Source: Glycera tridactyla (Eukaryota). From it: a stretch of 64,000 nt of DNA. The DNA lies in contig OZ286469.1 in the NCBI GenBank assembly GCA_965644265.1, positions 62,930,001 to 62,994,000 of the forward strand, in the 5' to 3' direction. Positions 1 through 64,000 of this stretch are shown piece after piece. Position 1 is the first letter of the stretch. Every line of letters starts with the position of its first letter. Made by a program: the position numbers and the translations under genes. The notes below the pieces were generated by a model. The model saw only the letters and a program-made list of their open reading frames with translations, was not told the DNA's origin and ran no database searches.

Positions 1-289
1 TGGAAAATTCCCTAGTCTAGCAGAAGCAGCGGATTTAGCCAGTAAACACAGCAAGAGGGAGCTGAAAGAAGTGGTCAGCCCCACAAGATCACCACCCACA
101 CCACGAAGACAACAACAACCAGACAGGCCCAAAACACACACCAGCTTCAAAGACAAGCTGACAGCACCCGCCGCAACATCACAGCCAGCCCTTCATACAG
201 TACAGACTATCAGGTCCTGGACAATCATGCGCTGGTGTGTGCCCCAACACCACAGGATGGGCACGCCTGCCATGCAGGATTTCAATTGA
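1..289 (+). pseudogene. 3' part of LINE ORF1-derived fragment (partial unit U0)
   Basis: Translates to ...VSPTRSPPTPRRQQQPDRPKTHTSFKDKL as in other units; lacks both 21-bp ACAGGATCAGC.GC.TATGAC repeats (about -41 nt). Confidence 0.8.
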
Positions 290-312
290 CATCAGTTACA
301 AGTAAGCAAGAT

Positions 313-480
313 GATTACATTGCATTGTCAAAAGACAATTTGGCCAACATGAAAGATGTTTTCAGTATGTTACTAACAATTCTCCGCACACTGCAATGAT
401 ATGGGCATACAAGCTAATTTTTTTTGCATCTCAATCATTGCTGTTGGTGACTTGATGCAGTTATCACCAGTCAATATTCT
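313..480 (+). pseudogene. Decayed PIF1-family helicase fragment (present in the spacer of every unit)
   Basis: Reads YIALSKDNLANMKDVFSMLLTILRTLQ*YGHTS*FF(C)ISIIAVGDLMQLSPV; IIAVGDLxQLxPV is PIF1 motif III. Contains stops and a variable T7-T9 run. Confidence 0.7.
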
Positions 481-785
481 AATATATGTGATTTTGAGTA
501 AATTTCACTGAAACTCCAAAAAGAAGATCATGTACAAAACCTCATTCAATGGTCTGCAACATTTGATGTTCTGAATCAATATGGACAAATTATACATCAA
601 TCGATGCAAAATCTTGTCCTGCATTGATGTTCCAAATTTGGTGAAGATCCGTCAGAGTTGTGGAAGAATTTGACGAGGAATGGATATGAAGCTAGACGAA
701 ATCACTTCCTGGCTTCATTTTCGACTGCTGAAACAATCATGACCATCAGTTGCTTTCGCTCACGTCCGTGAGTGTGCCTTATATC

Positions 786-1511
786 ATGAAAGAAAAGGCT
801 CACTTGCCTATCGCTACCCAGACGTTGTCTGCAGTTACTATATCTTCGTCGTCGCAAACCAAGAGAGAACCTGTCGTCGTACAGTCCCCGGAGGTACTCA
901 TCATGAGCAGCTCCCATGTTGCCAGGATTCCCTCCAGTGCCCTGCAGGGTGCCACCAACGTGTCTCTAGCCGGTCGCGAGGGATATACTTGGGGTGATGC
1001 CCTAAAAGTGCTCCAGGGCAGGATGGAACCAGCCCGGGGGACCGTACCCCTCAGCGATCTACAGCAGTTAATACTTGATAGTGATGTGTGCGTGTTTGTC
1101 TACGGTTCTAACGATTTGGCCCGTAGATTCTTTGATGTGAAGCTGGGGGTGTGTCGAGGGCCTACCTCAGCTGAGGTTGTTGCAGATATGAAAGCCTTTC
1201 TATCTTATGTTCTCTACCTTCGAGTAAAGGCTGGTTTGCCTGTGCCACGTATCCACGTGTTGAGTGTTCTTGTGAGGCCAGATTGGGGACAAGAACTTGT
1301 GGATGCCGCGTGGAGGGTGAATGACGCTGTTTCAGCTCACCCTGACGTGGCATCTTTAATCATCCCTTTCTGGTTTCACCCGGAGTCCCACATCCGCCCT
1401 CCGACTGCACGAGGAAGTGTGGACAACAAGCATCTGCATCCCTATCTTTACAAAGAACTATTGAAGACTATAAAATGCGAGGTGAGGGGTCATGCTCCTG
1501 GTGACTGGTGA
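786..1511 (+). CDS. SGNH/GDSL-like hydrolase SGNH1, unit U1 (241 aa from ATG 786)
   Basis: Blocks: SSSH (G>S variant of GSSH), AGREG, YGSND, DNKH. Confidence 0.75.
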   Translation: MKEKAHLPIATQTLSAVTISSSSQTKREPVVVQSPEVLIMSSSHVARIPSSALQGATNVSLAGREGYTWGDALKVLQGRMEPARGTVPLSDLQQLILDSDVCVFVYGSNDLARRFFDVKLGVCRGPTSAEVVADMKAFLSYVLYLRVKAGLPVPRIHVLSVLVRPDWGQELVDAAWRVNDAVSAHPDVASLIIPFWFHPESHIRPPTARGSVDNKHLHPYLYKELLKTIKCEVRGHAPGDW

Positions 1512-1529
1512 GAGGTGATGTTTCTTGTT

Positions 1530-2099
1530 ATGTCCCTTTTGTATGTTCATAAATATACTGCCTCGAGCGCTGCTGCTACTATATCTACCAAGACTGCTGC
1601 GGTCTCTGCGACTATTTCTACACAGACTGCTACATCGAGCGCCTCTGCTACTACTTCTACCCAGACTGCTGCGTCCTCTACGACTATTTCGACACAGACG
1701 TCCGACGTGAAGGTTCAACCTGTATCAATACAGACTTTTGCAGTGCCATCCCTATCTTCGTCCTTGTCTTCTTCAGGTTCAAAAGTTCTCATCATGGGTA
1801 GCTCCCACGTGGCCCGGATTCCTGCTTCATTGCTAGAGGGAGCAACTAACGTGACTTTGGCTGGGCGAGAGGGCTTCACTTGGTCTGAAGCCCTACAAGT
1901 TTTGCAGGGAACAAAGGAGCCTTCGCGTGGGGACTTGTCTGCTGCTGCAATCCGAGACTTGATTCTAACAAGTACTGTTAGAGAAACTGTCACCCAGCAA
2001 GCAGGCCAAAAACCCATCTCAGGAAATCCAATCAGTTTCCAGCCCAGCACTGGACGATCTGGGATACACTCTATTGAACATAGAGAGCCTAGACACTAG
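1530..2099 (+). pseudogene. Partial SGNH paralogue SGNH2 (Ser/Thr/Ala repeats + blocks I-II only), U1
   Basis: IMGSSHVARIP...AGREGFTWSEAL; homology ends at DLILTSTV (~1980), then the frame reads into LINE sequence. No GSND or DxxH. Confidence 0.8.
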
Positions 2100-3160
2100 C
2101 CTAGGAAACACCATCATGGAGACGCCTACAAACACACTCACACAACCACCACACACACCAACATACAGCAGTGTAGTAGCAACAGCAATCATGTCGCCAA
2201 CCACACAGATGCTCCCAAACAAACAGCGCAGCAGACAGCTTAACCCTATCCCCACAGCAGAAGAGTTAGCAGCACATCAGAAACAGAATAGCAGACATCA
2301 GATCAAGATGCCATCTCCTAGGATCACAACAAAAACTGTGAAGAAAGCCAGCAACCCACCGATCAAGTATCTGTCCAACTATGACAGATACTACGAGCAC
2401 CTCTACCTTCCAGAGAGGGCACCTGAAGTAGGGCAGGGAGAAGTCGAGATCGAAGCACTAGACTGCTTCTCTAGGAAGTACGGGCTTATCCCATCATCCT
2501 ATGTGACCCAGATGGCGTCAGACAAACAGCACATTGACAGGTCATCCAACGAACAGCATGTCCAGATCCACTGGGTAGAGGGACACTACATCACCTCACA
2601 ACTCAAAAACAAGAAACTGAAGATCTGGGACTAGACCAACCAAAAACATCATCCAGAGGCTCACCCCACAGATCAAGGCGCTCTATGAGGAGAGCCAATT
2701 CGACCTGGTGCAGCACAGAATAGTGCAGAACCAGAATAACAGCACAGACTGTGGCCCCTTCGCAGCAGCCTTCGCCCAAATCCTGGTCATGACGAAGGCT
2801 GACTTGGGACAAATCGAGTTCCAGCAGGGCTCAATACGGGAAAAATTCCAGGCCAACCTCAACACCCTGGAGTCTCTGCCCTTCAAAACGAAGAGGAATC
2901 CGTTGAAAATCAACGACATCCTTGACCAGGCTGCCTCAAATGAAGTCTTTGCCAGGCAGACCATTCTAGAAGAAGCAGATGGAAAATTCCCTAGTCTAGC
3001 AGAAGCAGCGGATTTAGCCAGTAAACACAGCAAGAGGGAGCTGAAAGAAGTGGTCAGCCCCACAAGATCACCACCCACACCACGAAGACAACAACCAGAC
3101 AGGCCCAAAACACACACCAGCTTCAAAGACAAGCTGACAACACCCGCCGCAACATCATAG
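2074..3160 (+). pseudogene. LINE ORF1 fragment with Ulp1-like protease, disrupted, U1
   Basis: CT deletion at TGGGA^CTAGACC gives a stop at 2634; remainder 2708-3160. Confidence 0.8.
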
Positions 3161-3803
3161 CCAGCCCTGCATACAGTACAGACTATCAGGTCCTGGACAA
3201 TCATGCGCTGGTGTGTGCCCCAACACCACAGAATCAGCAGCTTATGACACAGGATCAGCGGCCTATGACACAGATGGGCACGCCTGCCATGCAGGATTTC
3301 AATTGACATCAGTTACAAGTAAGCAAGATGATTACATTGCATTGTCAAAAGACAATTTGGCCAACATGAAAGATGTTTTTAGTATGTGACTAACAATTCT
3401 CCGCACACTGCAATGATATGGGCATACAAGCTAATTTTTTTTTGCATCTCAATCATTGCTGTTGGTGACTTGATGCAGTTATCACCAGTCAATATTCTAA
3501 TATATGTGATTTTGAGTAAATTTCACTGAAACTCCAAAAAGAAGATCATGTACAAAACCTCATTCAATGGTCTGCAACATTTGATGTTCTGGATCAATAT
3601 GGACAAATTATACATCAATCGATGCAAAATCTCGTCCTGCATTGATGTTCCAAATTTGGTGAAGATCCTTCAGAGTTGTGGAAGAATTTGACGAGGAATG
3701 GATATGAAGCTAGACGAAATCACTTCCTGGCTTCATTTTCGACTGCTGAAACAATCATGACCATCAGTTGCTTTCGCTCACGTCCGTGAGTGTGCCTTAT
3801 ATC

Positions 3804-4415
3804 ATGAAAGAAAAGGCTCACTTGCCTATCGCTACCCAGACGTTGTCTGCAGTTACTATATCTTCGTCGTTGCAAACCAAGAGAGAACCTGTCGTCGTAC
3901 AGTCCCCGAAGGTACTCATCATGGGCAGCTCCCATGTTGCCAGGATTCCCTCCAGTGCCCTGCAGGGTGCCACCAACGTGTCTCTAGCCGGTCGCGAGGG
4001 ATATACTTGGGGTGATGCCCTAAAAGTGCTCCAGGGCAGGATGGAACCAGCCCGGGGGACCGTGCCCCTCAGCGATCTACAGCAGTTAATACTTGATAGT
4101 GATGTGTGCGTGTTTGTCTACGGTTCTAACGATTTGGCCCGTAGATTCTTTGATGTGAAGCTGGGGGTGTGTCGAGGGCCTACCTCAGCTGAGGTTGTTG
4201 CAGATATGAAAGCCTTTCTATCTTATGTTCTCTACCTTCGAGTAAAGGCTGGTTTGCCTGTGCCACGTATCCACGTGTTGAGTGTTCTTGTGAGGCCAGA
4301 TTGGGGACAAGAACTTGTGGATGCCGCGTGGAGGGTGAATGACGCTGTTTCAGCTCACCCTGACGTGGCATCTTTAATCATCCCTTTCTGGTTTCACCCG
4401 GAGTCCCACATCTGA
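3804..4415 (+). pseudogene. SGNH1 U2, truncated before the catalytic DNKH
   Basis: Small deletion after HPESHI gives TGA; the same lesion is in U8. Confidence 0.8.
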
Positions 4416-4541
4416 CTGCACGAGGAAGTGTGGACAACAAGCATCTGCATCCCTATCTTTACAAAGAACTATTGAAGACTATAAAATGCGAGGTGAGGGG
4501 TCATGCTCCTGGTGACTGGTGAGAGGTGATGTTTCTGTATT

Positions 4542-5087
4542 ATGTCCCTTTTGTATGTTCATAAATATACTGCCTCGAGCGCTGCTGCTACTATATCTAC
4601 CAAGACTGCTGCGGTCTCTCCGACTATTTCTACACAGACTGCTACATCGAGCGCCTCTGCTACTACTTCTACCCAGACTGCTGCGTCCTCTACGACTATT
4701 TCGACACAGACGTCCGACGTGAAGGTTCAACCTGTATCAATACAGACTTTTGCAGTGCCATCCCTATCTTCGTCCTTGTCTCCTTCAGGTTCAAAAGTTC
4801 TCATCATGGGTAGCTCCCACGTGGCCCGGATTCCTGCTTCATTGCTAGAGGGAGCAACTAACGTGACTTTGGCTGGGCGAGAGGGCTTCACTTGGTCTGA
4901 AGCCCTACAAGTTTTGCAGGGAAGAAAGGAGCCTTCGCGTGGGGACTTGTCTGCTGCTGCAATCCGAGACTTGATTCTAACAAGTACTGTTAGAGAAACT
5001 GTCACCCAGCAAGCAGGCCGAACCCATCTCAGGAAATCCAATCAGTTTCCAGCCCAGCACTGGACGATCTGGGATACACTCTATTGA
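4542..5087 (+). pseudogene. SGNH2 partial, U2
   Basis: As U1; extra frameshift near 5020. Confidence 0.75.
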
Positions 5088-6173
5088 ACATAGAGAGCCT
5101 AGACACTAGCCTAGGAAACACCATCATGGAGACACCTACAAACACACTCACACAACCACCACACACACCAACATACAGCAGTGTAGTAGCAACAGCAATC
5201 ATGTCGCCAACCACACAGATGCTCACAAAAATCCCCGCAGCAGACAGCTTAACCCAATCCCCACAGCAGAAGAGCTAGCAGCACATCAGAAACAGAATAG
5301 CAGACATCAGATCAAGATGCCATCTCCTAGGATCACAACAAAAACTGTGAAGAAAGCCAGCAACCCACCGATCAAGTATCTGTCCAACTATGACAGATAC
5401 TACAAGCACCTCTACCTTCCAGAGAGGGCACCTGAAGTAGGGCAGGGAGAAGTCGAGATCGAAGCACTAGACTGCTTCTCTAGGAAGTACGGGCTTATCC
5501 CATCATCCTATGTGACCCAGATGGCGTCAGAAAAACAGCACATTGACAGGTCATCCAAAAAACAGCATGTCCAGATCCACTGGGTGAGGGACACTACATC
5601 ACCTCACAACTCAAAAACAAGAAACTGAAGATCTGGGACTCTAGACCAACCAAAAACATCATCCAGAGGCTCACCCCACAGATCAAGGCGCTCTATGAGG
5701 AGAGCCAATTCGACCTGGTGCAGCACAGAATAGTGCAGAACCAGAATAACAGCACAGACTGTGGCCCCTTCGCAGCAGCCTTCGCCCAAATCCTGGTCAT
5801 GACGAAGGCTGACTTGGGACAAATCGAGTTCCAGCAGGGCTCAATACGGGAAAAATTCCAGGCCAACCTCAACACCCTGGAGTCTCTGCCCTTCAAAACG
5901 AAGAGGAATCCGTTGAAAATCAACGACATCCTTGACCAGGCTGCCTCAAATGAAGTCTTTGCCAGGCAGACCATTCTAGAAGAAGCAGCTGGAAAATTCC
6001 CTAGTCTAGCAGAAGCAGCGGATTTAGCCAGTAAACACAGCAAGAGGGAGCTGAAAGAAGTGGTCAGCCCCACAAGATCACCACCCACACCACGAAGACA
6101 ACAACAACCAGACAGGCCCAAAACACACACCAGCTTCAAAGACAAGCTGACAGCACCCGCCGCAACATCATAG
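5084..6173 (+). pseudogene. ORF1/Ulp1-like fragment, frameshifted, U2
   Basis: Broken into ORFs 5084-5278, 5317-5628 and 5718-6173. Confidence 0.8.
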
Positions 6174-6815
6174 CCAGCCCTGCATACAGTACAGACTATC
6201 AGGTCCTGGACAATCATGCGCTGGTGTGTGCCCCAACACCACAGGATCAGCAGCTTATGACACAGGATCAGCGGCCTATGACACAGATGGGCACGCCTGC
6301 CATGCAGGATTTCAATTGACATCAGTTACAAGTAAGCAAGATGATTACATTGCATTGTCAAAAGACAATTTGGCCAACATGAAAGATGTTTTTAGTATGT
6401 TACTAACAATTCTCCGCACACTGCAATGATATGGGCATACAAGCTAATTTTTTTTGCATCTCAATCATTGCTGTTGGTGACTTGATGCAGTTATCACCAG
6501 TCAATATTCTAATATATGTGATTTTGAGTAAATTTCACTGAAACTCCAAAAAGAAGATCATGTACAAAACCTCATTCAATGGTCTGCAACATTTGATGTT
6601 CTGAATCAATATGGACAAATTATACATCAATCGATGCAAAATCTCGTCCTGCATTGATGTTCCAAATTTGGTGAAGATCCTTCAGAGTTGTGGAAGAATT
6701 TGACGAGGAATGGATATGAAGCTAGACGAAATCACTTCCTGGCTTCATTTTCGACTGCTGAAACAATCATGACCATCAGTTGCTTTCGCTCACGTCCGTG
6801 AGTGTGCCTTATATC

Positions 6816-7541
6816 ATGAAAGAAAAGGCTCACTTGCCTATCGCTACCCAGACGTTGTCTGCAGTTACTATATCTTCGTCGTCGCAAACCAAGAGAGAAC
6901 CTGTCGTCGTACAGTCCCCGAAGGTACTCATCATGGGCAGCTCCCATGTTGCCAGGATTCCCTCCAGTGCCCTGCAGGGTGCCACCAACATGTCTCTAGC
7001 CGGTCGCGAGGGATATACCTGGGGTGATGCCCTAAAAGTGCTCCAGGGCAGGATGGAACCAGCCCGGGGGACCGTGCCCCTCAGCGATCTACAGCAGTTA
7101 ATACTTGATAGTGATGTGTGCGTGTTTGTCTACGGTTCTAACGATTTGGCCCGTGGATTCTTTGATGTAAAGCTGGGGGTGTGTCGAGGGCCTACCTCAG
7201 CTGAGGTTGTTGCAGATATGAAAGCCTTTCTATCTTATGTTCTCTACCTTCGAGTAAAGGCTGGTTTGCCTGTGCCACGTATCCACGTGTTGAGTGTTCT
7301 TGTGAGGCCAGATTGGGGACAAGAACTTGTGGATGCCGCGTGGAGGGTGAATGACGCTGTTTCAGCTCACCCTGACGTAGCATCTTTAATCATCCCTTTC
7401 TGGTTTCACCCGGAGTCCCACATCCGCCCTCTGACTGCACGAGGAAGTGTGGACAACAAGCATCTGCATCCCTATCTTTACAAAGAACTATTGAAGACTA
7501 TAAAATGCGAGGTGAGGGGTCATGCTCCTGGTGACTGGTGA
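6816..7541 (+). CDS. SGNH1 U3, intact
   Basis: GSSH/AGREG/GSND/DNKH all present. Confidence 0.8.
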   Translation: MKEKAHLPIATQTLSAVTISSSSQTKREPVVVQSPKVLIMGSSHVARIPSSALQGATNMSLAGREGYTWGDALKVLQGRMEPARGTVPLSDLQQLILDSDVCVFVYGSNDLARGFFDVKLGVCRGPTSAEVVADMKAFLSYVLYLRVKAGLPVPRIHVLSVLVRPDWGQELVDAAWRVNDAVSAHPDVASLIIPFWFHPESHIRPLTARGSVDNKHLHPYLYKELLKTIKCEVRGHAPGDW

Positions 7542-7560
7542 GAGGTGATGTTTCTGTATT

Positions 7561-8058
7561 ATGTCCCTTTCGTATGTTCATGAATATACTGCCTCGAGCG
7601 CTGCTGCTACTATATCTACCAAGACTGCTGCGGTCTCTGCGACTATTTCTACACAGACGTCCGACGTGAAGGTTCAACCTGTATCAATACAGACTTTTGC
7701 AGTGCCATCCCTATCTTCGTCCTTGTCTTCTTCAGGTTCAAAAGTTCTCATCATGGGTAGCTCCCACGTGGCCCGGATTCCTGCTTCATTGCTAGAGGGA
7801 GCAACTAACGTGACTTTGGCTGGGCGAGAGGGCTTCACTTGGTCTGAAGCCCTACAAGTTTTGCAGGGAAGAAAGGAGCCTTCGCGTGGGGACTTGTCTG
7901 CTGCTGCAATCCGAGACTTGATTCTAACAAGTACTGTTAGAGAAACTGTCACCCAGCAAGCAGGCCAAAAACCCATCTCAGGAAATCCAATCAGTTTCCA
8001 GCCCAGCACTGGACGATCTGGGATACACTCTATTGAACATAGAGAGCCTAGACACTAG
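7561..8058 (+). pseudogene. SGNH2 partial, U3 (72-nt in-frame deletion in the S/T/A repeats)
   Basis: 165 aa versus 189 aa in other units. Confidence 0.75.
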
Positions 8059-8074
8059 CCTAGGAAACACCATC

Positions 8075-9181
8075 ATGGAGACACCTACAAACACACTCAC
8101 ACAACCACCACACACACCAACATACAGCAGTGTAGTAGCAACAGCAATCATGTTGCCAACCACACAGATGCTCCCAAACAAACCGCGCAGCAGACAGCTT
8201 AACCCTATCCCCACAGCAGAAGAGTTAGCAGCACATCAGAAACAGAATAGCAGACATCAGATCAAGATGCCATCTCCTAGGATCACAACAAAAACTGTGG
8301 AGAAAGCCAGCAACCCACCGATCAAGTATCTGTCCAACTATGACAGATACTACGAGCACCTCTACCTTCCAGAGAGGGCACCTAAAGTAGGGCAGGGAGA
8401 AGTCGAGATCGAAGCACTAGACTGCTTCTCTAGGAAGTACGGGCTTATCCCATCATCCTATGTGACCCAGATGGCGTCAGAAAAACAGCACATTGACAGG
8501 TCATCCAACAAACAGCATGTCCAGATCCACTGGGTAGAGGGACACTACATCACCTCACAACTCAAAAACAAGAAACTGAAGATCTGGGACTCTAGACCAA
8601 CCAAAAACATCATCCAGAGGCTCACCCCACAGATCAAGGCGCTCTATGAGGAGAGCCAATTCGACCTGGTGCAGCACAGAATAGTGCAGAACCAGAATAA
8701 CAGCACAGACTGTGGCCCCTTCGCAGCAGCCTTCGCCCAAATCCTGGTCATGACGAAGGCTGACTTGGGACAAATCGAGTTCCAGCAGGGCTCAATACGG
8801 GATAAATTCCAGGCCAACCTCAACACCCTGGAGTTGAAAATCAACGACATCCTTGACCAGGCTGCCTCAAATGAAGTCTTTGCCAGGCAGACCATTCTAG
8901 AAGAAGCAGCTGGAAAATTCCCTAGTCTAGCAGAAGCAGCGGATTTAGCCAGTAAACACAGCAAGAGGGAGCTGAAAGAAGTGGTCAGCCCCACAAGATC
9001 ACCACCCACACCACGAAGACAACAACAACCAGACAGGCCCAAAACACACACCAGCTTCAAAGACAAGCTGACAGCACCCGCCGCAACATCACAGCCAGCC
9101 CTGCATACAGTACAGACTATCAGGTCCTGGACAATCATGCGCTGGTGTGTGCCCCAACACCACAGGATCAGCAGCTTATGA
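8075..9181 (+). CDS. Open Ulp1/C48-like protease ORF (ORF1-derived, 368 aa from first ATG), U3
   Basis: QIHWVEGHYIT...IWDS...QNQNNSTDCGPFAAAFAQ intact; 30-nt in-frame deletion downstream of the catalytic Cys. Confidence 0.65.
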   Translation: METPTNTLTQPPHTPTYSSVVATAIMLPTTQMLPNKPRSRQLNPIPTAEELAAHQKQNSRHQIKMPSPRITTKTVEKASNPPIKYLSNYDRYYEHLYLPERAPKVGQGEVEIEALDCFSRKYGLIPSSYVTQMASEKQHIDRSSNKQHVQIHWVEGHYITSQLKNKKLKIWDSRPTKNIIQRLTPQIKALYEESQFDLVQHRIVQNQNNSTDCGPFAAAFAQILVMTKADLGQIEFQQGSIRDKFQANLNTLELKINDILDQAASNEVFARQTILEEAAGKFPSLAEAADLASKHSKRELKEVVSPTRSPPTPRRQQQPDRPKTHTSFKDKLTAPAATSQPALHTVQTIRSWTIMRWCVPQHHRISSL

Positions 9182-9736
9182 CACAGGATCAGCGGCCTAT
9201 GACACAGATGGGCACGCCTGCCATGCAGGATTTCAATTGACATCAGTTACGAGTAAGCAAGATGATTACATTGCATTGTCAAAAGACAATTTGGCCAACA
9301 TGAAAGATGTTTTTAGTATGTTACTAACAATTCTCCGCACACTGCAATGATATGGGCATACAAGCTAATTTTTTTTGCATCTCAATCATTGCTGTTGGTG
9401 ACTTGTTGCAGTTATCACCAGTCAATATTCTAATATATGTGATTTTGAGTAAATTTCACTGAAACTCCAAAAAGAAGATCATGTACAAAACCTCATTCAA
9501 TGGTCTGCAACATTTGATGTTCTGAATCAATATGGACAAATTATACATCAATCGATGCAAAATCTCGTCCTGCATTGATGTTCCAAATTTGGTGAAGATC
9601 CGTCAGAGTTGTGGAAGAATTTGACGAGGAATGGATATGAAGCTAGACGAAATCACTTCCTGGCTTCATTTTCGACTGCTGAAACAATCATGACCATCAG
9701 TTGCTTTCGCTCACGTCCGTGAGTGTGCCTTATATC

Positions 9737-10462
9737 ATGAAAGAAAAGGCTCACTTGCCTATCGCTACCCAGACGTTGTCTGCAGTTACTATATCTTCGT
9801 CGTCGCAAACCAAGAGAGAACCTGTCGTCGTACAGTCCCCGAAGGTACTCATCATGGGCAGCTCCCATGTTGCCAGGATTCCCTCCAGTGCCCTGCTGGG
9901 TGCCACCAACGTGTCTCTAGCCGGTCGCGAGGGATATACTTGGGGTGATGCCCTAAAAGTGCTCCAGGGCAGGATGGAACCAGCCCGGGGGACCGTGCCC
10001 CTCAGCGATCTACAGCAGTTAATACTTGATAGTGATGTGTGCGTGTTTGTCTACGGTTCTAACGATTTGGCCCGTAGATTCTTTGATGTGAAGCTGGGGG
10101 TGTGTCGAGGGCCTACCTCAGCTGAGGTTGTTGCAGATATGAAAGTCTTTCTATCTTATGTTCTCTACCTTCGAGTAAAGGCTGGTTTGCCTGTGCCACG
10201 TATCCACGTGTTGAGTGTTCTTGTGAGGCCAGATTGGGGACAAGAACTTGTGGATGCCGCGTGGAGGGTGAATGACGCTGTTTCAGCTCACCCTGACGTG
10301 GCATCTTTAATCATCCCTTTCTGGTTTCACCCGGAGTCCCACATCCGCCCTCTGACTGCACGAGGAAGTGTGGACAACAAGCATCTGCATCCCTATCTTT
10401 ACAAAGAACTATTGAAGACTATAAAATGCGAGGTGAGGGGTCATGCTCCTGGTGACTGGTGA
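9737..10462 (+). CDS. SGNH1 U4, intact
   Basis: All four SGNH blocks. Confidence 0.8.
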   Translation: MKEKAHLPIATQTLSAVTISSSSQTKREPVVVQSPKVLIMGSSHVARIPSSALLGATNVSLAGREGYTWGDALKVLQGRMEPARGTVPLSDLQQLILDSDVCVFVYGSNDLARRFFDVKLGVCRGPTSAEVVADMKVFLSYVLYLRVKAGLPVPRIHVLSVLVRPDWGQELVDAAWRVNDAVSAHPDVASLIIPFWFHPESHIRPLTARGSVDNKHLHPYLYKELLKTIKCEVRGHAPGDW

Positions 10463-10481
10463 GAGGTGATGTTTCTGTATT

Positions 10482-11051
10482 ATGTCCCTTTTGTATGTTC
10501 ATAAATATACTGCCTCGAGCGCTGCTGCTACTATATCTACCAAGACTGCTGCGGTCTCTGCGACTATTTCTACACAGACTGCTACATCGAGCGCCTCTGC
10601 TACTACTTCTACCCAGACTGCTGCGTCCTCTACGACTATTTCGACACAGACGTCCGACGTGAAGGTTCAACCTGTATCGATACAGACTTTTGCAGTGCCA
10701 TCCCTATCTTCGTCCTTGTCTTCTTCAGGTTCAAAAGTTCTCATCATGGGTAGCTCCCACGTGGCCCAGATTCCTGCTTCATTGCTAGAGGGAGCAACTA
10801 ACGTGACTTTGGCTGGGCGAGAGGGCTTCACTTGGTCTGAAGCCCTACAAGTTTTGCAGGGAAGAAAGGAGCCTTCGCGTGGGGACTTGTCTGCTGCTGC
10901 AATCCGAGACTTGATTCTAACAAGTACTGTTAGAGAAACTGTCACCCAGCAAGCAGGCCAAAAACCCATCTCAGGAAATCCAATCAGTTTCCAGCCCAGC
11001 ACTGGACGATCTGGGATACACTCTATTGAACATAGAGAGCCTAGACACTAG
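10482..11051 (+). pseudogene. SGNH2 partial, U4
   Basis: As U1. Confidence 0.75.
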
Positions 11052-11067
11052 CCTAGGAAACACCATC

Positions 11068-12204
11068 ATGGAGACACCTACAAACACACTCACACAACCA
11101 CCACACACACCAACATACAGCAGTGTAGTAGCAACAGCAATCATGTCGCCAACCACACAGATGCTCCCAAACAAACCGCGCAGCAGACAGCTTAACCCTA
11201 TCCCCACAGCAGAAGAGTTAGCAGCACATCAGAAACAGAATAGCAGACATCAGATCAAGATGCCATCTCCTAGGATCACAACAAAAACTGTGGAGAAAGC
11301 CAGCAACCCACCGATCAAGTATCTGTCCAACTATGACAGATACTACGAGCACCTCTACCTTCCAGAGAGGGCACCTAAAGTAGGGCAGGGAGAAGTCGAG
11401 ATCGAAGCACTAGACTGCTTCTCTAGGAAGTACGGGCTTATCCCATCATCCTATGTGACCCAGATGGCGTCAGAAAAACAGCACATTGACAGGTCATCCA
11501 ACAAACAGCATGTCCAGATCCACTGGGTAGAGGGACACTACATCACCTCACAACTCAAAAACAAGAAACTGAAGATCTGGGACTCTAGACCAACCAAAAA
11601 CATCATCCAGAGGCTCACCCCACAGATCAAGGCGCTCTATGAGGAGAGCCAATTCGACCTGGTGCAGCACAGAATAGTGCAGAACCAGAATAACAGCACA
11701 GACTGTGGCCCCTTCGCAGCAGCCTTCGCCCAAATCCTGGTCATGACGAAGGCTGACTTGGGACAAATCGAGTTCCAGCAGGGCTCAATACGGGATAAAT
11801 TCCAGGCCAACCTCAACACCCTGGAGTCTCTGCCCTTCAAAACGAAGAGGAATCCGTTGAAAATCAACGACATCCTTGACCAGGCTGCCTCAAATGAAGT
11901 CTTTGCCAGGCAGACCATTCTAGAAGAAGCAGCTGGAAAATTCCCTAGTCTAGCAGAAGCAGCGGATTTAGCCAGTAAACACAGCAAGAGGGAGCTGAAA
12001 GAAGTGGTCAGCCACACAAGATCACCACCCACACCACGAAGACAACAACAACCAGACAGGCCCAAAACACACACCAGCTTCAAAGACAAGCTGACAGCAC
12101 CCGCTGCAACATCACAGCCAGTCCTGCATACAGTACAGACTATCAGGTCCTGGACAATCATGCGCTGGTGTGTGCCCCAACACCACAGGATCAGCAGCTT
12201 ATGA
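11068..12204 (+). CDS. Open Ulp1/C48-like protease ORF (ORF1-derived, 378 aa from first ATG), U4
   Basis: His codon 11536-11538, WDS Asp, Cys codon 11704-11706; ATG in ATCATGG context. Confidence 0.7.
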   Translation: METPTNTLTQPPHTPTYSSVVATAIMSPTTQMLPNKPRSRQLNPIPTAEELAAHQKQNSRHQIKMPSPRITTKTVEKASNPPIKYLSNYDRYYEHLYLPERAPKVGQGEVEIEALDCFSRKYGLIPSSYVTQMASEKQHIDRSSNKQHVQIHWVEGHYITSQLKNKKLKIWDSRPTKNIIQRLTPQIKALYEESQFDLVQHRIVQNQNNSTDCGPFAAAFAQILVMTKADLGQIEFQQGSIRDKFQANLNTLESLPFKTKRNPLKINDILDQAASNEVFARQTILEEAAGKFPSLAEAADLASKHSKRELKEVVSHTRSPPTPRRQQQPDRPKTHTSFKDKLTAPAATSQPVLHTVQTIRSWTIMRWCVPQHHRISSL

Positions 12205-12759
12205 CACAGGATCAGCGGCCTATGACACAGATGGGCACGCCTGCCATGCAGGATTTCAATTGACATCAGTTACAAGTAAGCAAGATGATTACATTGCATT
12301 GTCAAAAGACAATTTGGCCAACATGAAAGATGTTTTTAGTATGTTACTAACAATTCTCCGCACACTGCAATGATATGGGCATACAAGCTAATTTTTTTTG
12401 CATCTCAATCATTGCTGTTGGTGACTTGATGCAGTTATCACCAGTCAATATTCTAATATATGTGATTTTGAGTAAATTTCACTGAAACTCCAAAAAGAAG
12501 ATCATGTACAAAACCTCATTCAATGGTCTGCAACATTTGATGTTCTGAATCAATATTGACAAATTATACATCAATCGATGCAAAATCTCGTCCTGCATTG
12601 ATGTTCCAAATTTGGTGAAGATCCGTCAGAGTTGTGGAAGAATTTGACGAGGAATGGATATGAAGCTAGACGAAATCACTTCCTGGCTTCATTTTCGACT
12701 GCTGAAACAATCATGACCATCAGTTGCTTTCGCTCACGTCCGTGAATTTGCCTTATATC

Positions 12760-13485
12760 ATGAAAGAAAAGGCTCACTTGCCTATCGCTACCCAGACGTT
12801 GTCTGCAGTTACTATATTTTCGTCGTCGCAAACCAAGAGAGAACCTGTCGTCGTACAGTCCCCGAAGGTACTCATCATGGGCAGCTCCCATGTTGCCAGG
12901 ATTCCCTCCAGTGCCCTGCAGGGTGCCACCAACGTGTCTCTAGCCGGTCGCGAGGGATATACTTGGGGTGATGCCCTAAAAGTGCTCAAGGGCAGGATGG
13001 AACCAGCCCAGGGGACCGTGCCCCTCAGCGATCTACAGCAGTTAATACTTGATAGTGATGTGTGCGTGTTTGTCTACGGTTCTAACGATTTGGCCCATAG
13101 ATTCTTTGATGTGAAGCTGGGGGTGTGTCGAGGGCCTACCTCAGCTGAGGTTGTTGCAGATATGAAAGCCTTTCTATCTTATGTTCTCTACCTTCGAGTA
13201 AAGGCTGGTTTGCCTGTGCCACGTATCCACGTGTTGAGTGTTCTTGTGAGGCCAGATTGGGGACAAGAACTTGTGGATGCCACGTGGAGGGTGAATGACG
13301 CTGTTTCAGCTCACCCTGACGTGGCATCTTTGATCATCCCTTTCTGGTTTCACCCGGAGTCCCACATCCGCCCTCTGACTGCACGAGGAAGTGTGGACAA
13401 CAAGCATCTGCATCCCTATCTTTACAAAGAACTATTGAAGACTATAAAATGCGAGGTGAGGGGTCATGCTCCTGGTGACTGGTGA
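12760..13485 (+). CDS. SGNH1 U5, intact
   Basis: All four blocks. Confidence 0.8.
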   Translation: MKEKAHLPIATQTLSAVTIFSSSQTKREPVVVQSPKVLIMGSSHVARIPSSALQGATNVSLAGREGYTWGDALKVLKGRMEPAQGTVPLSDLQQLILDSDVCVFVYGSNDLAHRFFDVKLGVCRGPTSAEVVADMKAFLSYVLYLRVKAGLPVPRIHVLSVLVRPDWGQELVDATWRVNDAVSAHPDVASLIIPFWFHPESHIRPLTARGSVDNKHLHPYLYKELLKTIKCEVRGHAPGDW

Positions 13486-13504
13486 GAGGTGATGTTTATG
13501 TATT

Positions 13505-14074
13505 ATGTCCCTTTTGTATGTTCATAAATATACTGCCTCGAGCGCTGCTGCTACTATATCTACCAAGACTGCTGCGGTCTCTGCAACTATTTCTACACAG
13601 ACTGCTACATCGAGCGCCTCTGCTACTACTTCTACCCAGACTGCTGCGTCCTCTACGACTATTTCGACACAGACGTCCGACGTGAAGGTTCAACCTGTAT
13701 CAATACAGACTTTTGCAGTGCCATCCCTATCTTCGTCCTTGTCTTCTTCAGGTTCAGAAGTTCTCATCATGGGTAGCTCCTACGTGGCCTGGATTCCTGC
13801 TTCATTGCTAGAGGGAGCAACTAACGTGACTTTGGCTGGGCGAGAGGGCTTCACTTGGTCTGAAGCCCTACAAGTTTTGCAGGGAAGAAAGGAGCCTTCG
13901 CCTGGGGACTTGTCTGCTGCTGCAATCCGAGACTTGATTCTAACAAGTACTGTTAGAGAAACTGTCACCCAGCAAGCAGGCCAAAAACCCATCTCAGGAA
14001 ATCCAATCAGTTTCCAGCCCAGCACTGGACGATCTGGGATACACTCTATTGAACATAGAGAGCCTAGACACTAG
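13505..14074 (+). pseudogene. SGNH2 partial, U5
   Basis: GSSY variant, shared with U6. Confidence 0.75.
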
Positions 14075-15222
14075 CCTAGGAAACACCATCATGGAGACAC
14101 CTACAAACACACTCACACAACCACCACACACACCAACATACAGCAGTGTAGTAGCAACAGCAATCATGTCGCCAACCACACAGATGCTCCCAAACAAACC
14201 GCGCAGCAGACAGCTTAACCCTATCCCCACAGCAGAAGAGTTAGCAGCACATCAGAAACAGAATAGCAGACATCAGATCAAGATGCCATCTCCTAGGATC
14301 ACAACAAAAACTGTGAAGAAAGCCAGCAACCCATCGATCAAGTATCTGTCCAACTATGACAGATACTACGAGCCCCTCTACCTTCTAGAGAGGGCACCTG
14401 AAGTAGGGCAGGGAGAAGTCGAGATCGAAGCACTAGACTGCTTCTCTAGGAAGTACGGGCTTATCCCATCATCCTATGTGACCCAGATGGCGTCAGAAAA
14501 ACAGCACATTGACAGGTCATCCAACAAACAGCATGTCCAGATCCACTGGGTGAGGGACACCATCACCTCACAACTCAAAAACAAGAAACTGAAGATTTGG
14601 GACTAGACCAACCAAAAACATCATCCAGAGGCTCACCCCACAGATCAAGGCGCTCTATGAGGAGAGCCAATTCGACCTGGTGCAGCACAAAATAGTGCAG
14701 AACCAGAATAACAGCACAGACTGTGGCCCCTTCGCAGCAGCCTTCGCCCAAATCCTGGTCATGACGAAGGCTGACTTGGGACAAATTGAGTTCCAGCAGG
14801 GCTCAATACGGGAAAAATTCCAGGCCAACCTCAACACCCTGGAGTCTCTGCCCTTCAAAACGAAGAGGAATCCGTTGAAAATCAACGACATCCTTGACCA
14901 GGCTGCCTCAAATGAAGTCTTTGCCAGGCAGACCATTCTAGAAGAAGCAGCTGGAAAATTCCCTAGTCTAGCAGAAGCAGCGGATTTAGCCAGTAAACAC
15001 AGCAAGAGGGAGCTGAAAGAAGTGGTCAGCCCCACAAGATCACCACCCACACCACGAAGACAACAACAACCAGACAGGCCCAAAACACACACCAGCTTCA
15101 AAGACAAGCTGACAGCACCCGCCGCAACATCACAGCCAGCCCTGCATACAGTACAGACTATCAGGTCCTGGATAATCATGCGCTGGTGTGTGCCCCAACA
15201 CCACAGGATCAGCAGCTTATGA
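14049..15222 (+). pseudogene. ORF1/Ulp1-like fragment, disrupted, U5
   Basis: Catalytic His lost (WVRDTIT) and CT-deletion stop at 14606. Confidence 0.8.
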
Positions 15223-15777
15223 CACAGGATCAGCGGCCCATGACACAGATGGGCACGCCTGCCATGCAGGATTTCAATTGACATCAGTTACAAGTAAGCA
15301 AGATGATTACATTGCATTTTCAAAAGACAATTTGGCCAACATGAAAGATGTTTTTAGTATGTTACTAACAATTCTCCGCACACTGCAATGATATGGGCAT
15401 ACAAGCTAATTTTTTTTGCATCTCAATCATTGCTGTTGGTGACTTGATGCAGTTATCACCAGTCAATATTCTAATATATGTGATTTTGAGTAAATTTCAC
15501 TGAAACTCCAAAAAGAAGATCATGTACAAAACCTCATTCAATGGTCTGCAACATTTGATGTTCTGAATCAATATGGACAAATTATACATCAATCGATGCA
15601 AAATCTCGTCCTGCATTGATGTTCCAAATTTGGTGAAGATCCGTCAGAGTTGTGGAAGAATTTGACGAGGAATGGATATGAAGCTAGACAAAATCACTTC
15701 CTGGCTTCATTTTCGACTGCTGAAACAATCATGACCATCAGTTGCTTTCGCTCACGTCCGTGAGTGTGCCTTATATC

Positions 15778-16503
15778 ATGAAAGAAAAGGCTCACTTGCC
15801 TATCGCTACCCAGACGTTGTCTGCAGTTACTATATCTTCGTCGTCGCAAACCAAGAGAGAACCTGTCGTCGTACAGTCCCCGAAGGTACTCATCATGGGC
15901 AGCTCCCATGTTGCCAGGATTCCCTCCAGTGCCCTGCAGGGTGCCACCAACGTGTCTCTAGCCGGTCGCGAGGGATATACTTGGGGTGATGCCCTAAAAG
16001 TGCTCCAGGGCAGGATGGAACTAGCCCGGGGGACCGTGCCCCTCAGCGATCTACAGCAGTTAATACTTGATAGTGATGTGTGCGTGTTTGTCTACGCTTC
16101 TAACGATTTGGCCCGTAGATTCTTTGATGTGAAGCTGGGGGTGTGTCGAGGGCCTACCTCAGCTAAGGTTGTTGCAGATATGAAAGCCTTTCTATCTTAT
16201 GTTCTCTACCTTCGAGTAAAGGCTGGTTTGCCTGTGCCACGTATCCACGTGTTGAGTGTTCTTGTGAGGCCAGATTGGGGACAAGAACTTGTGGATGCCG
16301 CGTGGAGGGTGAATGACGCTGTTTCAGCTCACCCTGACGTAGCATCTTTAATCATCCCTTTCTGGTTTCACCCGGAGTCCCACATCCGCCCTCTGACTGC
16401 ACGAGGAAGTGTGGACAACAAGCATCTGCATCCCTATCTTTACAAAGAACTATTGAAGACTATAAAATGCGAGGTGAGGGGTCATGCTCCTGGTGACTGG
16501 TGA
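15778..16503 (+). CDS. SGNH1 U6, full length
   Basis: Block III variant YASND; others intact. Confidence 0.75.
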   Translation: MKEKAHLPIATQTLSAVTISSSSQTKREPVVVQSPKVLIMGSSHVARIPSSALQGATNVSLAGREGYTWGDALKVLQGRMELARGTVPLSDLQQLILDSDVCVFVYASNDLARRFFDVKLGVCRGPTSAKVVADMKAFLSYVLYLRVKAGLPVPRIHVLSVLVRPDWGQELVDAAWRVNDAVSAHPDVASLIIPFWFHPESHIRPLTARGSVDNKHLHPYLYKELLKTIKCEVRGHAPGDW

Positions 16504-16522
16504 GAGGTGATGTTTATGTATT

Positions 16523-17092
16523 ATGTCCCTTTTGTATGTTCATAAATATACTGCCTCGAGCGCTGCTGCTACTATATCTACCAAGACTGCTGCGGTCTCT
16601 GCAACTATTTCTACACAGACTGCTACATCGAGCGCCTCTGCTACTACTTCTACCCAGACTGCTGCGTCCTCTACGACTATTTCGACACAGACGTCCGACG
16701 TGAAGGTTCAACCTGTATCAATACAGACTTTTGCAGTGCCATCCCTATCTTCGTCCTTGTCTTCTTCAGGTTCAGAAGTTCTCATCATGGGTAGCTCCTA
16801 CGTGGCCTGGATTCCTGCTTCATTGCTAGAGGGAGCAACTAACGTGACTTTGGCTGGGCGAGAGGGCTTCACTTGGTCTGAAGCCCTACAAGTTTTGCAG
16901 GGAAGAAAGGAGCCTTCGCCTGGGGACTTGTCTGCTGCTGCAATCCGAGACTTGATTCTAACAAGTACTGTTAGAGAAACTGTCACCCAGCAAGCAGGCC
17001 AAAAACCCATCTCAGGAAATCCAATCAGTTTCCAGCCCAGCACTGGACGATCTGGGATACACTCTATTGAACATAGAGAGCCTAGACACTAG
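16523..17092 (+). pseudogene. SGNH2 partial, U6
   Basis: Identical protein to U5. Confidence 0.75.
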
Positions 17093-18240
17093 CCTAGGAA
17101 ACACCATCATGGAGACACCTACAAACACACTCACACAACCACCACACACACCAACATACAGCAGTGTAGTAGCAACAGCAATCATGTCGCCAACCACACA
17201 GATGCTCCCAAACAAACCGCGCAGCAGACAGCTTAACCCTATCCCCACAGCAGAAGAGTTAGCAGCACATCAGAAACAGAATAGCAGACATCAGATCAAG
17301 ATGCCATCTCCTAGGATCACAACAAAAACTGTGAAGAAAGCCAGCAACCCATCGATCAAGTATCTGTCCAACTATGACAGATACTACGAGCCCCTCTACC
17401 TTCTAGAGAGGGCACCTGAAGTAGGGCAGGGAGAAGTCGAGATCGAAGCACTAGACTGCTTCTCTAGGAAGTACGGGCTTATCCCATCATCCTATGTGAC
17501 CCAGATGGCGTCAGAAAAACAGCACATTGACAGGTCATCCAACAAACAGCATGTCCAGATCCACTGGGTGAGGGACACCATCACCTCACAACTCAAAAAC
17601 AAGAAACTGAAGATTCGGGACTAGACCAACCAAAAACATCATCCAGAGGCTCACCCCACAGATCAAGGCGCTCTATGAGGAGAGCCAATTCGACCTGGTG
17701 CAGCACAGAATAGTGCAGAACCAGAATAACAGCACAGACTGTGGCCCCTTCGCGGCAGCCTTCGCCCAAATCCTGGTCATGACGAAGGCTGACTTGGGAC
17801 AAATTGAGTTCCAGCAGGGCTCAATACGGGAAAAATTCCAGGCCAACCTCAACACCCTGGAGTCTCTGCCCTTCAAAACGAAGAGGAATCCGTTGAAAAT
17901 CAACGACATCCTTGACCAGGCTGCCTCAAATGAAGTCTTTGCCAGGCAGACCATTCTAGAAGAAGCAGCTGGAAAATTCCCTAGTCTAGCAGAAGCAGCG
18001 GATTTAGCCAGTAAACACAGCAAGAGGGAGCTGAAAGAAGTGGTCAGCCCCACAAGATCACCACCCACACCACGAAGACAACAACAACCAGACAGGCCCA
18101 AAACACACACCAGCTTCAAAGACAAGCTGACAGCACCCGCCGCAACATCACAGCCAGCCCTGCATACAGTACAGACTATCAGGTCCTGGATAATCATGCG
18201 CTGGTGTGTGCCCCAACACCACAGGATCAGCAGCTTATGA
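17067..18240 (+). pseudogene. ORF1/Ulp1-like fragment, disrupted, U6
   Basis: Same lesions as U5; stop at 17624. Confidence 0.8.
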
Positions 18241-18795
18241 CACAGGATCAGCGGCCCATGACACAGATGGGCACGCCTGCCATGCAGGATTTCAATTGAC
18301 ATCAGTTACAAGTAAGCAAGATGATCACATTGCATTGTCAAAAGACAATTTGGCCAACATGAAAGATGTTTTTAGTATGTTACTAACAATTCTCCGCACA
18401 CTGCAATGATATGGGCATACAAGCTAATTTTTTTTGCATCTCAATCATTGCTGTTGGTGACTTGATGCAGTTATCACCAGTCAATATTCTAATATATGTG
18501 ATTTTGAGTAAATTTCACTGAAACTCCAAAAAGAAGATCATGTACAAAACCTCATTCAATGGTCTGCAACATTTGATGTTCTGAATCAATATGGACAAAT
18601 TATACATCAATCGATGCAAAATCTCGTCCTGCATTGATGTTCCAAATTTGGTGAAGATCCGTCAGAGTTGTGGAAGAATTTGACGAGGAATGGATATGAA
18701 GCTAGACGAAATCACTTCCTGGCTTCATTTTCGACTGCTGAAACAATCATGACCATCAGTTGCTTTCGCTCACGTCCGTGAGTGTGCCTTATATC

Positions 18796-19521
18796 ATGAA
18801 AGAAAAGGCTCACTTGCCTATCGCTACCCAGACGTTGTCTGCAGTTACTATATCTTCGTCGTCGCAAACCAAGAGAGAACCTGTCGTCGTTCAGTCCCCG
18901 AAGGTACTCATCATGGGCAGCTCCCATGTTGCCAGGATTCCCTCCAGTGCCCTGCAGGGTGCCACCAACGTGTCTCTAGCCGGTCGCGAGGGATATACTT
19001 GGGGTGATGCCCTAAAAGTGCTCCAGGGCAGGATGGAACCAGCCCGGGGGACCGTGCCCCTGAGCGATCTACAGCAGTTAATACTTGATAGTGATGTGTG
19101 CGTGTTTGTCTACGGTTCTAACGATTTGGCCCGTAGATTCTTTGATGTGAAGCTGGGGGTGTGTCGAGGGCCTACCTCAGCTGAGGTTGTTGCAGATATG
19201 AAAGCCTTTCTATCTTATGTTCTCTACCTTCGAGTAAAGGCTGGTTTGCCTGTGCCACGTATCCACGTGTTGAGTGTTCTTGTGAGGCCAGATTGGGGAC
19301 AAGAACTTGTGGATGCCGCGTGGAGGGTGAATGACGCTGTTTCAGCTCACCCTGACGTAGCATCTTTAATCATCCCTTTCTGGTTTCACCCGGAGTCCCA
19401 CATCCACCCTCTGACTGCACGAGGAAGTGTGGACAACAAGCATCTGCATCCCTATCTTTACAAAGAACTATTGAAGACTATAAAATGCGAGGTGAGGGGT
19501 CATGCTCCTGGTGACTGGTGA
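18796..19521 (+). CDS. SGNH1 U7, intact
   Basis: All four blocks. Confidence 0.8.
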   Translation: MKEKAHLPIATQTLSAVTISSSSQTKREPVVVQSPKVLIMGSSHVARIPSSALQGATNVSLAGREGYTWGDALKVLQGRMEPARGTVPLSDLQQLILDSDVCVFVYGSNDLARRFFDVKLGVCRGPTSAEVVADMKAFLSYVLYLRVKAGLPVPRIHVLSVLVRPDWGQELVDAAWRVNDAVSAHPDVASLIIPFWFHPESHIHPLTARGSVDNKHLHPYLYKELLKTIKCEVRGHAPGDW

Positions 19522-19540
19522 GAGGTGATGTTTCTGTATT

Positions 19541-20110
19541 ATGTCCCTTTTGTATGTTCATAAATATACTGCCTCGAGCGCTGCTGCTACTATATCTACC
19601 AAGACTGCTGCGGTCTCTGCGACTATTTCTACACAGACTGCTACATCGAGCGCCTCTGCTACTACTTCTACCCAGACTGCTGCGTCCTCTACGACTATTT
19701 CGACACAGATGTCCGACGTGAAGGTTCAACCTGTATCAATACAGACTTTTGCAGTGCCATCCCTATCTTCGTCCTTGTCTTCTTCAGGTTCAAAAGTTCT
19801 CATCATGGGTAGCTCCCACGTGGCCCGGATTCCTGCTTCATTGCTAGAGGGAGCAACTAACGTGACTTTGGCTGGGCGAGAGGGCTTCACTTGGTCTGAA
19901 GCCCTACAAGTTTTGCAGGGAAGAAAGGAGCCTTCGCGTGGGGACTTGTCTGCTAATGCAATCCGAGACTTGATTCTAACAAGTACTGTTAGAGAAACTG
20001 TCACCCAGCAAGCAGGCCAAAAACCCATCTCAGGACATCCAATCAGTTTCCAGCCCAGCACTGGACGATCTGGGATACACTCTATTGAACATAGAGAGCC
20101 TAGACACTAG
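19541..20110 (+). pseudogene. SGNH2 partial, U7
   Basis: As U1. Confidence 0.75.
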
Positions 20111-21170
20111 CCTAGGAAACACCATCATGGAGACACCTACAAACACACTCACACAACCACCACACACACCAACATACAGCAGTGTAGTAGCAACAGCAAT
20201 CATGTCGCCAACCACACAGATGCTCCCAAACAAACCGTGCAGCAGACAGCTTAACCCTATCCCCACAGCAGAAGAGTTAGCAGCACATCAGAAACAGAAT
20301 AGCAGACATCAGATCAAGATGCCATCTCCTAGGATCACAACAAAAACTGTGAAGAAAGCCAGCAACCCACCGATCAAGTATCTGTCCAACTATGACAGAT
20401 ACTACGAGCACCTCTACCTTCCAGAGAGGGCACCTGAAGTAGGGCAGGGAGAAGTCGAGATCGAAGCACTAGACTGCTTCTCTAGGAAGTACGGGCTTAT
20501 CCCATCATCCTATGTGACCCAGATGGCGTCAGAAAAACAGCACATTGACAGGTCATCCAACAAACAGCATGTCCAGATCCACTGGGTGAGGGACACCATC
20601 ACCTCACAACTCAAAAACAAGAAACTGAAGATCTGGGACTAGACCAACCAAAAACATCATCCAGAGGCTCACCCCACAGATCAAGGCGCTCTATGAGGAG
20701 AGCCAATTCGACCTGGTGCAGCACAGAATAGTGCAGAACCAGAATAACAGCACAGACTGTGGCCCCTTCGCAGCAGCCTTCGCCCAAATCCTGGTCATGA
20801 CGAAGGCTGACTTGGGACAAATCAAGTTCCAGCAGGGCTCAATACGGGAAAAATTCCAGGCCAACCTCAACACCCTGGAGTCTCTGCCCTTCAAAACGAA
20901 GAGGAATCCGTTGAAAATCAACGACATCCTTGACCAGGCTGCCTCAAATGGAGTCTTTGCCAGGCAGACCATTCTAGAAGAAGCAGCTGGAAAATTCCTA
21001 GTCTAGCAGAAGCAGCGGATTTAGCCAGTAAACACAGCAAGAGGGAGCTGAAAGAAGTGGTCAGCCCCACAAGATCACCACCCACACCACGAAGACAACA
21101 ACAACCAGACAGGCCCAAAACACACACCAGCTTCAAAGACAAGCTGACAGCACCCACCGCGACATCATAG
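20085..21170 (+). pseudogene. ORF1/Ulp1-like fragment, disrupted, U7
   Basis: WVRDTIT variant, stop at 20642, further frameshift near 20995. Confidence 0.8.
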
Positions 21171-21813
21171 CCAGCCCTGCATACAGTACAGACTATCAGG
21201 TCCTGGACAATCATGCGCTGGTGTGTGCCCCAACACCACAGGATCAGCAGCTTATGACACAGGATCAGCGGCCTATGACACAGATGGGCACGCCTGCCAT
21301 GCAGGATTTCAATTGACATCAGTTACAAGTAAGCAAGATGATTACATTGCATTGTCAAAAGACAATTTGGCCAACATGAAAGATGTTTTTAGTATGTGAC
21401 TAACAATTCTCCGCACACTGCAATGATATGGGCATACAAGCAAATTTTTTTTTGCATCTCAATCATTGCTGTTGGTGACTTGATGCAGTTATCACCAGTC
21501 AATATTCTAATATATGTGATTTTGAGTAAATTTCACTGAAACTCCAAAAAGAAGATCATGTACAAAACCTCATTCAATGGTCTGCAACATTTGATGTTCT
21601 GAATCAATATGGACAAATTATACATCAATCGATGCAAAATCTCGTCCTGCATTGATGTTCCGAATTTGGTGAAGATCCTTCAGAGTTGTGGAAGAATTTG
21701 ACGAGGAATGGATATGAAGCTAGACGAAATCACTTCCTGGCTTCATTTTCGACTGCTGAAACAATCATGACCATCAGTTGCTTTCGCTCACGTCCGTGAG
21801 CGTGCCTTATATC

Positions 21814-22425
21814 ATGAAAGAAAAGGCTCACTTGCCTATCGCTACCCAGACGTTGTCTGCAGTTACTATATCTTCGTCGTTGCAAACCAAGAGAGAACCT
21901 GTCGTCGTACAGTCCCCGAAGGTACTCATCATGGGCAGCTCCCATGTTGCCAGGATTCCCTCCAGTGCCCTGCAGGGTGCCACCAACGTGTCTCTAGCCG
22001 GTCGCGAGGGATATACTTGGGGTGATGCCCTAAAAGTGCTCCAGGGCAGGATGGAACCAGCCCGGGGGACCGTGCCCCTCAGCGATCTACAGCAGTTAAT
22101 ACTTGATAGTGATGTGTGCGTGTTTGTCTACGGTTCTAACGATTTGGCCCGTAGATTCTTTGATGTGAAGCTGGGGGTGTGTCGAGGGCCTACCTCAGCT
22201 GAGGTTGTTGCAGATATGAAAGCCTTTCTATCTTATGTTCTCTACCTTCGAGTAAAGGCTGGTTTGCCTGTGCCACGTATCCACGTGACGAGTGTTCTTG
22301 TGAGGCCAGATTGGGGACAAGAACTTGTGGATGCCGCGTGGAGGGTGAATGACACTGTTTCAGCTCACCCTGACGTGGCATCTTTAATCATCCCTTTCTG
22401 GTTTCACCCGGAGTCCCACATCTGA
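21814..22425 (+). pseudogene. SGNH1 U8, truncated before DNKH
   Basis: Same deletion and stop as U2. Confidence 0.8.
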
Positions 22426-22551
22426 CTGCACGAGGAAGTGTGAACAACAAGCATCTGCATCCCTATCTTTACAAAGAACTATTGAAGACTATAAAATGCG
22501 AGGTGAGGGGTCATGCTCCTGGTGACTGGTGAGAGGTGATGTTTCTGTATT

Positions 22552-23120
22552 ATGTCCCTTTTGTATGTTCATAAATATACTGCCTCGAGCGCTGCTGCTA
22601 CTATATCTACCAAGACTGCTGCGGTCTCTGCGACTATTTCTACACAGATTGCTACATCGAGCGCCTCTGCTACTACTTCTACCCAGACTGCTGCGTCCTC
22701 TACGACTATTTCGACACAGACGTCAGACGTGAAGGTTCAACCTGTATCAATACAGACTTTTGCAGTGCCATCCTATCTTCGTCCTCGTCTTCTTCAGGTT
22801 CAAAAGTTCTCATCATGGGTAGCTCCCACGTGGCCCGGATTCCTGCTTCATTGCTAGAGGGAGCAACTAACGTGACTTTGGCTGGGCGAGAGGGCTTCAC
22901 TTGGTCTGAAGCCCTACAAGTTTTGCAGGGAAGAAAGGAGCCTTCGCGTGGGGACTTGTCTGCTAATGCAATCCGAGACTTGATTCTAACAAGTACTGTT
23001 AGAGAAACTGTCACCCAGCGAGCAGGCCAAAAACCCATCTCAGGAAATCCAATCAGTTTCCAGCCCAGCACTGGACGATCTGGGATACACTCTATTGAAC
23101 ATAGAGAGCCTAGACACTAG
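22552..23120 (+). pseudogene. SGNH2 partial, frameshifted, U8
   Basis: Split into ORFs 22552-22857 and 22815-23120. Confidence 0.75.
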
Positions 23121-24271
23121 CCTAGGAAACACCATCATGGAGACACCTACAAACACACTCACACAACCACCACACACACCAACAAACAGCAGTGTAGTAG
23201 CAACAGCAATCATGTCGCCAACCACACAGATGCTCCCAAACAAACCGCGCAGCAGACAGCTCAACCCTATCCCCACAGCAGAAGAGTTAGCAGCACATCA
23301 GAAACAGAATAGCAGACATCAGATCAAGATGCCATCTCCTAGGATCACAACAAAAACTGTGGAGAAAGCCAGCAACCCACCGATCAAGTATCTGTCCAAC
23401 TATGACAGATACTACGAGCACCTCTACCTTCCAGAGGGCACCTGAAGTAGGGCAGGGAGAAGTCGAGATCGAAGCACTAGACTGCTTCTCTAGGAAGTAC
23501 GGGCTTATCCCATCATCCTATGTGATCCAGATGGTGTCAGACAAACAGCACATTGACAGGTCATCCAACAAACAGCATGTCCAGATCCACTGGGTAGAGG
23601 GACACTACATCACCTCACAACTCAAAAACAAGAAACTGAAGATCTGGGACTCTAGACCAACCAAAAACATCATCCAGAGGCTCACCCCACAGATCAAGGC
23701 GCTCTATGAGGAGAGCCAATTCGACCTGGTGCAGCACAGAATAGTGCAGAACCAGAATAACAGCACAGACTGTGGCCCCTTCGCAGCAGCCTTCGCCCAA
23801 ATCCTGGTCATGACGAAGGCTGACTTGGGACAAATTGAGTTCCAGCAGGGCTCAATACGGGAAAAATTCCAGGCCAACCTCAACACCCTGGAGTCTCTGC
23901 CCTTCAAAACGAAGAGGAATCCGTTGAAAATCAACGATATCCTTGACCAGGCTGCCTCAAATGAAGTCTTTGCCAGGCAGACCATTCTAGAAGAAGCAGC
24001 TGGAAAATTCCCTAGTCTAGCAGAAGCAGCGGATTTAGCCAGTAAACACAGCAAGAGGGAGCTGAAAGAAGTGGTCAGCCCCACAAGATCACCACCCACA
24101 CCACGAAGACAACAACAACCAGACAGGCCCAAAACACACACCAGCTTCAAAGACAAGCTGACAGCACCCGCCGCAACATCACAGCCAGCCCTGCATACAG
24201 TACAGACTATCAGGTCCTGGACAATCATGCGCTGGTGTGTGCCCCAACACCACAGGATCAGCAGCTTATGA
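23095..24271 (+). pseudogene. ORF1/Ulp1-like fragment with one frameshift upstream of the protease core, U8
   Basis: 1-nt deletion near 23437; the catalytic core stays open in 23402-24271. Confidence 0.75.
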
Positions 24272-24826
24272 CACAGGATCAGCGGCCTATGACACAGATG
24301 GGCACGCCTGCCATGCAGGATTTCAATTGACATCAGTTACAAGTAAGCAAGATGATTACATTGCATTGTCAAAAGACAATTTGGCCAACATGAAAGATGT
24401 TTTTAGTATGTTACTAACAATTCTCCGCACACTGCAATGATATGGGCATACAAGCAAATTTTTTTTGCATCTCAATCATTGCTGTTGGTGACTTGATGCA
24501 GTTATCACCAGTCAATATTCTAATATATGTGATTTTGAGTAAATTTCACTGAAACTCCAAAAAGAAGATCATGTACAAAACCTCATTCAATGGTCTGCAA
24601 CATTTGAAGTTCTCAATCAATATGGACAAATTATACATCAATCGATGCAAAATCTCGTCCTGCATTGATGTTCCAAATTTGATGAAGATCCTTCAGAGTT
24701 GTGGAAGAATTTGACGAGGAATGGATATGAAGCTAGACGAAATCACTTCCTGGCTTCATTTTCGACTGCTGAAACAATCATGACCATCAGTTGCTTTCGC
24801 TCACGTCCGTGAGTGTGCCTTATATC

Positions 24827-25546
24827 ATGAAAGAAAAGGCTCACTTGCCTATCGCTACCCAGACGACGTCTGCAGTTACTATATCTTCGTCGTTGCAAAC
24901 CAAGAGAGAACCTGTCGTCGTACAGTCCCCGAAGGTACTCATCATGGGCAGCTCCCATGTTGCCAGGATTCCCTCCAGTGCCCTGCAGGGTGCCACCAAC
25001 GTGTCTCTAGCCGGTCGCGAGGGATATACTTGGGGTGATGCCCTAAAAGTGCTCCAGGGCAGGATGGAACCAGCCCGGGGGACCGTGCCCCTCAGCGATC
25101 TACAGCAGTTAATACTTGATAGTGATGTGTGCGTGTTTGTCTACGGTTCTAACGATTTGGCCCGTAGATTCTTTGATGTGAAGCTGGGGGTGTGTCGAGG
25201 GCCTACCTCAGCTGAGGTTGTTGCAGATATGAAAGCCTTTCTATCTTATGTTCTCTACCTTCGAATGAAGGCTGGTTTGCCTGTGCCACGTATCCACATG
25301 TTGAGTGTTCTTGTGAGGCCAGATTGGGGACAAGAACTTGTGGATGCCGCGTGGAGGGTGAATGACGCTGTTTCAGCTCACCCTGACGTGGCATCTTTAA
25401 TCATCCCTTTCTGGTTTCACCCGGAGTCCCACATCCGCCCTCTGACTGCACGAGGAAGTGTGGACAACAAGCATCTGCATCCCTATCTTTACAAAGAACT
25501 ATTGAAGACTATAAAATGCGAGGTGAGGGGTCATGCTGACTGGTGA
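24827..25546 (+). CDS. SGNH1 U9, intact (6-nt C-terminal deletion)
   Basis: Ends ...RGHADW; all four blocks. Confidence 0.8.
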   Translation: MKEKAHLPIATQTTSAVTISSSLQTKREPVVVQSPKVLIMGSSHVARIPSSALQGATNVSLAGREGYTWGDALKVLQGRMEPARGTVPLSDLQQLILDSDVCVFVYGSNDLARRFFDVKLGVCRGPTSAEVVADMKAFLSYVLYLRMKAGLPVPRIHMLSVLVRPDWGQELVDAAWRVNDAVSAHPDVASLIIPFWFHPESHIRPLTARGSVDNKHLHPYLYKELLKTIKCEVRGHADW

Positions 25547-25565
25547 GAGGTGATGTTTCTGTATT

Positions 25566-26135
25566 ATGTCCCTTTTGTATGTTCATAAATATACTGCCTC
25601 GAGCGCTGCTGCTACTATATCTACCAAGACTGCTGCGGTCTCTGCGACTATCTCTACACAGACTGCTACATCGAAAGCCTCTGCTACTACTTCTACCCAG
25701 ACTGCTGCGTCCTCTACGACTATTTCGACACAGACTTCTGACGTGAAGGTTCAACCTGTATCAATACAGACTTTTGCAGTGCCATCCCTATCTTCGTCCT
25801 TGTCTTCTTCAGGTTCAAAAGTTCTCATCATGGGTAGCTCCCACGTGGCCCGGATTCCTGCTTCATTGCTAGAGGGAGCAACTAACGTGACTTTGGCTGG
25901 GCGAGAGGGCTTCACTTGGTCTGAAGCCCTACAAGTTTTGCAGGGAAGAAAGGAGCCTTCGCGTGGGGACTTGTCTGCTGCTGCAATCCGAGACTTGATT
26001 CTAACAAGTACTGTTAGAGAAACTGTCACCCAGCAAGCAGGCCAAAAACCCATCTCAGGAAATCCAATCAGTTTCCAGCCCAGCACTGGACGATCTGGGA
26101 TACACTCTATTGAACATAGAGAGCCTAGACACTAG
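25566..26135 (+). pseudogene. SGNH2 partial, U9
   Basis: As U1. Confidence 0.75.
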
Positions 26136-27287
26136 CCTAGGAAACACCATCATGGAGACACCTACAAACACACTCACACAACCACCACACACACCAACAT
26201 ACAGCAGTGTAGTAGCAACAGCAATCATGTCGCCAACCACACAGATGCTCCCAAACAAACCGCGCAGCAGACAGCTTAACCCTATCCCCACAGCAGAAGA
26301 GTTAGCAGCACATCAGAAACAGAATAGCAGACATCAGATCAAGATGCCATCTCCTAGGATCACAACAAAAACTGTGGAGAAAGCCAGCAACCCACCGATC
26401 AAGTATCTGTCCAACTATGACAGATACTACGAGCACCTCTACCTTCCAGAGAGGGCACCTGAAGTAGGGCAGGGAGAAGTCGAGATCGAAGCACTAGACT
26501 GCTTCTCTAGGAAGTACGGGCTTATCCCATCATCCTATGTGACCCAGATGGCGTCAGAAAAACAGCACATTGACAGGTCATCCAACAAACAGCATGTCCA
26601 GATCCACTGGGTAGAGGGACACTACATCACCTCACAACTCAAAAACAAGAAACTGAAGATCTGGGACTAGACCAACCAAAAACATCATCCAGGGGCTCAC
26701 CCCACAGATCAAGGCGCTCTATGAGGAGAGCCAATTCGACCTGGTGCAGCACAGAATAGTGCAGAACCAGAATAACAGCACAGACTGTGGCCCCTTCGCA
26801 GCAGCCTTCGCCCAAAATCCTGGTCATGACGAAGGCTGACTTGGGACAAATCAAGTTCCAGCAGGGCTCAATACGGGAAAAATTCCAGGCCAACCTCAAC
26901 ACCCTGGAGTCTCTGCCCTTCAAAACGAAGAGGAATCCGTTGAAAATCAACGACATCCTTGACCAGGCTGCCTCAAATGAAGTCTTTGCCAGGCAGACCA
27001 TTCTAGAAGAAGCAGCTGGAAAATTCCCTGGTCTAGCAGAAGCAGCGGATTTAGCCAGTAAACACAGCAAGAGGGAGCTGAAAGGAGTGGTCAGCCCCAC
27101 AAGATCACCACCCACACCACGAAGACAACAACAACCAGACAGGCCCAAAACACACACCAGCTTCAAAGACAAGCTGACAGCACCCGCCGCAACATCACAG
27201 CCAGCCCTGCATACAGTACAGACTATCAGGTCCTGGACAATCATGCGCTGGTGTGTGCCCCAACACCACAAGATCAGCAGCTTATGA
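26110..27287 (+). pseudogene. ORF1/Ulp1-like fragment, disrupted, U9
   Basis: CT-deletion stop at 26670; extra 1-nt insertion near 26815. Confidence 0.8.
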
Positions 27288-27841
27288 CACAGGATCAGCG
27301 GCCTATGACACAGATGGGCACGCCTGCCACGCAGGATTTCAATTGACATCAGTTAAAAGTAAGCAAGATGATTACATTGCATTGTCAAAAGACAATTTGG
27401 CCAACATGAAAGATGTTTTCAGTATGTTACTAACAATTCTCCGCACACTGCAATGATATGGGCATACAAGCTAATTTTTTTGCATCTCAGTCATTGCTGT
27501 TGGTGACTTGATGCAGTTATCACCAGTCAATATTCTAATATATGTGATTTTGAGTAAATTTCACTGAAACTCCAAAAAGAAGATCATGTACAAAACCTCA
27601 TTCACTGGTCTGCAACATTTGAAGTTCTCAATCAATATGGACAAATTATACATCAATCGATGCAAAATCTCGTCCTGCATTGATGTTCCAAATTTGGTGA
27701 AGATCCTTCAGAGTTGTGGAAGAATTTGACGAGGAATGGATATGAAGCTAGACGAAATCACTTCCTGGCTTCATTTTCGACTGCTGAAACAATCATGACC
27801 ATCAGTTGCTTTCGCTCACGTCCGTGAGTGTGCCTTATATC

Positions 27842-28561
27842 ATGAAAGAAAATGCTCACTTGCCTATCGCTACCCAGACGTTGTCTGCAGTTACTATATC
27901 TTTGTCGTTGCAAACCAAGAGAGAACCTGTCGTCGTACAGTCCCCGAAGGTACTCATCATGGGCAGCTCCCATGTTGCCAGGATTCCCTCCAGTGCCCTG
28001 CAGGGTGCCACCAACGTGTCTCTAGCCGGTCGCGAGGGATATACTTGGGGTGATGCCCTAAAAGTGCTCCAGGGCAGGATGGAACCAGCCCGGGGGACCG
28101 TGCCCCTCAGCGATCTACAGCAGTTAATACTTGATAGTGATGTGTGCGTGTTTGTCTACGGTTCTAACGATTTGGCCCGTAGATTCTCTGATGTGAAGCT
28201 GGGGGTGTGTCGAGGGCCTACCTCAGCTGAGGTTGTTGCAGATATGAAAGCCTTTCTATCTTATGTTCTCTACCTTCGAGTGAAGGCTGGTTTGCCTGTG
28301 CCACGTATCCACGTGTTGAGTGTTCTTGTGAGGCCAGATTGGGGACAAGAACTTGTGGATGCCGCGTGGAGGGTGAATGACGCTGTTTCAGCTCACCCTG
28401 ACGTGGCATCTTTAATCATCCCTTTCTGGTTTCACCCGGAGTCCCACATCCGCCCTCTGACTGCACGAGGAAGTGTGGACAACAAGCATCTGCATCCCTA
28501 TCTTTACAAAGAACTATTGAAGACTATAAAATGCGAGGTGAGGGGTCATGCTGACTGGTGA
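27842..28561 (+). CDS. SGNH1 U10, intact (same 6-nt deletion as U9)
   Basis: All four blocks. Confidence 0.8.
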   Translation: MKENAHLPIATQTLSAVTISLSLQTKREPVVVQSPKVLIMGSSHVARIPSSALQGATNVSLAGREGYTWGDALKVLQGRMEPARGTVPLSDLQQLILDSDVCVFVYGSNDLARRFSDVKLGVCRGPTSAEVVADMKAFLSYVLYLRVKAGLPVPRIHVLSVLVRPDWGQELVDAAWRVNDAVSAHPDVASLIIPFWFHPESHIRPLTARGSVDNKHLHPYLYKELLKTIKCEVRGHADW

Positions 28562-28580
28562 GAGGTGATGTTTCTGTATT

Positions 28581-29150
28581 ATGTCCCTTTTGTATGTTCA
28601 TAAATATACTGCCTCGAGCGCTGCTGCTACTATATCTACCAAGACTGCTGCGGTCTCTGCGACTATCTCTACACAGACTGCTACATCGAGCGCCTCTGCT
28701 ACTACTTCTACCCAGACTGCTGCGTCCTCTACGACTATTTCGACACAGACGTCCGACGTGAAGGTTCAACCTGTATCAATACAGACTTTTGCAGTGCCAT
28801 CCCTATCTTCGTCCTTGTCTTCTTCAGGTTCAAAAGTTCTCATCATGGGTAGCTCCTACGTTGCCCGGATTCCTGCTTCATTGCTAGAGGGAGCAACTAA
28901 CGTGACTTTGGCTGGGCGAGAGGGCTTCACTTGGTCTGAAGCCCTACAAGTTTTGCAGGGAAGAAAGGAGCCTTCGCGTGGGGACTTGTCTGCTGCTGCA
29001 ATCCGAGACTTGATTCTAACAAGTACTGTTAGAGAAACTGTCACCCAGCAAGCAGGACAAAAACCCATCTCAGGAAATCCAATCAGTTTCCAGCCCAGCA
29101 CTGGACGATCTGGGATACACTCTATTGAACATAGAGAGCCTAGACACTAG
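28581..29150 (+). pseudogene. SGNH2 partial, U10
   Basis: GSSY variant, shared with U11. Confidence 0.75.
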
Positions 29151-30301
29151 CCTAGGAAACACCATCATGCGGACACCTACAAACACACTCACACAACCAC
29201 CACACACACCAACATACAGCAGTGTAGTAGCAACAGCAATCATGTCGCCAACCACACAGATGCTCCCAAACAAACCGGGCAGCAGACAGCTTAACCCTAT
29301 CCCCACAGCAGAAGAGTTAGCAGCACATCAGAAACAGAATAGCAGACATCAGATCAAGATGCCATCTCCTAGGATCACAACAAAAACTGTGGAGAAAGCC
29401 AGCGACCCACCGATCAAGTATCTGTCCAACTATGACAGATACTATGAGCACCTCTACCTTCCAGAGAGGGCACCTGAAGTAGGGCAGGGAGAAGTCGAGA
29501 TCGAAGCACGACTGCTTCTCTAGGAAGTACGGGCTTATCCCATCATCCTATGTGACCCAGATGGCGTCAGACAAACAGCACATTGACAGGTCATCCAACA
29601 AACAGCATGTCCAGATCCACTGGGTAGAGGGACACTACATCACCTCATAACTCAAAAACAAGAAACTGAAGATCTGGGACTCTAGACCAACCAAAAACAT
29701 CATCCAGAGGCTCACCCCACAGATCAAGCTGCTCTATGAGGAGAGCCAATTCGACCTGGTGCAGCACAGAATAGTGCAGAACCAGAATAACAGCACAGAC
29801 TGTGGCCCCTTCGCAGCAGCCTTCGCCCAAATCCTGGTCATGACGAAGGCTGACTAGGGACAAATTGAGTTCCAGCAGGGCTCAATACGGGAAAAATTCC
29901 AGGCCAACCTCAACACCCTGGAGTCTCTGCCCTTCAAAACGAAGAGGAATCCGTTGAAAATCAACGACATCCTTGACCAGGCTGCCTCAAATGAAGTCTT
30001 TGCCAGGCAGACCATTCTAGAAGAAGCAGCTGGAAAATTCCCTAGTCTAGCAATAGCAGCGGATTTAGCCAGTAAACACAGCAAGAGGGAGCTGAAAGAA
30101 GTGGTCAGCCCCACAAGATCACCACCCACACCACGAAGACAACAACAACCAGACAGGCCCAAAACACACACCAGCTTCAAAGACAAGCTGACAGCACCCG
30201 CCGCAACATCACAGCCAGCCCTGCATACAGTACAGACTATCAGGTCCTGGACAATCATGCGCTGGTGTGTGCCCCAACACCACAAGATCAGCAGCTTATG
30301 A
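29125..30301 (+). pseudogene. ORF1/Ulp1-like fragment, disrupted, U10
   Basis: 2-nt deletion (GAAGCAC^GACTG) plus nonsense changes; shared with U11. Confidence 0.8.
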
Positions 30302-30386
30302 CACAGGATCAGCGGCCTATGACACAGATGGGCACGCCTGCCATGCAGGATTTCAATTGACATCAGTCACAAGTAAGCAAGATGAT

Positions 30387-30542
30387 TACATTGCATTGTC
30401 AAAAGACAATTTGGCCAACATGAAAGATGTTTTCAGTATGTTACTAACAATTCTCCGCACACTGCAATGATATGGGCATACAAGCTAATTTTTTTGCATC
30501 TCAATCATTGCTGTTGGTGACTTGATGCAGTTATCACCAGTC
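30387..30542 (+). pseudogene. PIF1-helicase relic, in-frame (T7) version
   Basis: With seven T the whole YIALSKDNL...SIIAVGDLMQLSPV segment is in one frame with two stops. Confidence 0.72.
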
Positions 30543-30855
30543 AATATTCTAATATATGTGATTTTGAGTAAATTTCACTGAAACTCCAAAAAGAAGATCA
30601 TGTACAAAACCTCATTCAATGGTCTGCAACATTTGATGTTCTCAATCAATATGGACAAATTATACATCAATCGATGCAAAATCTCGTCCTGCATTGATGT
30701 TCCAAATTTGGTGAAGATCCGTCAGAGTTGTGGAAGAATTTGACGAGGAATGGATATGAAGCTAGACGAAATCAGTTCCTGGCTTCATTTTCGACTGCTG
30801 AAACAATCATGACCATCAGTTGCTTTCGCTCACGTCCGTGAGTGTGCCTTATATC

Positions 30856-31581
30856 ATGAAAGAAAAGGCTCACTTGCCTATCGCTACCCAGACGTTGTCT
30901 GCAGTTACTATATCTTCGTCGTCACAAACCAAGAGAGAACCTGTCGTCGTACAGTCCCCGAAGGTACTCATCATGGGCAGCTCCCATGTTGCCAGGATTC
31001 CCTCCAGTGCCCTGCAGGGTGCCACCAACGTGTCTCTAGCCGGTCGCGAGGGATATACTTGGGGTGATGCCCTAAAAGTGCTCCAGGGCAGGATGGAACC
31101 AGCCCGGGGGACCGTGCCCCTCAGCGATCTACAGCAGTTAATACTTGATAGTGATGTGTGCGTGTTTGTCTACGGTTCTAACGATTTGGCCCGTAGATTC
31201 TTTGATGTGAAGCTGGGGGTGTGTCGAGGGCCTACCTCAGCTGAGGTTGTTGCAGATATGAAAGCCTTTCTATCTTATGTTCTCTACCTTCGAGTAAAGG
31301 CTGGTTTGCCTGTGCCACGTATCTACGTGTTGAGTGTTCTTGTGAGGCCAGATTGGGGACAAGAACTTGTGGATGCCGCGTGGAGGGTGAATGACGCTGT
31401 TTCAGCTCACCCTGACGTGGCATCTTTAATCATCCCTTTCTGGTTTCACCCGGAGTCCCACATCCGCCCTCTGACTGCACGAGGAAGTGTGGACAACAAG
31501 CATCTGCATCCCTATCTTTACAAAGAACTATTGAAGACTATAAAATGCGAGGTGAGGGGTCATGCTCCTGGTGACTGGTGA
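30856..31581 (+). CDS. SGNH1 U11, intact
   Basis: All four blocks. Confidence 0.8.
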   Translation: MKEKAHLPIATQTLSAVTISSSSQTKREPVVVQSPKVLIMGSSHVARIPSSALQGATNVSLAGREGYTWGDALKVLQGRMEPARGTVPLSDLQQLILDSDVCVFVYGSNDLARRFFDVKLGVCRGPTSAEVVADMKAFLSYVLYLRVKAGLPVPRIYVLSVLVRPDWGQELVDAAWRVNDAVSAHPDVASLIIPFWFHPESHIRPLTARGSVDNKHLHPYLYKELLKTIKCEVRGHAPGDW

Positions 31582-31600
31582 GAGGTGATGTTTCTGTATT

Positions 31601-32170
31601 ATGTCCCTTTTGTATGTTCATAAATATACTGCCTCGAGCGCTGCTGCTACTATATCTACCAAGACTGCTGCGGTCTCTGCGACTATTTCTACACAGACTG
31701 CTACATCGAGCGCCTCTGCTACTACTTCTACCCAGACTGCTGCGTCCTCTACGACTATTTCGACACAGACGTCCGACGTGAAGGTTCAACCTGTATCAAT
31801 ACAGACTTTTGCAGTGCCATCCCTATCTTCGTCCTTCTCTTCTTCAGGTTCAAAAGTTCTCATCATGGGTAGCTCCTACGTTGCCCGGATTCCTGCTTCA
31901 TTGCTAGAGGGAGCAACTAACGTGACTTTGGCTGGGCGAGAGGGCTTCACTTGGTCTGAAGCCCTACAAGTTTTGCAGGGAAGAAAGGAGCCTTCGCGTG
32001 GGGACTTGTCTGCTGCTGCAATCCGAGACTTGATTCTAACAAGTACTGTTAGAGAAACTGTCACCCAGCAAGCAGGACAAAAACCCATCTCAGGAAATCC
32101 AATCAGTTTCCAGCCCAGCACTGGACGATCTGGGATACACTCTATTGAACATAGAGAGCCTAGACACTAG
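31601..32170 (+). pseudogene. SGNH2 partial, U11
   Basis: As U10. Confidence 0.75.
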
Positions 32171-33321
32171 CCTAGGAAACACCATCATGCAGACACCTAC
32201 AAACACACTCACACAACCACCACACACACCAACATACAGCAGTGTAGTAGCAACAGCAATCATGTCGCCAACCACACAGATGCTCCCAAACAAACCGGGC
32301 AGCAGACAGCTTAACCCTATCCCCACAGCAGAAGAGTTAGCAGCACATCAGAAACAGAATAGCAGACATCAGATCAAGATGCCATCTCCTAGGATCACAA
32401 CAAAAACTGTGGAGAAAGCCAGCAACCCACCGATCAAGTATCTGTCCAACTATGACAGATACTATGAGCACCTCTACCTTCCAGAGAGGGCACCTGAAGT
32501 AGGGCAGGGAGAAGTCGAGATCGAAGCACGACTGCTTCTCTAGGAAGTACGGGCTTATCCCATCATCCTATGTGACCCAGATGGCGTCAGACAAACAGCA
32601 CATTGACAGGTCATCCAACAAACAGCATGTCCAGATCCACTGGGTAGAGGGACACTACATCACCTCATAACTCAAAAACAAGAAACTGAAGATCTGGGAC
32701 TCTAGACCAACCAAAAACATCATCCAGAGGCTCACCCCACAGATCAAGCTGCTCTATGAGGAGAGCCAATTCGACCTGGTGCAGCACAGAATAGTGCAGA
32801 ACCAGAATAACAGCACAGACTGTGGCCCCTTCGCAGCAGCCTTCGCCCAAATCCTGGTCATGACGAAGGCTGACTAGGGACAAATTGAGTTCCAGCAGGG
32901 CTCAATACGGGAAAAATTCCAGGCCAACCTCAACACCCTGGAGTCTCTGCCCTTCAAAACGAAGAGGAATCCGTTGAAAATCAACGACATCCTTGACCAG
33001 GCTGCCTCAAATGAAGTCTTTGCCAGGCAGACCATTCTAGAAGAAGCAGCTGGAAAATTCCCTAGTCTAGCAGAAGCAGCGGATTTAGCCAGTAAACACA
33101 GCAAGAGGGAGCTGAAAGAAGTGGTCAGCCCCACAAGATCACCACCCACACCACGAAGACAACAACAACCAGACAGGCCCAAAACACACACCAGCTTCAA
33201 AGACAAGCTGACAGCACCCGCCGCAACATCACAGCCAGCCCTGCATACAGTACAGACTATCAGGTCCTGGACAATCATGCGCTGGTGTGTGCCCCAACAC
33301 CACAAGATCAGCAGCTTATGA
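32145..33321 (+). pseudogene. ORF1/Ulp1-like fragment, disrupted, U11
   Basis: Same lesions as U10. Confidence 0.8.
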
Positions 33322-33875
33322 CACAGGATCAGCGGCCTATGACACAGATGGGCACGCCTGCCATGCAGGATTTCAATTGACATCAGTAACAAGTAAGCAA
33401 GATGATTACATTGCATTGTCAAAAGACAATTTGGCCAACATGAAAGATGTTTTCAGTATGTTACTAACAATTCTCCGCACACTGCAATGATATGGGCATA
33501 CAAGCTAATTTTTTTGCATCTCAATCATTGCTGTTGGTGACTTGATGCAGTTATCACCAGTCAATATTCTAATATATGTGATTTTGAGTAAATTTCACTG
33601 AAACTCCAAAAAGAAGATCATGTACAAAACCTCATTCAATGGTCTGCAACATTTGATGTTCTCAATCAATATGGACAAATTATACATCAATCGATGCAAA
33701 ATCTCGTCCTGCATTGATGTTCCAAATTTGGTGAAGATCCGTCAGAGTTGTGGAAGAATTTGACGAGGAATGGATATGAAGCTAGACGAAATCAGTTCCT
33801 GGCTTCATTTTCGACTGCTGAAACAATCATGACCATCAGTTGCTTTCGCTCACGTCCGTGAGTGTGCCTTATATC

Positions 33876-34601
33876 ATGAAAGAAAAGGCTCACTTGCCTA
33901 TCGCTACCCAGACGTTGTCTGCAGTTACTATATCTTCGTCGTCGCAAACCAAGAGAGAACCTGTCGTCGTACAGTCCCCGAAGGTACTCATCATGGGCAG
34001 CTCCCATGTTGCCAGGATTCCCTCCAGTGCCCTGCAGGGTGCCACCAACGTGTCTCTAGCCGGTCGCGAGGGATATACTTGGGGTGATGCCCTAAAAGTG
34101 CTCCAGGGCAGGATGGAACCAGCCCGGGGGACCGTGCCCCTCAGCGATCTACAGCAGTTAATACTTGATAGTGATGTGTGCGTGTTTGTCTACGGTTCTA
34201 ACGATTTGGCCCGTAGATTCTTTGATGTGAAGCTGGGGGTGTGTCGAGGGCCTACCTCAGCTGAGGTTGTTGCAGATATGAAAGCCTTTCTATCTTATGT
34301 TCTCTACCTTCGAGTAAAGGCTGGTTTGCCTGTGCCACGTATCCACGTGTTGAGTGTTCTTGTGAGGCCAGATTGGGGACAAGAACTTGTGGATGCCGCG
34401 TGGAGGGTGAATGACGCTGTTTCAGCTCACCCTGACGTGGCATCTTTAATCATCCCTTTCTGGTTTCACCCGGAGTCCCACATCCGCCCTCTGACTGCAC
34501 GAGGAAGTGTGGACAACAAGCATCTGCATCCCTATCTTTACAAAGAACTATTGAAGACTATAAAATGCGAGGTGAGGGGTCATGCTCCTGGTGACTGGTG
34601 A
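33876..34601 (+). CDS. SGNH1 U12, intact
   Basis: All four blocks. Confidence 0.8.
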   Translation: MKEKAHLPIATQTLSAVTISSSSQTKREPVVVQSPKVLIMGSSHVARIPSSALQGATNVSLAGREGYTWGDALKVLQGRMEPARGTVPLSDLQQLILDSDVCVFVYGSNDLARRFFDVKLGVCRGPTSAEVVADMKAFLSYVLYLRVKAGLPVPRIHVLSVLVRPDWGQELVDAAWRVNDAVSAHPDVASLIIPFWFHPESHIRPLTARGSVDNKHLHPYLYKELLKTIKCEVRGHAPGDW

Positions 34602-34620
34602 GAGGTGATGTTTCTGTATT

Positions 34621-35190
34621 ATGTCCCTTTTGTATGTTCATAAATATACTGCCTCGAGCGCTGCTGCTACTATATCTACCAAGACTGCTGCGGTCTCTGC
34701 GACTATTTCTACACAGACTGCTACATCGAGCGCCTCTGCTACTACTTCTACCCAGACTGCTGCGTCCTCTACGACTATTTCGACACAGACGTCCGACGTG
34801 AAGGTTCAACCTGTATCAATACAGACTTTTGCAGTGCCATCCCTATCTTCGTCCTTCTCTTCTTCAGGTTCAAAAGTTCTCATCATGGGTAGCTCCCACG
34901 TGGCCCGGATTCCTGCTTCATTGCTAGAGGGAGCAACTAACGTGACTTTGGCTGGGCGAGAGGGCTTCACTTGGTCTGAAGCCTTACAAGTTTTGCAGGG
35001 AAGAAAGGAGCCTTCGCGTGGGGACTTGTCTGCTGCTGCAATCCGAGACTTGATTCTAACAAGTACTGTTAGAGAAACTGTCACCCAGCAAGCAGGACAA
35101 AAACCCATCTCAGGAAATCCAATCAGTTTCCAGCCCAGCACTGGACGATCTGGGATACACTCTATTGAACATAGAGAGCCTAGACACTAG
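34621..35190 (+). pseudogene. SGNH2 partial, U12
   Basis: As U1. Confidence 0.75.
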
Positions 35191-36338
35191 CCTAGAAAAC
35201 ACCATCATGGAGACACCTACAAACACACTCACACAACCACCACACACACCAACATACAGCAGTGTAGTAGCAACAGCAATCATGTCGCCAACCACACAGA
35301 TGCTCCCAAACAAACCGGGCAGCAGACAGCTTAACCCTATCCCCACAGCAGAAGAGTTAGCAGCACATCAGAAACAGAATAGCAGACATCAGATCAAGAT
35401 GCCATCTCCTAGGATCACAACAAAAACTGTGGAGAAAGCCAGCAACCCACCGATCAAGTATCTGTCCAACTATGACAGATACTACGAGCACCTCTACCTT
35501 CCAGAGAGGGCACCTGAAGTAGGGCAGGGAGAAGTCGAGATCGAAGCACTAGACTGCTTCTCTAGGAAGTACGGGCTTATCCCATCATCCTATGTAACCC
35601 AGATGGCGTCAGAAAAACAGCACATTGACAGGTCATCCAACGAACAGCATGTCCAGATCCACTGGGTAGAGGGACACTACATCACCTCACAACTCAAAAA
35701 CAAGAAACTGAAGATCTGGGACTAGACCAACCAAAAACATCATCCAGAGGCTCACCCCACAGATCAAGGCGCTCTATGAGGAGAGCCAATTCGACCTGGT
35801 GCAGCACAGAATAGTGCAGAACCAGAATAACAGCACAGACTGTGGCCCCTTCGCAGCAGCCTTCGCCCAAATCCTGGTCATGACGAAGGCTGACTTGGGA
35901 CAAATCGAGTTCCAGCAGGGCTCAATACGGGAAAAATTCCAGGCCAACCTCAACACCCTGGAGTCTCTGCCCTTCAAAACGAAGAGGAATCCGTTGAAAA
36001 TCAACGACATCCTTGACCAGGCTGCCTCAAATGAAGTCTTTGCCAGGCAGACCATTCTAGAAGAAGCAGCTGGAAAATTCCCTAGTCTAGCAATAGCAGC
36101 GGATTTAGCCAGTAAACACAGCAAGAGGGAGCTGAAAGAAGTGGTCAGCCCCACAAGATCACCACCCACACCACGAAGACAACAACAACCAGACAGGCCC
36201 AAAACACACACCAGCTTCAAAGACAAGCTGACAGCACCCGCCGCAACATCACAGCCAGCCCTGCATACAGTACAGACTATCAGGTCCTGGACAATCATGC
36301 GCTGGTGTGTGCCCCAACACCACAGGATCAGCAGCTAA
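35165..36338 (+). pseudogene. ORF1/Ulp1-like fragment, disrupted, U12
   Basis: CT-deletion stop at 35725. Confidence 0.8.
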
Positions 36339-37907
36339 TGACACAGGATCAGCGGCCTATGACACAGATGGGCACGCCTGCCATGCAGGATTTCAATTGA
36401 CATCAGTTACAAGTAAGCAAGATGATTACATTGCATTGTCAAAAGACAATTTGGCCAACATGAAAGATGTTTTCAGTATGTTACTAACAATTCTCCGCAC
36501 ACTGCAATGATATGGGCATACAAGCTAATTTTTTTTGCATCTCAATCATTGCTGTTGGTGACTTGATGCAGTTATCACCAGTCAATATTCTAATATATGT
36601 GATTTTGAGTAAATTTCACTGAAACTCCAAAAAGAAGATCATGTACAAAACCTCATTCACTGGTCTGCAACATTTGATGTTCTGAATCAATATGGACAAA
36701 TTATACATCAATCGATGCAAAATCTCGTCCTGCATTGATGTTCCAAATTTGGTGAAGATCCGTCAGAGTTGTGGAGGAATTTGACGAGGAATGGATATGA
36801 AGCTAGACGAAATCAGTTCCTGGCTTTAATTTTGACTGCTGAAACAATCATGACCATCAGTTGCTTTCGCTCACGTCCGTGAGCGTGCCTTATATCATGA
36901 AAGAAAAGGCCCACTTGCCACTTGCTCACCGACCTCGGAAGCAGCAACATCTCCTCTCTCCAGCTCTCCAGCAGCCTCAACAACCTCGGACTACTCTCAC
37001 TATCATCCTACTTCAGCTTAGCAGCCTTAGCTATTCACCATCACTCTCACAGCAGCCAAGTGTTTCTACGAAACAGGTAGTGGTGAATTTTACATTTAGA
37101 TTATCATTATTGTTGTTTTTGCCAGGGTTTTTGTCAGGATTAGCTTAGAACATCGTTTGTTTACATCTGTATTTTTGGAAACTTAGCTCTCAACCGCCGG
37201 AATCTATCGTCGTGTCGGAAAACTAGTTTGAATCATAGGATCATCTTGAAAATCGCAAAGCACCTAGCTTCACGGACTATCTATAAGCCCTAGAATTTTC
37301 GAGCGAATAGTACTAGAATTACGGAAACTACGGGACTTTTAGCGACACGGAAATAGCACATCTTGATCTGACTCTCATCTAGCATCATCACTCTCACTTT
37401 CGGCTACGATATCTCCGCGGCATTTATATCCAACTTTCTGGTACATTACATGCTTATTTAGAATCGTTATAGCTTTGTATACATTGATTTTGGATTAGTT
37501 TGGATTGCTAGTTTGGAAATTATCGCGCATAAACCGGGAAAACTTATCACCGCGTCGGAAAATTACTTAAAATCGCTCGATCGCCACGAAAATCGCTCAG
37601 CATCTAGGTATACCGATTATCTATACGCTCTGAAATTATTGAATAGCTAGCTATAAAATTGACGGAATTACGGCATCTTTTGTGACGCGGAATTTGTAAT
37701 TTATTATCGGAAAGCTAAGTAGGTCAACGCGGTGACGGTACCGAGCGACTTTACGCGTCACTGAACACGAGAGCGTGAGTACATCACTGAGCGCGGTCAT
37801 CTCATCAACACCTCTCACTCATCAACACCTCACTTCATCAACACCTCTCCATCAGCATCATCATCTCATCACTCTCATTTCTCTCATCATCACATCACAA
37901 ACTCAAC

Positions 37908-40900
37908 ATGCCCATGTTCCAAAGATTATTGGAGAAATTGTCACCCAGCAAGCAGAGCAGCAAGATGCTTAGCCCATCACAGGAGATTGTGACGATCTCC
38001 AGTTCAGTAGAAGACGACCTTAGCTCTAGTCTCCTGAACATTGAGTCGCTTGACACCAGCTTAGGAAGCGCCACACAATCCACATCAACCACCCCAGCAC
38101 ACACAAACACAAACATGCAGCCACCACACCATACACCACACAAACAAACCTACAGCAATGCTGTCATCACAGGAGTCGAGGTTAGAACTCCACCTACCAA
38201 CATGACAACAACTAAGGGAAACAACAACAATAGGAAACTTAGCGCAGTTCCTACGGAGAGTGAGCTCCTAGAGCATCAGAGGGCTCTGAGTAGAAAGAAG
38301 ACGCCGATGGGATCACCTAGGCTGACTAGAACGAACAGGGAAAAGGCCACGAACCCTCCCATGAAACTGCTGACAAACACGGACAAATATTATGAGAACC
38401 TGCACCTGCCAGAGAGGGCCCCCGAAGTAGGTCAGGGCGAGACCGACATACAGGTCTTGGATTACATCATATGTGATGCAACATGCGAGGGACAACAAGC
38501 CAATGGAGCAGATCAATGGCAAGGGACACGTCCAGATTCACTGGATCGACAATCACTATGTCACCTCCCAACTCAAAGACAAAAAGGTGACCATCTGGGA
38601 CTCCCTTCCGACAGCAGGCCTAATCGACAGGCTCACACCCCAACTCAGGACACTGTACAAACAGGGCTCCTTTCAACTAGTACAGCACAGATTGGTACAG
38701 CACCAGGGAAACAGTATCGACTGTGGGCCCCTCTCTGCTGCCTATGCTCAAACGCTAGTTATGACTACAGCAGATCTGGGCCAATGGGAGTTCAATCAAA
38801 CAGCAGTGAGGGCCACACTCCAGGCAAACCTCAACACCTTAGAGTCGCTGCCGTTCCCAAAGAAGAGGAACACCTACAAGGCCACCGACTTCCTGGAGCA
38901 GAGAGCAGCCGAGACTCTCTACAAAGAGCAGTCGGCTCTCGAGGTGGCTGTAGACACCTTCCCCACCTTAGCCGAGACTGTGGATATCACAAACAGCCAC
39001 AACAAAAGGGTACTCAAACAGGCAGTCACGCCGCCCAAACAACAAAACTCGCCTAACAGCTCACCAGAGAAACAGACCAGCAACACCACATCAATCCACA
39101 GCAACTGCCTCTTCAGTGAAAAGTTAACCTTCACACCCACCCCATCTAAGAAAGGGCAACAAACAGAAACAAGCCTGACCTCTTTAGGCAAGATCAGGAA
39201 GACAAGGAGGGCAGGGTCACCAGAACTGAGAATGACGTGCACTCCTACAGCCGACGACTCAGCCTTCGAGGAGGTTCTGGGCAGGTTAAGGCTCACTCCA
39301 ACACAACGCAGCCAACTGGACATGACAGATCCAGAGCATCAGATTATTACAGTGCCAGACACGGGAGATACATCCACTACACCCATCACGATAGCATCAT
39401 CACCACCAAAAATCGTGGCCATCACCAAGGTCACCACAACACCTGTCACAGTAGACGCACCAGAATCACCCGGTCGGTCAGATATAGAAACTAACTCGAA
39501 CACCTTGGACACTCAGAATGATCAGATTACCACAGTAGAAGAATTAGCAAAAGAGAAAACTGAGGAGATTGGACAGGAGACAGTAGCAGAAAAAGAGGGT
39601 CATACCGAGACAGAAAGAGAAGAGATAGACTTAGAAACAACAAACAAGGAAGTGAGGGTTGAAGACACAGTGATAACATCAGATGACACTGACAGAGAAG
39701 CAAGAGGTGAGGCAGTCTCTGACGAGAACTCAATAGCGTCGGCTGAACACGGAGACAGTTCAGTCGACCGAGACACACCCAACACACCCAGACCTATACC
39801 CGCACCTCGCAACATTAACACAAACACCAAACCCAAAGAACCCACACCAACACAACAACATGCACCCAACACCACCAACAAAACAACAACCACACCGACA
39901 CTTACAGAAAAACCTGCCACACCTGCACGCAACACCACACATGAGATAAAATACCCTGCATACGCTACACTAAAAAGCACATTGTGGGGTAGCCATATGG
40001 AGATGGCGACAGCAATAGAGAAGAGATTAGAAGGAGAAATTGAGATTCTTCCTAATAGGGACTCGGGATCTACATCAGTCTTACTTAGGCCACTTACGGC
40101 GGAAGCCAATAGATTCTTAAGCCGCCATGACAGCAAAATAGACGACAAAACCCTCTCGTTGAGGGTAAGATACAATAAAAACCTAGAAAGTTGCTTCGTC
40201 CTATATAGAGTCCCTCTATCATACCAAGAGAGGAGTTTCCTAAAAGACCGTCGGATTTTACGCGTAGAGCAGCTGTCGTTAGATTTAGATAATGAAAGAG
40301 CTGCCTACAAAATAGTAGGAGTTTCACCAAAACCAGATGTATACCACCTGCCTCCATGCGGTGACAACATCAATCTGAAATTTCCAACACATGAGTTTGT
40401 AGAGAGATTAGAGAGATGCATGCGTTGCCAGGGATATGAACATACCATTGGCAACTGCACAAATAGACTAGCGTGTGAATTTTGCGCGGGCTCGCACTGG
40501 AAAAAGTCGTGCCCAGAAAGACAGGCGGCGAAACCTAAATTTAGATGTGTTAATTGTGGCAAAGCCCACAAGGCAAGTTCCATCCATTGTTACATGGCCA
40601 GGGACTTCAACAACAAGGTTAGGGAACAGCAAAGAGAGCAAGAGAAAATAGAGAGTATGAACAACATGAACTTTATACAGGCAGCGAAAGAAGTAGCAGG
40701 TGAGATGGGCTTTGAAGTCCCTAAAACACCTATTAGAATGACACCATGGGAAGTAGAAATGAAGAGGCAACGGGACAAACATGGGGTCACCATAAACACC
40801 GACAACACAGGCACAACAACACCACCACCACCATCAACGCCCACAGAGCAACAAACATCACCCACCGACACTCACACACAAGACACTACAAACCCGAAAC

Positions 40901-41991
40901 TCACATACAACCCCGCCAACAAGACAGCACAAACCACCACCAACACACAACCTACAAACACGCCGACAACCACAAACGAACAAACACGGCACACACCCGC
41001 AACAAACAACAAACCAGACACCAATCCACCCACTCACAAACACGTAGGACAACAAACAAGAGTCACAATGCAGACGCACCCTTATATCGGTGTGAAGGAG
41101 ACTAAGTGGGAAACTTTCTGTAGGGTTCACAGAGAGAATGTGAAAACACATCAAGATAAAGTCTGGAAAGAATTTCTAGCAAACAAACTTATAGAAGAAA
41201 ATAAGAAGAAAGAACGGAAACATAGAAGAGACAATAGACAGCCAGTTTCACTGTATATAGGGAGACAGAAACAAGGACAATTACAGACAAACAAACGACA
41301 ACAACAACAGCAACGGCACAAACAACACAACCAGCAACAACAGCAGCAACGACAACCACAACAGAACCAACACACGCGCCGAACACACAACACTCACCCA
41401 CAACAATACCAACATCAACAACAACGCAAACAACACACACCTGCCTACAACAACCACCTACAACGCCGCAACAACAACACACAACACAAACAAACCAAAC
41501 CTCTCCCCTTCATCGAAATCTTCCGCTACCCACTACCCAAACCCAAACCAACCTACACTCTCCCCAACGCCAAATCCTCCTCCTCTCCACAACACCACAA
41601 CACCCCCACACCGTTCTCCCGCCGACGAACAAATCCACCCCCACCCCCCACCCACAAACGCTCCTTCACCAATCCACCCGACCCCCACCGCCGCAAACAC
41701 TCGAAATCTCCCAACAATTCTTCTCCCTCACGCCACAACCATCCCTTCTCCCCTCGAAAACCAAACCTTCCAAAACCTAACCCAACACACCAACACAGCA
41801 ACACTCACACACCCAACACTACATGCCACCACAACACGCCACAGACGTACATACAACAGCCTAATTACCAATATATGAATTGTAGACCAGCGATGATGAT
41901 GCCTCAACCACAATATATGATGATGCCTCAATTTCAGAGCATGCCTATGACTCAGGGAATGATCCCACAGCAGCCGATGGCATACTATTAA
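37908..41991 (+). CDS. LINE copy A ORF1 (~1360 codons, one frameshift): Ulp1-like protease + low-complexity linker + 3 zinc knuckles + Q/H/P-rich tail
   Basis: Split into 37908.. and 38473-41991 by a ~29-nt deletion near 38465 relative to copy B. Knuckles CMRCQGYEHTIGNC, CEFCAGSHWKKSC, CVNCGKAHKASSIHC; protease HY/WDS/QHQGNSIDCG. Confidence 0.88.
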
Positions 41992-44900
41992 AATTCACGG
42001 AAGAACAGAAAAAGAAAAGTAGGAACCTCAATATACTGCAGTGGAATGCAAAGAGCCTGAAACACAAACTAGCCGCGCTAGAAGAGACAGTTAGGGCACA
42101 GAACATAGACGTCATTCTACTGCAAGAAACAGGGAAAGGGAATTTTCTGCCAAAACTCCCTGGTTTCACTAGTTATAGATCAGATTCATTTGAAGACAGG
42201 GGCACAGTCATCATGGTAAAAGACTCGTTGCCCTCAGAAAAGATTAGTAACGTAGACCAGAATGACAGGTCAGTTGTATCAGTCAGAGTATGGTATGGTA
42301 GAGATACGTTAGTCTTTCACAATATTTATAGTAACCCTAAGTATAAAGAATTAGAACTCTTAGATCTGATGAAAACTGACGAAAATTCCTTTATAGGCGG
42401 AGATTTCAACGCAGTTAGCAAGGTCTGGTCAGATAGAGAAGACCAGAAAGGGAACCATATTTTAGCACAAATTGAAAACTCAGGGACCCACACATGCATC
42501 AACGACGGGGATCCGACCAGACCAAACGGTAGGGCGGTCGATGTCACTCATCTCAAATAGGTTAGCCCCCCTTTGCAGCTGGCACAGAGATAAATACCTA
42601 TGTAGTGATCACCACGCTATACATACAAGAATATGTAAGGAATTTGAGAGAATAGAGATCGCCCACATTCCGAGAAGAAGGATCAAACAAGCAAATTGGA
42701 AAGAGTACGATAGAAAAATTACTGAATTACTAGCTAGCTACATTCCTAGTGAAGATCTTGAAGTTCACGCTCAAGAGATCATAGATATAATTAATAAGGC
42801 CGCAGACAAGACGATCCCACTTAGCAAGAAACCAGTCGATAGGGTAGCACCCTGGCTCAACCACCCAAAAGTCAGAGAGGCGAAAAGACTAATTAATCAT
42901 TTTTTAGGCATTAAAAAGAAACCAACATGCTCTGAGGATCTCAAGAAAGAGCTTAGAAAAGAAATCACGATAGCAAGATCCTACTACGCTAGAAAGTGCC
43001 AAGTGGCCAAAAGGGAATACTTCCAAGAATTCTTAGATCAGATTGACCTGCATACTTCAGACTCCAAAGTCTGGAATACGCTGAAGAGCATGGCAGGTGC
43101 CTACAAGAAAACGAAAATAGTAGACGATCCCAAAAAAGAAGCTGATAGGATCATTAAAAATTTTGCAGATCGCTGCAACATCTCACCAGCCAGCCAGGAA
43201 CAACAGATAGAACTAGAAATTCTCAATCAAGAAAGAATGATTGAAATAGAAAGAGCTGAAGAGACTAGCTCGGACCTAGATAGACCTTTCACAATGAGAG
43301 AATTTAGAACAGCTATACTCACAAATAGAAGAGACACTGCAGCTGGAGCTGACAACATTACTTACTCCATGATCAATCATTGCAGCTCCATAGCACATGA
43401 ACATTTCCTCGAACTCCTGAACAAATCTTTTTTAAGTAGCAAACTACCTTCGGTTTGGATGGAAACAATCACCTGCGCCATACCGAAGAAAGAATTAGGC
43501 TCCTTTAGACCCATCACTCTACTGACAGTAATGGACAAATTACTTCAGAGAATGATTCTAGCACGACTTAGATACAAACTTCCAGAACCGCACAAGCACC
43601 TGTATGGATACACAAAAGGAAGATGTACCACAGATGCCTTAGCTCTAGTAATAGCGAGAATCTCAGAGAGATTACATAAGAAAAATGTTAGCAAGACTAC
43701 ACCGATAGGGATCTTCCTGGACGTACTTAGGGCATTTGAAACATGCGATTCAACTACGATATGCTATAGATTAGTACAGAAAGGAGTACAGGGAATCACC
43801 CTTAGATGGCTGAAAGCCTTTATGGGGCCTAGGAAAAGCAAGGTTAGATTTCAAGGAGTATACTCTGACCTCTTACCCTTCCTGAAGGGCGTACCTCAGG
43901 GATCCATTCTTAGTCCATTTCTATTTAACACACTAATGGAACATATAATAGAACAGGACTACCCGACAGGAGTCGAAGTCCTATCATATGCTGATGACTT
44001 AGCGATCATCTCTACAGGGCGAGAGGCCAGAAACAGAGCACAAACAGCCTTAAACAGAGTGGCAGCAGTATGCGCCGAGAACAGCCTTACACTTTCAAAG
44101 GAGAAGTCCAAGGCTATACACTTTAAAAACCCTAATAGCACGAAGACAGTTAGGGAACTTACACTACATGGAGAAGAGCTCGATTGGGTAAAAGAGCACA
44201 TGTACCTAGGGGTGATCCTAGACAGAGGGCTGAATCTAGGATCACACACCAAATACATCAAAAATAGAGCATCGCGTAGACTAAACATTCTCAGATGCAT
44301 TGCCGGTGCCACATGGTCCGACACTAGAACACTTAAAACCTATTATATAACATGCATTAGAAGCCTTTTGGAATACGCTGCACCAGCCTTAGCTTTAGTC
44401 AAAGGGAAAATGGGAGCTGCCTTTGAATCCACTCAAAACCACGCTATTAAATGTATATTAGGTTTACCTCAACACACGCCCACAGAAGCAGCTCAGTGCG
44501 ATAGCGGACTACCAGCCATGCGGCTTAGGTACCAACCGCTCACCCTTAACTACCTAGCCAAAAGGCTACACAGGGAAGACAGCCCAATCAGAGACCTCAT
44601 TTTGGGATCACAGTACAGGGATTTAGAGCTGTTTAAAACTTATAGCTGGACAGCACATGCTGCGGCTTTTGTCAAAAAACACTTAGGGATAGAAACAGCT
44701 GAATCGATAGATTTATATGAGCAGAACATGCCAGAGAAGGCCCCATGGGAAGACAGCTCAATACACACACACGCATTACCCCTGGAGAGGGGGAAAAACA
44801 CATACACTACACCAGACCTACTAGACAGAGCAAACACATACATCACTAAGATTAAGGAACAAGGGGACTACGATAGAATTTTCTACACAGATGGCTCACT

Positions 44901-45768
44901 GGATCCAACTTCAGGCAGAGCAGCCTCTGCAGTTTATGAATTGGAATCCGATTATTGTTACTCCTGTAGAATATCAGACAACGCCTCCACACTCCAAACA
45001 GAATTGTTAGCCATTCTCCTTGCACTAGAACAGGCAGGACTAGAACCGGAACTAACAAATAGAATTATCATCTTTACAGATTCGCTCTCAGCAGTTAAAG
45101 TGTTAGATAACATGAGAACCGAGAGACAGAATATAGAACTAGTACGAAAAATCAGAGAGATAGCAGACACCTGTAGAAAGGTAGAAATACACTGGATTCC
45201 CAGTCACGTAGGAGTCCTAGGCAACGAGAAAGCCGACGAATTAGCGAAGTTAGGACTGGAACATGAAACAGTCAATAGGAACTTTTCTAGAACATCCAAC
45301 CAAATAGCATGTCAGATGACGAAATCGGCAACGGAAAAAATGTATGAAACAGCCTTGGAAAATAGCAAGAAGGACAGACATCTAGCCTGGTTGAAGAGAA
45401 TTAGCAACCTCAAACCTTGGAAGGATAGGCCAACCATGCTCAAAAGAACAGCTAGCCAAATTAACATGCTCAGATTAGGAATTTCACATTACGACTACAA
45501 TGGATTCACTAGAACACTGGCAAAGTGTCGACACTGTGAAGTAGAGGATGACAGCCCAACACACTATCTAGCAGAATGCACAGCATTAGATCAACTCAGG
45601 TTAGAACTACTAAACATTTGTGATCCGCAGGGCAGATTGAGCGCAGAAGAAGTCGCTATAGAAATCTTACGATATACCCAAGTGGAAACAAAACTACTTG
45701 AAAAAATGCTCAAACTAGCACCATATCAGCACAGGAAAGAGAAAGAAAGCATTCAGCCATCTGATTAG
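41886..45768 (+). CDS. LINE copy A ORF2: AP endonuclease, reverse transcriptase, RNase H, C-terminal CCHC (one frameshift)
   Basis: ILQWN (42033), LLQET, GGDFNA, SDHHAI; GVPQGSILSPFLFN, YADD; YTDGS..QTEL..FTDS..HWIPSH..GNEKAD; CRHC..HYLAEC. 2-nt deletion near 42547 relative to copy B. Confidence 0.93.
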
Positions 45769-45910
45769 TTAGTGACTACTGTGTGTGGACCGGACGGGTC
45801 TGCTTCTTTTTTCACTTGAAAAACTGAAACTGAGTAGACCCGCCCGAGTTACTACAAGTTGGTCAACATTAATATGTTGAGCAATTCAGTCTCTGACAAT
45901 CAGATGAGGA

Positions 45911-45949
45911 CACACACACACACACATACACACACACACTACACACACA
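45911..45949 (+). repeat. (CA)n tract, probable 3' tail of LINE copy A
   Basis: Imperfect (CA)n ~140 nt after the ORF2 stop. Confidence 0.7.
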
Positions 45950-46224
45950 GTGACTTGTTGAATAATTGCACGGCCAGAAACTACCAACAAATTCATTTAC
46001 TGCGCACCCGCCACTCAATATATAGACTGCGGTGCAGCGGTAAATGTGGTAAAACGGTAGTGCGGCGGACTACCACCAGGTGCCTCATCACCGCACACCG
46101 CCTACATAAGCGCGGCAAACAGGCGGTAGTATGGGAACAATGTAGTTGCGGCAACTACCACCAGGTGCCGCGTTACCACATAGAGTACCCTGGCACACCA
46201 ATCCAATCATCAAGAATCACGGGT

Positions 46225-46280
46225 ACACACACGCACACACACACACACACACGCACACACACGCACACACACACACACAC
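46225..46280 (+). repeat. (CA)n/(CGCA) microsatellite
   Basis: Directly visible. Confidence 0.9.
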
Positions 46281-46389
46281 AAAAAACCCACTACACACAG
46301 AAACACATAACCAGAACACGATGCTTCATTAGATAATATATTTTACATAGAGACATAAATACAACAGATATACAGACAGATATAGAAAT

Positions 46390-47391
46390 TTACCAATCTC
46401 CAGGGGAAAAAGCTCTCACCTCTCTCTTAATTGAGTACAACAATTCGGGATACAAGTATTGGTGCAGATGCTTATTGTCTTTGGTACCCTTAGCTGTCGT
46501 TTTCCGAATGTGTGCGTCCGGATGGAACCAGGTAGGCACTACCAAGGATGTCACACTTGGATGGGCGGCTACTCCTTCATTTACGTGCCAAGCCGCCCTC
46601 ATCCGCTCCTGGTCCCAATCCGGACGCGTTAAAACACTCAGAACATGAATTCTGGGCACAGGCAGCCCAGATTTCACTCGCAAGTACTCAACATACGACA
46701 AAAAAGAGTTCATATCATGAACAACCTCACTCGAAGTGGCAAAACGGCTCTTGCCACTCTCAATGTCGAAAACCCGACGAGCAAGATCATTCGAACCGTA
46801 TACAAACATGCAGACGTTGCATCTTAGAATCAGGTCACGAATGGAGGCAGATGAAATGTTTCCACAGGAAGGCTCTTTCTTTCCTTGCAGAACTTGCAAG
46901 GCCTCAGACCAAGTAAATCCTTCCCGCCCGGCCAAAGTTACATTAGTAGCTCCATCCAACGCTGAGAGGGGTATGCGAGCTACATGCGAACTTCCCATGA
47001 TGAGCACCTGGGTACGAGGGATGCACGAAACAGACGAAGCAGAGGAAGATGTAGTAGACAGAACGGGCAACGCGGCAGTTTGCGTAGAGATGACCCTGGT
47101 GCTCACTTCGGATGTCTGTGTAGAAATAGTTGTTGAGAAATCTGTCGACGGAGGGGAGATCGCAGCAGCTGATATAGGTGTAGCTATAGGTGCAGAAGAA
47201 GTTGTAACAGCAGACGAAGTCGTGACACCGGCTGTAGCAACTCGTAACTTCATTAACTCGGAGGTAGCAGCAGCCTGTTCGAAAATAGCAGCTTTCCGAG
47301 CCTTCAAATTTTGCCTTTGTCGCCTCTTCCGCAAGGCAAGCTTGCTGGGCATTCCACTAGGAGCAGGATGAAGAGCAGCTGTTGACTCCAT
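46390..47391 (-). CDS. Free-standing SGNH hydrolase paralogue (333 aa from ATG), basic + Ser/Thr/Ala-rich N-terminus
   Basis: IMGSSH, AGREG, YGSND, DNKH intact; clearly homologous to the array SGNH1/SGNH2 and ends PGDW like SGNH1. Confidence 0.88.
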   Translation of the reverse strand: MESTAALHPAPSGMPSKLALRKRRQRQNLKARKAAIFEQAAATSELMKLRVATAGVTTSSAVTTSSAPIATPISAAAISPPSTDFSTTISTQTSEVSTRVISTQTAALPVLSTTSSSASSVSCIPRTQVLIMGSSHVARIPLSALDGATNVTLAGREGFTWSEALQVLQGKKEPSCGNISSASIRDLILRCNVCMFVYGSNDLARRVFDIESGKSRFATSSEVVHDMNSFLSYVEYLRVKSGLPVPRIHVLSVLTRPDWDQERMRAAWHVNEGVAAHPSVTSLVVPTWFHPDAHIRKTTAKGTKDNKHLHQYLYPELLYSIKREVRAFSPGDW

Positions 47392-47540
47392 AATGGACGA
47401 TTCAGACGTAGCAGAGTTGTACACAAAGTAGTAGTAGTATTAGACACTGGAAGTTGGAAGTCTTCACAGGGTATGACTGAATCAGGGAAAAACAACCAGT
47501 TTTATGCCCACTAGCTAGCGCCCATTGGCTGGAGCCGCTC

Positions 47541-47830
47541 AGGTGTTAAACTGGGTGAGCAGCCACTCATAGCTGAGCCAGAGCCACCAACTAGCCGGCA
47601 AACTGACACCTCACGCCTAGACTAAGCGAGCACTCACCTATCCTAACACCTTGAGTTCAGCGAGTATTCTCAAGGTGCTAACAGAACTACTTACGATTGG
47701 TCACATAACACCTCAGGGTGAGGTAAATTGAGCAAGCACTCGCTTATTCTAACACCTCGAGCGAGAAGAATAATCTCGAGGTGTTATTAGCATCCTCTTT
47801 GAAACCGTTATATAACACCTCAGAGTGAGG
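47541..47830. repeat. Cluster of TAACACCT/AGGTGTTA motifs arranged as duplicated (~106-bp period) hairpin pairs
   Basis: Octamer at 47541(-), 47644, 47706, 47750, 47779(-), 47813; 12-bp stems 47644-47680 and 47750-47786 with 13-nt loops; ACCTCA-N3-TGAGGT near 47710 and 47817. Confidence 0.85.
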
Positions 47831-50653
47831 TAAACTGACGATACTCGACATAACCGGAAAACGGAATAATACATTTTAGAAAGAAATCACACATATCACA
47901 CTACATACACCTCATATACCACCCCCCTAGCACCACCTCAAAAGATCGTTTTTTGCATTTTCCGGCCGATGCATGTGACGGACATGGAATGGAGTCCCAT
48001 ATAGCCCACAAGGGAGGACTGTATGAATGGACTGTTTTTCGTGGACAGTTACCGCAAATTGGTCAAAAACACACTTTTTGAGCAATTCGGCTGCCGAGAA
48101 GTGAACTCGATCTCACGCGCAACATTATGCAATACGCACACAACATACACATAAAACACACACAATCGCCCACACACATCACCACATAACAATCTCAGTC
48201 GATACGATGACTGCTAATGACGAATTTGGGCGATTCTCAGACACCTCACAGGTGTAGGAAAAATGCCCACTCTCTGTTATGGCAAGCTGATTGACATCAT
48301 ATGTCAAGCAGTTCAGTCGGGTCACACAGAGATACACACACACACATCTGGAATGGTGAAAAATTAGGGCCCATGAAACACCGATCTGATTATAGAGAAC
48401 ATGTAGAGATCTGGGAAAAGGGGTTGCACCTACACACTCGCATACGCAAAAAACAACAAAGATCGCACACACACAACAACCACACACCTGCACACAAACA
48501 CACACAGCCTACACGCGCGCGCACTCACACATCCACAATATAAAAAACATCCACACAGTATGAAAGATGAATAAATGAAAGAATGAAAGGGAAAATGCGT
48601 GATCGATTGTATCTAGAAGAATAGGAATCGGTGGCAAAACATGGTAAGCGGCAGTTCCATAAACTACCGCTAGAGGGGGCACTGCGACGGAAAGCAATTT
48701 CCAGTCAAGTGCCCACTTATCCTCTAAAACCATCGTCATCGAGGTCGTTCCGAAGGATGTGAAAGATCGAAAGTGAAAAGTGCTGAAAGGGTAGGCTGAC
48801 GAAGGCATGCTGGGGACGTCTCCGGACACCGACATATGACACCTGCACATACCCAAAGTCTAAGAGTTTGAACCAAGGAGAGTCAGGAAAGTCATATGAA
48901 AATGGTGCCCGGTTGCTGTTCCGGCACATCAAGTCTGAAATTTCAGAGTTGACTGGCCCAAAATCAGCCTGAGGAATGAGGTAGTGGATGATGCATAAGT
49001 GTGAGATTGTATAACTGATAGAGCAAAAGAGGTGAAGAGGAAGACACAATGCGCCATCTTACTCACTCTTGAATTATTCAGACCTATGAATCTCAAAATA
49101 GGCAGGGCAAAGAAGCGCAGAGTCCCTTCCTCTACCAGTCATATATGTGTGCGTGCGTGATAATCGCTATGCAGCTGGGCAGAGAACACTGTCCCGCTGG
49201 GTGGCAATTATCACTAGGTTTCCCTTTCAGCGATGGTCTTCCCCTATCACTTCAGAACACAAAATTCGGGAGATGGGAGAATAACTTTCAACCATCTACC
49301 CTCGAGGGGATACCCTCTGGGCTCCTTTCAGAACACCAAATTGGGTATAAGCGGGCATCCAAGCGTAGCGATTTTGCCCCTACAACTGAATACGGAATAG
49401 GTTGTAGTGGGTGGGTAAGAGTGAAGGGCTGCGTTAACTTTCGAGGACGGGTTGGGGCTCTCAGCTTTGGGAGCAATCAAAATTGGCGATCCGTTGGTTC
49501 CTTTTGTAGCCTTCGTGCCGGAGTTGCTGAGTCCGACATGGTGATGAACGACGGATCTTCCTCTTCTTTCTATCGCACTTAAAGCTAAAGGCAGACTTAG
49601 TGCATCTGCCAAGGGGCCCTTAGGGGCCCTCGGGTACTTTCCCGAAACCTTCAACACACCCACTTGCCAACACTTGCGCACCGACCTCGGAAGCAGCAAC
49701 ATCTCCTCTCTCCAGCTCTCCAGCAGCCTCAACAACCTCGGACTACTCTCACTATCATCCTACTTCAGCTTAGCAGCCTTAGCTATTCACCATCACTCTC
49801 ACAGCAGCCAAGTGTTTCTACGAAACAGGTAGTGGTGAATTTTACATTTAGATTATTATTATTGTTGTTTTTGCCAGGGTTTTTGTCAGGATTAGCTCAG
49901 AACATCGTTGTTTACATCTGTATTTTCGGAAACTTAGCTCTCAACCGCCGGAATCTATCGTCGTGTCGAAAAACTAGTTTGAATCATAGGATCATTCCAA
50001 AAATTGCATAGCACATAGCTAGACGGACTATCTAAAAGCTCTAGAATTTTTGAGCGAAAAGCACTAGAATTGCCGAAACTACGGGACTTTTAGCGACACG
50101 GAAATAGCTCATCTTGATTAGACCCGTATTTAGCGTTCATCACTCTCACTTTCGGCTACGATATCTCCGCGGCATTTATATCCAACTCTCTGGTACATTA
50201 CATGCCTATTTAGAATCGTTATAGCTTTGTATACATCGATTTTGGATTAGTTGGGATTGCTAGTTTGGGAATTATCGCGCATAAACCGGAAAAACCTATC
50301 ACCGCGTCGGAAAATTACTTAAAATCGCTTGATCGCCACGAAAATCGCTGAGCATCTAGGTATACCAATTATCTATACGCTCTAGAATTATCAAATAGCT
50401 AGCTATAAAATTGACGGAATTACGGCATCTTTTGTGACGCGGAATTTGTAACTTATTGTCGGAAAGCTAAGTAGGTCAACGCGGTGACGGTACCGAGCGA
50501 CTTTACGCGTCACTGAACACGAGAGCGTGAGTACATCACTGAGCGCGGTCATCTCAACACCTCTCACTCATCAACACCTTCAAATCATCAACACCTCTCC
50601 ATCAGCAGTATCTCATCAACCTCATTCTTTCCATCATCATATCATCACCAAAC

Positions 50654-53600
50654 ATGTTCAACAGAATCATGGCTAAATTATCACCGAACAAATCACGCAA
50701 CAGCCCAACACAAGAAATTGTGACTGTCTCTAGTTCGGTGGAGGATGATCTGAGCCAAACTCTGCTTAACATCGAGAGTCTGGACACCAGTCTAGGCAGC
50801 ACCTTAGGGGACACCATAAACACCCCGAGGACTTACATCCAGACTCCTCAGACTCCACAGACACCTGCACACTCTTACAGTGCTGCAGTAGCTAGCACTA
50901 CCAACACACTCATGACACCACCGACACACAAACCATCTAGAAGCTCCAGACCAAGACAGCTTGGCAACGTACCTTCAGCACAAGACATAGCCGATCACCA
51001 TGCAAGCACTCGGACAAGCAAAGTGCGAATGTCACCGATAGTGACTAGAACTAAACTGAACACTGCTAACAATCCTCCAAAGAAACTGATAGCAAATCAT
51101 GCTATCTACTACAACAACCTGTACCTACCTGAGAGAACACCTGAAGTAGATCAAGGGGAAGTAGACATCTCGGTATTAGACAGATTCTCACTGAAGTACG
51201 GCATGGTTCCTCCCTCATACGTTCTGCAGCACGCTCGTGAAGATCTTACCATCGCTCAGATTAGCGGAAGATCGCATGTACAAATACACTGGGTGGACGG
51301 GCACTTCGTGACCTCACAACTGAAGGACAGGAAGGTGACCATCTGGGACTCGAGGCCTTCCCAGAATATGATCAAGCGGCTGAAACCGCAACTGAAAACT
51401 ATCTACAGGGAGGGTACCTTCAAACTAGTCCAGCATCGGCTAGTACAGGATCAGGGCAACAGCACAGACTGTGGTCCCTACGCAGCTGCATGTGCCCAAA
51501 CACTAATCATGTCAAAGGCAGATTCAGGACAGCTAGAGTTCGACCGACACACCGTCAGAGATATTTTCCAGGCAAACCTAGTCACTCTTGAATCCATTCC
51601 CTTCAAAACGAAGAGGAACCCACAAAAAACAGAGGATATCCTCGAAGACATGGCAGCGGAGGAACTCTTCGCACAAGCATCAGAACTAGAGGAAGCAGCG
51701 GATTCCTACCCCACGTTAGAGCAAACAGCTAGTCTTGCGACGTCACACAAGAAGAAAGACGTCAAAGAGGCCACCAGCCCAGCCACAAAACACACACACA
51801 CACACCTGCCCACACTACACAACAACAACAACAAACACACTGCAAGCAACCGCACACCACCCACGTTCAAAGACAAACTAGTTGTCTCTACCAACACAAC
51901 ACCAGTGAAAAAGACAGCTGCAGATTCCAGCAAACATACCTCTCTGGGGAAAACATCTACTAAGACTAGAAGGTCCAGCCCCAATAGCACACCGACTCCC
52001 AACGATGAGGTGTATGAGGAGCTCCTTGGGAACCTCAGACTAACACCAACACAAGTTAGCCAGGTGGAAATGGCGGACTCAGACTACCAGTTTCCTCTCA
52101 AGGAAGCAGATATAGAGCGACCAACTGCAATCACAGAAGAAACTGTGACAAAAGAAGACACCAGGGCCACTAGTACTACGGCGGTGCCAGTTTCGAATGA
52201 CCTCGATGCCCTGACTCTCAGTACGCCACCTGCCTTAGAGAAACCGACTGAAACAGGAAAACCTGATGAAAACTACTCGACAGCATCGATAGACCAGAGG
52301 GGAGACACGGATCAATTAGATAGCATGGTAAAGACAACTGAGTTTAGGGCGGACCCGATCCCATCAGATGACAGGGCATCTTCGGCTGTACATGGGGATA
52401 GCAGCTCAGTAGCACCAGATGACACGACAGAGTCGGCTGAACACGAGGAAAGTTCAGTCGGCCCTGTGGCTACACTAACCGGAAGCAAGGTAGCACCAGT
52501 TACACTCAACACACACACACCCAGGCCCACACCAGCACCTCGTCGCAAAAAACCCACAACAAACAAACCCGGCGAAACCACACCAACACAACAACACACA
52601 CCCACGAAAACGCCAGACACACACACAGACACGACCTCCCTTGCAACATGGCAACACGACAACATAACACAAAAATACCCAACATACGTTACGATGAGGA
52701 CAACTGAGTGGGAGAGCCATATGGAAATGGCCACAGTTATAGAGAAACATTTAGAGGGGGAAATCGAAATAGTTCCAGGCAGGGATTCGGGATCGACAGC
52801 GGTCATCCTCAGACCAATTACCGCCGAAGCTAACAGGTTTTTAGCAAATGCTAAAAACAAAATCAACAACAAACACTTAGCGTTGAGAATTAGAAACAAC
52901 AGAAACTTGGAGAGTACCTTCGTCATTTATAGAGTACCAAACACATATGATAACAAGAACTTCTTTTTAGATAGGAGAATTATGACAGCCGAACGAATAG
53001 CGGTTGACACAGAAAAAGGTTGGGGCACCTACAAAATTACAGGGGCTCTACACAGACCAGATATTTACAGACTTCCATCACACGAAGGGCACGAAAATCT
53101 CTTCTTTCCTACACATGAGTACATAGCCAGATTAGAAAGATGCCTTAGATGTCAAGGCTTCGAACACACGACAAGCAGTTGCAAGAATGTACTAGCTTGC
53201 GAGTACTGCGCGCAGAAACACAGGAGCAAAGATTGCCCGCAAAAAACAGCAGCTAGACCAAAATACAAATGTGCGAACTGTCTAAGAGAACACAGAGCCA
53301 GTTCCATACACTGTGCATTCAACATTGATCATAACAGAAAAGTCATAGCGCACAACAAAGAATTAGAGACGATCAGAAGCTTCGAGAACATGAATTATAT
53401 GATGGCCACAAAAAACGTAGCCAGGGAACTTGGTTATGAGGTACCAAAAACACCTGTTAGGATGTCGCCCTGGGAAACAGAAATGGCCAGACAGAGGGAA
53501 AACTACGGGAGAATATTAGAAAAAACAGGCACAATCGACAACACCTCTAACAAACAAACAATCCACACGAACACGCCAACACAACACTCCACAAACACAC

Positions 53601-54692
53601 AACCCGCAGACATGCTCACCAACACGCCAACACAAACCACTACAAACACACAACCTACGAACACGCAGCAGAACACAAACAAACAAACACCTCAACCACC
53701 CACTGCAAACAACGAAACAGACACCAACCTACCCACTCACAAACACGTTGGACAACAGACACGAGTCACCAGGCAGACTCACCCATATATAGGTATAAAG
53801 GAGACCACATGGGAAACCTTTTGTAGGGTCCACAGGGAGAATAAGAAGATGCATCAAGATAAAGTCTGGAAGGAATTTCTAGCAAACAAACTCATAGAGG
53901 AAAACAAAAAGAAAGAACGGAAACATAGAAGAGACAATAGACAGCCAGTGTCACTGTATATAGGGAGGCAGAAACAAGGACAACCACAGACAAACAAACG
54001 ACAACAACAACAACAACAGCAACGGCACAAACAAAACAACCAGCAACAACGACAGCAACGACAAGCACAACAGAACCAACACACGCGCCGAACATACAAC
54101 ACTCACCCACAACAACACCAACATCAACACCAATGCAAACAACACACACCTGCCTACAACAACCACCTACAACGCCGCAACAACAACACACAACACAAAC
54201 TAACCAAACCTCTCCCCTTCATCGAAATCTTCCGCTACCCACTACCCAAACCCAAACCGACCAACCCCTCCCTCAACGCTAAATTCGCCTCCTTTCCACA
54301 ACACCACCACACCGTTCTCCCGCCGCCGAACAAATCCACCCCCACCCCCCACCCACAAACGCTCCTTCACCAACCTACCCGCCCCCCACCGCCGCAAACA
54401 CCCGAAATCTCCCAACAATCCCTCTCCCTTACGCCACAACCGTCCCTTCTCCCCACGAAAACCAAACCTTCCAAAACCCAACCCAACACACCAACACAAC
54501 AACATCCACACACCCAACAATACATGCCACTACAACACGCCACAGACGTACATACAACAGCCTAACTATCAATATATGAATTGTAGACCAGCTATGACGA
54601 TGCCTCAACCACAATATATGATGATGCCTCAATTTCAGAGCATGCCCATGATTCAGGGAATGAATTCACAGCAGCCAATGGCATACTGTTAA
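50654..54692 (+). CDS. LINE copy B ORF1 (Ulp1-like protease, zinc knuckles); frameshift near the 3' end
   Basis: 1303-aa ORF 50654-54565; 8-nt deletion near 54308 relative to copy A; homologous stop (MAYC*) at 54692. His 51302, Asp 51347, Cys 51470. Confidence 0.9.
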
Positions 54693-57448
54693 AATTCACG
54701 GAAGAACAAGAAAAGAAAAGTAGGAACCTTAATATACTGCAGTGGAATGCGAACAGCTTGAAACACAAACTAGCCGCTCTAGAAGAGACAGTTAGGGCAC
54801 AGAACATAGACGTCATTCTACTGCAAGAAACAGGGAAAGGGAATTTTCTGCCAAAACTCCCTGGTTTCACGTTATAGATGGGACTCATTAGAAGATAGGG
54901 GCACAGTCACCATGGTAAAAGACTCGCTGCTCTCGGAAAAAATTAGCAACGTAGACCAGAATGACAGGTCAGTTGTATCAGTCAAAGTATGGTATGGTAG
55001 AGATACGTTAGTCTTTCACAACATTTATAGTAACCCTAAGTATAAAGAGTTAGAACTCTTAGATCTGATGAAAGGTGACGAGAACTCCTTTATAGGCGGA
55101 GATTTCAACGCAGTTAGCAAGGTCTGGTCAGATAGAGAAGACCAGGAAGGGAACCATATTTTAGCACAAATTGAAAACTCAGGAACTCACACATGCATCA
55201 ACGACGGGGATCCGACTAGACCAAACGGTAGGGCGGTCGATGTCACACTCATCGCGAATAGGTTAGCCCCCCTTTGCAGCTGGCACAGAGATAAATACCT
55301 ATGTAGTGATCACCACGCTATCCATACGAGAATATGTAAGGAATTTGAGAGAATAGAGATCGCCCACATTCCTAGAAGAAGGATCAAACAAGCTAATTGG
55401 AAAGAGTACGATAGAAAAATTACTGAATTACTAACTAGTTACACTCCTAGTGAAGATCTTGAAGTGCACGCTCAAGAAATTATAGATATAATTAATAGGG
55501 CCGCAGACAAGACGATCCCACTCAGCAAGAGACCAGTTGACAGGATAGCACCCTGGCTCAACCACCCAAAAGTTAGAGAAGCGAAAAGATTAATTAATCA
55601 CTTTTTAGGCATTAAAAAGAAACCAACATGCTCTGAGGATCTCAAGAATGAGCTTAGAAAAGAAATCACGATAGCAAAATCCTACTACGCTAGAAAGTGC
55701 CAAGTGGCCAAAAGGGAATACTTCCAAGAATTCTTAGATCAGATTGACCTGCATACTTCAGACTCTAAAGTCTGGAATACACTGAAGAGCATGGCAGGTG
55801 CCTACAAAAAAACTAAAATAGTAAACGATCCCAAAAAAGAAGCTGATAGGATCATTAAAAATTTTGCAGATCGCTGCAACGTCTCACCAGCCAGCCAGGA
55901 ACAACAAATAGAATTAGAAATCCTCAATCAAGAGAGAATGATTGAAATAGAAAGAGCTGAAGAGACTAGCTCGGACCTAGATAGACCTTTCGCAATGAGA
56001 GAATTTAGAACAGCCATACTCACAAATAGAAGAGATACTGCAGCTGGAGCTGACAACATTACTTACTCCATGATCAATAATTGCAGTCCGATAGCACATG
56101 AACATTTTCTTGAACTCTTGAACAAATCCTTTTTAAGTAGCAAACTACCCTCGGTTTGGATGGAAACAATCACCTGCGCCATACCGAAGAAAGAATTAGG
56201 CTCCTTTAGACCCATCACTCTACTGACAGTAATGGACAAATTACTTCAGAGAATGATTCTAGCACGACTTAGATACAAACTTCCAGAACCACACAAGCAC
56301 CTGTATGGATACACAAAAGGAAGATGTACCACAGATGCCTTAGCTCTAGTAATAGCGAGAATCTCAGAGAGATTACATAAGAAAAATGTTAGCAAGACTA
56401 CACCGATAGGGATCTTCTTGGACGTACTTAGGGCATTCGAAACATGCGACTCAACTACGATATGCTATAGATTAGTACAGAAGGGGGTACAGGGAATCAC
56501 CCTTAGATGGTTGAAAGCTTTTATGGGACCAAGGAAAAGCAAGGTTAGATTTCAAGGAGTATATTCTGATCTTTTACCCTTCCTGAAGGGCGTGCCTCAG
56601 GGATCCATTCTTAGTCCATTTCTATTTAACACACTAATGGAACATATAATAGAACAGGACTACCCGACAGGAGTCGAAGTCCTATCATATGCAGATGACT
56701 TAGCAATCATCTCTACAGGGCGGGAGGCCAGAAACAGAGCACAAACAGCCTTAAACAGAGTGGCAGCAGTATGCGCCGAGAACAGCCTTACACTTTCAAA
56801 GGAGAAGTCCAAGGCTATACACTTTAAAAACCCTAATAGCACGAAGACAGTTAGGGAGCTTACACTACATGGAGAAGAGCTCGATTGGGTAAAAGAGCAC
56901 ATGTACCTAGGGGTGATCCTGGACAGAGGGCTGAATCTAGGATCACACACCAAATATATCAAAAATAGAGCATCTCGTAGACTAAACATTCTCAGATGCA
57001 TTGCCGGTGCCACATGGTCCGATACTAGAACACTTAGAACTTATTATATAACATGCATTAGGAGCCTTTTGGAATACGCCGCACCGGCCTTAGCTTTAGT
57101 CAAAGGGAAAATGGGAGCTTCCTTTGAATCCACTCAAAACCACGCCATTAAATGTATATTAGGTTTACCTCGACATGCGCCCACAGAAGCAGCTCAGTGC
57201 GATAGTGGACTACCAGCCATGCGGCTTAGGTACCAACAGCTCACCCTTAACTACCTAGCCAAAAGGCTACACAGGGAAGATAGTCCAATCAGAGACCTCA
57301 TTTTAGGATCACAATACAGGGATTTAGAGCAGTTTAAAACTTATAGCTGGACAGCACATGCTGCGGCTTTTGTCAAAAGACACCTAGGAATAGAAACAGC
57401 TGAATCAATAGATCTATATGAGCAGAACATGCCAGAGAGGGCCCCTTG
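54587..57448 (+). pseudogene. LINE copy B ORF2, APE + RT part
   Basis: 2-nt deletion near 54870; long ORF 54912-57461; cut by the insertion before RNase H. Confidence 0.92.
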
Positions 57449-58299
57449 TTTGTTTGTATAAAGTTTTATTTGAAAAACATCGACCAAAATGGTCACATAA
57501 CATGTCACAAAAACTGAAGAAAATATGACAATAGAAACAGATGGCATAGCTAGATGACAGTCATCGAAAGATAGACTAGAGACATGTACCCTCCACTAGT
57601 ATTGAGGATGAATACTTTAGACATACAGGCTATGATTAAAATTACAAGCATTATGCAGACTTACAGGCAGACCTAAGTATAAATATCAGTCCCTCGTACA
57701 CTTAGTTGAGAAGTGTAGGTCCTGATAGTATCAGCAAATGATAACGATTGTAAGATAGTAAGTCATAATGAGAGTTGTAAGCCACGATCCGAAATGGTAA
57801 ACGATAGAGAACAAATTTAGGGGTGTGAAATCGTCATCCTAGCGGTTGAAGTCGGAATTAATCGCGGATATAGCGCCTCCGGCGGTCACTTTGTAAACTA
57901 TACGAAACAAGATGGCGAAGATGCGTTTAGATGACATTTGTCGACGAATAAAGAATCATCTCAGCGAGAAAACATGGCAAGTACGGGTATTTTCGTCGTG
58001 CGAATCGCGTAAACGCTTATACGAGAAGTGATCGCGACTATTTGTCGCAGCCCGCTGGGTTTATTTATATCCTAATAACCGGTTTTTCGCGAAGAACCTC
58101 GAATATCGCTCACAACATTGCAGGGCTTCCCCCGGAATTCAGTGTTTGTTTACCCAAGCTACGTTGTTTGTTCAATAAAGCCAGGTAGACAGAAGGGCAG
58201 TACTAGACACCATTATGTTATATTGATGCAGTAATAGCATTGTTTGCACATCAAAAACCAGGCAGGTAGAAATGCAATAATAAGCACATTGATACTGAG

Positions 58300-58452
58300 A
58301 TACATACACACACTCACAACACACTCCCACACACACAAACAAACACTCATCCGCACACAAGCATGCACTCAGTCATTCACTCATACTCATACACACACAC
58401 GCACACACATACACAGACACACCTACACACACACACACACACACATACACGC
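58300..58452 (+). repeat. (CA)n-rich tract in the 3' region of the CR1/L2-type insert
   Basis: Directly visible. Confidence 0.9.
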
Positions 58453-58689
58453 ACAAAAGTCACTTGGACTGGTGACAATCCGATGTTTGCCCCCAGCCAT
58501 AAATTGTCTAATGTAGCACTGCCCAACTGTCAACCCTGTTCACTCGATCCTCAACAGATACACCAATACACTGTAGTGATCTTTCATGAGTCTTCAAACT
58601 AGGGCTCATATTAATAGTTTCAAAAACATTGGGCATAATTACATGCAGTGATATAAGGAATTTGTTCTTAGGATATTTACATAGACAAC

Positions 58690-61608
58690 TTATGGGGCCC
58701 ATTTCTTGATTTGGGTCTTGAACCCAATCTTTGAGTGGATGTCTCGTATAGTCAAAGGGACCCCATTCCAATTGTGTGCCCCTCGTATGCGGAAGTTTGA
58801 AGAAGCAAATGCAGTATGATTGTGATCAATGTAGAGGTCCCCTCTAGTACCTTGCCTAGTTACCCTCTCACTGATTTCTGTAATTGGGGTAAACATGTAT
58901 GAGAGGGATACATCAGAATCAGAACCAAGGGCTCTCTGAACTTGTACTGCCATGTTGCGTGCGCGAGTCACTTGAAGAAAAGGTATATTGAATTGTGAGT
59001 GTAATTCAGTTGCTGAGCTGAACCCGGTAGTATTTGCCACTGTGCGTAAACAGTTGTTCTGAGCCACTTGTAATCTATTTAATTGTGTAATTCCCGCACC
59101 ATCATATAAGTAGTCACAATATAAGAACAAAGGATGTATCAAAGCAAAGTACAATTGTAAAGCGCGTTTTTCATTAAGGAATTTGCGCAATCGTGCAAGG
59201 GCTCTACGGCGTAAAAAGACTTTGCTCACAATTGAATTTATATGTTGTTCGAAAGAAAGCGAAGAGTCTAGCGTAACACCCAAGTACTTATAGTGGGAGA
59301 CTCGTTCGATGTAGTCATGATTAAGGTTAATTCCCATCGACTGCACGGCACTTACTTGTGGTCGCGTGCCAAAAAACATAATATTCGACTTGTTAATGTT
59401 TAAAGTCAATTTCATGGCTCGAAACCATTCAGACACACGTGCCAAGTCCCTAGATAAGGTGTCACATATGATATATTCAGTAGGGGCACTATAAAATATG
59501 GCCGTGTCGTCTGCATAAAGTAGCACTTTAGAATCAGTTAGTACATTCGGTAGGTCGTTGACATAGCATACAAAGAGCAGGGGTCCTAGAATGGACCCTT
59601 GAGGCACACCGAAGGTAAGACAGTTTTTCTCAGAGATTGAGTCATTGATACGTACTGACTGGCAACGGTTGCTCAAGTATGAGTCAAACCATTTCACCGC
59701 ACTGTTGCGCAAACCCAGCATCGAGAGTTTTTTTAATAAAATACCATGACAAACTGTATCAAATGCCTTTTTCAGATCCAAGAAGAGCACTCCAGTGGGA
59801 CATCCTGTGTCGCAAGCCGAATAAATATTATCGAGGAGTATAGAAAGGCATGTCCCAGTGGAGCAGCCCTTCCTGAATCCGAATTGGCAATTTGACAAAA
59901 TACCATGATTGTCAAGGTACGAGTATAACTGGGTGTGGACCACACGTTCAAGAACTTTACTAAGACATGGCAGAATGGAGATAGGGCGGTAGTTATTCAT
60001 ATCACAGGGTTGGCCACTCTTGAATAACACATTTACCGTCGCTATCTTCCATCTACAGGGAAAAACCGATGTACGTATTGAATTATTGCACAAATGTAGG
60101 ATTATTGATAATACAGAGTCTGGTAACATCTTCAGAACAATAGATGTCAGACCATCAGGCCCAGTTGCAGTGCTATTTCTCATCTTTTTTATAATATCCC
60201 GTATCATCTGAAGTGATATGGCACGAAGCTCAAAGACAGGGGCTCGATGTTGGATATAATGATTTAAATCACAGACACCGTCAAAATTTGCCGCAAGGCC
60301 TGGGCCTACATCAGCAAAATGATTATTGAATAAGTTGGCCTTGTCGAGATCACTATCTTTGCCATTAATGGACGGCATTGGAGGTCTATCAGTGTTACCA
60401 GGCCAGAGGCGCTTGAGTTCTTTCCAAAGCTTTTTGTGATCCCCAGCATACTGGTCGAGTTTGCCGAGAATATGGCCTCTTTTCAGGCTAACTTTCAGAT
60501 TATGGCGTCTTCTAAAGGCGTCACGTTTTAAAATCAAGTTAACATGGTTAGGGTTGCAGTTGAATAGTCTGGATCTATATGCACACAGATCAATGGCACT
60601 CAGGAAATCATGATTAATCCATTCCGCGCCTCGGTCAAAAACTTCTTTGGTGACTAACGGGGCTAATACATTCAAGATTGCTGATAAGGATTTTTCTAGT
60701 TGATCAGCTGCCTCATTGGTGTCATTACAAGAGAGGATCGGGTCCCAATCTAGTACATCACAGTATTGTTTCAGATTTTCAGGTGTCAAGTTACGCCAGG
60801 ATCTGAAAGTAGCAAAGACCCTTTTTTTGGGCAGTTTATTCCGGTGTCTAGTTGTAAATATTAATTTATGATCACTTAAGCCAAGTTCATGGCAGCCAGA
60901 TTGACAATAATATTCTTCGCGGGAGATAAGAATATGGTCTATGAGAGAGCTACATGACTCAGTAACATGCGTAGGTTCATCTATAATTTGTTTTAAGGAT
61001 AGTCTACGAAGAAAAGCTATATATGATTTACATTTCGGAGTGCGTGGCAACAGGAAATTAATGTTGAAATCACCTAATAAGGCTAGGTCGAAAGAACCCG
61101 ATAGGCTATAGTTGTCTAGGGTAGTTACTATAGTAGATAGGCCGTGATCAACATTTCCGTCTGGCGGACGATAAATTCCACACAGGACAGTCGGCCTACA
61201 GTTTTCCAATTTCCAGATGATCGAGATAATTTCAATGTCAGGGTTACATATGTGCATAAAGGAATCAAGTGGGACATTCATGGCAGAATTAAAATAAATC
61301 ACAATTCCACCACCACATGTTTTACCACTGTTAGTCGTTCGGTCACCTCTGACGAAAGAGTATCCCGGCAACGCAATTTCAGAATCAGAGATTGAATCAT
61401 TTAAGAAGGACTCAGTGATTATTAAAAAGTCGAGTTTACTTTTTCTTACAAATAGCCGAATTTCATCAATGTGCCTGATGAGACTTCTTATATTGATGGC
61501 AGCAAGTGTGATTCCAGGAAGATTTGACAAACTGGCATAGGCAAATTCAAAACCTGAACGTATGTCCAGGGAGGGTAAACTATATGTCTCTCTCCTACGA
61601 TTACTCAT
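58690..61608 (-). CDS. CR1/L2-group ORF2, AP endonuclease + reverse transcriptase, intact 972 aa
   Basis: INIRSL, ITES, GGGIVIY, GIYRPP, LGDFNI, LIDHI, GLSDH; YRPISILPCLSKVLE, FLDLKKAFDTV, GVPQGSILGPLLF, LYADDT, KYLGVTLD; no RNase H. Confidence 0.95.
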   Translation of the reverse strand: MSNRRRETYSLPSLDIRSGFEFAYASLSNLPGITLAAINIRSLIRHIDEIRLFVRKSKLDFLIITESFLNDSISDSEIALPGYSFVRGDRTTNSGKTCGGGIVIYFNSAMNVPLDSFMHICNPDIEIISIIWKLENCRPTVLCGIYRPPDGNVDHGLSTIVTTLDNYSLSGSFDLALLGDFNINFLLPRTPKCKSYIAFLRRLSLKQIIDEPTHVTESCSSLIDHILISREEYYCQSGCHELGLSDHKLIFTTRHRNKLPKKRVFATFRSWRNLTPENLKQYCDVLDWDPILSCNDTNEAADQLEKSLSAILNVLAPLVTKEVFDRGAEWINHDFLSAIDLCAYRSRLFNCNPNHVNLILKRDAFRRRHNLKVSLKRGHILGKLDQYAGDHKKLWKELKRLWPGNTDRPPMPSINGKDSDLDKANLFNNHFADVGPGLAANFDGVCDLNHYIQHRAPVFELRAISLQMIRDIIKKMRNSTATGPDGLTSIVLKMLPDSVLSIILHLCNNSIRTSVFPCRWKIATVNVLFKSGQPCDMNNYRPISILPCLSKVLERVVHTQLYSYLDNHGILSNCQFGFRKGCSTGTCLSILLDNIYSACDTGCPTGVLFLDLKKAFDTVCHGILLKKLSMLGLRNSAVKWFDSYLSNRCQSVRINDSISEKNCLTFGVPQGSILGPLLFVCYVNDLPNVLTDSKVLLYADDTAIFYSAPTEYIICDTLSRDLARVSEWFRAMKLTLNINKSNIMFFGTRPQVSAVQSMGINLNHDYIERVSHYKYLGVTLDSSLSFEQHINSIVSKVFLRRRALARLRKFLNEKRALQLYFALIHPLFLYCDYLYDGAGITQLNRLQVAQNNCLRTVANTTGFSSATELHSQFNIPFLQVTRARNMAVQVQRALGSDSDVSLSYMFTPITEISERVTRQGTRGDLYIDHNHTAFASSNFRIRGAHNWNGVPLTIRDIHSKIGFKTQIKKWAP

Positions 61609-62536
61609 ACAGGTGGTGAGTACAAGGGGTGTTAATGGGTTAATGCGGCAGACGAAAAACTAAGATAGGGCTACTGGGTGTGGCTGATGTCACAATTTCT
61701 GGAGCATACATAAAAAAAAATAAGCAAAATTTTAACAATTGGACAGAGAAATTTCGACAGAAAATAAGGCAAATTTAGCAAATTTAGCAAGATGGGATGA
61801 ATCATGAGACTTTTATTCGTCATACGTCTCAGTTCAAATTAGAGTTGGGGTTGTAAAACTAAAACAATCTATGTGCTATCTTAGATGGGGCTTAGAGCAG
61901 CATAAAAGAAAATAAGTCAGAGAAAATAAATCAAGAAAAAAAATTTTTTTTTTTTTAAGGACAGCAGTGAGAGTTCAGATGATCCCGAAGGTTGCGATCT
62001 TCATCAATGAAACGGTCATTATCATAATTGTCAGTGTTGGACAAGTTGAAGGTCCAAACCATTGGCACAATAAGAACTCAAATACAACAGATACATCAAA
62101 TACAATAGGTAACCTAGATATCCAAACACTCAAAAACGGAAAGGAAACCAAGTCTGCTAGTGATGTAGTAATATTTACCAGAGAAAGAAACCAACACTCA
62201 GAAGCAGTTGGACAAGTTGAATGTCCAAGCTAATCAGGCACAAGTAGTATACTGGAACAAATGTGTTGAATTTGAGTTTATGAGTCAATAGTGCAATGAC
62301 TTGGTCCAATCCCCTAATTCCTGAGTGACAATATTTTGCAGTTAGACAAGGTGAGTGTCCAAGCAGTCACACAGATTGGGTGTCCAAGTTATCCAGGCAC
62401 ATTTAATCAATGAGTTGAATGCAATACATGACATAATATCACCAACTAATAGAAAATTATAATGGGTGAACTTCAAGTTTCATGGTGACAGTAATGGAAG
62501 CAATTGAACAAGGTGAGTGTCCAAGCCCAGATAATT

Positions 62537-63112
62537 TCACATGTAGCAAGGTTTCATCAACTTGTAAGAGACAGATTGGGACCTATCTGATTGTAAGATT
62601 TTCCAGGAGGAGATTATTGGGGGGATCATATCTCTCAATTTGACATAATTACCTGATGCATTTAAGTGAAGATAATCTTTGTCGAAGAAACCCGGCATAA
62701 TGAAGTCAGTGGTCGATTCATCACGACTTGGCTTCTTTTGTTTATGGTACAGTGACCTCGTCTTTAGGCAGCGTATGCCAAAATGAAGATTTATCACTTT
62801 ACATAAGCGAAAATCGATCCAGCCTGCTAGAGTTAATGCCCAAGAATTCCACCAAGGTCGTGGTAGTATCGGTACGTACCCGATTTGAGCATTAGGGTGC
62901 ATTTCATTAATTAAATTGAGGACTGAGTCAACTTCAAATGTTAAGATCGAATACCATGACTGCAATTTAGACCTACAAAACTCAGTGCAGGTTTCATTGT
63001 CAGGGGGGAGATCCAAATCACTGATGAAGCTATTGAAGTTATCTACATCATTAGATCCAATTTCCAAGACCACATAGTCAGCTTTAAAGCCGCTCATGTA
63101 ATATTCGTGCAG
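62537..63112 (-). pseudogene. 5'-truncated SGNH esterase ORF1 of the CR1/L2-type insert
   Basis: DYVVLEIGSND (block III), VPILPR, DYLHLNASG (block V); block I missing. The ORF-track start at 63205 lies in host antisense sequence. Confidence 0.82.
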
Positions 63113-64000
63113 TTGGGAAGACAGCTCAATACACACACACGCACTACCCCTGGAGAAAGGGAAAAACACATACACTACACCAGACCTACTAGATAGAGCA
63201 AACACTTACATCACTAAGATTAAGGAACAAGGGGACTATGATAGAATTTTCTACACAGATGGCTCACTGGATCCAACTTCAGGCAGAGCAGCCTCCGCAG
63301 TTTATGAATTGGAATCCGATTATTGTTACTCCTGTAGAATATCAGACAACGCCTCCACACTCCAAACAGAACTGTTAGCCATTCCCCTAGCACTAGAACA
63401 GGCAGGACTAGAACCGGAACTAACGAATAGAATTATCATCTTTACAGATTCACTCTCAGCAGTTAAAGTGTTAGATTGCATGAGAACCGAAAAACAGAAC
63501 ATAGAACTAGTACGAAAAATCAGAGAGATAGCAGACACCTGTAGAAAGGTAGAAATACACTGGATTCCTAGTCACGTAGGAGTCTTAGGCAACGAGAAAG
63601 CCGACGAATTAGCGAAGCTAGGACTGGAACATGAAACAGTCAATAGGAACTTTTCCAGAACATCTAACCAAATAGCATGCCAGATGACGAAATCGGCGAC
63701 GGAAAAAATGTATAAAATAGCCCTTGAAAATAGCAAGAAGGACAGACATCTAGCCTGGTTGAAGAGAATTAGCAACCTCAAACCTTGGAAAGATAGGCCG
63801 ACCATGCTCAAAAGAACAGCTAGCCAAATTAACACGCTCAGATTAGGAATCTCACATTACAACTACAATGGATTTACTAGGACTCCGGCAAAGTGTCGAC
63901 ACTGAATTAGAGGATGACAGCCCGACACACTATCTGGCAGAATGCCCAGCATTAGAGCAACTTAGGTTAGAACTACTAAACATCTGTGATCCACAGGGCA
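63113..64000 (+). mobile_element. I-group LINE copy B, 3' part (RNase H region; runs off the window)
   Basis: WEDSSIHTHALPLEKG...YTDGS...HWIPSHVGVLGNEKAD, collinear with copy A from ~44735; 2-nt deletion gives a stop at 63905. Confidence 0.93.

Follow-up and report, generated by a model that had tools for sequence, protein, structure and literature searches.

Positions 1-36919 (forward strand) of the window, by which we mean the whole 64,000-nucleotide stretch of Glycera tridactyla contig OZ286469.1 analyzed here, are occupied by a head-to-tail array that is probably a young composite transposon-derived macrosatellite, its monomer a patchwork drawn nearly entirely from one I-like LINE clade. 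The array matters mainly as a test case of satellite birth: it shows clearly how transposon debris can give rise to a satellite with gene-sized units, and its end junction can still be read. The more useful result is the architecture of the LINE clade itself, whose ORF1 opens with a C48-like domain and which carries, antisense and after ORF2, an SGNH esterase gene kept across at least four distant lineages.

Extent and reality of the array

Comparison of one unit against the window resolved 12 units and one partial unit with a period of ~3.02 kb (units of 2.92-3.02 kb). By self-comparison, the partial unit spans 1-1049 (+), and the units start, also on the + strand, at 1050, 4068, 7080, 10001, 13024, 16042, 19060, 22078, 25091, 28106, 31120, and 34140, the last of them (34140-36919) stopping at unit position ~2780. 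The left end of the array lies outside the window, to which the count of 12 units plus a partial one applies. Pairwise identity between units is 98.3%-99.6%. The preliminary description had proposed a newly amplified array of composite ~3.02-kb units, with all parts in one orientation and with both the LINE and the SGNH gene having relatives just downstream, and each of these points was borne out.

The array is real. The window has no runs of N, and the copies differ from one another by 162 substitution variants (114 of them singletons) and by private indels of 72, 41, 30, 7, and 6 bp. The ratio of transitions to transversions among the variants is 2.06, and CpG transitions are in 3-fold excess (17% of variants, versus 5.8% of sites lying in CpG), a pattern of CpG decay typical of methylated DNA. 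Taken together, the variants, private indels, and mutation-like spectrum point to true mutation in separate copies rather than to a collapsed or expanded assembly. The unit was also present at 98%-99% identity in independent runs (among Logan contigs of four runs), one of which is a very small data set where mostly repeats would be expected to assemble. Given that every copy has its own substitutions and indels and that the unit recurs in independent runs, it is very improbable that an assembler inflated a few real copies into the array. The array is also young, with ~1% divergence between copies, from which its origin can be dated. Its unit length (greater than ~1 kb), head-to-tail arrangement, many copies, and high identity are those of a macrosatellite, and its monomer of consecutive TE-derived stretches is that of a composite satellite.

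Composition of the unit

Four parts had been named in the preliminary description, namely an SGNH hydrolase, half of a second one, a LINE-derived Ulp1-like protease, and a PIF1 relic. The first was upheld at fold level and the next two were recovered as described; the relic is weakly supported. In profile searches of the segments, PF02902 was matched at about threshold, and the SGNH and PIF1 parts were unmatched in Pfam.

The first part, SGNH-A, occurs once per unit as an ORF of 241 aa from ATG to stop (MKEK...PGDW; 9737..10462, +, in a representative unit) and is intact in 10 of the 12 copies. Frameshifting 7-bp deletions disrupt the two others (starts 3768 and 21778), with the loss of block V. 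Neither SGNH-A nor the other SGNH proteins of the window matched any Pfam family at E 0.1, and a homologue on contig L006 scored 20.8 bits against Lipase_GDSL_2, under the cut-off of 32.9. When the AF2 model of SGNH-A (pLDDT 67, pTM 0.68) was searched against the PDB with Foldseek, 45 of the 50 matches listed were natural GDSL/SGNH esterases and 5 were designed scaffolds; the best match among those listed had an E of 2.8e-5, with TM 0.5-0.6, and the top matches, PAF-AH among them, were all SGNH/GDSL hydrolases. All four catalytic blocks are kept (GSSH, AGREG, GSND, and DxKHLH, with Ser in block I, Gly in II, Asn in III, and Asp-x-x-His in V), as they are in the window paralogues and in P0001-P0003. 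At the level of fold, the model supports SGNH-A as a predicted SGNH-type esterase with a flavodoxin-like fold. An N-terminal region of 60-100 aa that is present in its relatives is missing, and two array copies have block substitutions (Gly to Ser in block I of one, Gly to Ala in block III of another).

SGNH-B (10505..10930, +) derives from the interior of a paralogous SGNH gene, comprising a T/S-rich region and blocks I-II and ending at ...IRDLIL(T); its left limit, ~10504, was inferred from the loose end of an X1 contig. Over 66 shared domain codons, it is 79% identical in amino acids to a 344-aa SGNH gene downstream, with synonymous sites saturated. Across the shared domain of the SGNH paralogues, pN is 0.12-0.25 against saturated pS, indicating that the SGNH family itself is constrained.

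Fused to SGNH-B out of frame, and without a start codon of its own, is a LINE ORF1 fragment (10931..12100, +) that covers ORF1 codons ~7 to ~400 and shares ~50% identity with the N-terminal part of ORF1 in each of the two LINE copies downstream. An X1 contig links LINE 5'UTR position 37926 with unit position 928, and hence a donor LINE subfamily with an array-type ORF1 exists. The fragment carries a Ulp1/C48-like domain, scoring about threshold in Pfam, whose core (11518..11754, +) reads HVQIHW ... WDS ... Q-x-NSTDCGP and shows the C48 signature of a His-Asp-Cys triad plus an oxyanion-hole Gln (HW...WDS...Q-x-NSTDCG). The whole ORF1-fragment ORF of the array matched PF02902 with E 4.5e-4 (20.6 bits), and the isolated array domain reached 22.6 bits against a cut-off of 20.7; PF02902 was the top family in all three paralogues (24.6, 22.6, and 19.4 bits against that cut-off). 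By atlas features, the C48 domain of LINE copy 2 scored 0.94, with 185 features common to C48 clusters; the AF2 model of the domain was unusable (pLDDT 38). The array copies do not offer a translatable C48 protease, the frame being broken in 10 of 12 and free of frameshifts and stops in just two units, those that start at 7080 and 10001.

The unit ends in a tail of ~0.5 kb that includes the degraded PIF1-helicase-like relic (12287..12482, +). The relic, at most ~65 codons long and interrupted by stops and a poly-T length variant, contains …DVFSM… and …IIAVGDLMQLSPV…, which we take to resemble the PIF1 motifs DxxSM and GDxxQLxPV. In a language-model feature search, 84 of its 100 named atlas neighbours were PF05970 (score 0.94). 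Its stop-free pieces matched nothing in Pfam at E 10, and no PIF1 match was found in the PDB. The relic motif occurs once per unit and is absent from the rest of the window and from the fetched loci. The remaining tail (12483..12736, +) includes the 5' flanking sequence of the SGNH-A ORF that follows and has no similarity to the rest of the window or to the sequence that flanks the 344-aa gene on its 5' side.

A LINE clade with an antisense SGNH gene

Two LINE copies lie downstream on the + strand. LINE copy 1 (36910..45768) comprises a 5'UTR, a Ulp1-like ORF1 that a single frameshift interrupts near 38450, and an ORF2 with RT and RNase H domains by Pfam; an APE domain was scored in copy 2. 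LINE copy 2 (49659..57448, and again 63114-64000) has an intact 1303-aa ORF1 and is interrupted by a CR1/L2-like LINE inserted on the - strand (57449-63113). The 344-aa SGNH gene (46390..47424, -) is convergent with ORF2 of LINE copy 1, which probably extends past 47424, and can be read as the antisense 3' gene of that copy.

The same arrangement was found elsewhere. In the window and on the unrelated contigs L002, L005, and L006, an SGNH homologue faces the stop of ORF2 in a homologous LINE in convergent orientation, with gaps between ORF2 and SGNH of 621, 463, 1041, and 1725 nt, respectively. The versions on these three contigs are 42%-47% identical to those of the window in ORF2 and 30%-46% in SGNH, and the L006 ORF1 also has the Ulp1-like region (34% over 228 aa). 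With an antisense SGNH 3' of ORF2 in four independent loci, SGNH is a module of the Ulp1-bearing LINE clade, and three of the four parts of the unit thus derive from one LINE family. As judged from these sequences, an I-like LINE clade combines a C48-like domain at the start of ORF1 with an antisense SGNH esterase gene after ORF2. The literature that we searched held no description of a C48 domain in a LINE ORF1 or of an antisense esterase gene. If the architecture holds, an antisense accessory gene joins the known LINE architectures; a LINE antisense esterase would, if true, also touch the open question of the role of esterases in retrotransposition. The earlier proposal that each unit joins at least three unrelated mobile-element families is not supported by this result, as the SGNH belongs to the same LINE clade as the Ulp1-like piece, and the sources of the unit would be that one clade and at most one PIF1-like scrap.

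Selection within the array and alternative readings

The array copies have drifted neutrally. Among them, dN/dS is 0.94 for SGNH-A (N:S of 29:10) and 0.79-0.93 for the other frames, although values near 1 are also expected in very recent duplicates, functional ones included; an omega of 0.3 or less was rejected (P=7e-4), and variant density is 48-60 per kb in every segment, the coding parts being the same as the tail. On account of this neutral-like evolution, the array is most likely an ordinary transposon-derived macrosatellite and not an amplified enzyme locus, and the dosage-amplified esterase/protease locus of the preliminary description finds no support in these ratios, in the uniform variant density, or in the protease frame, which is mostly broken and has lost its start codon. 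An esterase-only version is unlikely; in it, the unit junction would have supplied the antisense SGNH gene of a LINE with a new start, and amplification would have raised its dosage, with the rest as passengers. It would draw on the mostly open SGNH-A frames with all catalytic blocks, on the long-term purifying selection on the SGNH family, and on a depletion of disabling events relative to the co-amplified ORF1 passenger (1 in SGNH-A versus 13, P=0.017; intact frames 10/12 versus 2/12, Fisher P=0.003), a possible sign that selection keeps the SGNH-A frame open. Macrosatellites bearing ORFs are known (PMC5687341, PMC3018141), and fish have testis-expressed multicopy stand-alone SGNH genes (PMC4021074). 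However, SGNH-A has the same omega as the broken ORF1 frame, tolerates the substitutions in blocks I and III and the loss of block V, lacks the N-terminal region of its relatives, and sits in a unit without a canonical polyadenylation signal (neither AATAAA nor ATTAAA on the + strand). We consider it similarly doubtful that the array is a newborn multicopy esterase family, in which a LINE antisense SGNH lost its native N-terminus, gained a start codon at the junction, and was amplified with its frame under selection; if true, such a family would parallel D4Z4/DUX4 or RS447/USP17 in an invertebrate and would have arisen from a retrotransposon accessory gene. In the macrosatellite reading, the SGNH-A frames are mostly open because the array is young, not because selection holds them, and the array would lack a function.

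A role in silencing is a further improbable reading, whereby a long array precursor would yield piRNA or siRNA against the LINE clade that supplied ORF1 and SGNH. The unit does consist of fragments of a clade that has an intact-ORF1 (1303-aa) copy nearby; its parts all lie on one strand, with the SGNH parts antisense and the ORF1 part sense to LINE RNA, and the decay of CpG sites suggests that the DNA is methylated and silenced. Nonetheless, the fragments share only 50%-73% identity with the neighbouring LINE copies, too little for these copies to be targeted directly, although the X1 contig that joins LINE 5'UTR to unit indicates a closer donor subfamily. The rolling-circle route raised earlier, here a non-autonomous Helitron with captured SGNH and LINE fragments, read-through replication, and the PIF1-like relic as a helicase remnant, is quite unlikely, even though every unit has the relic, Helitrons capture same-orientation gene fragments and build tandem arrays (PMC12628747), and fish show a link between SGNH genes and Helitrons (PMC4021074). 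A search of both unit strands found no Helitron-type 3' GC-rich hairpin followed by CTRR, a Rep domain is nowhere in the unit, the relic is short, stop-ridden, and unmatched in Pfam and the PDB, and the end of the array falls within SGNH-A, where it meets a LINE 5' end, rather than at a Helitron terminus.

Origin of the array

In the favored origin as a composite macrosatellite, the monomer would have been assembled from a near-whole SGNH copy (A), an internal piece of a diverged second SGNH copy (B), an internal ORF1 piece, the short PIF1-like relic, and further tail DNA. This patchwork would first have been single-copy, abutting a full-length LINE at its 5' end. A single tandem duplication may then have occurred, with breakpoints ~10 nt inside the 5' end of that LINE on the right and near SGNH-A codon 9 on the left, and unequal crossover would have enlarged the array to about 12 copies in the window. 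The junction supports this model. Homology between the two LINE copies begins at 36910 and 49659, and array homology stops at 36919, such that the array ends at unit position 2780, inside SGNH-A, exactly at the LINE 5' end; the bases between (36910..36919, +), C(C/T)CACTTGCC, occur both in the unit and at the very start of the LINE 5' end. Just left of the proposed junction, the residues of SGNH-A (K..P) bear a weak resemblance to the paralogues, which would instead favor a LINE insertion that truncated the last unit.

Comparison with known systems

D4Z4 has a 3.3-kb unit with the DUX4 ORF, and RS447 a 4.7-kb unit with the USP17 protease ORF. The array resembles these macrosatellites, which are repeated ten to a hundred times, in its kilobase-scale unit with an ORF (PMC5687341, PMC3018141); their ORFs are expressed and conserved, whereas dN/dS among the array copies is about 1. 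As a composite TE-derived macrosatellite, the array is of an already known kind. Composite satellite monomers built from several TE remnants ("TE graveyards") are a described class (PMC12628747), and tandem dimers are known to enlarge into TE-derived satellites via unequal exchange (PMC5932611). The array shares with these its TE-derived stretches, head-to-tail order, high inter-copy identity, and content without a sign of selection; its monomer differs in being gene-sized (3 kb), in holding a near-full ORF, and in stemming mostly from a single LINE clade rather than from many families. Tandem arrays of truncated Helitrons formed by rolling-circle read-through (Xiong et al. 2016, as cited in PMC12628747) are, as far as that citation describes them, alike in being head-to-tail with captured same-orientation fragments and a putative PIF1-like trace, and unlike in that the array here is without Helitron termini or Rep and does not end at a Helitron 3' end.

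For the LINE clade, the nearest counterparts are the ORF1 esterases of CR1/L2-type LINEs (PMC3905857), in which an SGNH/PAF-AH-like esterase is likewise tied to a non-LTR retrotransposon, and the texim genes (PMC4021074); the Ser-Gly-Asn-His blocks are retained in both, as they are here. The texim SGNH genes are stand-alone, with many exons and no RT partner, whereas the genes described here are LINE-linked. Unlike the CR1/L2-type esterases, which are ORF1 domains, the esterase here forms its own gene, placed 3' of ORF2 and read from the opposite strand, and the LINE that carries it is I-like, with an RNase H.

Structure and reality of the array

Comparison of one unit (10001-13023) with the whole window resolved 12 full-length units arranged head to tail, and self-comparison placed the array edges in the window at a partial unit at 1-1049 and a last unit ending at 36919. 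Units range from 2,921 to 3,023 bp, with identities of 98.3-99.6% between them, and internal repeats of 72, 33 and 21 bp return every ~3.02 kb (Tandem Repeats Finder), confirming the satellite noticed in the preliminary description. A higher-order period of six units was rejected, as the identity matrix gives no support for it. There are no runs of N in the 64-kb window. Private indels of 72, 41, 30, 7 and 6 bp and 162 substitution variants (114 singletons) distinguish the copies; the transition/transversion ratio is 2.06, and CpG transitions account for 17% of variants vs 5.8% of sites in CpG. Judged from the assembled sequence, these differences are a mutation spectrum and not assembler copy-paste, and because they follow such a spectrum the array is most likely real.

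The unit was also found in other runs, from two organisms (A and B), the comparison covering assembler contigs. In run X1 (organism A, ~20 million letters of contigs), contigs with 98-99% identity and a word depth of ~5 cover the greater part of the unit, and pieces of the unit are present in a 1.7-million-letter run of the same sample; we take these as a tentative sign that this sample carries the unit in multiple copies. Judged by loose ends of other contigs, the SGNH-A-derived stretch has its limits near unit positions 2617 and 504. In one X1 contig, LINE 5'UTR position 37926 is fused to unit position 928, which shows that there is a LINE subfamily with the array-type ORF1; this subfamily is the likely donor.

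Composition of the unit

Each unit comprises four successive parts, located here in a representative copy. SGNH-A (9737-10462) is an ATG-to-stop frame of 241 aa, followed by SGNH-B (~10505-10930), which derives from the interior of another, diverged SGNH gene. No SGNH ORF of the window, SGNH-A included, matched Pfam, and the 344-aa SGNH paralogue encoded downstream (46390-47424, reverse strand) had no match among 5.8 billion proteins in a word-based search. For an AlphaFold model of the SGNH-A domain (pLDDT 67, pTM 0.68), 45 of the 50 PDB matches listed were natural GDSL/SGNH esterases, including PAF acetylhydrolase, and five were designed scaffolds, the best of the 50 having E 2.8e-5 and a TM of 0.5-0.6. 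An exhaustive HMMER search of 1.84 billion cluster representatives yielded only three true relatives, all on short metagenome contigs, and these share with SGNH-A the four catalytic blocks GSSH, AGREG, GSND and D-x-KHLH. Over the 66 shared domain codons, SGNH-B and the 344-aa gene have 79% protein identity, with DNA identity of only ~73%, and between paralogues pN in the SGNH domain is 0.12-0.25 vs saturated synonymous sites. The paralogue comparison thus marks SGNH as a genuine protein family under constraint, whereas the array copies show no visible constraint.

At ~10930, SGNH-B meets approximately codon 7 of a LINE ORF1; the fusion is out of frame, and 2-4 nt of microhomology lie at the join. 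The resulting ORF1 fragment (10931 to ~12100) has ~50% protein identity to the N-terminal part of ORF1 in each of the two LINE copies on the forward strand downstream, and carries a Ulp1/C48-type core (HVQIHW...WDS...Q-x-NSTDCGP). In each of the three paralogous domains PF02902 ranked first among Pfam families (24.6, 22.6 and 19.4 bits vs a cut-off of 20.7), and protein-atlas features agreed with C48 (0.94, 185 features in common). A profile of the Ulp1-like region found no match in PDB, and its AF2 model (pLDDT 38) was too poor for use. The SGNH hydrolase, the half SGNH and the LINE-derived Ulp1-like protease that had been proposed as parts of the unit all hold.

The three ORF1 N-terminal bodies (38025-39056, 50771-51913 and 10931-12100) share only ~50% protein identity, and the 5'UTRs attached to them, in the two LINE copies and the X1 contig, are 89-97% alike. 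The X1 contig pairs a 5'UTR of the copy 1 type with the array-type ORF1. This suggests that LINE subfamilies have exchanged ORF1 modules.

The tail (~12205-12736) is without similarity to the rest of the window or to the sequence flanking the 344-aa gene on its 5' side. It contains a piece reading ...DVFSM... and ...IIAVGDLMQLSPV..., the candidate PIF1 relic, which occurs once per unit and is absent elsewhere in the window and from the other loci compared. PIF1-family clusters make up 84 of the 100 named atlas neighbours of this 44-aa piece (score 0.94), in keeping with that identification; searches of Pfam (at E 10) and PDB, which gave no PIF1 match and only chance pannexin hits, are not. A PIF1 relic is thus plausible but not established. 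The scrap is far more decayed than neighbouring parts of the unit, and was therefore old debris by the time the unit was amplified.

Selection among array copies

Variants were scored relative to the commonest base in each alignment column, with the aid of a majority-rule consensus built from the units. Nonsynonymous to synonymous counts were 29:10 in SGNH-A (omega 0.94), 18:8 in SGNH-B (0.86), and 26:8 and 22:8 in the first and second halves of the ORF1 fragment (0.93 and 0.79), and every segment of the unit, the non-coding tail too, carries 48-60 variants per kb. For SGNH-A, omega of 0.3 or below is rejected (P = 7e-4). The ORF1 frame, which is without a start codon of its own, is disrupted by frameshifts or stop codons in all but two of the 12 copies. 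This substitution pattern does not bear out the amplified enzyme locus envisaged in the preliminary description.

The SGNH-A frame itself is open in 10 of the 12 copies. A 7-bp deletion common to two copies removes the His block; a further copy carries a Gly-to-Ser change in block I, and another a Gly-to-Ala change in block III. Disabling lesions are rarer in SGNH-A, with one event across 723 nt against 13 across 1281 nt of the ORF1 frame (P = 0.017), a hint in favour of a functional esterase array, which is kept as a minority reading. This depletion of lesions, despite a dN/dS of ~0.9 in both frames, is unexplained.

A LINE clade with a probable antisense SGNH gene

The 344-aa SGNH gene is convergent with ORF2 (RT and RNase H) of LINE copy 1, the two stops lying 621 nt apart, and this geometry is repeated in three unrelated contigs. 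In L002 (ENA metagenome), the SGNH protein is 46% identical and the stop gap 463 nt, with an RT and RNase H ORF2 that is 47% identical to that of the window over 878 aa, reaching the C-terminus. L005 (JAAUYI01) pairs a 30% identical SGNH protein with a homologous ORF2 C-terminus across 1041 nt. L006 (NCBI GCA_029979705.1) is a whole element, with a 1292-aa APE-RT-RNase H ORF2, an oppositely oriented SGNH homologue of 309 aa (hhalign probability 99.9%, E 2e-36) and a stop gap of 1725 nt; its 1527-aa ORF1 matches the window ORF1 at 34% identity in two places, the Ulp1-like region at the start (over 228 aa) and the central zinc-knuckle region (over 292 aa). Across loci, divergence of ORF2 and SGNH is in step. 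On the simplest reading, this I-like APE-RT-RNase H LINE clade carries SGNH as an antisense gene within its 3' part, and hence SGNH-A, SGNH-B and the ORF1 fragment would all come from one element family. With the convergent pair at four loci, and the SGNH and Ulp1-like pieces traced to one LINE clade, the suggestion of at least three unrelated families of origin is not upheld. The closest named relatives of ORF2 are decapod crustacean proteins (33-44% identity).

No transposon ends were found flanking the 344-aa gene, and ORFs in 48179-49735 had no Pfam family. If the SGNH gene lies in its 3' part, LINE copy 1 would span 36910 to beyond 47424, possibly reaching 49658 and abutting the start of copy 2 (49659-57448, resuming at 63114-64000). 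The L004 and L005 regions upstream of the SGNH gene are 80% identical over at least 754 nt, suggesting that the LINE 3' part extends past that gene. Should copy 1 end at 49658, the two may be a head-to-tail pair of diverged copies.

Several further features of this region were observed. The LINE copies are 87-89% identical at their ends and <70% in the ORF1 body; ORF1 of copy 1 is frameshifted at 38440-38480 (frames 37908-39056 and 38473-41991), and that of copy 2 is intact (1303 aa). Two (AC)n runs (45910-45949 and 46225-46307) lie between the ORF2 stop of copy 1 and the SGNH stop. Nested in copy 2 is a CR1/L2-like LINE (57449-63113, reverse strand) with a 972-aa APE-RT ORF (58690-61608) and an upstream ORF (62537-63205) having weak GDSL-esterase matches, which makes it another kind of esterase-bearing LINE in the window, unrelated to the first; hhalign of the SGNH profile with this upstream ORF was not significant.

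Array end and origin

The array stops at 36919, within the first codons of SGNH-A, and homology between the LINE copies begins at 36910 and 49659, with C(C/T)CACTTGCC common to the array unit and the LINE 5' end. We prefer, with moderate confidence, an origin by a single tandem duplication followed by unequal crossover. The right breakpoint would lie ~10 nt inside the 5' end of the resident LINE and the left one near codon 9 of SGNH-A, such that the SGNH-A ATG and first eight codons would derive from LINE-flanking DNA. Alternatively, it is possible that a LINE inserted into the array, its 5' end joined by microhomology and the last unit cut; a faint resemblance (K..P) of SGNH-A to its paralogues, immediately to the left of the junction, favours this alternative. 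The preferred single duplication predicts a leftmost unit starting at about unit position 2781 (TATCGCTACC...) and without the tail. The rolling-circle route of amplification raised in the preliminary description found no support: neither strand of the unit has a GC-rich hairpin followed by CTRR, no Rep domain is present, and the array stops against a LINE and not a Helitron terminus.

Comparison with known systems

Overall, with moderate confidence, the array is most likely a young, neutrally drifting, LINE-derived macrosatellite. Esterases are known in LINE ORF1 (PMC3905857), and stand-alone SGNH "texim" genes of fish have been linked to Helitrons (PMC4021074). In the literature searched, we found no paper reporting either a C48 domain or an antisense SGNH gene in a LINE, and no description of an RNase H-bearing LINE combining an ORF1 C48 domain with an antisense SGNH gene; it is the parent element of the array parts, rather than the array itself, that was not found described. 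The array belongs to a known class of satellite, because composite monomers with successive TE-like stretches have been described as "TE graveyards" (PMC12628747) and human macrosatellites have kilobase units with one ORF per unit (PMC5687341, PMC3018141). Expansion of TE dimers through unequal exchange has likewise been described (PMC5932611).

What the first reader, a model, noticed from the sequence alone, without database searches (positions are those of the whole stretch)
313..800. The 'spacer' of the unit is a hidden PIF1-helicase relic
Seen: the AT-rich spacer translates (best in T7 units, e.g. 30387-30542) to YIALSKDNLANMKDVFSMLLTIL-RTLQ*YGHTS*FFCISIIAVGDLMQLSPV, and a QKED tetrapeptide follows in another frame. 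Established: PIF1/Helitron helicases have Y.PLS.D.L..L....L...IIDEISM...RL..I.G....FGG.SII.VGDL.QL.PV and later MRQK.D. Inference: the Walker B (DEISM) stretch was deleted. The ORF track misses this. It ties the array to a Helitron/Helentron-like ancestor; SGNH and cysteine-protease passengers have, as I recall, been reported in Helentrons (needs a literature check).
Basis: partly seen in the sequence, partly recalled or inferred. Interest (0 to 1): 0.7.

Follow-up and report, generated by a model that had tools for sequence, protein, structure and literature searches.

The report
Dead Helentron helicase fragment in array
Each 3-kb repeat unit carries a dead ~330-base fragment of a rolling-circle transposon (Helentron) helicase gene, next to a copy-like relative of the histone H1 promoter; the fragment is a genuine but ordinary transposon fossil and does not show that a Helentron built the array.

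Summary
The quoted translation is exactly there, and it is a real PIF1-family helicase relic.

**Evidence for the relic**
- A frameshift-aware alignment to this genome's closest helicase scores 144, against 31.8 ± 4.4 for shuffled DNA.
- A search of 1.84 billion proteins gives one non-repeat hit, a PIF1 helicase (P0004, E 4.6e-5). It is 53% identical to the relic.

**Closest relatives**
- They are Helentron transposases: Rep, PIF1 helicase and a C-terminal AP endonuclease.

**Three details need correcting**
- Walker B is degenerate ("DVFSM"), not deleted.
- Nothing after motif III, "QKED" included, exceeds chance.

**The rest of the "spacer"**
- Window 488-784 is about 71% identical to the promoter of tandem histone H1 genes and ends at the TATA box.

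**The "passengers"**
- The protease part is the N-terminus of a LINE ORF1.
- The SGNH genes belong to a neighbouring esterase array.

**Origin of the array**
- All 16 copies share the same lesions, so the helicase died before amplification.
- I found no Helentron termini, Rep or endonuclease in the unit.

Verdict: a passive fossil inside a mosaic unit, of modest interest. The scan had noted the PIF1 relic before, on this same stretch.

The parts
181..472 (+). Helentron-type PIF1 helicase relic, unit 1. This is the 41-bp-deletion variant: frame 1 runs 181-396, then frame 2 runs 404-472.
   Evidence: tblastn against L048 gives summed E 1e-10. Against P0004 the score is 160 with 51/97 identical.
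232..282 (+). Motif Ia remnant, LVCAPT..GHACHAGF. Units with the 41-bp insert read ..TGSAAYDTDGHACHAGF.
   Evidence: It aligns with LVCAPTGAAAYNISGHTLHSAY of L048 and LVCAPTGSAAYQISGHTLHAAF of P0004.
355..369 (+). Degenerate Walker B (motif II) remnant, DVFSM.
   Evidence: It aligns with DEISM (L048) and DEVSM (P0004). The catalytic Glu is replaced by Val, and 4-5 residues are lost on each side.
397..417 (+). Two in-frame stops (TGA 397-399, TAA 415-417), followed by a poly-T run (418-425) whose length (7-9 T) sets the frame of motif III.
   Evidence: Both stops are present in all 16 copies.
443..472 (+). Motif III, VGDLMQLSPV. This is the last detectable helicase residue.
   Evidence: 16/27 identical to the C32 Helentron (FGNVSVIAVGDLYQLPPV) and 14/27 to L048. 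Nothing downstream exceeds chance.
488..786 (+). Homologue of the histone H1 proximal promoter, ending in a TATA-like box (TTATATCA, 779-786) at the start of the SGNH1 ORF. Every unit has one.
   Evidence: About 71% identity over ~300 bp to the DNA just upstream of H1 ORFs in the H1 tandem arrays, in the same orientation, with homology ending at the TATA box. The H1 genes are confirmed by the RF00032 stem-loop.
3175..3490 (+). Relic, unit 2
   Evidence: score 163, 53/97 identical to P0004
6188..6502 (+). Relic, unit 3
   Evidence: score 169
9091..9423 (+). Relic, unit 4
   Evidence: score 173
12114..12446 (+). Relic, unit 5
   Evidence: score 171
15132..15464 (+). Relic, unit 6
   Evidence: score 162
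18150..18482 (+). Relic, unit 7
   Evidence: score 161
21185..21500 (+). Relic, unit 8
   Evidence: score 165
24181..24513 (+). Relic, unit 9
   Evidence: score 171
27197..27528 (+). Relic, unit 10 (T7 type, single frame with 2 stops)
   Evidence: score 168
30211..30542 (+). Relic, unit 11 (T7 type). This is the reference copy used for the statistics.
33231..33562 (+). Relic, unit 12 (T7 type)
   Evidence: score 167
36251..36583 (+). Relic in the terminal partial unit. The array ends at about 36926, next to a LINE 5' end.
32040..33126 (+). Context: the part of the unit homologous to residues ~5-376 of a LINE ORF1, including the Ulp1-like Q.Q.NSTDCGP motif. It ends about 85-105 bp before the next relic (33231; about 146 bp in unit 1).
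   Evidence: tblastx gives 54-57% identity to window 37920-39027 and 50666-51769. blastp gives 6e-38 and 9e-47.

Best explanation
Window 181-472, and the equivalent stretch in each of the 16 repeat copies, is a pseudogenised ~330-bp fragment of the helicase domain of a Helentron transposase. A Helentron is a rolling-circle transposon of the HLE2 group, whose RepHel protein combines Rep, a PIF1 helicase and an AP endonuclease.

**What the fragment retains and lacks.**
- It retains motif Ia, a degenerate Walker B (DVFSM) and motif III (VGDLMQLSPV).
- It lacks Walker A, everything after motif III, the Rep domain and the endonuclease.
- It carries two stops, one or two frameshifts, and about 16-22 missing residues.
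- It therefore cannot encode a helicase.

**Timing.** All copies share these lesions, so the fragment was dead before the 3.0-kb unit was amplified. It was copied passively as part of a mosaic unit.

**The mosaic unit, in order.**
1. The helicase relic.
2. A ~300-bp homologue of the histone H1 promoter ending in a TATA box. This is inferred to be the working promoter of the unit.
3. One and a half SGNH-esterase ORFs.
4. The N-terminal third of a LINE ORF1 with a Ulp1-like protease.

**How the array formed.** Amplification was most likely by unequal crossing-over or replication slippage of this mosaic, beside an older 3.4-kb SGNH array, and not by rolling-circle transposition.

**Shown:** the identity and extent of the relic, its nearest kin, the shared lesions, and the mosaic origin of the unit. 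**Inferred:** passivity of the relic, promoter function, and the amplification mechanism.
For: **The relic is real.**
- Score 144 against 31.8 ± 4.4 for shuffles.
- An HMM built from this genome's RepHel helicases finds one frame of the unit at E 5e-12 and nothing else in the unit.
- The only single-stretch hit among 1.84e9 proteins is the PIF1 helicase P0004, with 54/102 identical residues.

**Its kin are Helentrons.**
- The C32 ORF of 2837 aa has DUF6570, Helitron_like_N, PIF1, Pif1_2B and Exo_endo_phos.
- L048/L052 align with it through the endonuclease.
- P0004's contig is collinear with RepHel residues 1759-2382.
- The ranking is Helentron above Helitron-like families.

**It was dead before amplification.** The stops and gaps are the same in all 16 copies.

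**It is passive.** Diversity is flat across the unit, with π 0.0125 in the relic against 0.0097-0.0125 elsewhere.

**The unit is a mosaic.**

**Nothing else in the unit is Helentron-derived.** No other Helentron sequence appears at DNA or protein level. No further helicase or Rep signal appears in the left flank.

**The unit is not dispersed.** The relic DNA occurs only in this array.

**A separate public DNA dataset** shows the same tandem junction.
Against: - No RNA data exist, so transcription of the relic, or a role for it as a UTR or spacer, cannot be excluded.
- The 5' end of the relic coincides within ~10 bp with the left boundary of the array. A purely passive model has to treat this as a coincidence or as an unresolved breakpoint history.
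- There is a published precedent for SGNH genes captured by Helitrons (PMC4021074).
The absence of termini in the unit therefore rests only on a generic inverted-repeat scan.
- Pfam's generic PIF1 model does not see the short pieces on their own.
Confidence: 0.8

Rival explanations
1. The unit descends from a non-autonomous Helentron that kept a piece of its helicase and captured host and TE fragments: an H1 promoter, an SGNH esterase and a LINE ORF1 protease. The tandem array was then produced by rolling-circle replication that failed to terminate.
For: - The relic is Helentron-derived.
- Its 5' end coincides with the array's left boundary.
- Helitron-like elements capture genes and promoters and can form tandem arrays (PMC12001565, PMC4778049).
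- SGNH 'texim' genes lie next to corrupted Helitron coding regions in fish (PMC4021074).
- Peptidase_C48 and OTU are listed among HLE cargo (PMC11417382, PMC4067079).
Against: - Only ~11% of the monomer is Helentron-derived, and only at protein level. Published Helitron-derived arrays have monomers that essentially are the element (PMC12001565).
- There are no 12-16-nt terminal inverted repeats, no T-rich junction and no 3' hairpin at the unit junction.
- The array's right end is out of phase with its left end: it ends after the promoter segment, at a LINE 5' end.
- The unit is not dispersed in the genome.
- The protease part is closest to LINE ORF1s in the same window.
- The SGNH genes belong to a neighbouring relic-free array.
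Confidence: 0.12
2. The fragment is a piece of the host's own cellular PIF1 gene, as a duplicated exon or processed pseudogene, and not of a transposon.
For: It belongs to the PIF1 family, and its relative L048 matches cellular PIF1 structures at 5e-27.
Against: - The best matches are RepHel proteins with Rep and endonuclease domains, at 45-53% identity.
- The relic pieces find no cellular PIF1 in the PDB at E up to 10.
- The only hit in the 1.84e9-protein library is of the L048 Helentron family.
- Every PIF1-bearing ORF examined in this genome also carries Helitron_like_N.
Confidence: 0.03
3. The relic has been co-opted. It would serve as a 3' UTR or terminator for the upstream protease ORF, as an upstream regulatory spacer for the H1-like promoter, or as a short translated peptide.
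For: - It sits between the end of the LINE-ORF1-like ORF and the promoter-like segment in every unit.
- Some copies have open frames of 92-117 codons across it.
Against: - It is no better conserved than the rest of the unit.
- Indels of 41 bp and poly-T length changes are tolerated among copies.
- The open frames differ from copy to copy.
- No RNA evidence is available.
Confidence: 0.05

Closest known systems
Helentron (HLE2 subgroup b) RepHel transposase, helicase domain
   Same: The relic aligns collinearly with motif Ia, motif II and motif III of Helentron helicases from this genome (L048 family, C32 element) and with P0004, at 42-53% identity. These relatives show the defining architecture of DUF6570, Rep, PIF1 and a C-terminal AP endonuclease (PMC4067079; PMC11417382).
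   Different: Only about 100 codons survive, with stops and frameshifts. Walker A, motifs IV-VI, the 2B domain, Rep, the endonuclease and the termini are all missing. There is no nucleotide-level similarity to any Helentron I hold.
texim (SGNH hydrolase) genes associated with Helitron coding regions in teleost fish (Tomaszkiewicz et al. 2014, PMC4021074)
   Same: In both cases a multicopy SGNH-type esterase gene related to LINE (CR1) esterases lies within a few kb of a corrupted rolling-circle-transposon coding region.
   Different: - Here the remnant is a 330-bp Helentron (HLE2) helicase piece, not a near-complete Helitron ORF.
- The genes are in a 16-copy head-to-tail array with a LINE ORF1 fragment and an H1-like promoter.
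- The neighbouring, older SGNH array has no relic.
- Homology of these SGNH ORFs to texim was not tested. A word-indexed protein search found nothing.
- The paper reports no such association outside fish.
Helitron-derived tandem arrays and Helentron-carried satellite repeats (PMC12001565, PMC7492417, PMC4067079)
   Same: A tandem array contains rolling-circle-transposon sequence.
   Different: - In those cases the monomer is the element or its internal repeat (at least 80% identity over at least 85% of the element) and lies between element termini.
- Here the transposon part is a minor, ancient, protein-level remnant without termini.
- The monomer is 3 kb of gene-like sequence.
Replication-dependent histone H1 gene promoter of the same genome
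   Same: Window 488-784 is about 71% identical over ~300 bp to the region directly upstream of H1 ORFs. It has the same orientation and ends at the TATA box.
   Different: - It drives, if anything, an SGNH esterase ORF.
- No histone 3' stem-loop follows in the unit.
- Its function is untested.

Membership tests
PIF1-like SF1B helicase (PF05970) as a functional member | Walker A / motif I (G.GG.GKS) | tested here: not met
   It is absent from the units. The apparent CVSSQLYRVI in the left flank is at chance level (22 against 21 ± 3.6; 117 of 300 shuffles reach it).
PIF1-like SF1B helicase (PF05970) as a functional member | Motif Ia (..APTG.AA..I.G.T.HS) | tested here: met
   LVCAPT..TGSAAYDTDGHACHAGF aligns with L048 and P0004. 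It is disrupted by a frameshift or a 41-bp indel.
PIF1-like SF1B helicase (PF05970) as a functional member | Walker B / motif II (DE.SM) | tested here: inconclusive
   DVFSM aligns with DEISM/DEVSM, but the catalytic Glu is lost and flanking residues are deleted. The exact gap placement differs between the two alignments.
PIF1-like SF1B helicase (PF05970) as a functional member | Motif III (GD..QL.PV) | tested here: met
   VGDLMQLSPV occurs once per unit.
PIF1-like SF1B helicase (PF05970) as a functional member | Motifs IV-VI and the 2B domain; an uninterrupted reading frame | tested here: not met
   There is no signal after motif III. Every copy has two stops and/or 1-2 frameshifts. Pfam finds nothing in the pieces.
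Helentron (HLE2) element | Helicase sequence closer to Helentron RepHel than to other PIF1-family proteins | tested here: met
   Scores are 167 (P0004), 144 (L048), 89 (C32) and 65-69 (Helitron-like family). There is no PDB PIF1 hit.
Helentron (HLE2) element | Rep (HUH) domain, DUF6570 and C-terminal AP endonuclease in the same element | tested here: not met
   These are present in the relatives. They are absent from the unit and from the array's left flank.
Helentron (HLE2) element | Short terminal inverted repeats, T-T insertion site and a 3' stem-loop | tested here: inconclusive
   The generic inverted-repeat scan shows none at the unit junction. The junction sequence is not T-rich. The family-specific termini could not be obtained.
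Helitron-derived tandem array (rolling-circle origin) | Monomer at least 80% identical to the element and covering at least 85% of it (criterion of PMC12001565) | tested here: not met
   There is no nucleotide match to the held Helentrons, and only ~330 of 3020 bp are related at protein level.
texim-Helitron type association | SGNH hydrolase gene adjacent to a (corrupted) rolling-circle transposase coding region | tested here: met
   SGNH-like blocks (GSSH, G, GSND, DNKH) appear in the ORFs, with only a weak GDSL lead from the Atlas. The relic lies ~330 bp upstream of SGNH1 and ~1.9 kb downstream of it in the next unit.
texim-Helitron type association | The SGNH gene is orthologous to texim and was mobilised together with the transposon | not tested
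   No texim sequence was at hand and the protein word search was blank. The unit is not dispersed, which argues against mobilisation.
Histone H1 promoter homologue | Sequence homology to the H1 5' flank up to the TATA box, in the same orientation relative to the downstream ORF | tested here: met
   H1 identity confirmed by ORF and RF00032
Histone H1 promoter homologue | Promoter activity | not testable with these tools
   No RNA run holds the stretch.

The most novel reading that the evidence does not exclude
The 3-kb unit is what is left of a Helentron-mediated capture event, an invertebrate counterpart of the fish texim-Helitron association. In this reading, a defective Helentron that kept a helicase stub picked up a histone H1 promoter, a LINE-type esterase and a LINE ORF1 protease. 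This created a new promoter-gene chimera, and rolling-circle re-initiation seeded the tandem array. The coincidence of the relic's 5' end with the array's left boundary would then mark the element's end.
Probability: 0.1. Interest if true: 0.6.

Novelty: new member of a known kind. Interest (0 to 1): 0.3.

Why it matters
On its own the relic is an ordinary transposon fossil, and this genome holds well over a hundred PIF1-bearing Helitron or Helentron sequences. It matters in three ways.

- **As a marker.** It shows that the array's monomer is a mosaic assembled from at least four unrelated sources before amplification. It also gives a datable, neutral landmark for reconstructing how a gene-bearing macrosatellite arose.
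- **As a correction.** It is a relative of the histone H1 promoter placed in front of an esterase gene. That gives a concrete and testable hypothesis for how the amplified genes are expressed.
- **As a possible parallel.** A published fish case links SGNH genes with Helitrons. A second, independent association in an invertebrate would be of some interest if capture could be shown, but present evidence does not show it.

Tried and rejected
- **Pfam on the stop-free pieces** (30, 34, 55 and 30 aa): no family even at E 10. The pieces are too short and degenerate for the generic model.
- **phmmer of the 55-aa piece against PDB sequences:** nothing.
- **QKED and downstream sequence as motif IV:** at chance level.
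- **Walker A, Rep or more helicase in the unique left flank:** at chance level.
- **The relic as a continuation of the LINE ORF1.** The C32 helicase gave a weak 26% hit at window 40126-40398 (E 5e-5), but that hit lacks the helicase motifs. The LINE ORFs score at chance against the relic DNA (52 and 43 against 43 ± 6). Rejected.
- **Four of the five hits in the 1.84e9-protein search** are repeat-summed artefacts in cadherin or MucBP-type repeat proteins. Disregarded.
- **Helentron-style termini:** none seen with a generic inverted-repeat scan.
- **Expression:** the only public run holding the unit is low-coverage DNA contigs.
- **Naming the SGNH family:** the word-indexed protein search was blank, the PDB sequence search was blank, and the Atlas gave only a weak GDSL-lipase lead.
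I did not try another route.
Full report
**Setting.** The window is G000:C29:62,930,001-62,994,000 of a 2.04-Gb eukaryotic assembly. Its first ~36.9 kb is a head-to-tail array of a ~3,017-bp unit. One low-coverage public DNA run holds the unit, with a contig that bridges unit end to unit start, so the tandem junction appears in a separate public dataset.

**Observation.** In unit 1 the same peptide is split over two frames because a poly-T run has 8 T instead of 7. The span 313-800 has 36.9% GC, against 50% for the rest of the unit.

**Is it a PIF1 relic?**
- Pfam's generic PIF1 model and PDB sequences do not see the short stop-free pieces on their own.
- In the whole 2-Gb genome, the five best non-self matches of the 34-aa motif-III piece all fall inside PF05970-positive stretches.
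- tblastn of genomic PIF1-family ORFs against one unit gives two collinear segments, 181-372 in frame 1 and 392-472 in frame 2, with summed E 1e-10 for the closest ORF, L048.
- My frameshift-aware protein-to-DNA alignment scores 144, against 31.8 ± 4.4 (maximum 44) for dinucleotide-preserving shuffles.
- An HMM built from six RepHel helicase segments of this genome finds the T7 unit in one frame at E 5e-12, and nothing else in the unit.
- An unbiased phmmer search of the 72-aa open relic frame (window 181-396) against 1.84 billion representative proteins returned five hits. Four are repeat-summed artefacts in cadherin or MucBP-type proteins.
- The only single-stretch hit, P0004 (E 4.6e-5), is a PIF1 helicase (PF05970, 6e-30). 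P0004 aligns to the relic with score 167 and 54/102 identical residues.

The relic is therefore real.

**Extent and anatomy.** The alignment covers helicase residues from just after Walker A to motif III.
- Motif Ia reads LVCAPT..TGSAAYDTDGHACHAGF, against LVCAPTGSAAYQISGHTLHAAF.
- The KQDDYI..LS...LANMK segment follows.
- DVFSM lies opposite the Walker B DEISM/DEVSM.
- LLTILRTL lies opposite LLTVHRRL.
- FFCISIIAVGDLMQLSPV lies opposite FGGISILAVGDLLQLPPV.

The relic thus begins at 181, not 313. Walker B is degenerate rather than deleted, with the catalytic Glu lost and 4-5 residues missing on either side. After motif III nothing exceeds chance: the score is 26 against 27.6 ± 3.9, and 43 of 60 shuffles reach it. 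The 'QKED' motif is therefore unsupported.

Every copy needs two stops and/or one or two frameshifts, and lacks 16-22 helicase residues. The stops and gaps are identical in all 16 copies. The copies differ only by a 41-bp indel made of two 21-bp repeats inside motif Ia, by poly-T length, and by scattered substitutions. The helicase was therefore dead before the unit was amplified. Diversity among units is flat, with π 0.0125 in the relic against 0.0097-0.0125 in the other segments, so nothing marks the relic as specially constrained.

**What kind of PIF1?**
- The 2,837-aa ORF at C32:43.36 Mb carries DUF6570, Helitron_like_N, PIF1, Pif1_2B and a C-terminal Exo_endo_phos domain.
  - A C-terminal AP endonuclease defines Helentrons (PMC4067079).
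  - DUF6570 marks the HLE2 group (PMC11417382).
- The closest genomic relatives, L048 and L052, align with this protein through the endonuclease region, with 35% identity over 743 aa to residue 2822.
  - They have a 96%-identical sibling with a 2,418-aa open frame at C17:54.86 Mb.
- P0004's metagenome contig is collinear with RepHel residues 1759-2382.
- L048 is a genuine PIF1-family helicase. It matches PDB PIF1 at 5e-27 and also matches the bat Helitron transposase Helraiser.
- Ranked against the relic, the Helentron families (167, 144, 89) beat the ~1,900-aa Helitron-like family (65-69).
- All PIF1-bearing ORFs I examined also carry a Rep domain.

A host PIF1 origin is therefore unlikely, although I did not single out the host gene among the 127 PF05970 hits.

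**The rest of the 'spacer'.** Window 488-784 matches, at about 71% over ~300 bp, two other tandem arrays (C30, and C29:62.6 Mb). Those arrays encode histone H1. Each unit has a 208-codon open frame reading MSDSAAPAKKAVKATKK..., followed by a histone 3' stem-loop (RF00032).

The shared segment lies directly upstream of the H1 ORF, in the same orientation as it lies upstream of SGNH1. The homology stops at the TATA box: H1 has GTGTGCCGTAAATAGG and the unit has GTGTGCCTTATATCA at 772-786. The H1 arrays contain no PIF1-like sequence.

**The 'passengers'.**
- The 3' ~1.1 kb of the unit is 50-58% identical at protein level to residues ~5-376 of the ORF1 of LINEs lying in the same window (37.9 kb and 50.65 kb).
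  - This includes the Q.Q.NSTDCGP motif typical of Ulp1/C48 proteases.
  - The homology ends ~146 bp before the relic in unit 1.
- SGNH1 is 60% identical to a stand-alone ORF at 46,393-47,424 on the minus strand.
- SGNH1 is 59% identical to the gene of an older ~3.4-kb array that abuts the left edge and has no relic.
- Pfam recognises none of these ORFs, so the SGNH and Ulp1 labels rest on motif blocks plus a weak Atlas lead.
- Earlier notes of this scan, which are unchecked AI notes, report a confirmed esterase fold for the 3.4-kb array and LINEs with esterase genes in this genome.
- The LINE ORFs do not explain the relic, since they score at chance against it.

**Does the relic tie the array to a Helentron?** Only weakly. 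The evidence against:
- No nucleotide similarity, and no other protein similarity, links the unit to the Helentrons I hold.
- The unit has no Rep, no endonuclease and no Helentron-style terminal repeats or hairpin at its junction.
- The relic DNA is found nowhere else in the genome.
- The array's two ends are out of phase. It starts at the relic and ends after the promoter segment, at a LINE 5' end.
- Published Helitron-derived arrays have monomers that essentially are the element (PMC12001565).

One fact does not fit a purely passive reading. The relic's 5' end coincides within ~10 bp with the array's left boundary, yet the unique flank holds no further helicase sequence.

- An SGNH gene (texim) lies next to often-corrupted Helitron coding regions in fish, and the authors found no such link in invertebrates (PMC4021074).
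- OTU proteases and RPA occur in Helentrons (PMC4067079).
- Peptidase_C48 is listed among domains captured by Helitron-like elements, while SGNH is not mentioned (PMC11417382).

**Verdict.** The relic is a genuine, dead Helentron helicase fragment, and its identification is a good catch. It is nonetheless an ordinary transposon fossil, carried passively in a mosaic unit made of relic, H1-like promoter, SGNH esterase ORFs and a LINE ORF1 fragment. It does not show that a Helentron built or carried the array. The more useful by-product is the H1-promoter homologue placed in front of the esterase gene.

**Limits.**
- No RNA data were available.
- The host PIF1 gene was not compared directly.

Noticed in passing
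window 488-786 (and each unit); L049:940-1243; L050:1152-1455: The 3' half of the 'spacer' is about 71% identical to the proximal promoter of tandemly repeated histone H1 genes. The homology ends exactly at the TATA box, and the segment sits directly upstream of the SGNH1 ORF. It is a likely promoter of the amplified esterase gene. The TATA-like box overlaps the first in-frame ATG (786), so the real start codon may lie further downstream (next in-frame ATG at 903).
   Followed up: partly
window ~36910, window ~49659, L050 (reverse strand) ~position 1138: Three copies of one LINE family share the same 5' end. Two of them lie 15-25 bp downstream of an H1-type TATA box. One follows the last promoter copy of this array, and the other follows a genuine H1 promoter at the edge of the H1 array 270 kb away. 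The start of the LINE 5' UTR is alignable to the H1 5' UTR. This is unexplained.
   Followed up: partly
G000 C29:62,850,771-62,921,245 (left of the window; L051:1-6246): An older tandem array of ~3.4-kb units, about 20 of them, abuts the left edge of the 3.0-kb array. Each unit has a ~404-codon SGNH ORF that is 59% identical to SGNH1. It has no PIF1 relic and no H1-like promoter.
   Followed up: partly
window 30296-30337 (T7 unit); absent at window ~256 in unit 1: A 41-bp indel made of two 21-bp direct repeats (GGATCAGCRGCYTATGACACA) lies inside helicase motif Ia. One repeat encodes the ancestral GSAAYDT. Three of the 16 copies, including the leftmost, lack both repeats.
   Followed up: yes
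window 40126-40398 (+), inside the 1172-codon LINE ORF: There is a weak similarity (26% over 91 aa, E 5e-5 in a 27-kb search) to the helicase segment of the C32 Helentron. It lacks the Walker B and GD..QL motifs and is probably spurious.
   Followed up: partly
window 60859-61545 (-): The AP endonuclease of the LINE at 58,690-61,608 matches the C-terminal endonuclease of the Helentron RepHel (23% over 240 aa, E 2e-10). This is similarity between two AP-type endonuclease domains.
   Followed up: no
L051:6057-6158 (about 90 bp left of the array edge): A ~100-bp dispersed repeat with many copies at 77-80% identity across the genome sits just outside the array's left boundary. Its identity is unknown, and I could not test whether it is a Helentron-related end.
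   Followed up: no
G000 C29:62,605,490-62,678,681: The H1 array on the same contig has irregular spacing (2.5 kb, ~3.03 kb, 5.4 kb and 11.5 kb), so it contains units other than plain H1 repeats.
   Followed up: no
L052:4093-6825: In the L048/L052 Helentron copies the RepHel frame is interrupted by a ~2.7-kb insertion just around Walker A. The two loci on C4 (130.02 and 134.17 Mb) are 99% identical over 5 kb, which indicates a segmental duplication.
   Followed up: no

What the first reader, a model, noticed from the sequence alone, without database searches (positions are those of the whole stretch)
37860..41150. ORF1 module swapping: the two LINE copies share ends but have deeply diverged ORF1 bodies
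Seen: the 5'UTR (36910-37860 versus 49659-50605) and everything from the ORF1 tail through ORF2 are nearly identical by eye, with few amino-acid changes in ORF2. From the start codon to ~41000/53750 the proteins differ at very many positions and synonymous sites are also scrambled. The array holds a third ORF1 type. Inference: recombination or template switching exchanges a protease + knuckle cassette among old lineages, possibly to escape host restriction.
Basis: partly seen in the sequence, partly recalled or inferred. Interest (0 to 1): 0.7.

Follow-up and report, generated by a model that had tools for sequence, protein, structure and literature searches.

The report
Mosaic LINE family with swapped modules
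Two adjacent copies of a 12.7-kb retrotransposon share near-identical ends but carry anciently diverged first genes, because this low-copy family repeatedly shuffles at least five modules among co-existing lineages; this is a clean new example of a process already known from mouse L1.

Summary
Copies A (36910-49658) and B (49659-57445 plus 63114-64000 and beyond) are 93-94% identical in the 5'UTR and 94-97% from the ORF1 tail through ORF2. Between about 37872 and 41003 they are only 50-65% identical.

Synonymous sites are saturated in the ORF1 body (pS 0.74-0.82) against dS 0.16 in ORF2, with dN/dS about 0.1 in both.

About 20 further genomic copies show a family-wide mosaic. One 5'UTR type is joined to five or more ORF1-N (Ulp1-like protease) types, three or four ORF1-C (three CCHC knuckles) types, two tail types, two ORF2 lineages and variable 3' regions. 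All four combinations of N-a/N-c with C-a/C-c exist, and AU tests reject shared trees.

Several mosaics have 8-11-bp target-site duplications on different chromosomes, and four have both ORFs open. The protease and knuckle parts swap separately, not as one cassette. The 3-kb array carries ORF1-N type c.

"Escape from host restriction" is untested. The exchange mechanism (RT template switching versus DNA recombination in head-to-tail chains) is unresolved. This is a known kind of event (mouse L1; Jockey-superfamily ORF1) seen in an unusual three-gene LINE.

The parts
36910..49658 (+). LINE copy A, full length (12.7 kb), a three-parent mosaic of types N-a / C-a / tail-alpha / ORF2-alpha
   Evidence: The extent is set by homology to copies L017, L005 and L002, which carry target-site duplications and whose homology stops at 49657/49658.
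36910..37907 (+). 5'UTR of A, of the single type shared (86-99%) by almost all lineages
   Evidence: The 5'UTR tree cuts across the ORF2 lineages; AU p = 1.3e-9.
37908..39735 (+). ORF1-N module of A (N-terminus, Ulp1/C48-like protease, start of the linker), type a, frameshifted by a ~30-bp deletion at 38466
   Evidence: It is 99-100% identical to L018, 96% to L004 and 94% to L007/L008, but 52-66% to B, L001 and L002. Peptidase_C48 scores 24 bits against a gathering score of 20.7, and all 6 types match. His, Asp, Gln and Cys are invariant.
39736..41149 (+). ORF1-C module of A (structured domain plus three CCHC knuckles), type a
   Evidence: It is 92-96% identical to L004, L002 and L035 and 86-91% to L009, but about 60% to B and L001. 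Cys and His residues are invariant in three knuckles.
41150..41991 (+). ORF1 tail of A (low-complexity, with a conserved C-terminus), type alpha
   Evidence: It is 96-97% identical to L017 and 92% to B. The break against L017 lies at 41149 (41119-41154).
42200..45768 (+). ORF2 of A (APE, RT, RNase H), lineage alpha; the open frame listed runs only from 42472
   Evidence: Pfam finds RVT_1 and RNase_H. It is 98% identical to L017, 95% to B and 70-76% to the beta lineage.
45769..49658 (+). 3' region of A; it ends ...CTTCAACACA with no poly(A), and only the last ~500 bp are common to all copies
46390..47391 (-). Antisense ORF3 (333 aa, SGNH-like by motifs only) inside A's 3' region
   Evidence: It is intact and 95-96% identical in L017 and L002. 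A second type (62% aa) lies in L007, L035 and the array. A homologue sits in the same place in a relative from another assembly (35%, E = 2e-31). Pfam gives no hit.
49659..57445 (+). LINE copy B, first part: 5'UTR 49659-50653, ORF1 50654-54565 (types N-b / C-b / tail-alpha), ORF2 from 54912 (alpha)
   Evidence: The same mosaic occurs in L005 (97.7%, with a target-site duplication, on another chromosome) and in L017 (93%).
57446..63113 (-). Unrelated nested LINE (APE + RT, 972-aa ORF at 58690-61608) that splits B's ORF2
63114..64000 (+). Copy B resumed (3' part of ORF2); B runs on beyond the window for about 4 kb and is followed directly by another copy
35060..36260 (+). ORF1-N module of type c inside the last unit of the 3-kb tandem array; the same piece is in all 12 units
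   Evidence: It is 94% identical to L009 in DNA and 89-91% to codons 5-408 of L001's ORF1 in protein, with one frameshift near 35721.

Best explanation
A and B belong to a low-copy family (about 20-25 copies) of 10-12.7-kb non-LTR retrotransposons. The family has three genes: ORF1 (Ulp1-like protease plus three CCHC knuckles), ORF2 (APE-RT-RNase H) and an antisense ORF3. Several lineages have co-existed long enough for synonymous sites to saturate, and they repeatedly exchange segments by recombination. At least five modules are exchanged: the 5'UTR, ORF1-N, ORF1-C, the ORF1 tail with or without ORF2, and the 3' region. Borders fall at the start codon, in the disordered ORF1 linker, at the knuckle/tail junction, at the ORF1/ORF2 junction and at the end of ORF2. 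The recombinants stay coding-competent and retrotranspose. This produces pairs such as A/B, whose ends are young and shared while their ORF1 bodies are ancient and different. Shown here: mosaicism, incongruent histories, purifying selection on all modules, and transposition of the mosaics. Inferred: the exchange step itself. I favour (about 50%) the reverse transcriptase switching between two RNA templates during target-primed reverse transcription. DNA-level recombination between master copies lying in head-to-tail chains is the main alternative (about 35%).
For: There is a step in synonymous divergence. For A vs B, pS is 0.74-0.82 in the ORF1 body, dS is 0.16 in ORF2 and K is 0.059 in the 5'UTR. 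For L001 vs L002, ORF2 dS is 0.17 while the ORF1 protease and knuckle parts are saturated. For L004 vs L002, the N-part has dS about 2 and the C-part 0.15. Painting 19 copies gives these types in the order N, C, tail, ORF2: A = a,a,alpha,alpha; L004 = a,a,alpha,beta; L007/L008/L018/L011 = a,c,beta,beta; L001/L036 = c,c,beta,beta; L009 = c,a,alpha,alpha; L002/L003/L035 = d,a,alpha,beta; B/L005/L017 = b,b,alpha,alpha; L010/L034 = e,d,alpha,alpha. All four combinations of N-a/N-c with C-a/C-c are therefore present. AU tests reject imposing one module's clades on another: p = 3e-6 to 3e-4 for the ORF1 parts, 1e-46 to 1e-170 for ORF2, and 1.3e-9 for the 5'UTR. Change points are sharp and fall in four zones at several distinct positions: 37867-37952, 39476-39735, 41003-41149 and 41953-41999. 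That implies several independent events. The mosaics were mobilised. Target-site duplications of 8-11 bp flank L017, L005, L002, L008 and L001 on different contigs, and five of the eight mosaic types occur at two or more loci. Both ORFs are open in L001, L002/L003, L004 and L017, which represent four different mosaics. Differences within shared modules have dN/dS 0.05-0.3, so they arose in selected, active lineages. In an independent low-coverage run, contigs leave A's sequence at 37955 (continuing into the N-c type) and at 41998, the same borders. Head-to-tail junctions carry extra 5'-end fragments, which fits a template-jumping enzyme; this last point is inference.
Against: No direct evidence bears on the exchange mechanism. 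The family is small and half of its copies sit in one 0.75-Mb region of contig C29 as head-to-tail chains, which also favours DNA-level unequal exchange or gene conversion. Copy A's exact mosaic is a singleton, and so are L004's and L009's. A's 2.2-kb tract that is 99-100% identical to L018 could be a recent gene conversion. I could not check the assembly of A against raw long reads. The genome search scores only the best candidates, so the census is a lower bound. For the ORF1 tail, the topology test was uninformative (p = 0.185), so that border rests on change points only.
Confidence: 0.8

Rival explanations
1. The mosaics arise at the DNA level. Unequal crossing-over or gene conversion between resident, still-competent copies lying head-to-tail in chains creates new master copies, which then retrotranspose.
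For: About half of the copies lie in chains within C29:62.66-63.41 Mb. Copy number is low, so two competent partners can plausibly meet; this removes the usual objection raised for L1 (PMC3600994). A and L018 share a 2.2-kb tract at 99-100% identity inside otherwise unlike elements.
Against: The mid-ORF1 borders lie in the least conserved stretch of the alignment (mean identity 0.45-0.61), which is poor substrate for homologous recombination. The mosaic partners sit on different chromosomes. Nothing distinguishes this from RNA-level switching.
Confidence: 0.35
2. There is no exchange. ORF1 simply evolves much faster than the rest (an arms race), while the 5'UTR and ORF2 are conserved.
For: ORF1 has long disordered, low-complexity stretches that evolve fast (dN/dS up to 0.6 in the linker).
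Against: Synonymous sites are saturated in the ORF1 body, yet dN/dS is only about 0.13. Each ORF1 type has near-identical partners (93-100%) in copies whose ORF2 is only 70-76% identical. The four-combination pattern and the AU tests also speak against it.
Confidence: 0.02
3. The mosaics are assembly chimeras, formed by collapse or mis-joining among similar repeats.
For: A, L004 and L009 are singleton mosaics. I could not lay raw reads of the source sample, because only one low-coverage run of contigs was available.
Against: Five mosaic types recur at independent loci, with their own flanks and target-site duplications. ORFs remain open across the borders in four mosaics. Independent contigs show the same borders.
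Confidence: 0.03
4. The deep ORF1 and ORF2 types did not diverge inside this host lineage. They entered by horizontal transfer from other species and then recombined with resident elements.
For: Module lineages are as far apart as separate TE families (ORF2 alpha vs beta: dN 0.20, dS saturated). Horizontal ORF1 transfer has been proposed for the Jockey superfamily (PMC4120745).
Against: The nearest outside relative found is much further away than the types are from each other: ORF2 47% and ORF1 domains 34-36% amino-acid identity, against 48-61% for ORF1 and a non-synonymous divergence of only dN 0.20 for ORF2 between the types. No donor was found.
Confidence: 0.1

Closest known systems
Mosaic L1 families of the mouse (Sookdeo et al. 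2013, PMC3600994)
   Same: Different segments of the element give different trees. 5'UTRs are repeatedly replaced across lineages, ORF1 domains (the coiled coil) are transferred between families, and there is a breakpoint at the ORF2/3'UTR junction. The same three candidate mechanisms are discussed there.
   Different: This is a different LINE group (RNase H present, CCHC ORF1, no poly(A)) with tens of copies rather than tens of thousands. The exchanged modules are far more diverged (synonymous sites saturated), and whole enzymatic or RNA-binding domains are swapped. Here one 5'UTR has spread over all lineages, whereas in mouse different promoters allow families to co-exist.
Reticulate, modular ORF1 evolution in the Jockey superfamily (Metcalfe & Casane 2014, PMC4120745)
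   Same: ORF2 is tree-like and constrained, ORF1 is modular and reticulate, and domain shuffling and transfer of whole ORF1s between lineages are inferred.
   Different: That inference is made across phyla from domain-type distributions in consensus sequences. Here the exchange is seen between homologous ORF1 modules within one genome, with mapped breakpoints and copies carrying target-site duplications. ORF2 is exchanged too.
Esterase (SGNH/GDSL) genes of retroelements: ORF1 of CR1/L2/RTEX LINEs (PMC3905857) and ORF3 of bdelloid LTR elements (PMC5408684)
   Same: An accessory hydrolase-like gene is carried by a retroelement, and such accessory genes are shared among retroelement lineages in a modular way.
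   Different: Here the candidate gene is a separate antisense ORF in the 3' region of a LINE. It has SGNH-like motifs only and no Pfam hit. It concerns the neighbouring finding rather than the ORF1 swap.
End-to-end template jumping of non-LTR reverse transcriptases, e.g. R2 (my own knowledge, not checked in a paper here)
   Same: Head-to-tail junctions with a few extra nucleotides copied from the 5' end are what a jumping reverse transcriptase would leave.
   Different: Internal switches between homologous templates have not been shown for this family. The junction evidence is only suggestive.

Membership tests
Non-LTR retrotransposon (LINE) of the RNase H-bearing, CCHC-ORF1 kind (I-like group) | ORF2 with an apurinic-type endonuclease and a reverse transcriptase | tested here: met
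   Pfam finds Exo_endo_phos_2 (1.7e-12) and RVT_1 (about 1e-31) in A and B.
Non-LTR retrotransposon (LINE) of the RNase H-bearing, CCHC-ORF1 kind (I-like group) | RNase H domain after the reverse transcriptase | tested here: met
   Pfam RNase_H, 8.9e-14, in A's ORF2.
Non-LTR retrotransposon (LINE) of the RNase H-bearing, CCHC-ORF1 kind (I-like group) | ORF1 with CCHC zinc knuckles | tested here: met
   Three Cys-Cys-His-Cys units are invariant in six ORF1s, including one from another species. No Pfam zf-CCHC hit was obtained, and the PDB profile gave only weak LIN-28/eIF3G knuckle matches (E = 0.2-0.7).
Non-LTR retrotransposon (LINE) of the RNase H-bearing, CCHC-ORF1 kind (I-like group) | Insertion by target-primed reverse transcription: variable target-site duplications, 5' truncation, no LTRs | tested here: met
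   Target-site duplications of 8-11 bp flank five copies. L018 and a copy near L001 are 5'-truncated.
Non-LTR retrotransposon (LINE) of the RNase H-bearing, CCHC-ORF1 kind (I-like group) | Placement of the RT inside a named clade (I, Nimb, Ingi, LOA, Tad1, R1...) | not tested
   No named reference sequences were available by reference. The best outside hits are unnamed (47% and 42%) or arthropod 'uncharacterized' proteins at about 31%.
Peptidase C48 (Ulp1/SENP, CE clan) domain in ORF1-N | Profile match at Pfam's gathering score | tested here: met
   PF02902 scores 24 bits against a gathering score of 20.7 on the excised domain. All 6 types match at E <= 0.01. The whole ORF1 gives no hit.
Peptidase C48 (Ulp1/SENP, CE clan) domain in ORF1-N | Catalytic His, Asp, Gln (oxyanion) and Cys in order | tested here: met
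   Invariant H63/H68, D83, Q116/Q118 and C124 in alignment A2 across five in-genome types and the outside relative.
Peptidase C48 (Ulp1/SENP, CE clan) domain in ORF1-N | CE-clan fold | tested here: inconclusive
   The AF2 models are poor (pLDDT 40 and 48). Foldseek's top hits are almost all SENP, Ulp1, Den1, ChlaDub, SseL or XopD, but with E >= 0.005 and TM 0.2-0.3.
Recombinant (mosaic) LINE family in the sense of mouse L1 | Different segments give significantly different trees | tested here: met
   AU tests give p from 3e-4 down to 1e-170. The tail segment alone was uninformative (p = 0.185).
Recombinant (mosaic) LINE family in the sense of mouse L1 | Sharp breakpoints between stretches of high and low identity | tested here: met
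   Change points have delta-lnL of 44-198 and intervals of a few to tens of bases.
Recombinant (mosaic) LINE family in the sense of mouse L1 | Recombinants propagated by retrotransposition | tested here: met
   The same mosaics occur at separate loci with target-site duplications. ORFs are open in four mosaics. dN/dS is about 0.1 within shared modules.

The most novel reading that the evidence does not exclude
This family behaves as a freely recombining ('sexual') population of LINE lineages. Five or more functionally interchangeable modules, including a protease domain, an RNA-binding/knuckle domain, the whole ORF2 and an antisense ORF3, are reassorted often enough that no element-wide phylogeny exists. 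One promoter-bearing 5'UTR has recently swept across all lineages. The head-to-tail chains would be both the product and the nursery of a template-jumping reverse transcriptase. With only ~25 copies and several still open, it would be a tractable natural system for measuring ORF1/ORF2 compatibility and template switching in a LINE.
Probability: 0.35. Interest if true: 0.65.

Novelty: new member of a known kind. Interest (0 to 1): 0.5.

Why it matters
Recombination between LINE lineages is known mainly from mammalian L1, where huge copy numbers and modest divergence blur the picture. Exchange of whole ORF1s has otherwise only been inferred across phyla.

Here a small family shows deep, still-selected module lineages, mapped borders at domain limits, and several coding-competent recombinants in one genome. 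Together these show that ORF1 domains, ORF2 and the promoter of a LINE can be functionally mixed across family-level divergence.

The result also warns that classifying such elements by RT alone, or by ORF1 alone, will mislead. It further re-reads neighbouring features of this window: the 'stand-alone' SGNH-like gene and the 3-kb array are parts or debris of the same element family.

Tried and rejected
- Pfam on whole ORF1s gave nothing. Only the excised protease domain scores.
- Single-sequence AF2 (pLDDT 40) and AF2 with a 6-row alignment (pLDDT 48) were too poor for a trustworthy fold. Foldseek hits point to CE-clan proteases but are not significant.
- A PDB profile search found no protease relative.
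- The search for sequencing runs returned one small run of contigs (share 0.06). Laying it gave only short pieces, so A's own borders could not be verified and nothing can be said about expression.
- The AU test on the ORF1 tail was uninformative, because the tested split can be satisfied by re-rooting. I rely on change points there.
- My first ORF2 codon comparison was out of frame and was redone from the nucleotide alignment.
- I considered that L001 and L002, which share the same flank and the same target-site duplication, were one duplicated insertion later converted in ORF1. I rejected this because their ORF2 differences are strongly non-neutral (dS 0.166, dN/dS 0.09). Independent insertions at a preferred site fit better.
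- A literature search for a Ulp1 protease in LINE ORF1 found nothing relevant.
- The RT clade and the host organism were not identified.
A's broken ORF1 was analysed as two separate frames.


Full report
WHAT IS IN THE WINDOW

The window is G000:C29:62930001-62994000 of a 2.04-Gb genome. The host organism was not identified. The window holds three things: a tandem array of roughly 3.0-kb units (1-36909), then two copies of one non-LTR retrotransposon, head to tail on the + strand.

The extent of each element follows from copies elsewhere in the genome. Homology of the dispersed copies L017 (contig C18), L005 (C51) and L002 (C30) to the window runs from 36919 to 49657/49658 and then stops. Those copies are flanked by target-site duplications (TSDs) of 11, 8 and 11 bp.

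- Copy A is therefore 36910-49658, or 12.7 kb.
  - It has a 5'UTR, ORF1 (37908-41991), ORF2 (to 45768; APE, RT and RNase H by Pfam) and a 3.9-kb 3' region.
  - It ends in CTTCAACACA without poly(A).
- Copy B starts at the very next base, 49659.
  - It is interrupted at 57446-63113 by an unrelated LINE on the minus strand.
  - It resumes at 63114 and runs out of the window. Another copy follows it directly.

A and B are 93.4% identical over the 5'UTR, 93-97% from about 41000 to the end of ORF2, and 40-69% in between. Across that middle part the two ORF1 proteins stay collinear at about 50% identity.

Maximum-likelihood change points lie at 37872 (37854-37880) and 41003 (40925-41149), each with delta-lnL above 100.

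It fails.
- In the ORF1 body pS is 0.74-0.82 (saturated) with dN 0.45, so dN/dS is about 0.13.
- In ORF2 dS is 0.163 and dN 0.016.
- In the 5'UTR K is 0.059.

Neither copy is intact.
- A's ORF1 has a roughly 30-bp deletion at 38466 that shifts the frame.
- The listed open frame of A's ORF2 starts late.
- B's ORF1 is open, but its last ~90 codons have left the family's frame.
- B's ORF2 is split by the nested LINE.

THE WHOLE FAMILY IS A MOSAIC

A search of the genome with the 5'UTR and with both ORF1 bodies found only about 20-25 copies. Half of them lie in C29:62.66-63.41 Mb. I fetched 23 loci and aligned 19 of them. Painting the alignment in 300-bp windows, clustered at 88% identity, gives the following.

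- One 5'UTR type in nearly all copies.
- ORF1-N types:
  - a: A, L004, L007, L008, L011, L018
  - b: B, L005, L017
  - c: L001, L009, L036
  - d: L002, L035
  - e: L010, L034
- ORF1-C types:
  - a: A, L002, L004, L009, L035
  - b: B, L005, L017, with L010 and L034 nearby
  - c: L001, L007, L008, L011, L018, L036, L037
- Two tail types, alpha and beta.
- Two ORF2 lineages:
  - alpha: A, B, L005, L009, L010, L017, L034
  - beta: the rest

Between types, identity is 52-66% in ORF1 and 70-76% in ORF2.

All four combinations of N-a/N-c with C-a/C-c exist: A and L004; L007, L008 and L018; L009; L001 and L036. Tail-alpha occurs with ORF2-alpha and with ORF2-beta (L002, L004, L035).

Copy A itself has three parents.
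- It is 99-100% like L018 up to 39630.
- It is 94-96% like L004 up to about 41149.
- It is 96-98% like L017 from there to its 3' end.

AU tests reject forcing one module's groups onto another.
- p = 3e-6 and 3e-5 for ORF1-N.
- p = 3e-4 and 2e-5 for ORF1-C.
- p = 1e-170 and 2e-46 for ORF2.
- p = 1.3e-9 for the 5'UTR.
- The tail test was uninformative (p = 0.185), so that border rests on change points at 41953-41999.

Breakpoints fall in four zones, at several distinct positions within each, which implies several independent events: 37867-37952, 39476-39735, 41003-41149 and 41953-41999. A fifth border lies at the end of ORF2. For example, L002 is 72% like A at 44637-45452 and 97% like it from 45713.

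The mid-ORF1 zone is the least conserved part of the alignment. That suggests borders are tolerated in the disordered linker rather than guided by homology.

THE MOSAICS ARE REAL, MOBILE AND SELECTED

- TSDs flank L017, L005, L002, L008 and L001.
- Five mosaic types occur at two or more loci on different contigs.
- Both ORFs are open in L001, L002/L003, L004 and L017, which are four different mosaics.
- Differences within shared modules are strongly non-neutral: ORF2 of L001, L002 and L004 has dS 0.16-0.21 and dN/dS 0.09-0.11; B vs L017 ORF1 has dN/dS 0.05-0.26. They therefore arose in replicating lineages, not in dead copies.
- In an independent, low-coverage public run, contigs follow A's 5'UTR and leave it at 37955 for N-c-type sequence. 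Another contig leaves at 41998.

WHAT THE MODULES ENCODE

- The N-part holds a Ulp1/C48-like protease.
  - PF02902 scores above its gathering score on the excised domain.
  - All six sequences tested match: five from this genome (A and L004 share type N-a) and one from a relative in another assembly.
  - His, Asp, Gln and Cys are invariant.
  - Structure prediction was too weak to add more than a hint.
- The C-part holds a conserved domain followed by three invariant CCHC knuckles.

The array's 'third ORF1 type' is N-c. Every unit carries codons 5-408 of it, at 94% DNA identity to L009.

MECHANISM

What is shown is recombination among long-separated, replication-competent lineages, followed by retrotransposition of the products. 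How the exchange happens is inferred.

I favour template switching by the reverse transcriptase between two RNAs during target-primed reverse transcription. Three observations point that way.
- The partners were active lineages.
- The products are dispersed with TSDs.
- The head-to-tail junctions (A|B, B|next copy, L004|L035) carry extra fragments of the 5' end, as a jumping enzyme would leave.

The family is small and clustered in chains, however. DNA-level unequal exchange or conversion between master copies is therefore a serious alternative, and the usual argument against it in L1 does not apply here (PMC3600994).

'Escape from host restriction' remains speculation. All modules show purifying selection.

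COMPARISON WITH WHAT IS KNOWN

- Mouse L1 shows the same phenomena: 5'UTR replacement, transfer of an ORF1 domain, and a breakpoint at the ORF2/3'UTR junction (PMC3600994).
- ORF1 of the Jockey superfamily was shown to be modular and reticulate while ORF2 is tree-like (PMC4120745).

This case is a new member of that kind. It differs in several ways: it is another LINE group, the exchanged modules are far more diverged, ORF2 is exchanged too, a single 5'UTR has spread over all lineages, and the copy number is very low.

I found no paper describing a Ulp1-like protease in a LINE ORF1 in the library searched. That point belongs to a neighbouring finding.

The nearest outside relative comes from another assembly, with ORF2 at 47% identity. 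It has the same layout of three genes.

LIMITS

- The census is a lower bound.
- A's own mosaic is a singleton and could not be checked against raw reads.
- The RT clade and the host were not determined.

Noticed in passing
window 46390-47391 (-), inside 45769-49658: The 'stand-alone' SGNH-like gene is not stand-alone. It is an antisense ORF3 (333 aa) inside the 3' region of LINE copy A. It is intact and 95-96% identical in L017 and L002, which carry target-site duplications. It exists as a second type (62% aa) in L007, L035 and the array. A homologue (35%, E = 2e-31) occupies the same position in a relative from another assembly (L042). It has SGNH-like motifs only; Pfam gives no hit.
   Followed up: partly
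window 49658/49659; L022/L006 junction (C29:62998024-32); L004/L035 junction: Elements lie head to tail with no target DNA between them. Each junction carries a few extra bases that repeat the element's own 5' end. About a dozen copies form two oppositely oriented chains in C29:62.97-63.13 Mb.
   Followed up: partly
L001 with L039 (C29:62646200-62664135); L002/L003 (contig C30): L001, a strongly 5'-truncated copy 5 kb downstream, and L002/L003 all sit at the same position of a repeated ~2.5-kb flank related to the array unit. All have the same 11-bp target-site duplication apart from one base. The ORF2 differences between L001 and L002 are non-neutral (dN/dS 0.09), so these look like independent insertions at a preferred site.
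   Followed up: partly
window 1-36909, unit e.g. 33400-36909: The 3-kb array unit is assembled from pieces of this LINE family in mixed orientation. One piece is the ORF3 type-2 sequence (33840-34601, 97% aa to L007's antisense ORF). Another is the ORF1-N type-c piece (35060-36260). This agrees with an earlier follow-up that called the array a LINE-derived macrosatellite.
   Followed up: partly
window 57446-63113 (-): A different LINE (972-aa ORF at 58690-61608 with APE and RT, no RNase H hit) is nested in B's ORF2. Its target-site duplication and family were not examined.
   Followed up: no
L009 (C32:49699145-49709144), about 950-1110 from its 5' end: Copy L009 carries an extra ~155-bp piece of N-c-type ORF1 sequence (93.5% to window 35568-35722) between its 5'UTR and its start codon. 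This is a small internal duplication at a module border.
   Followed up: no
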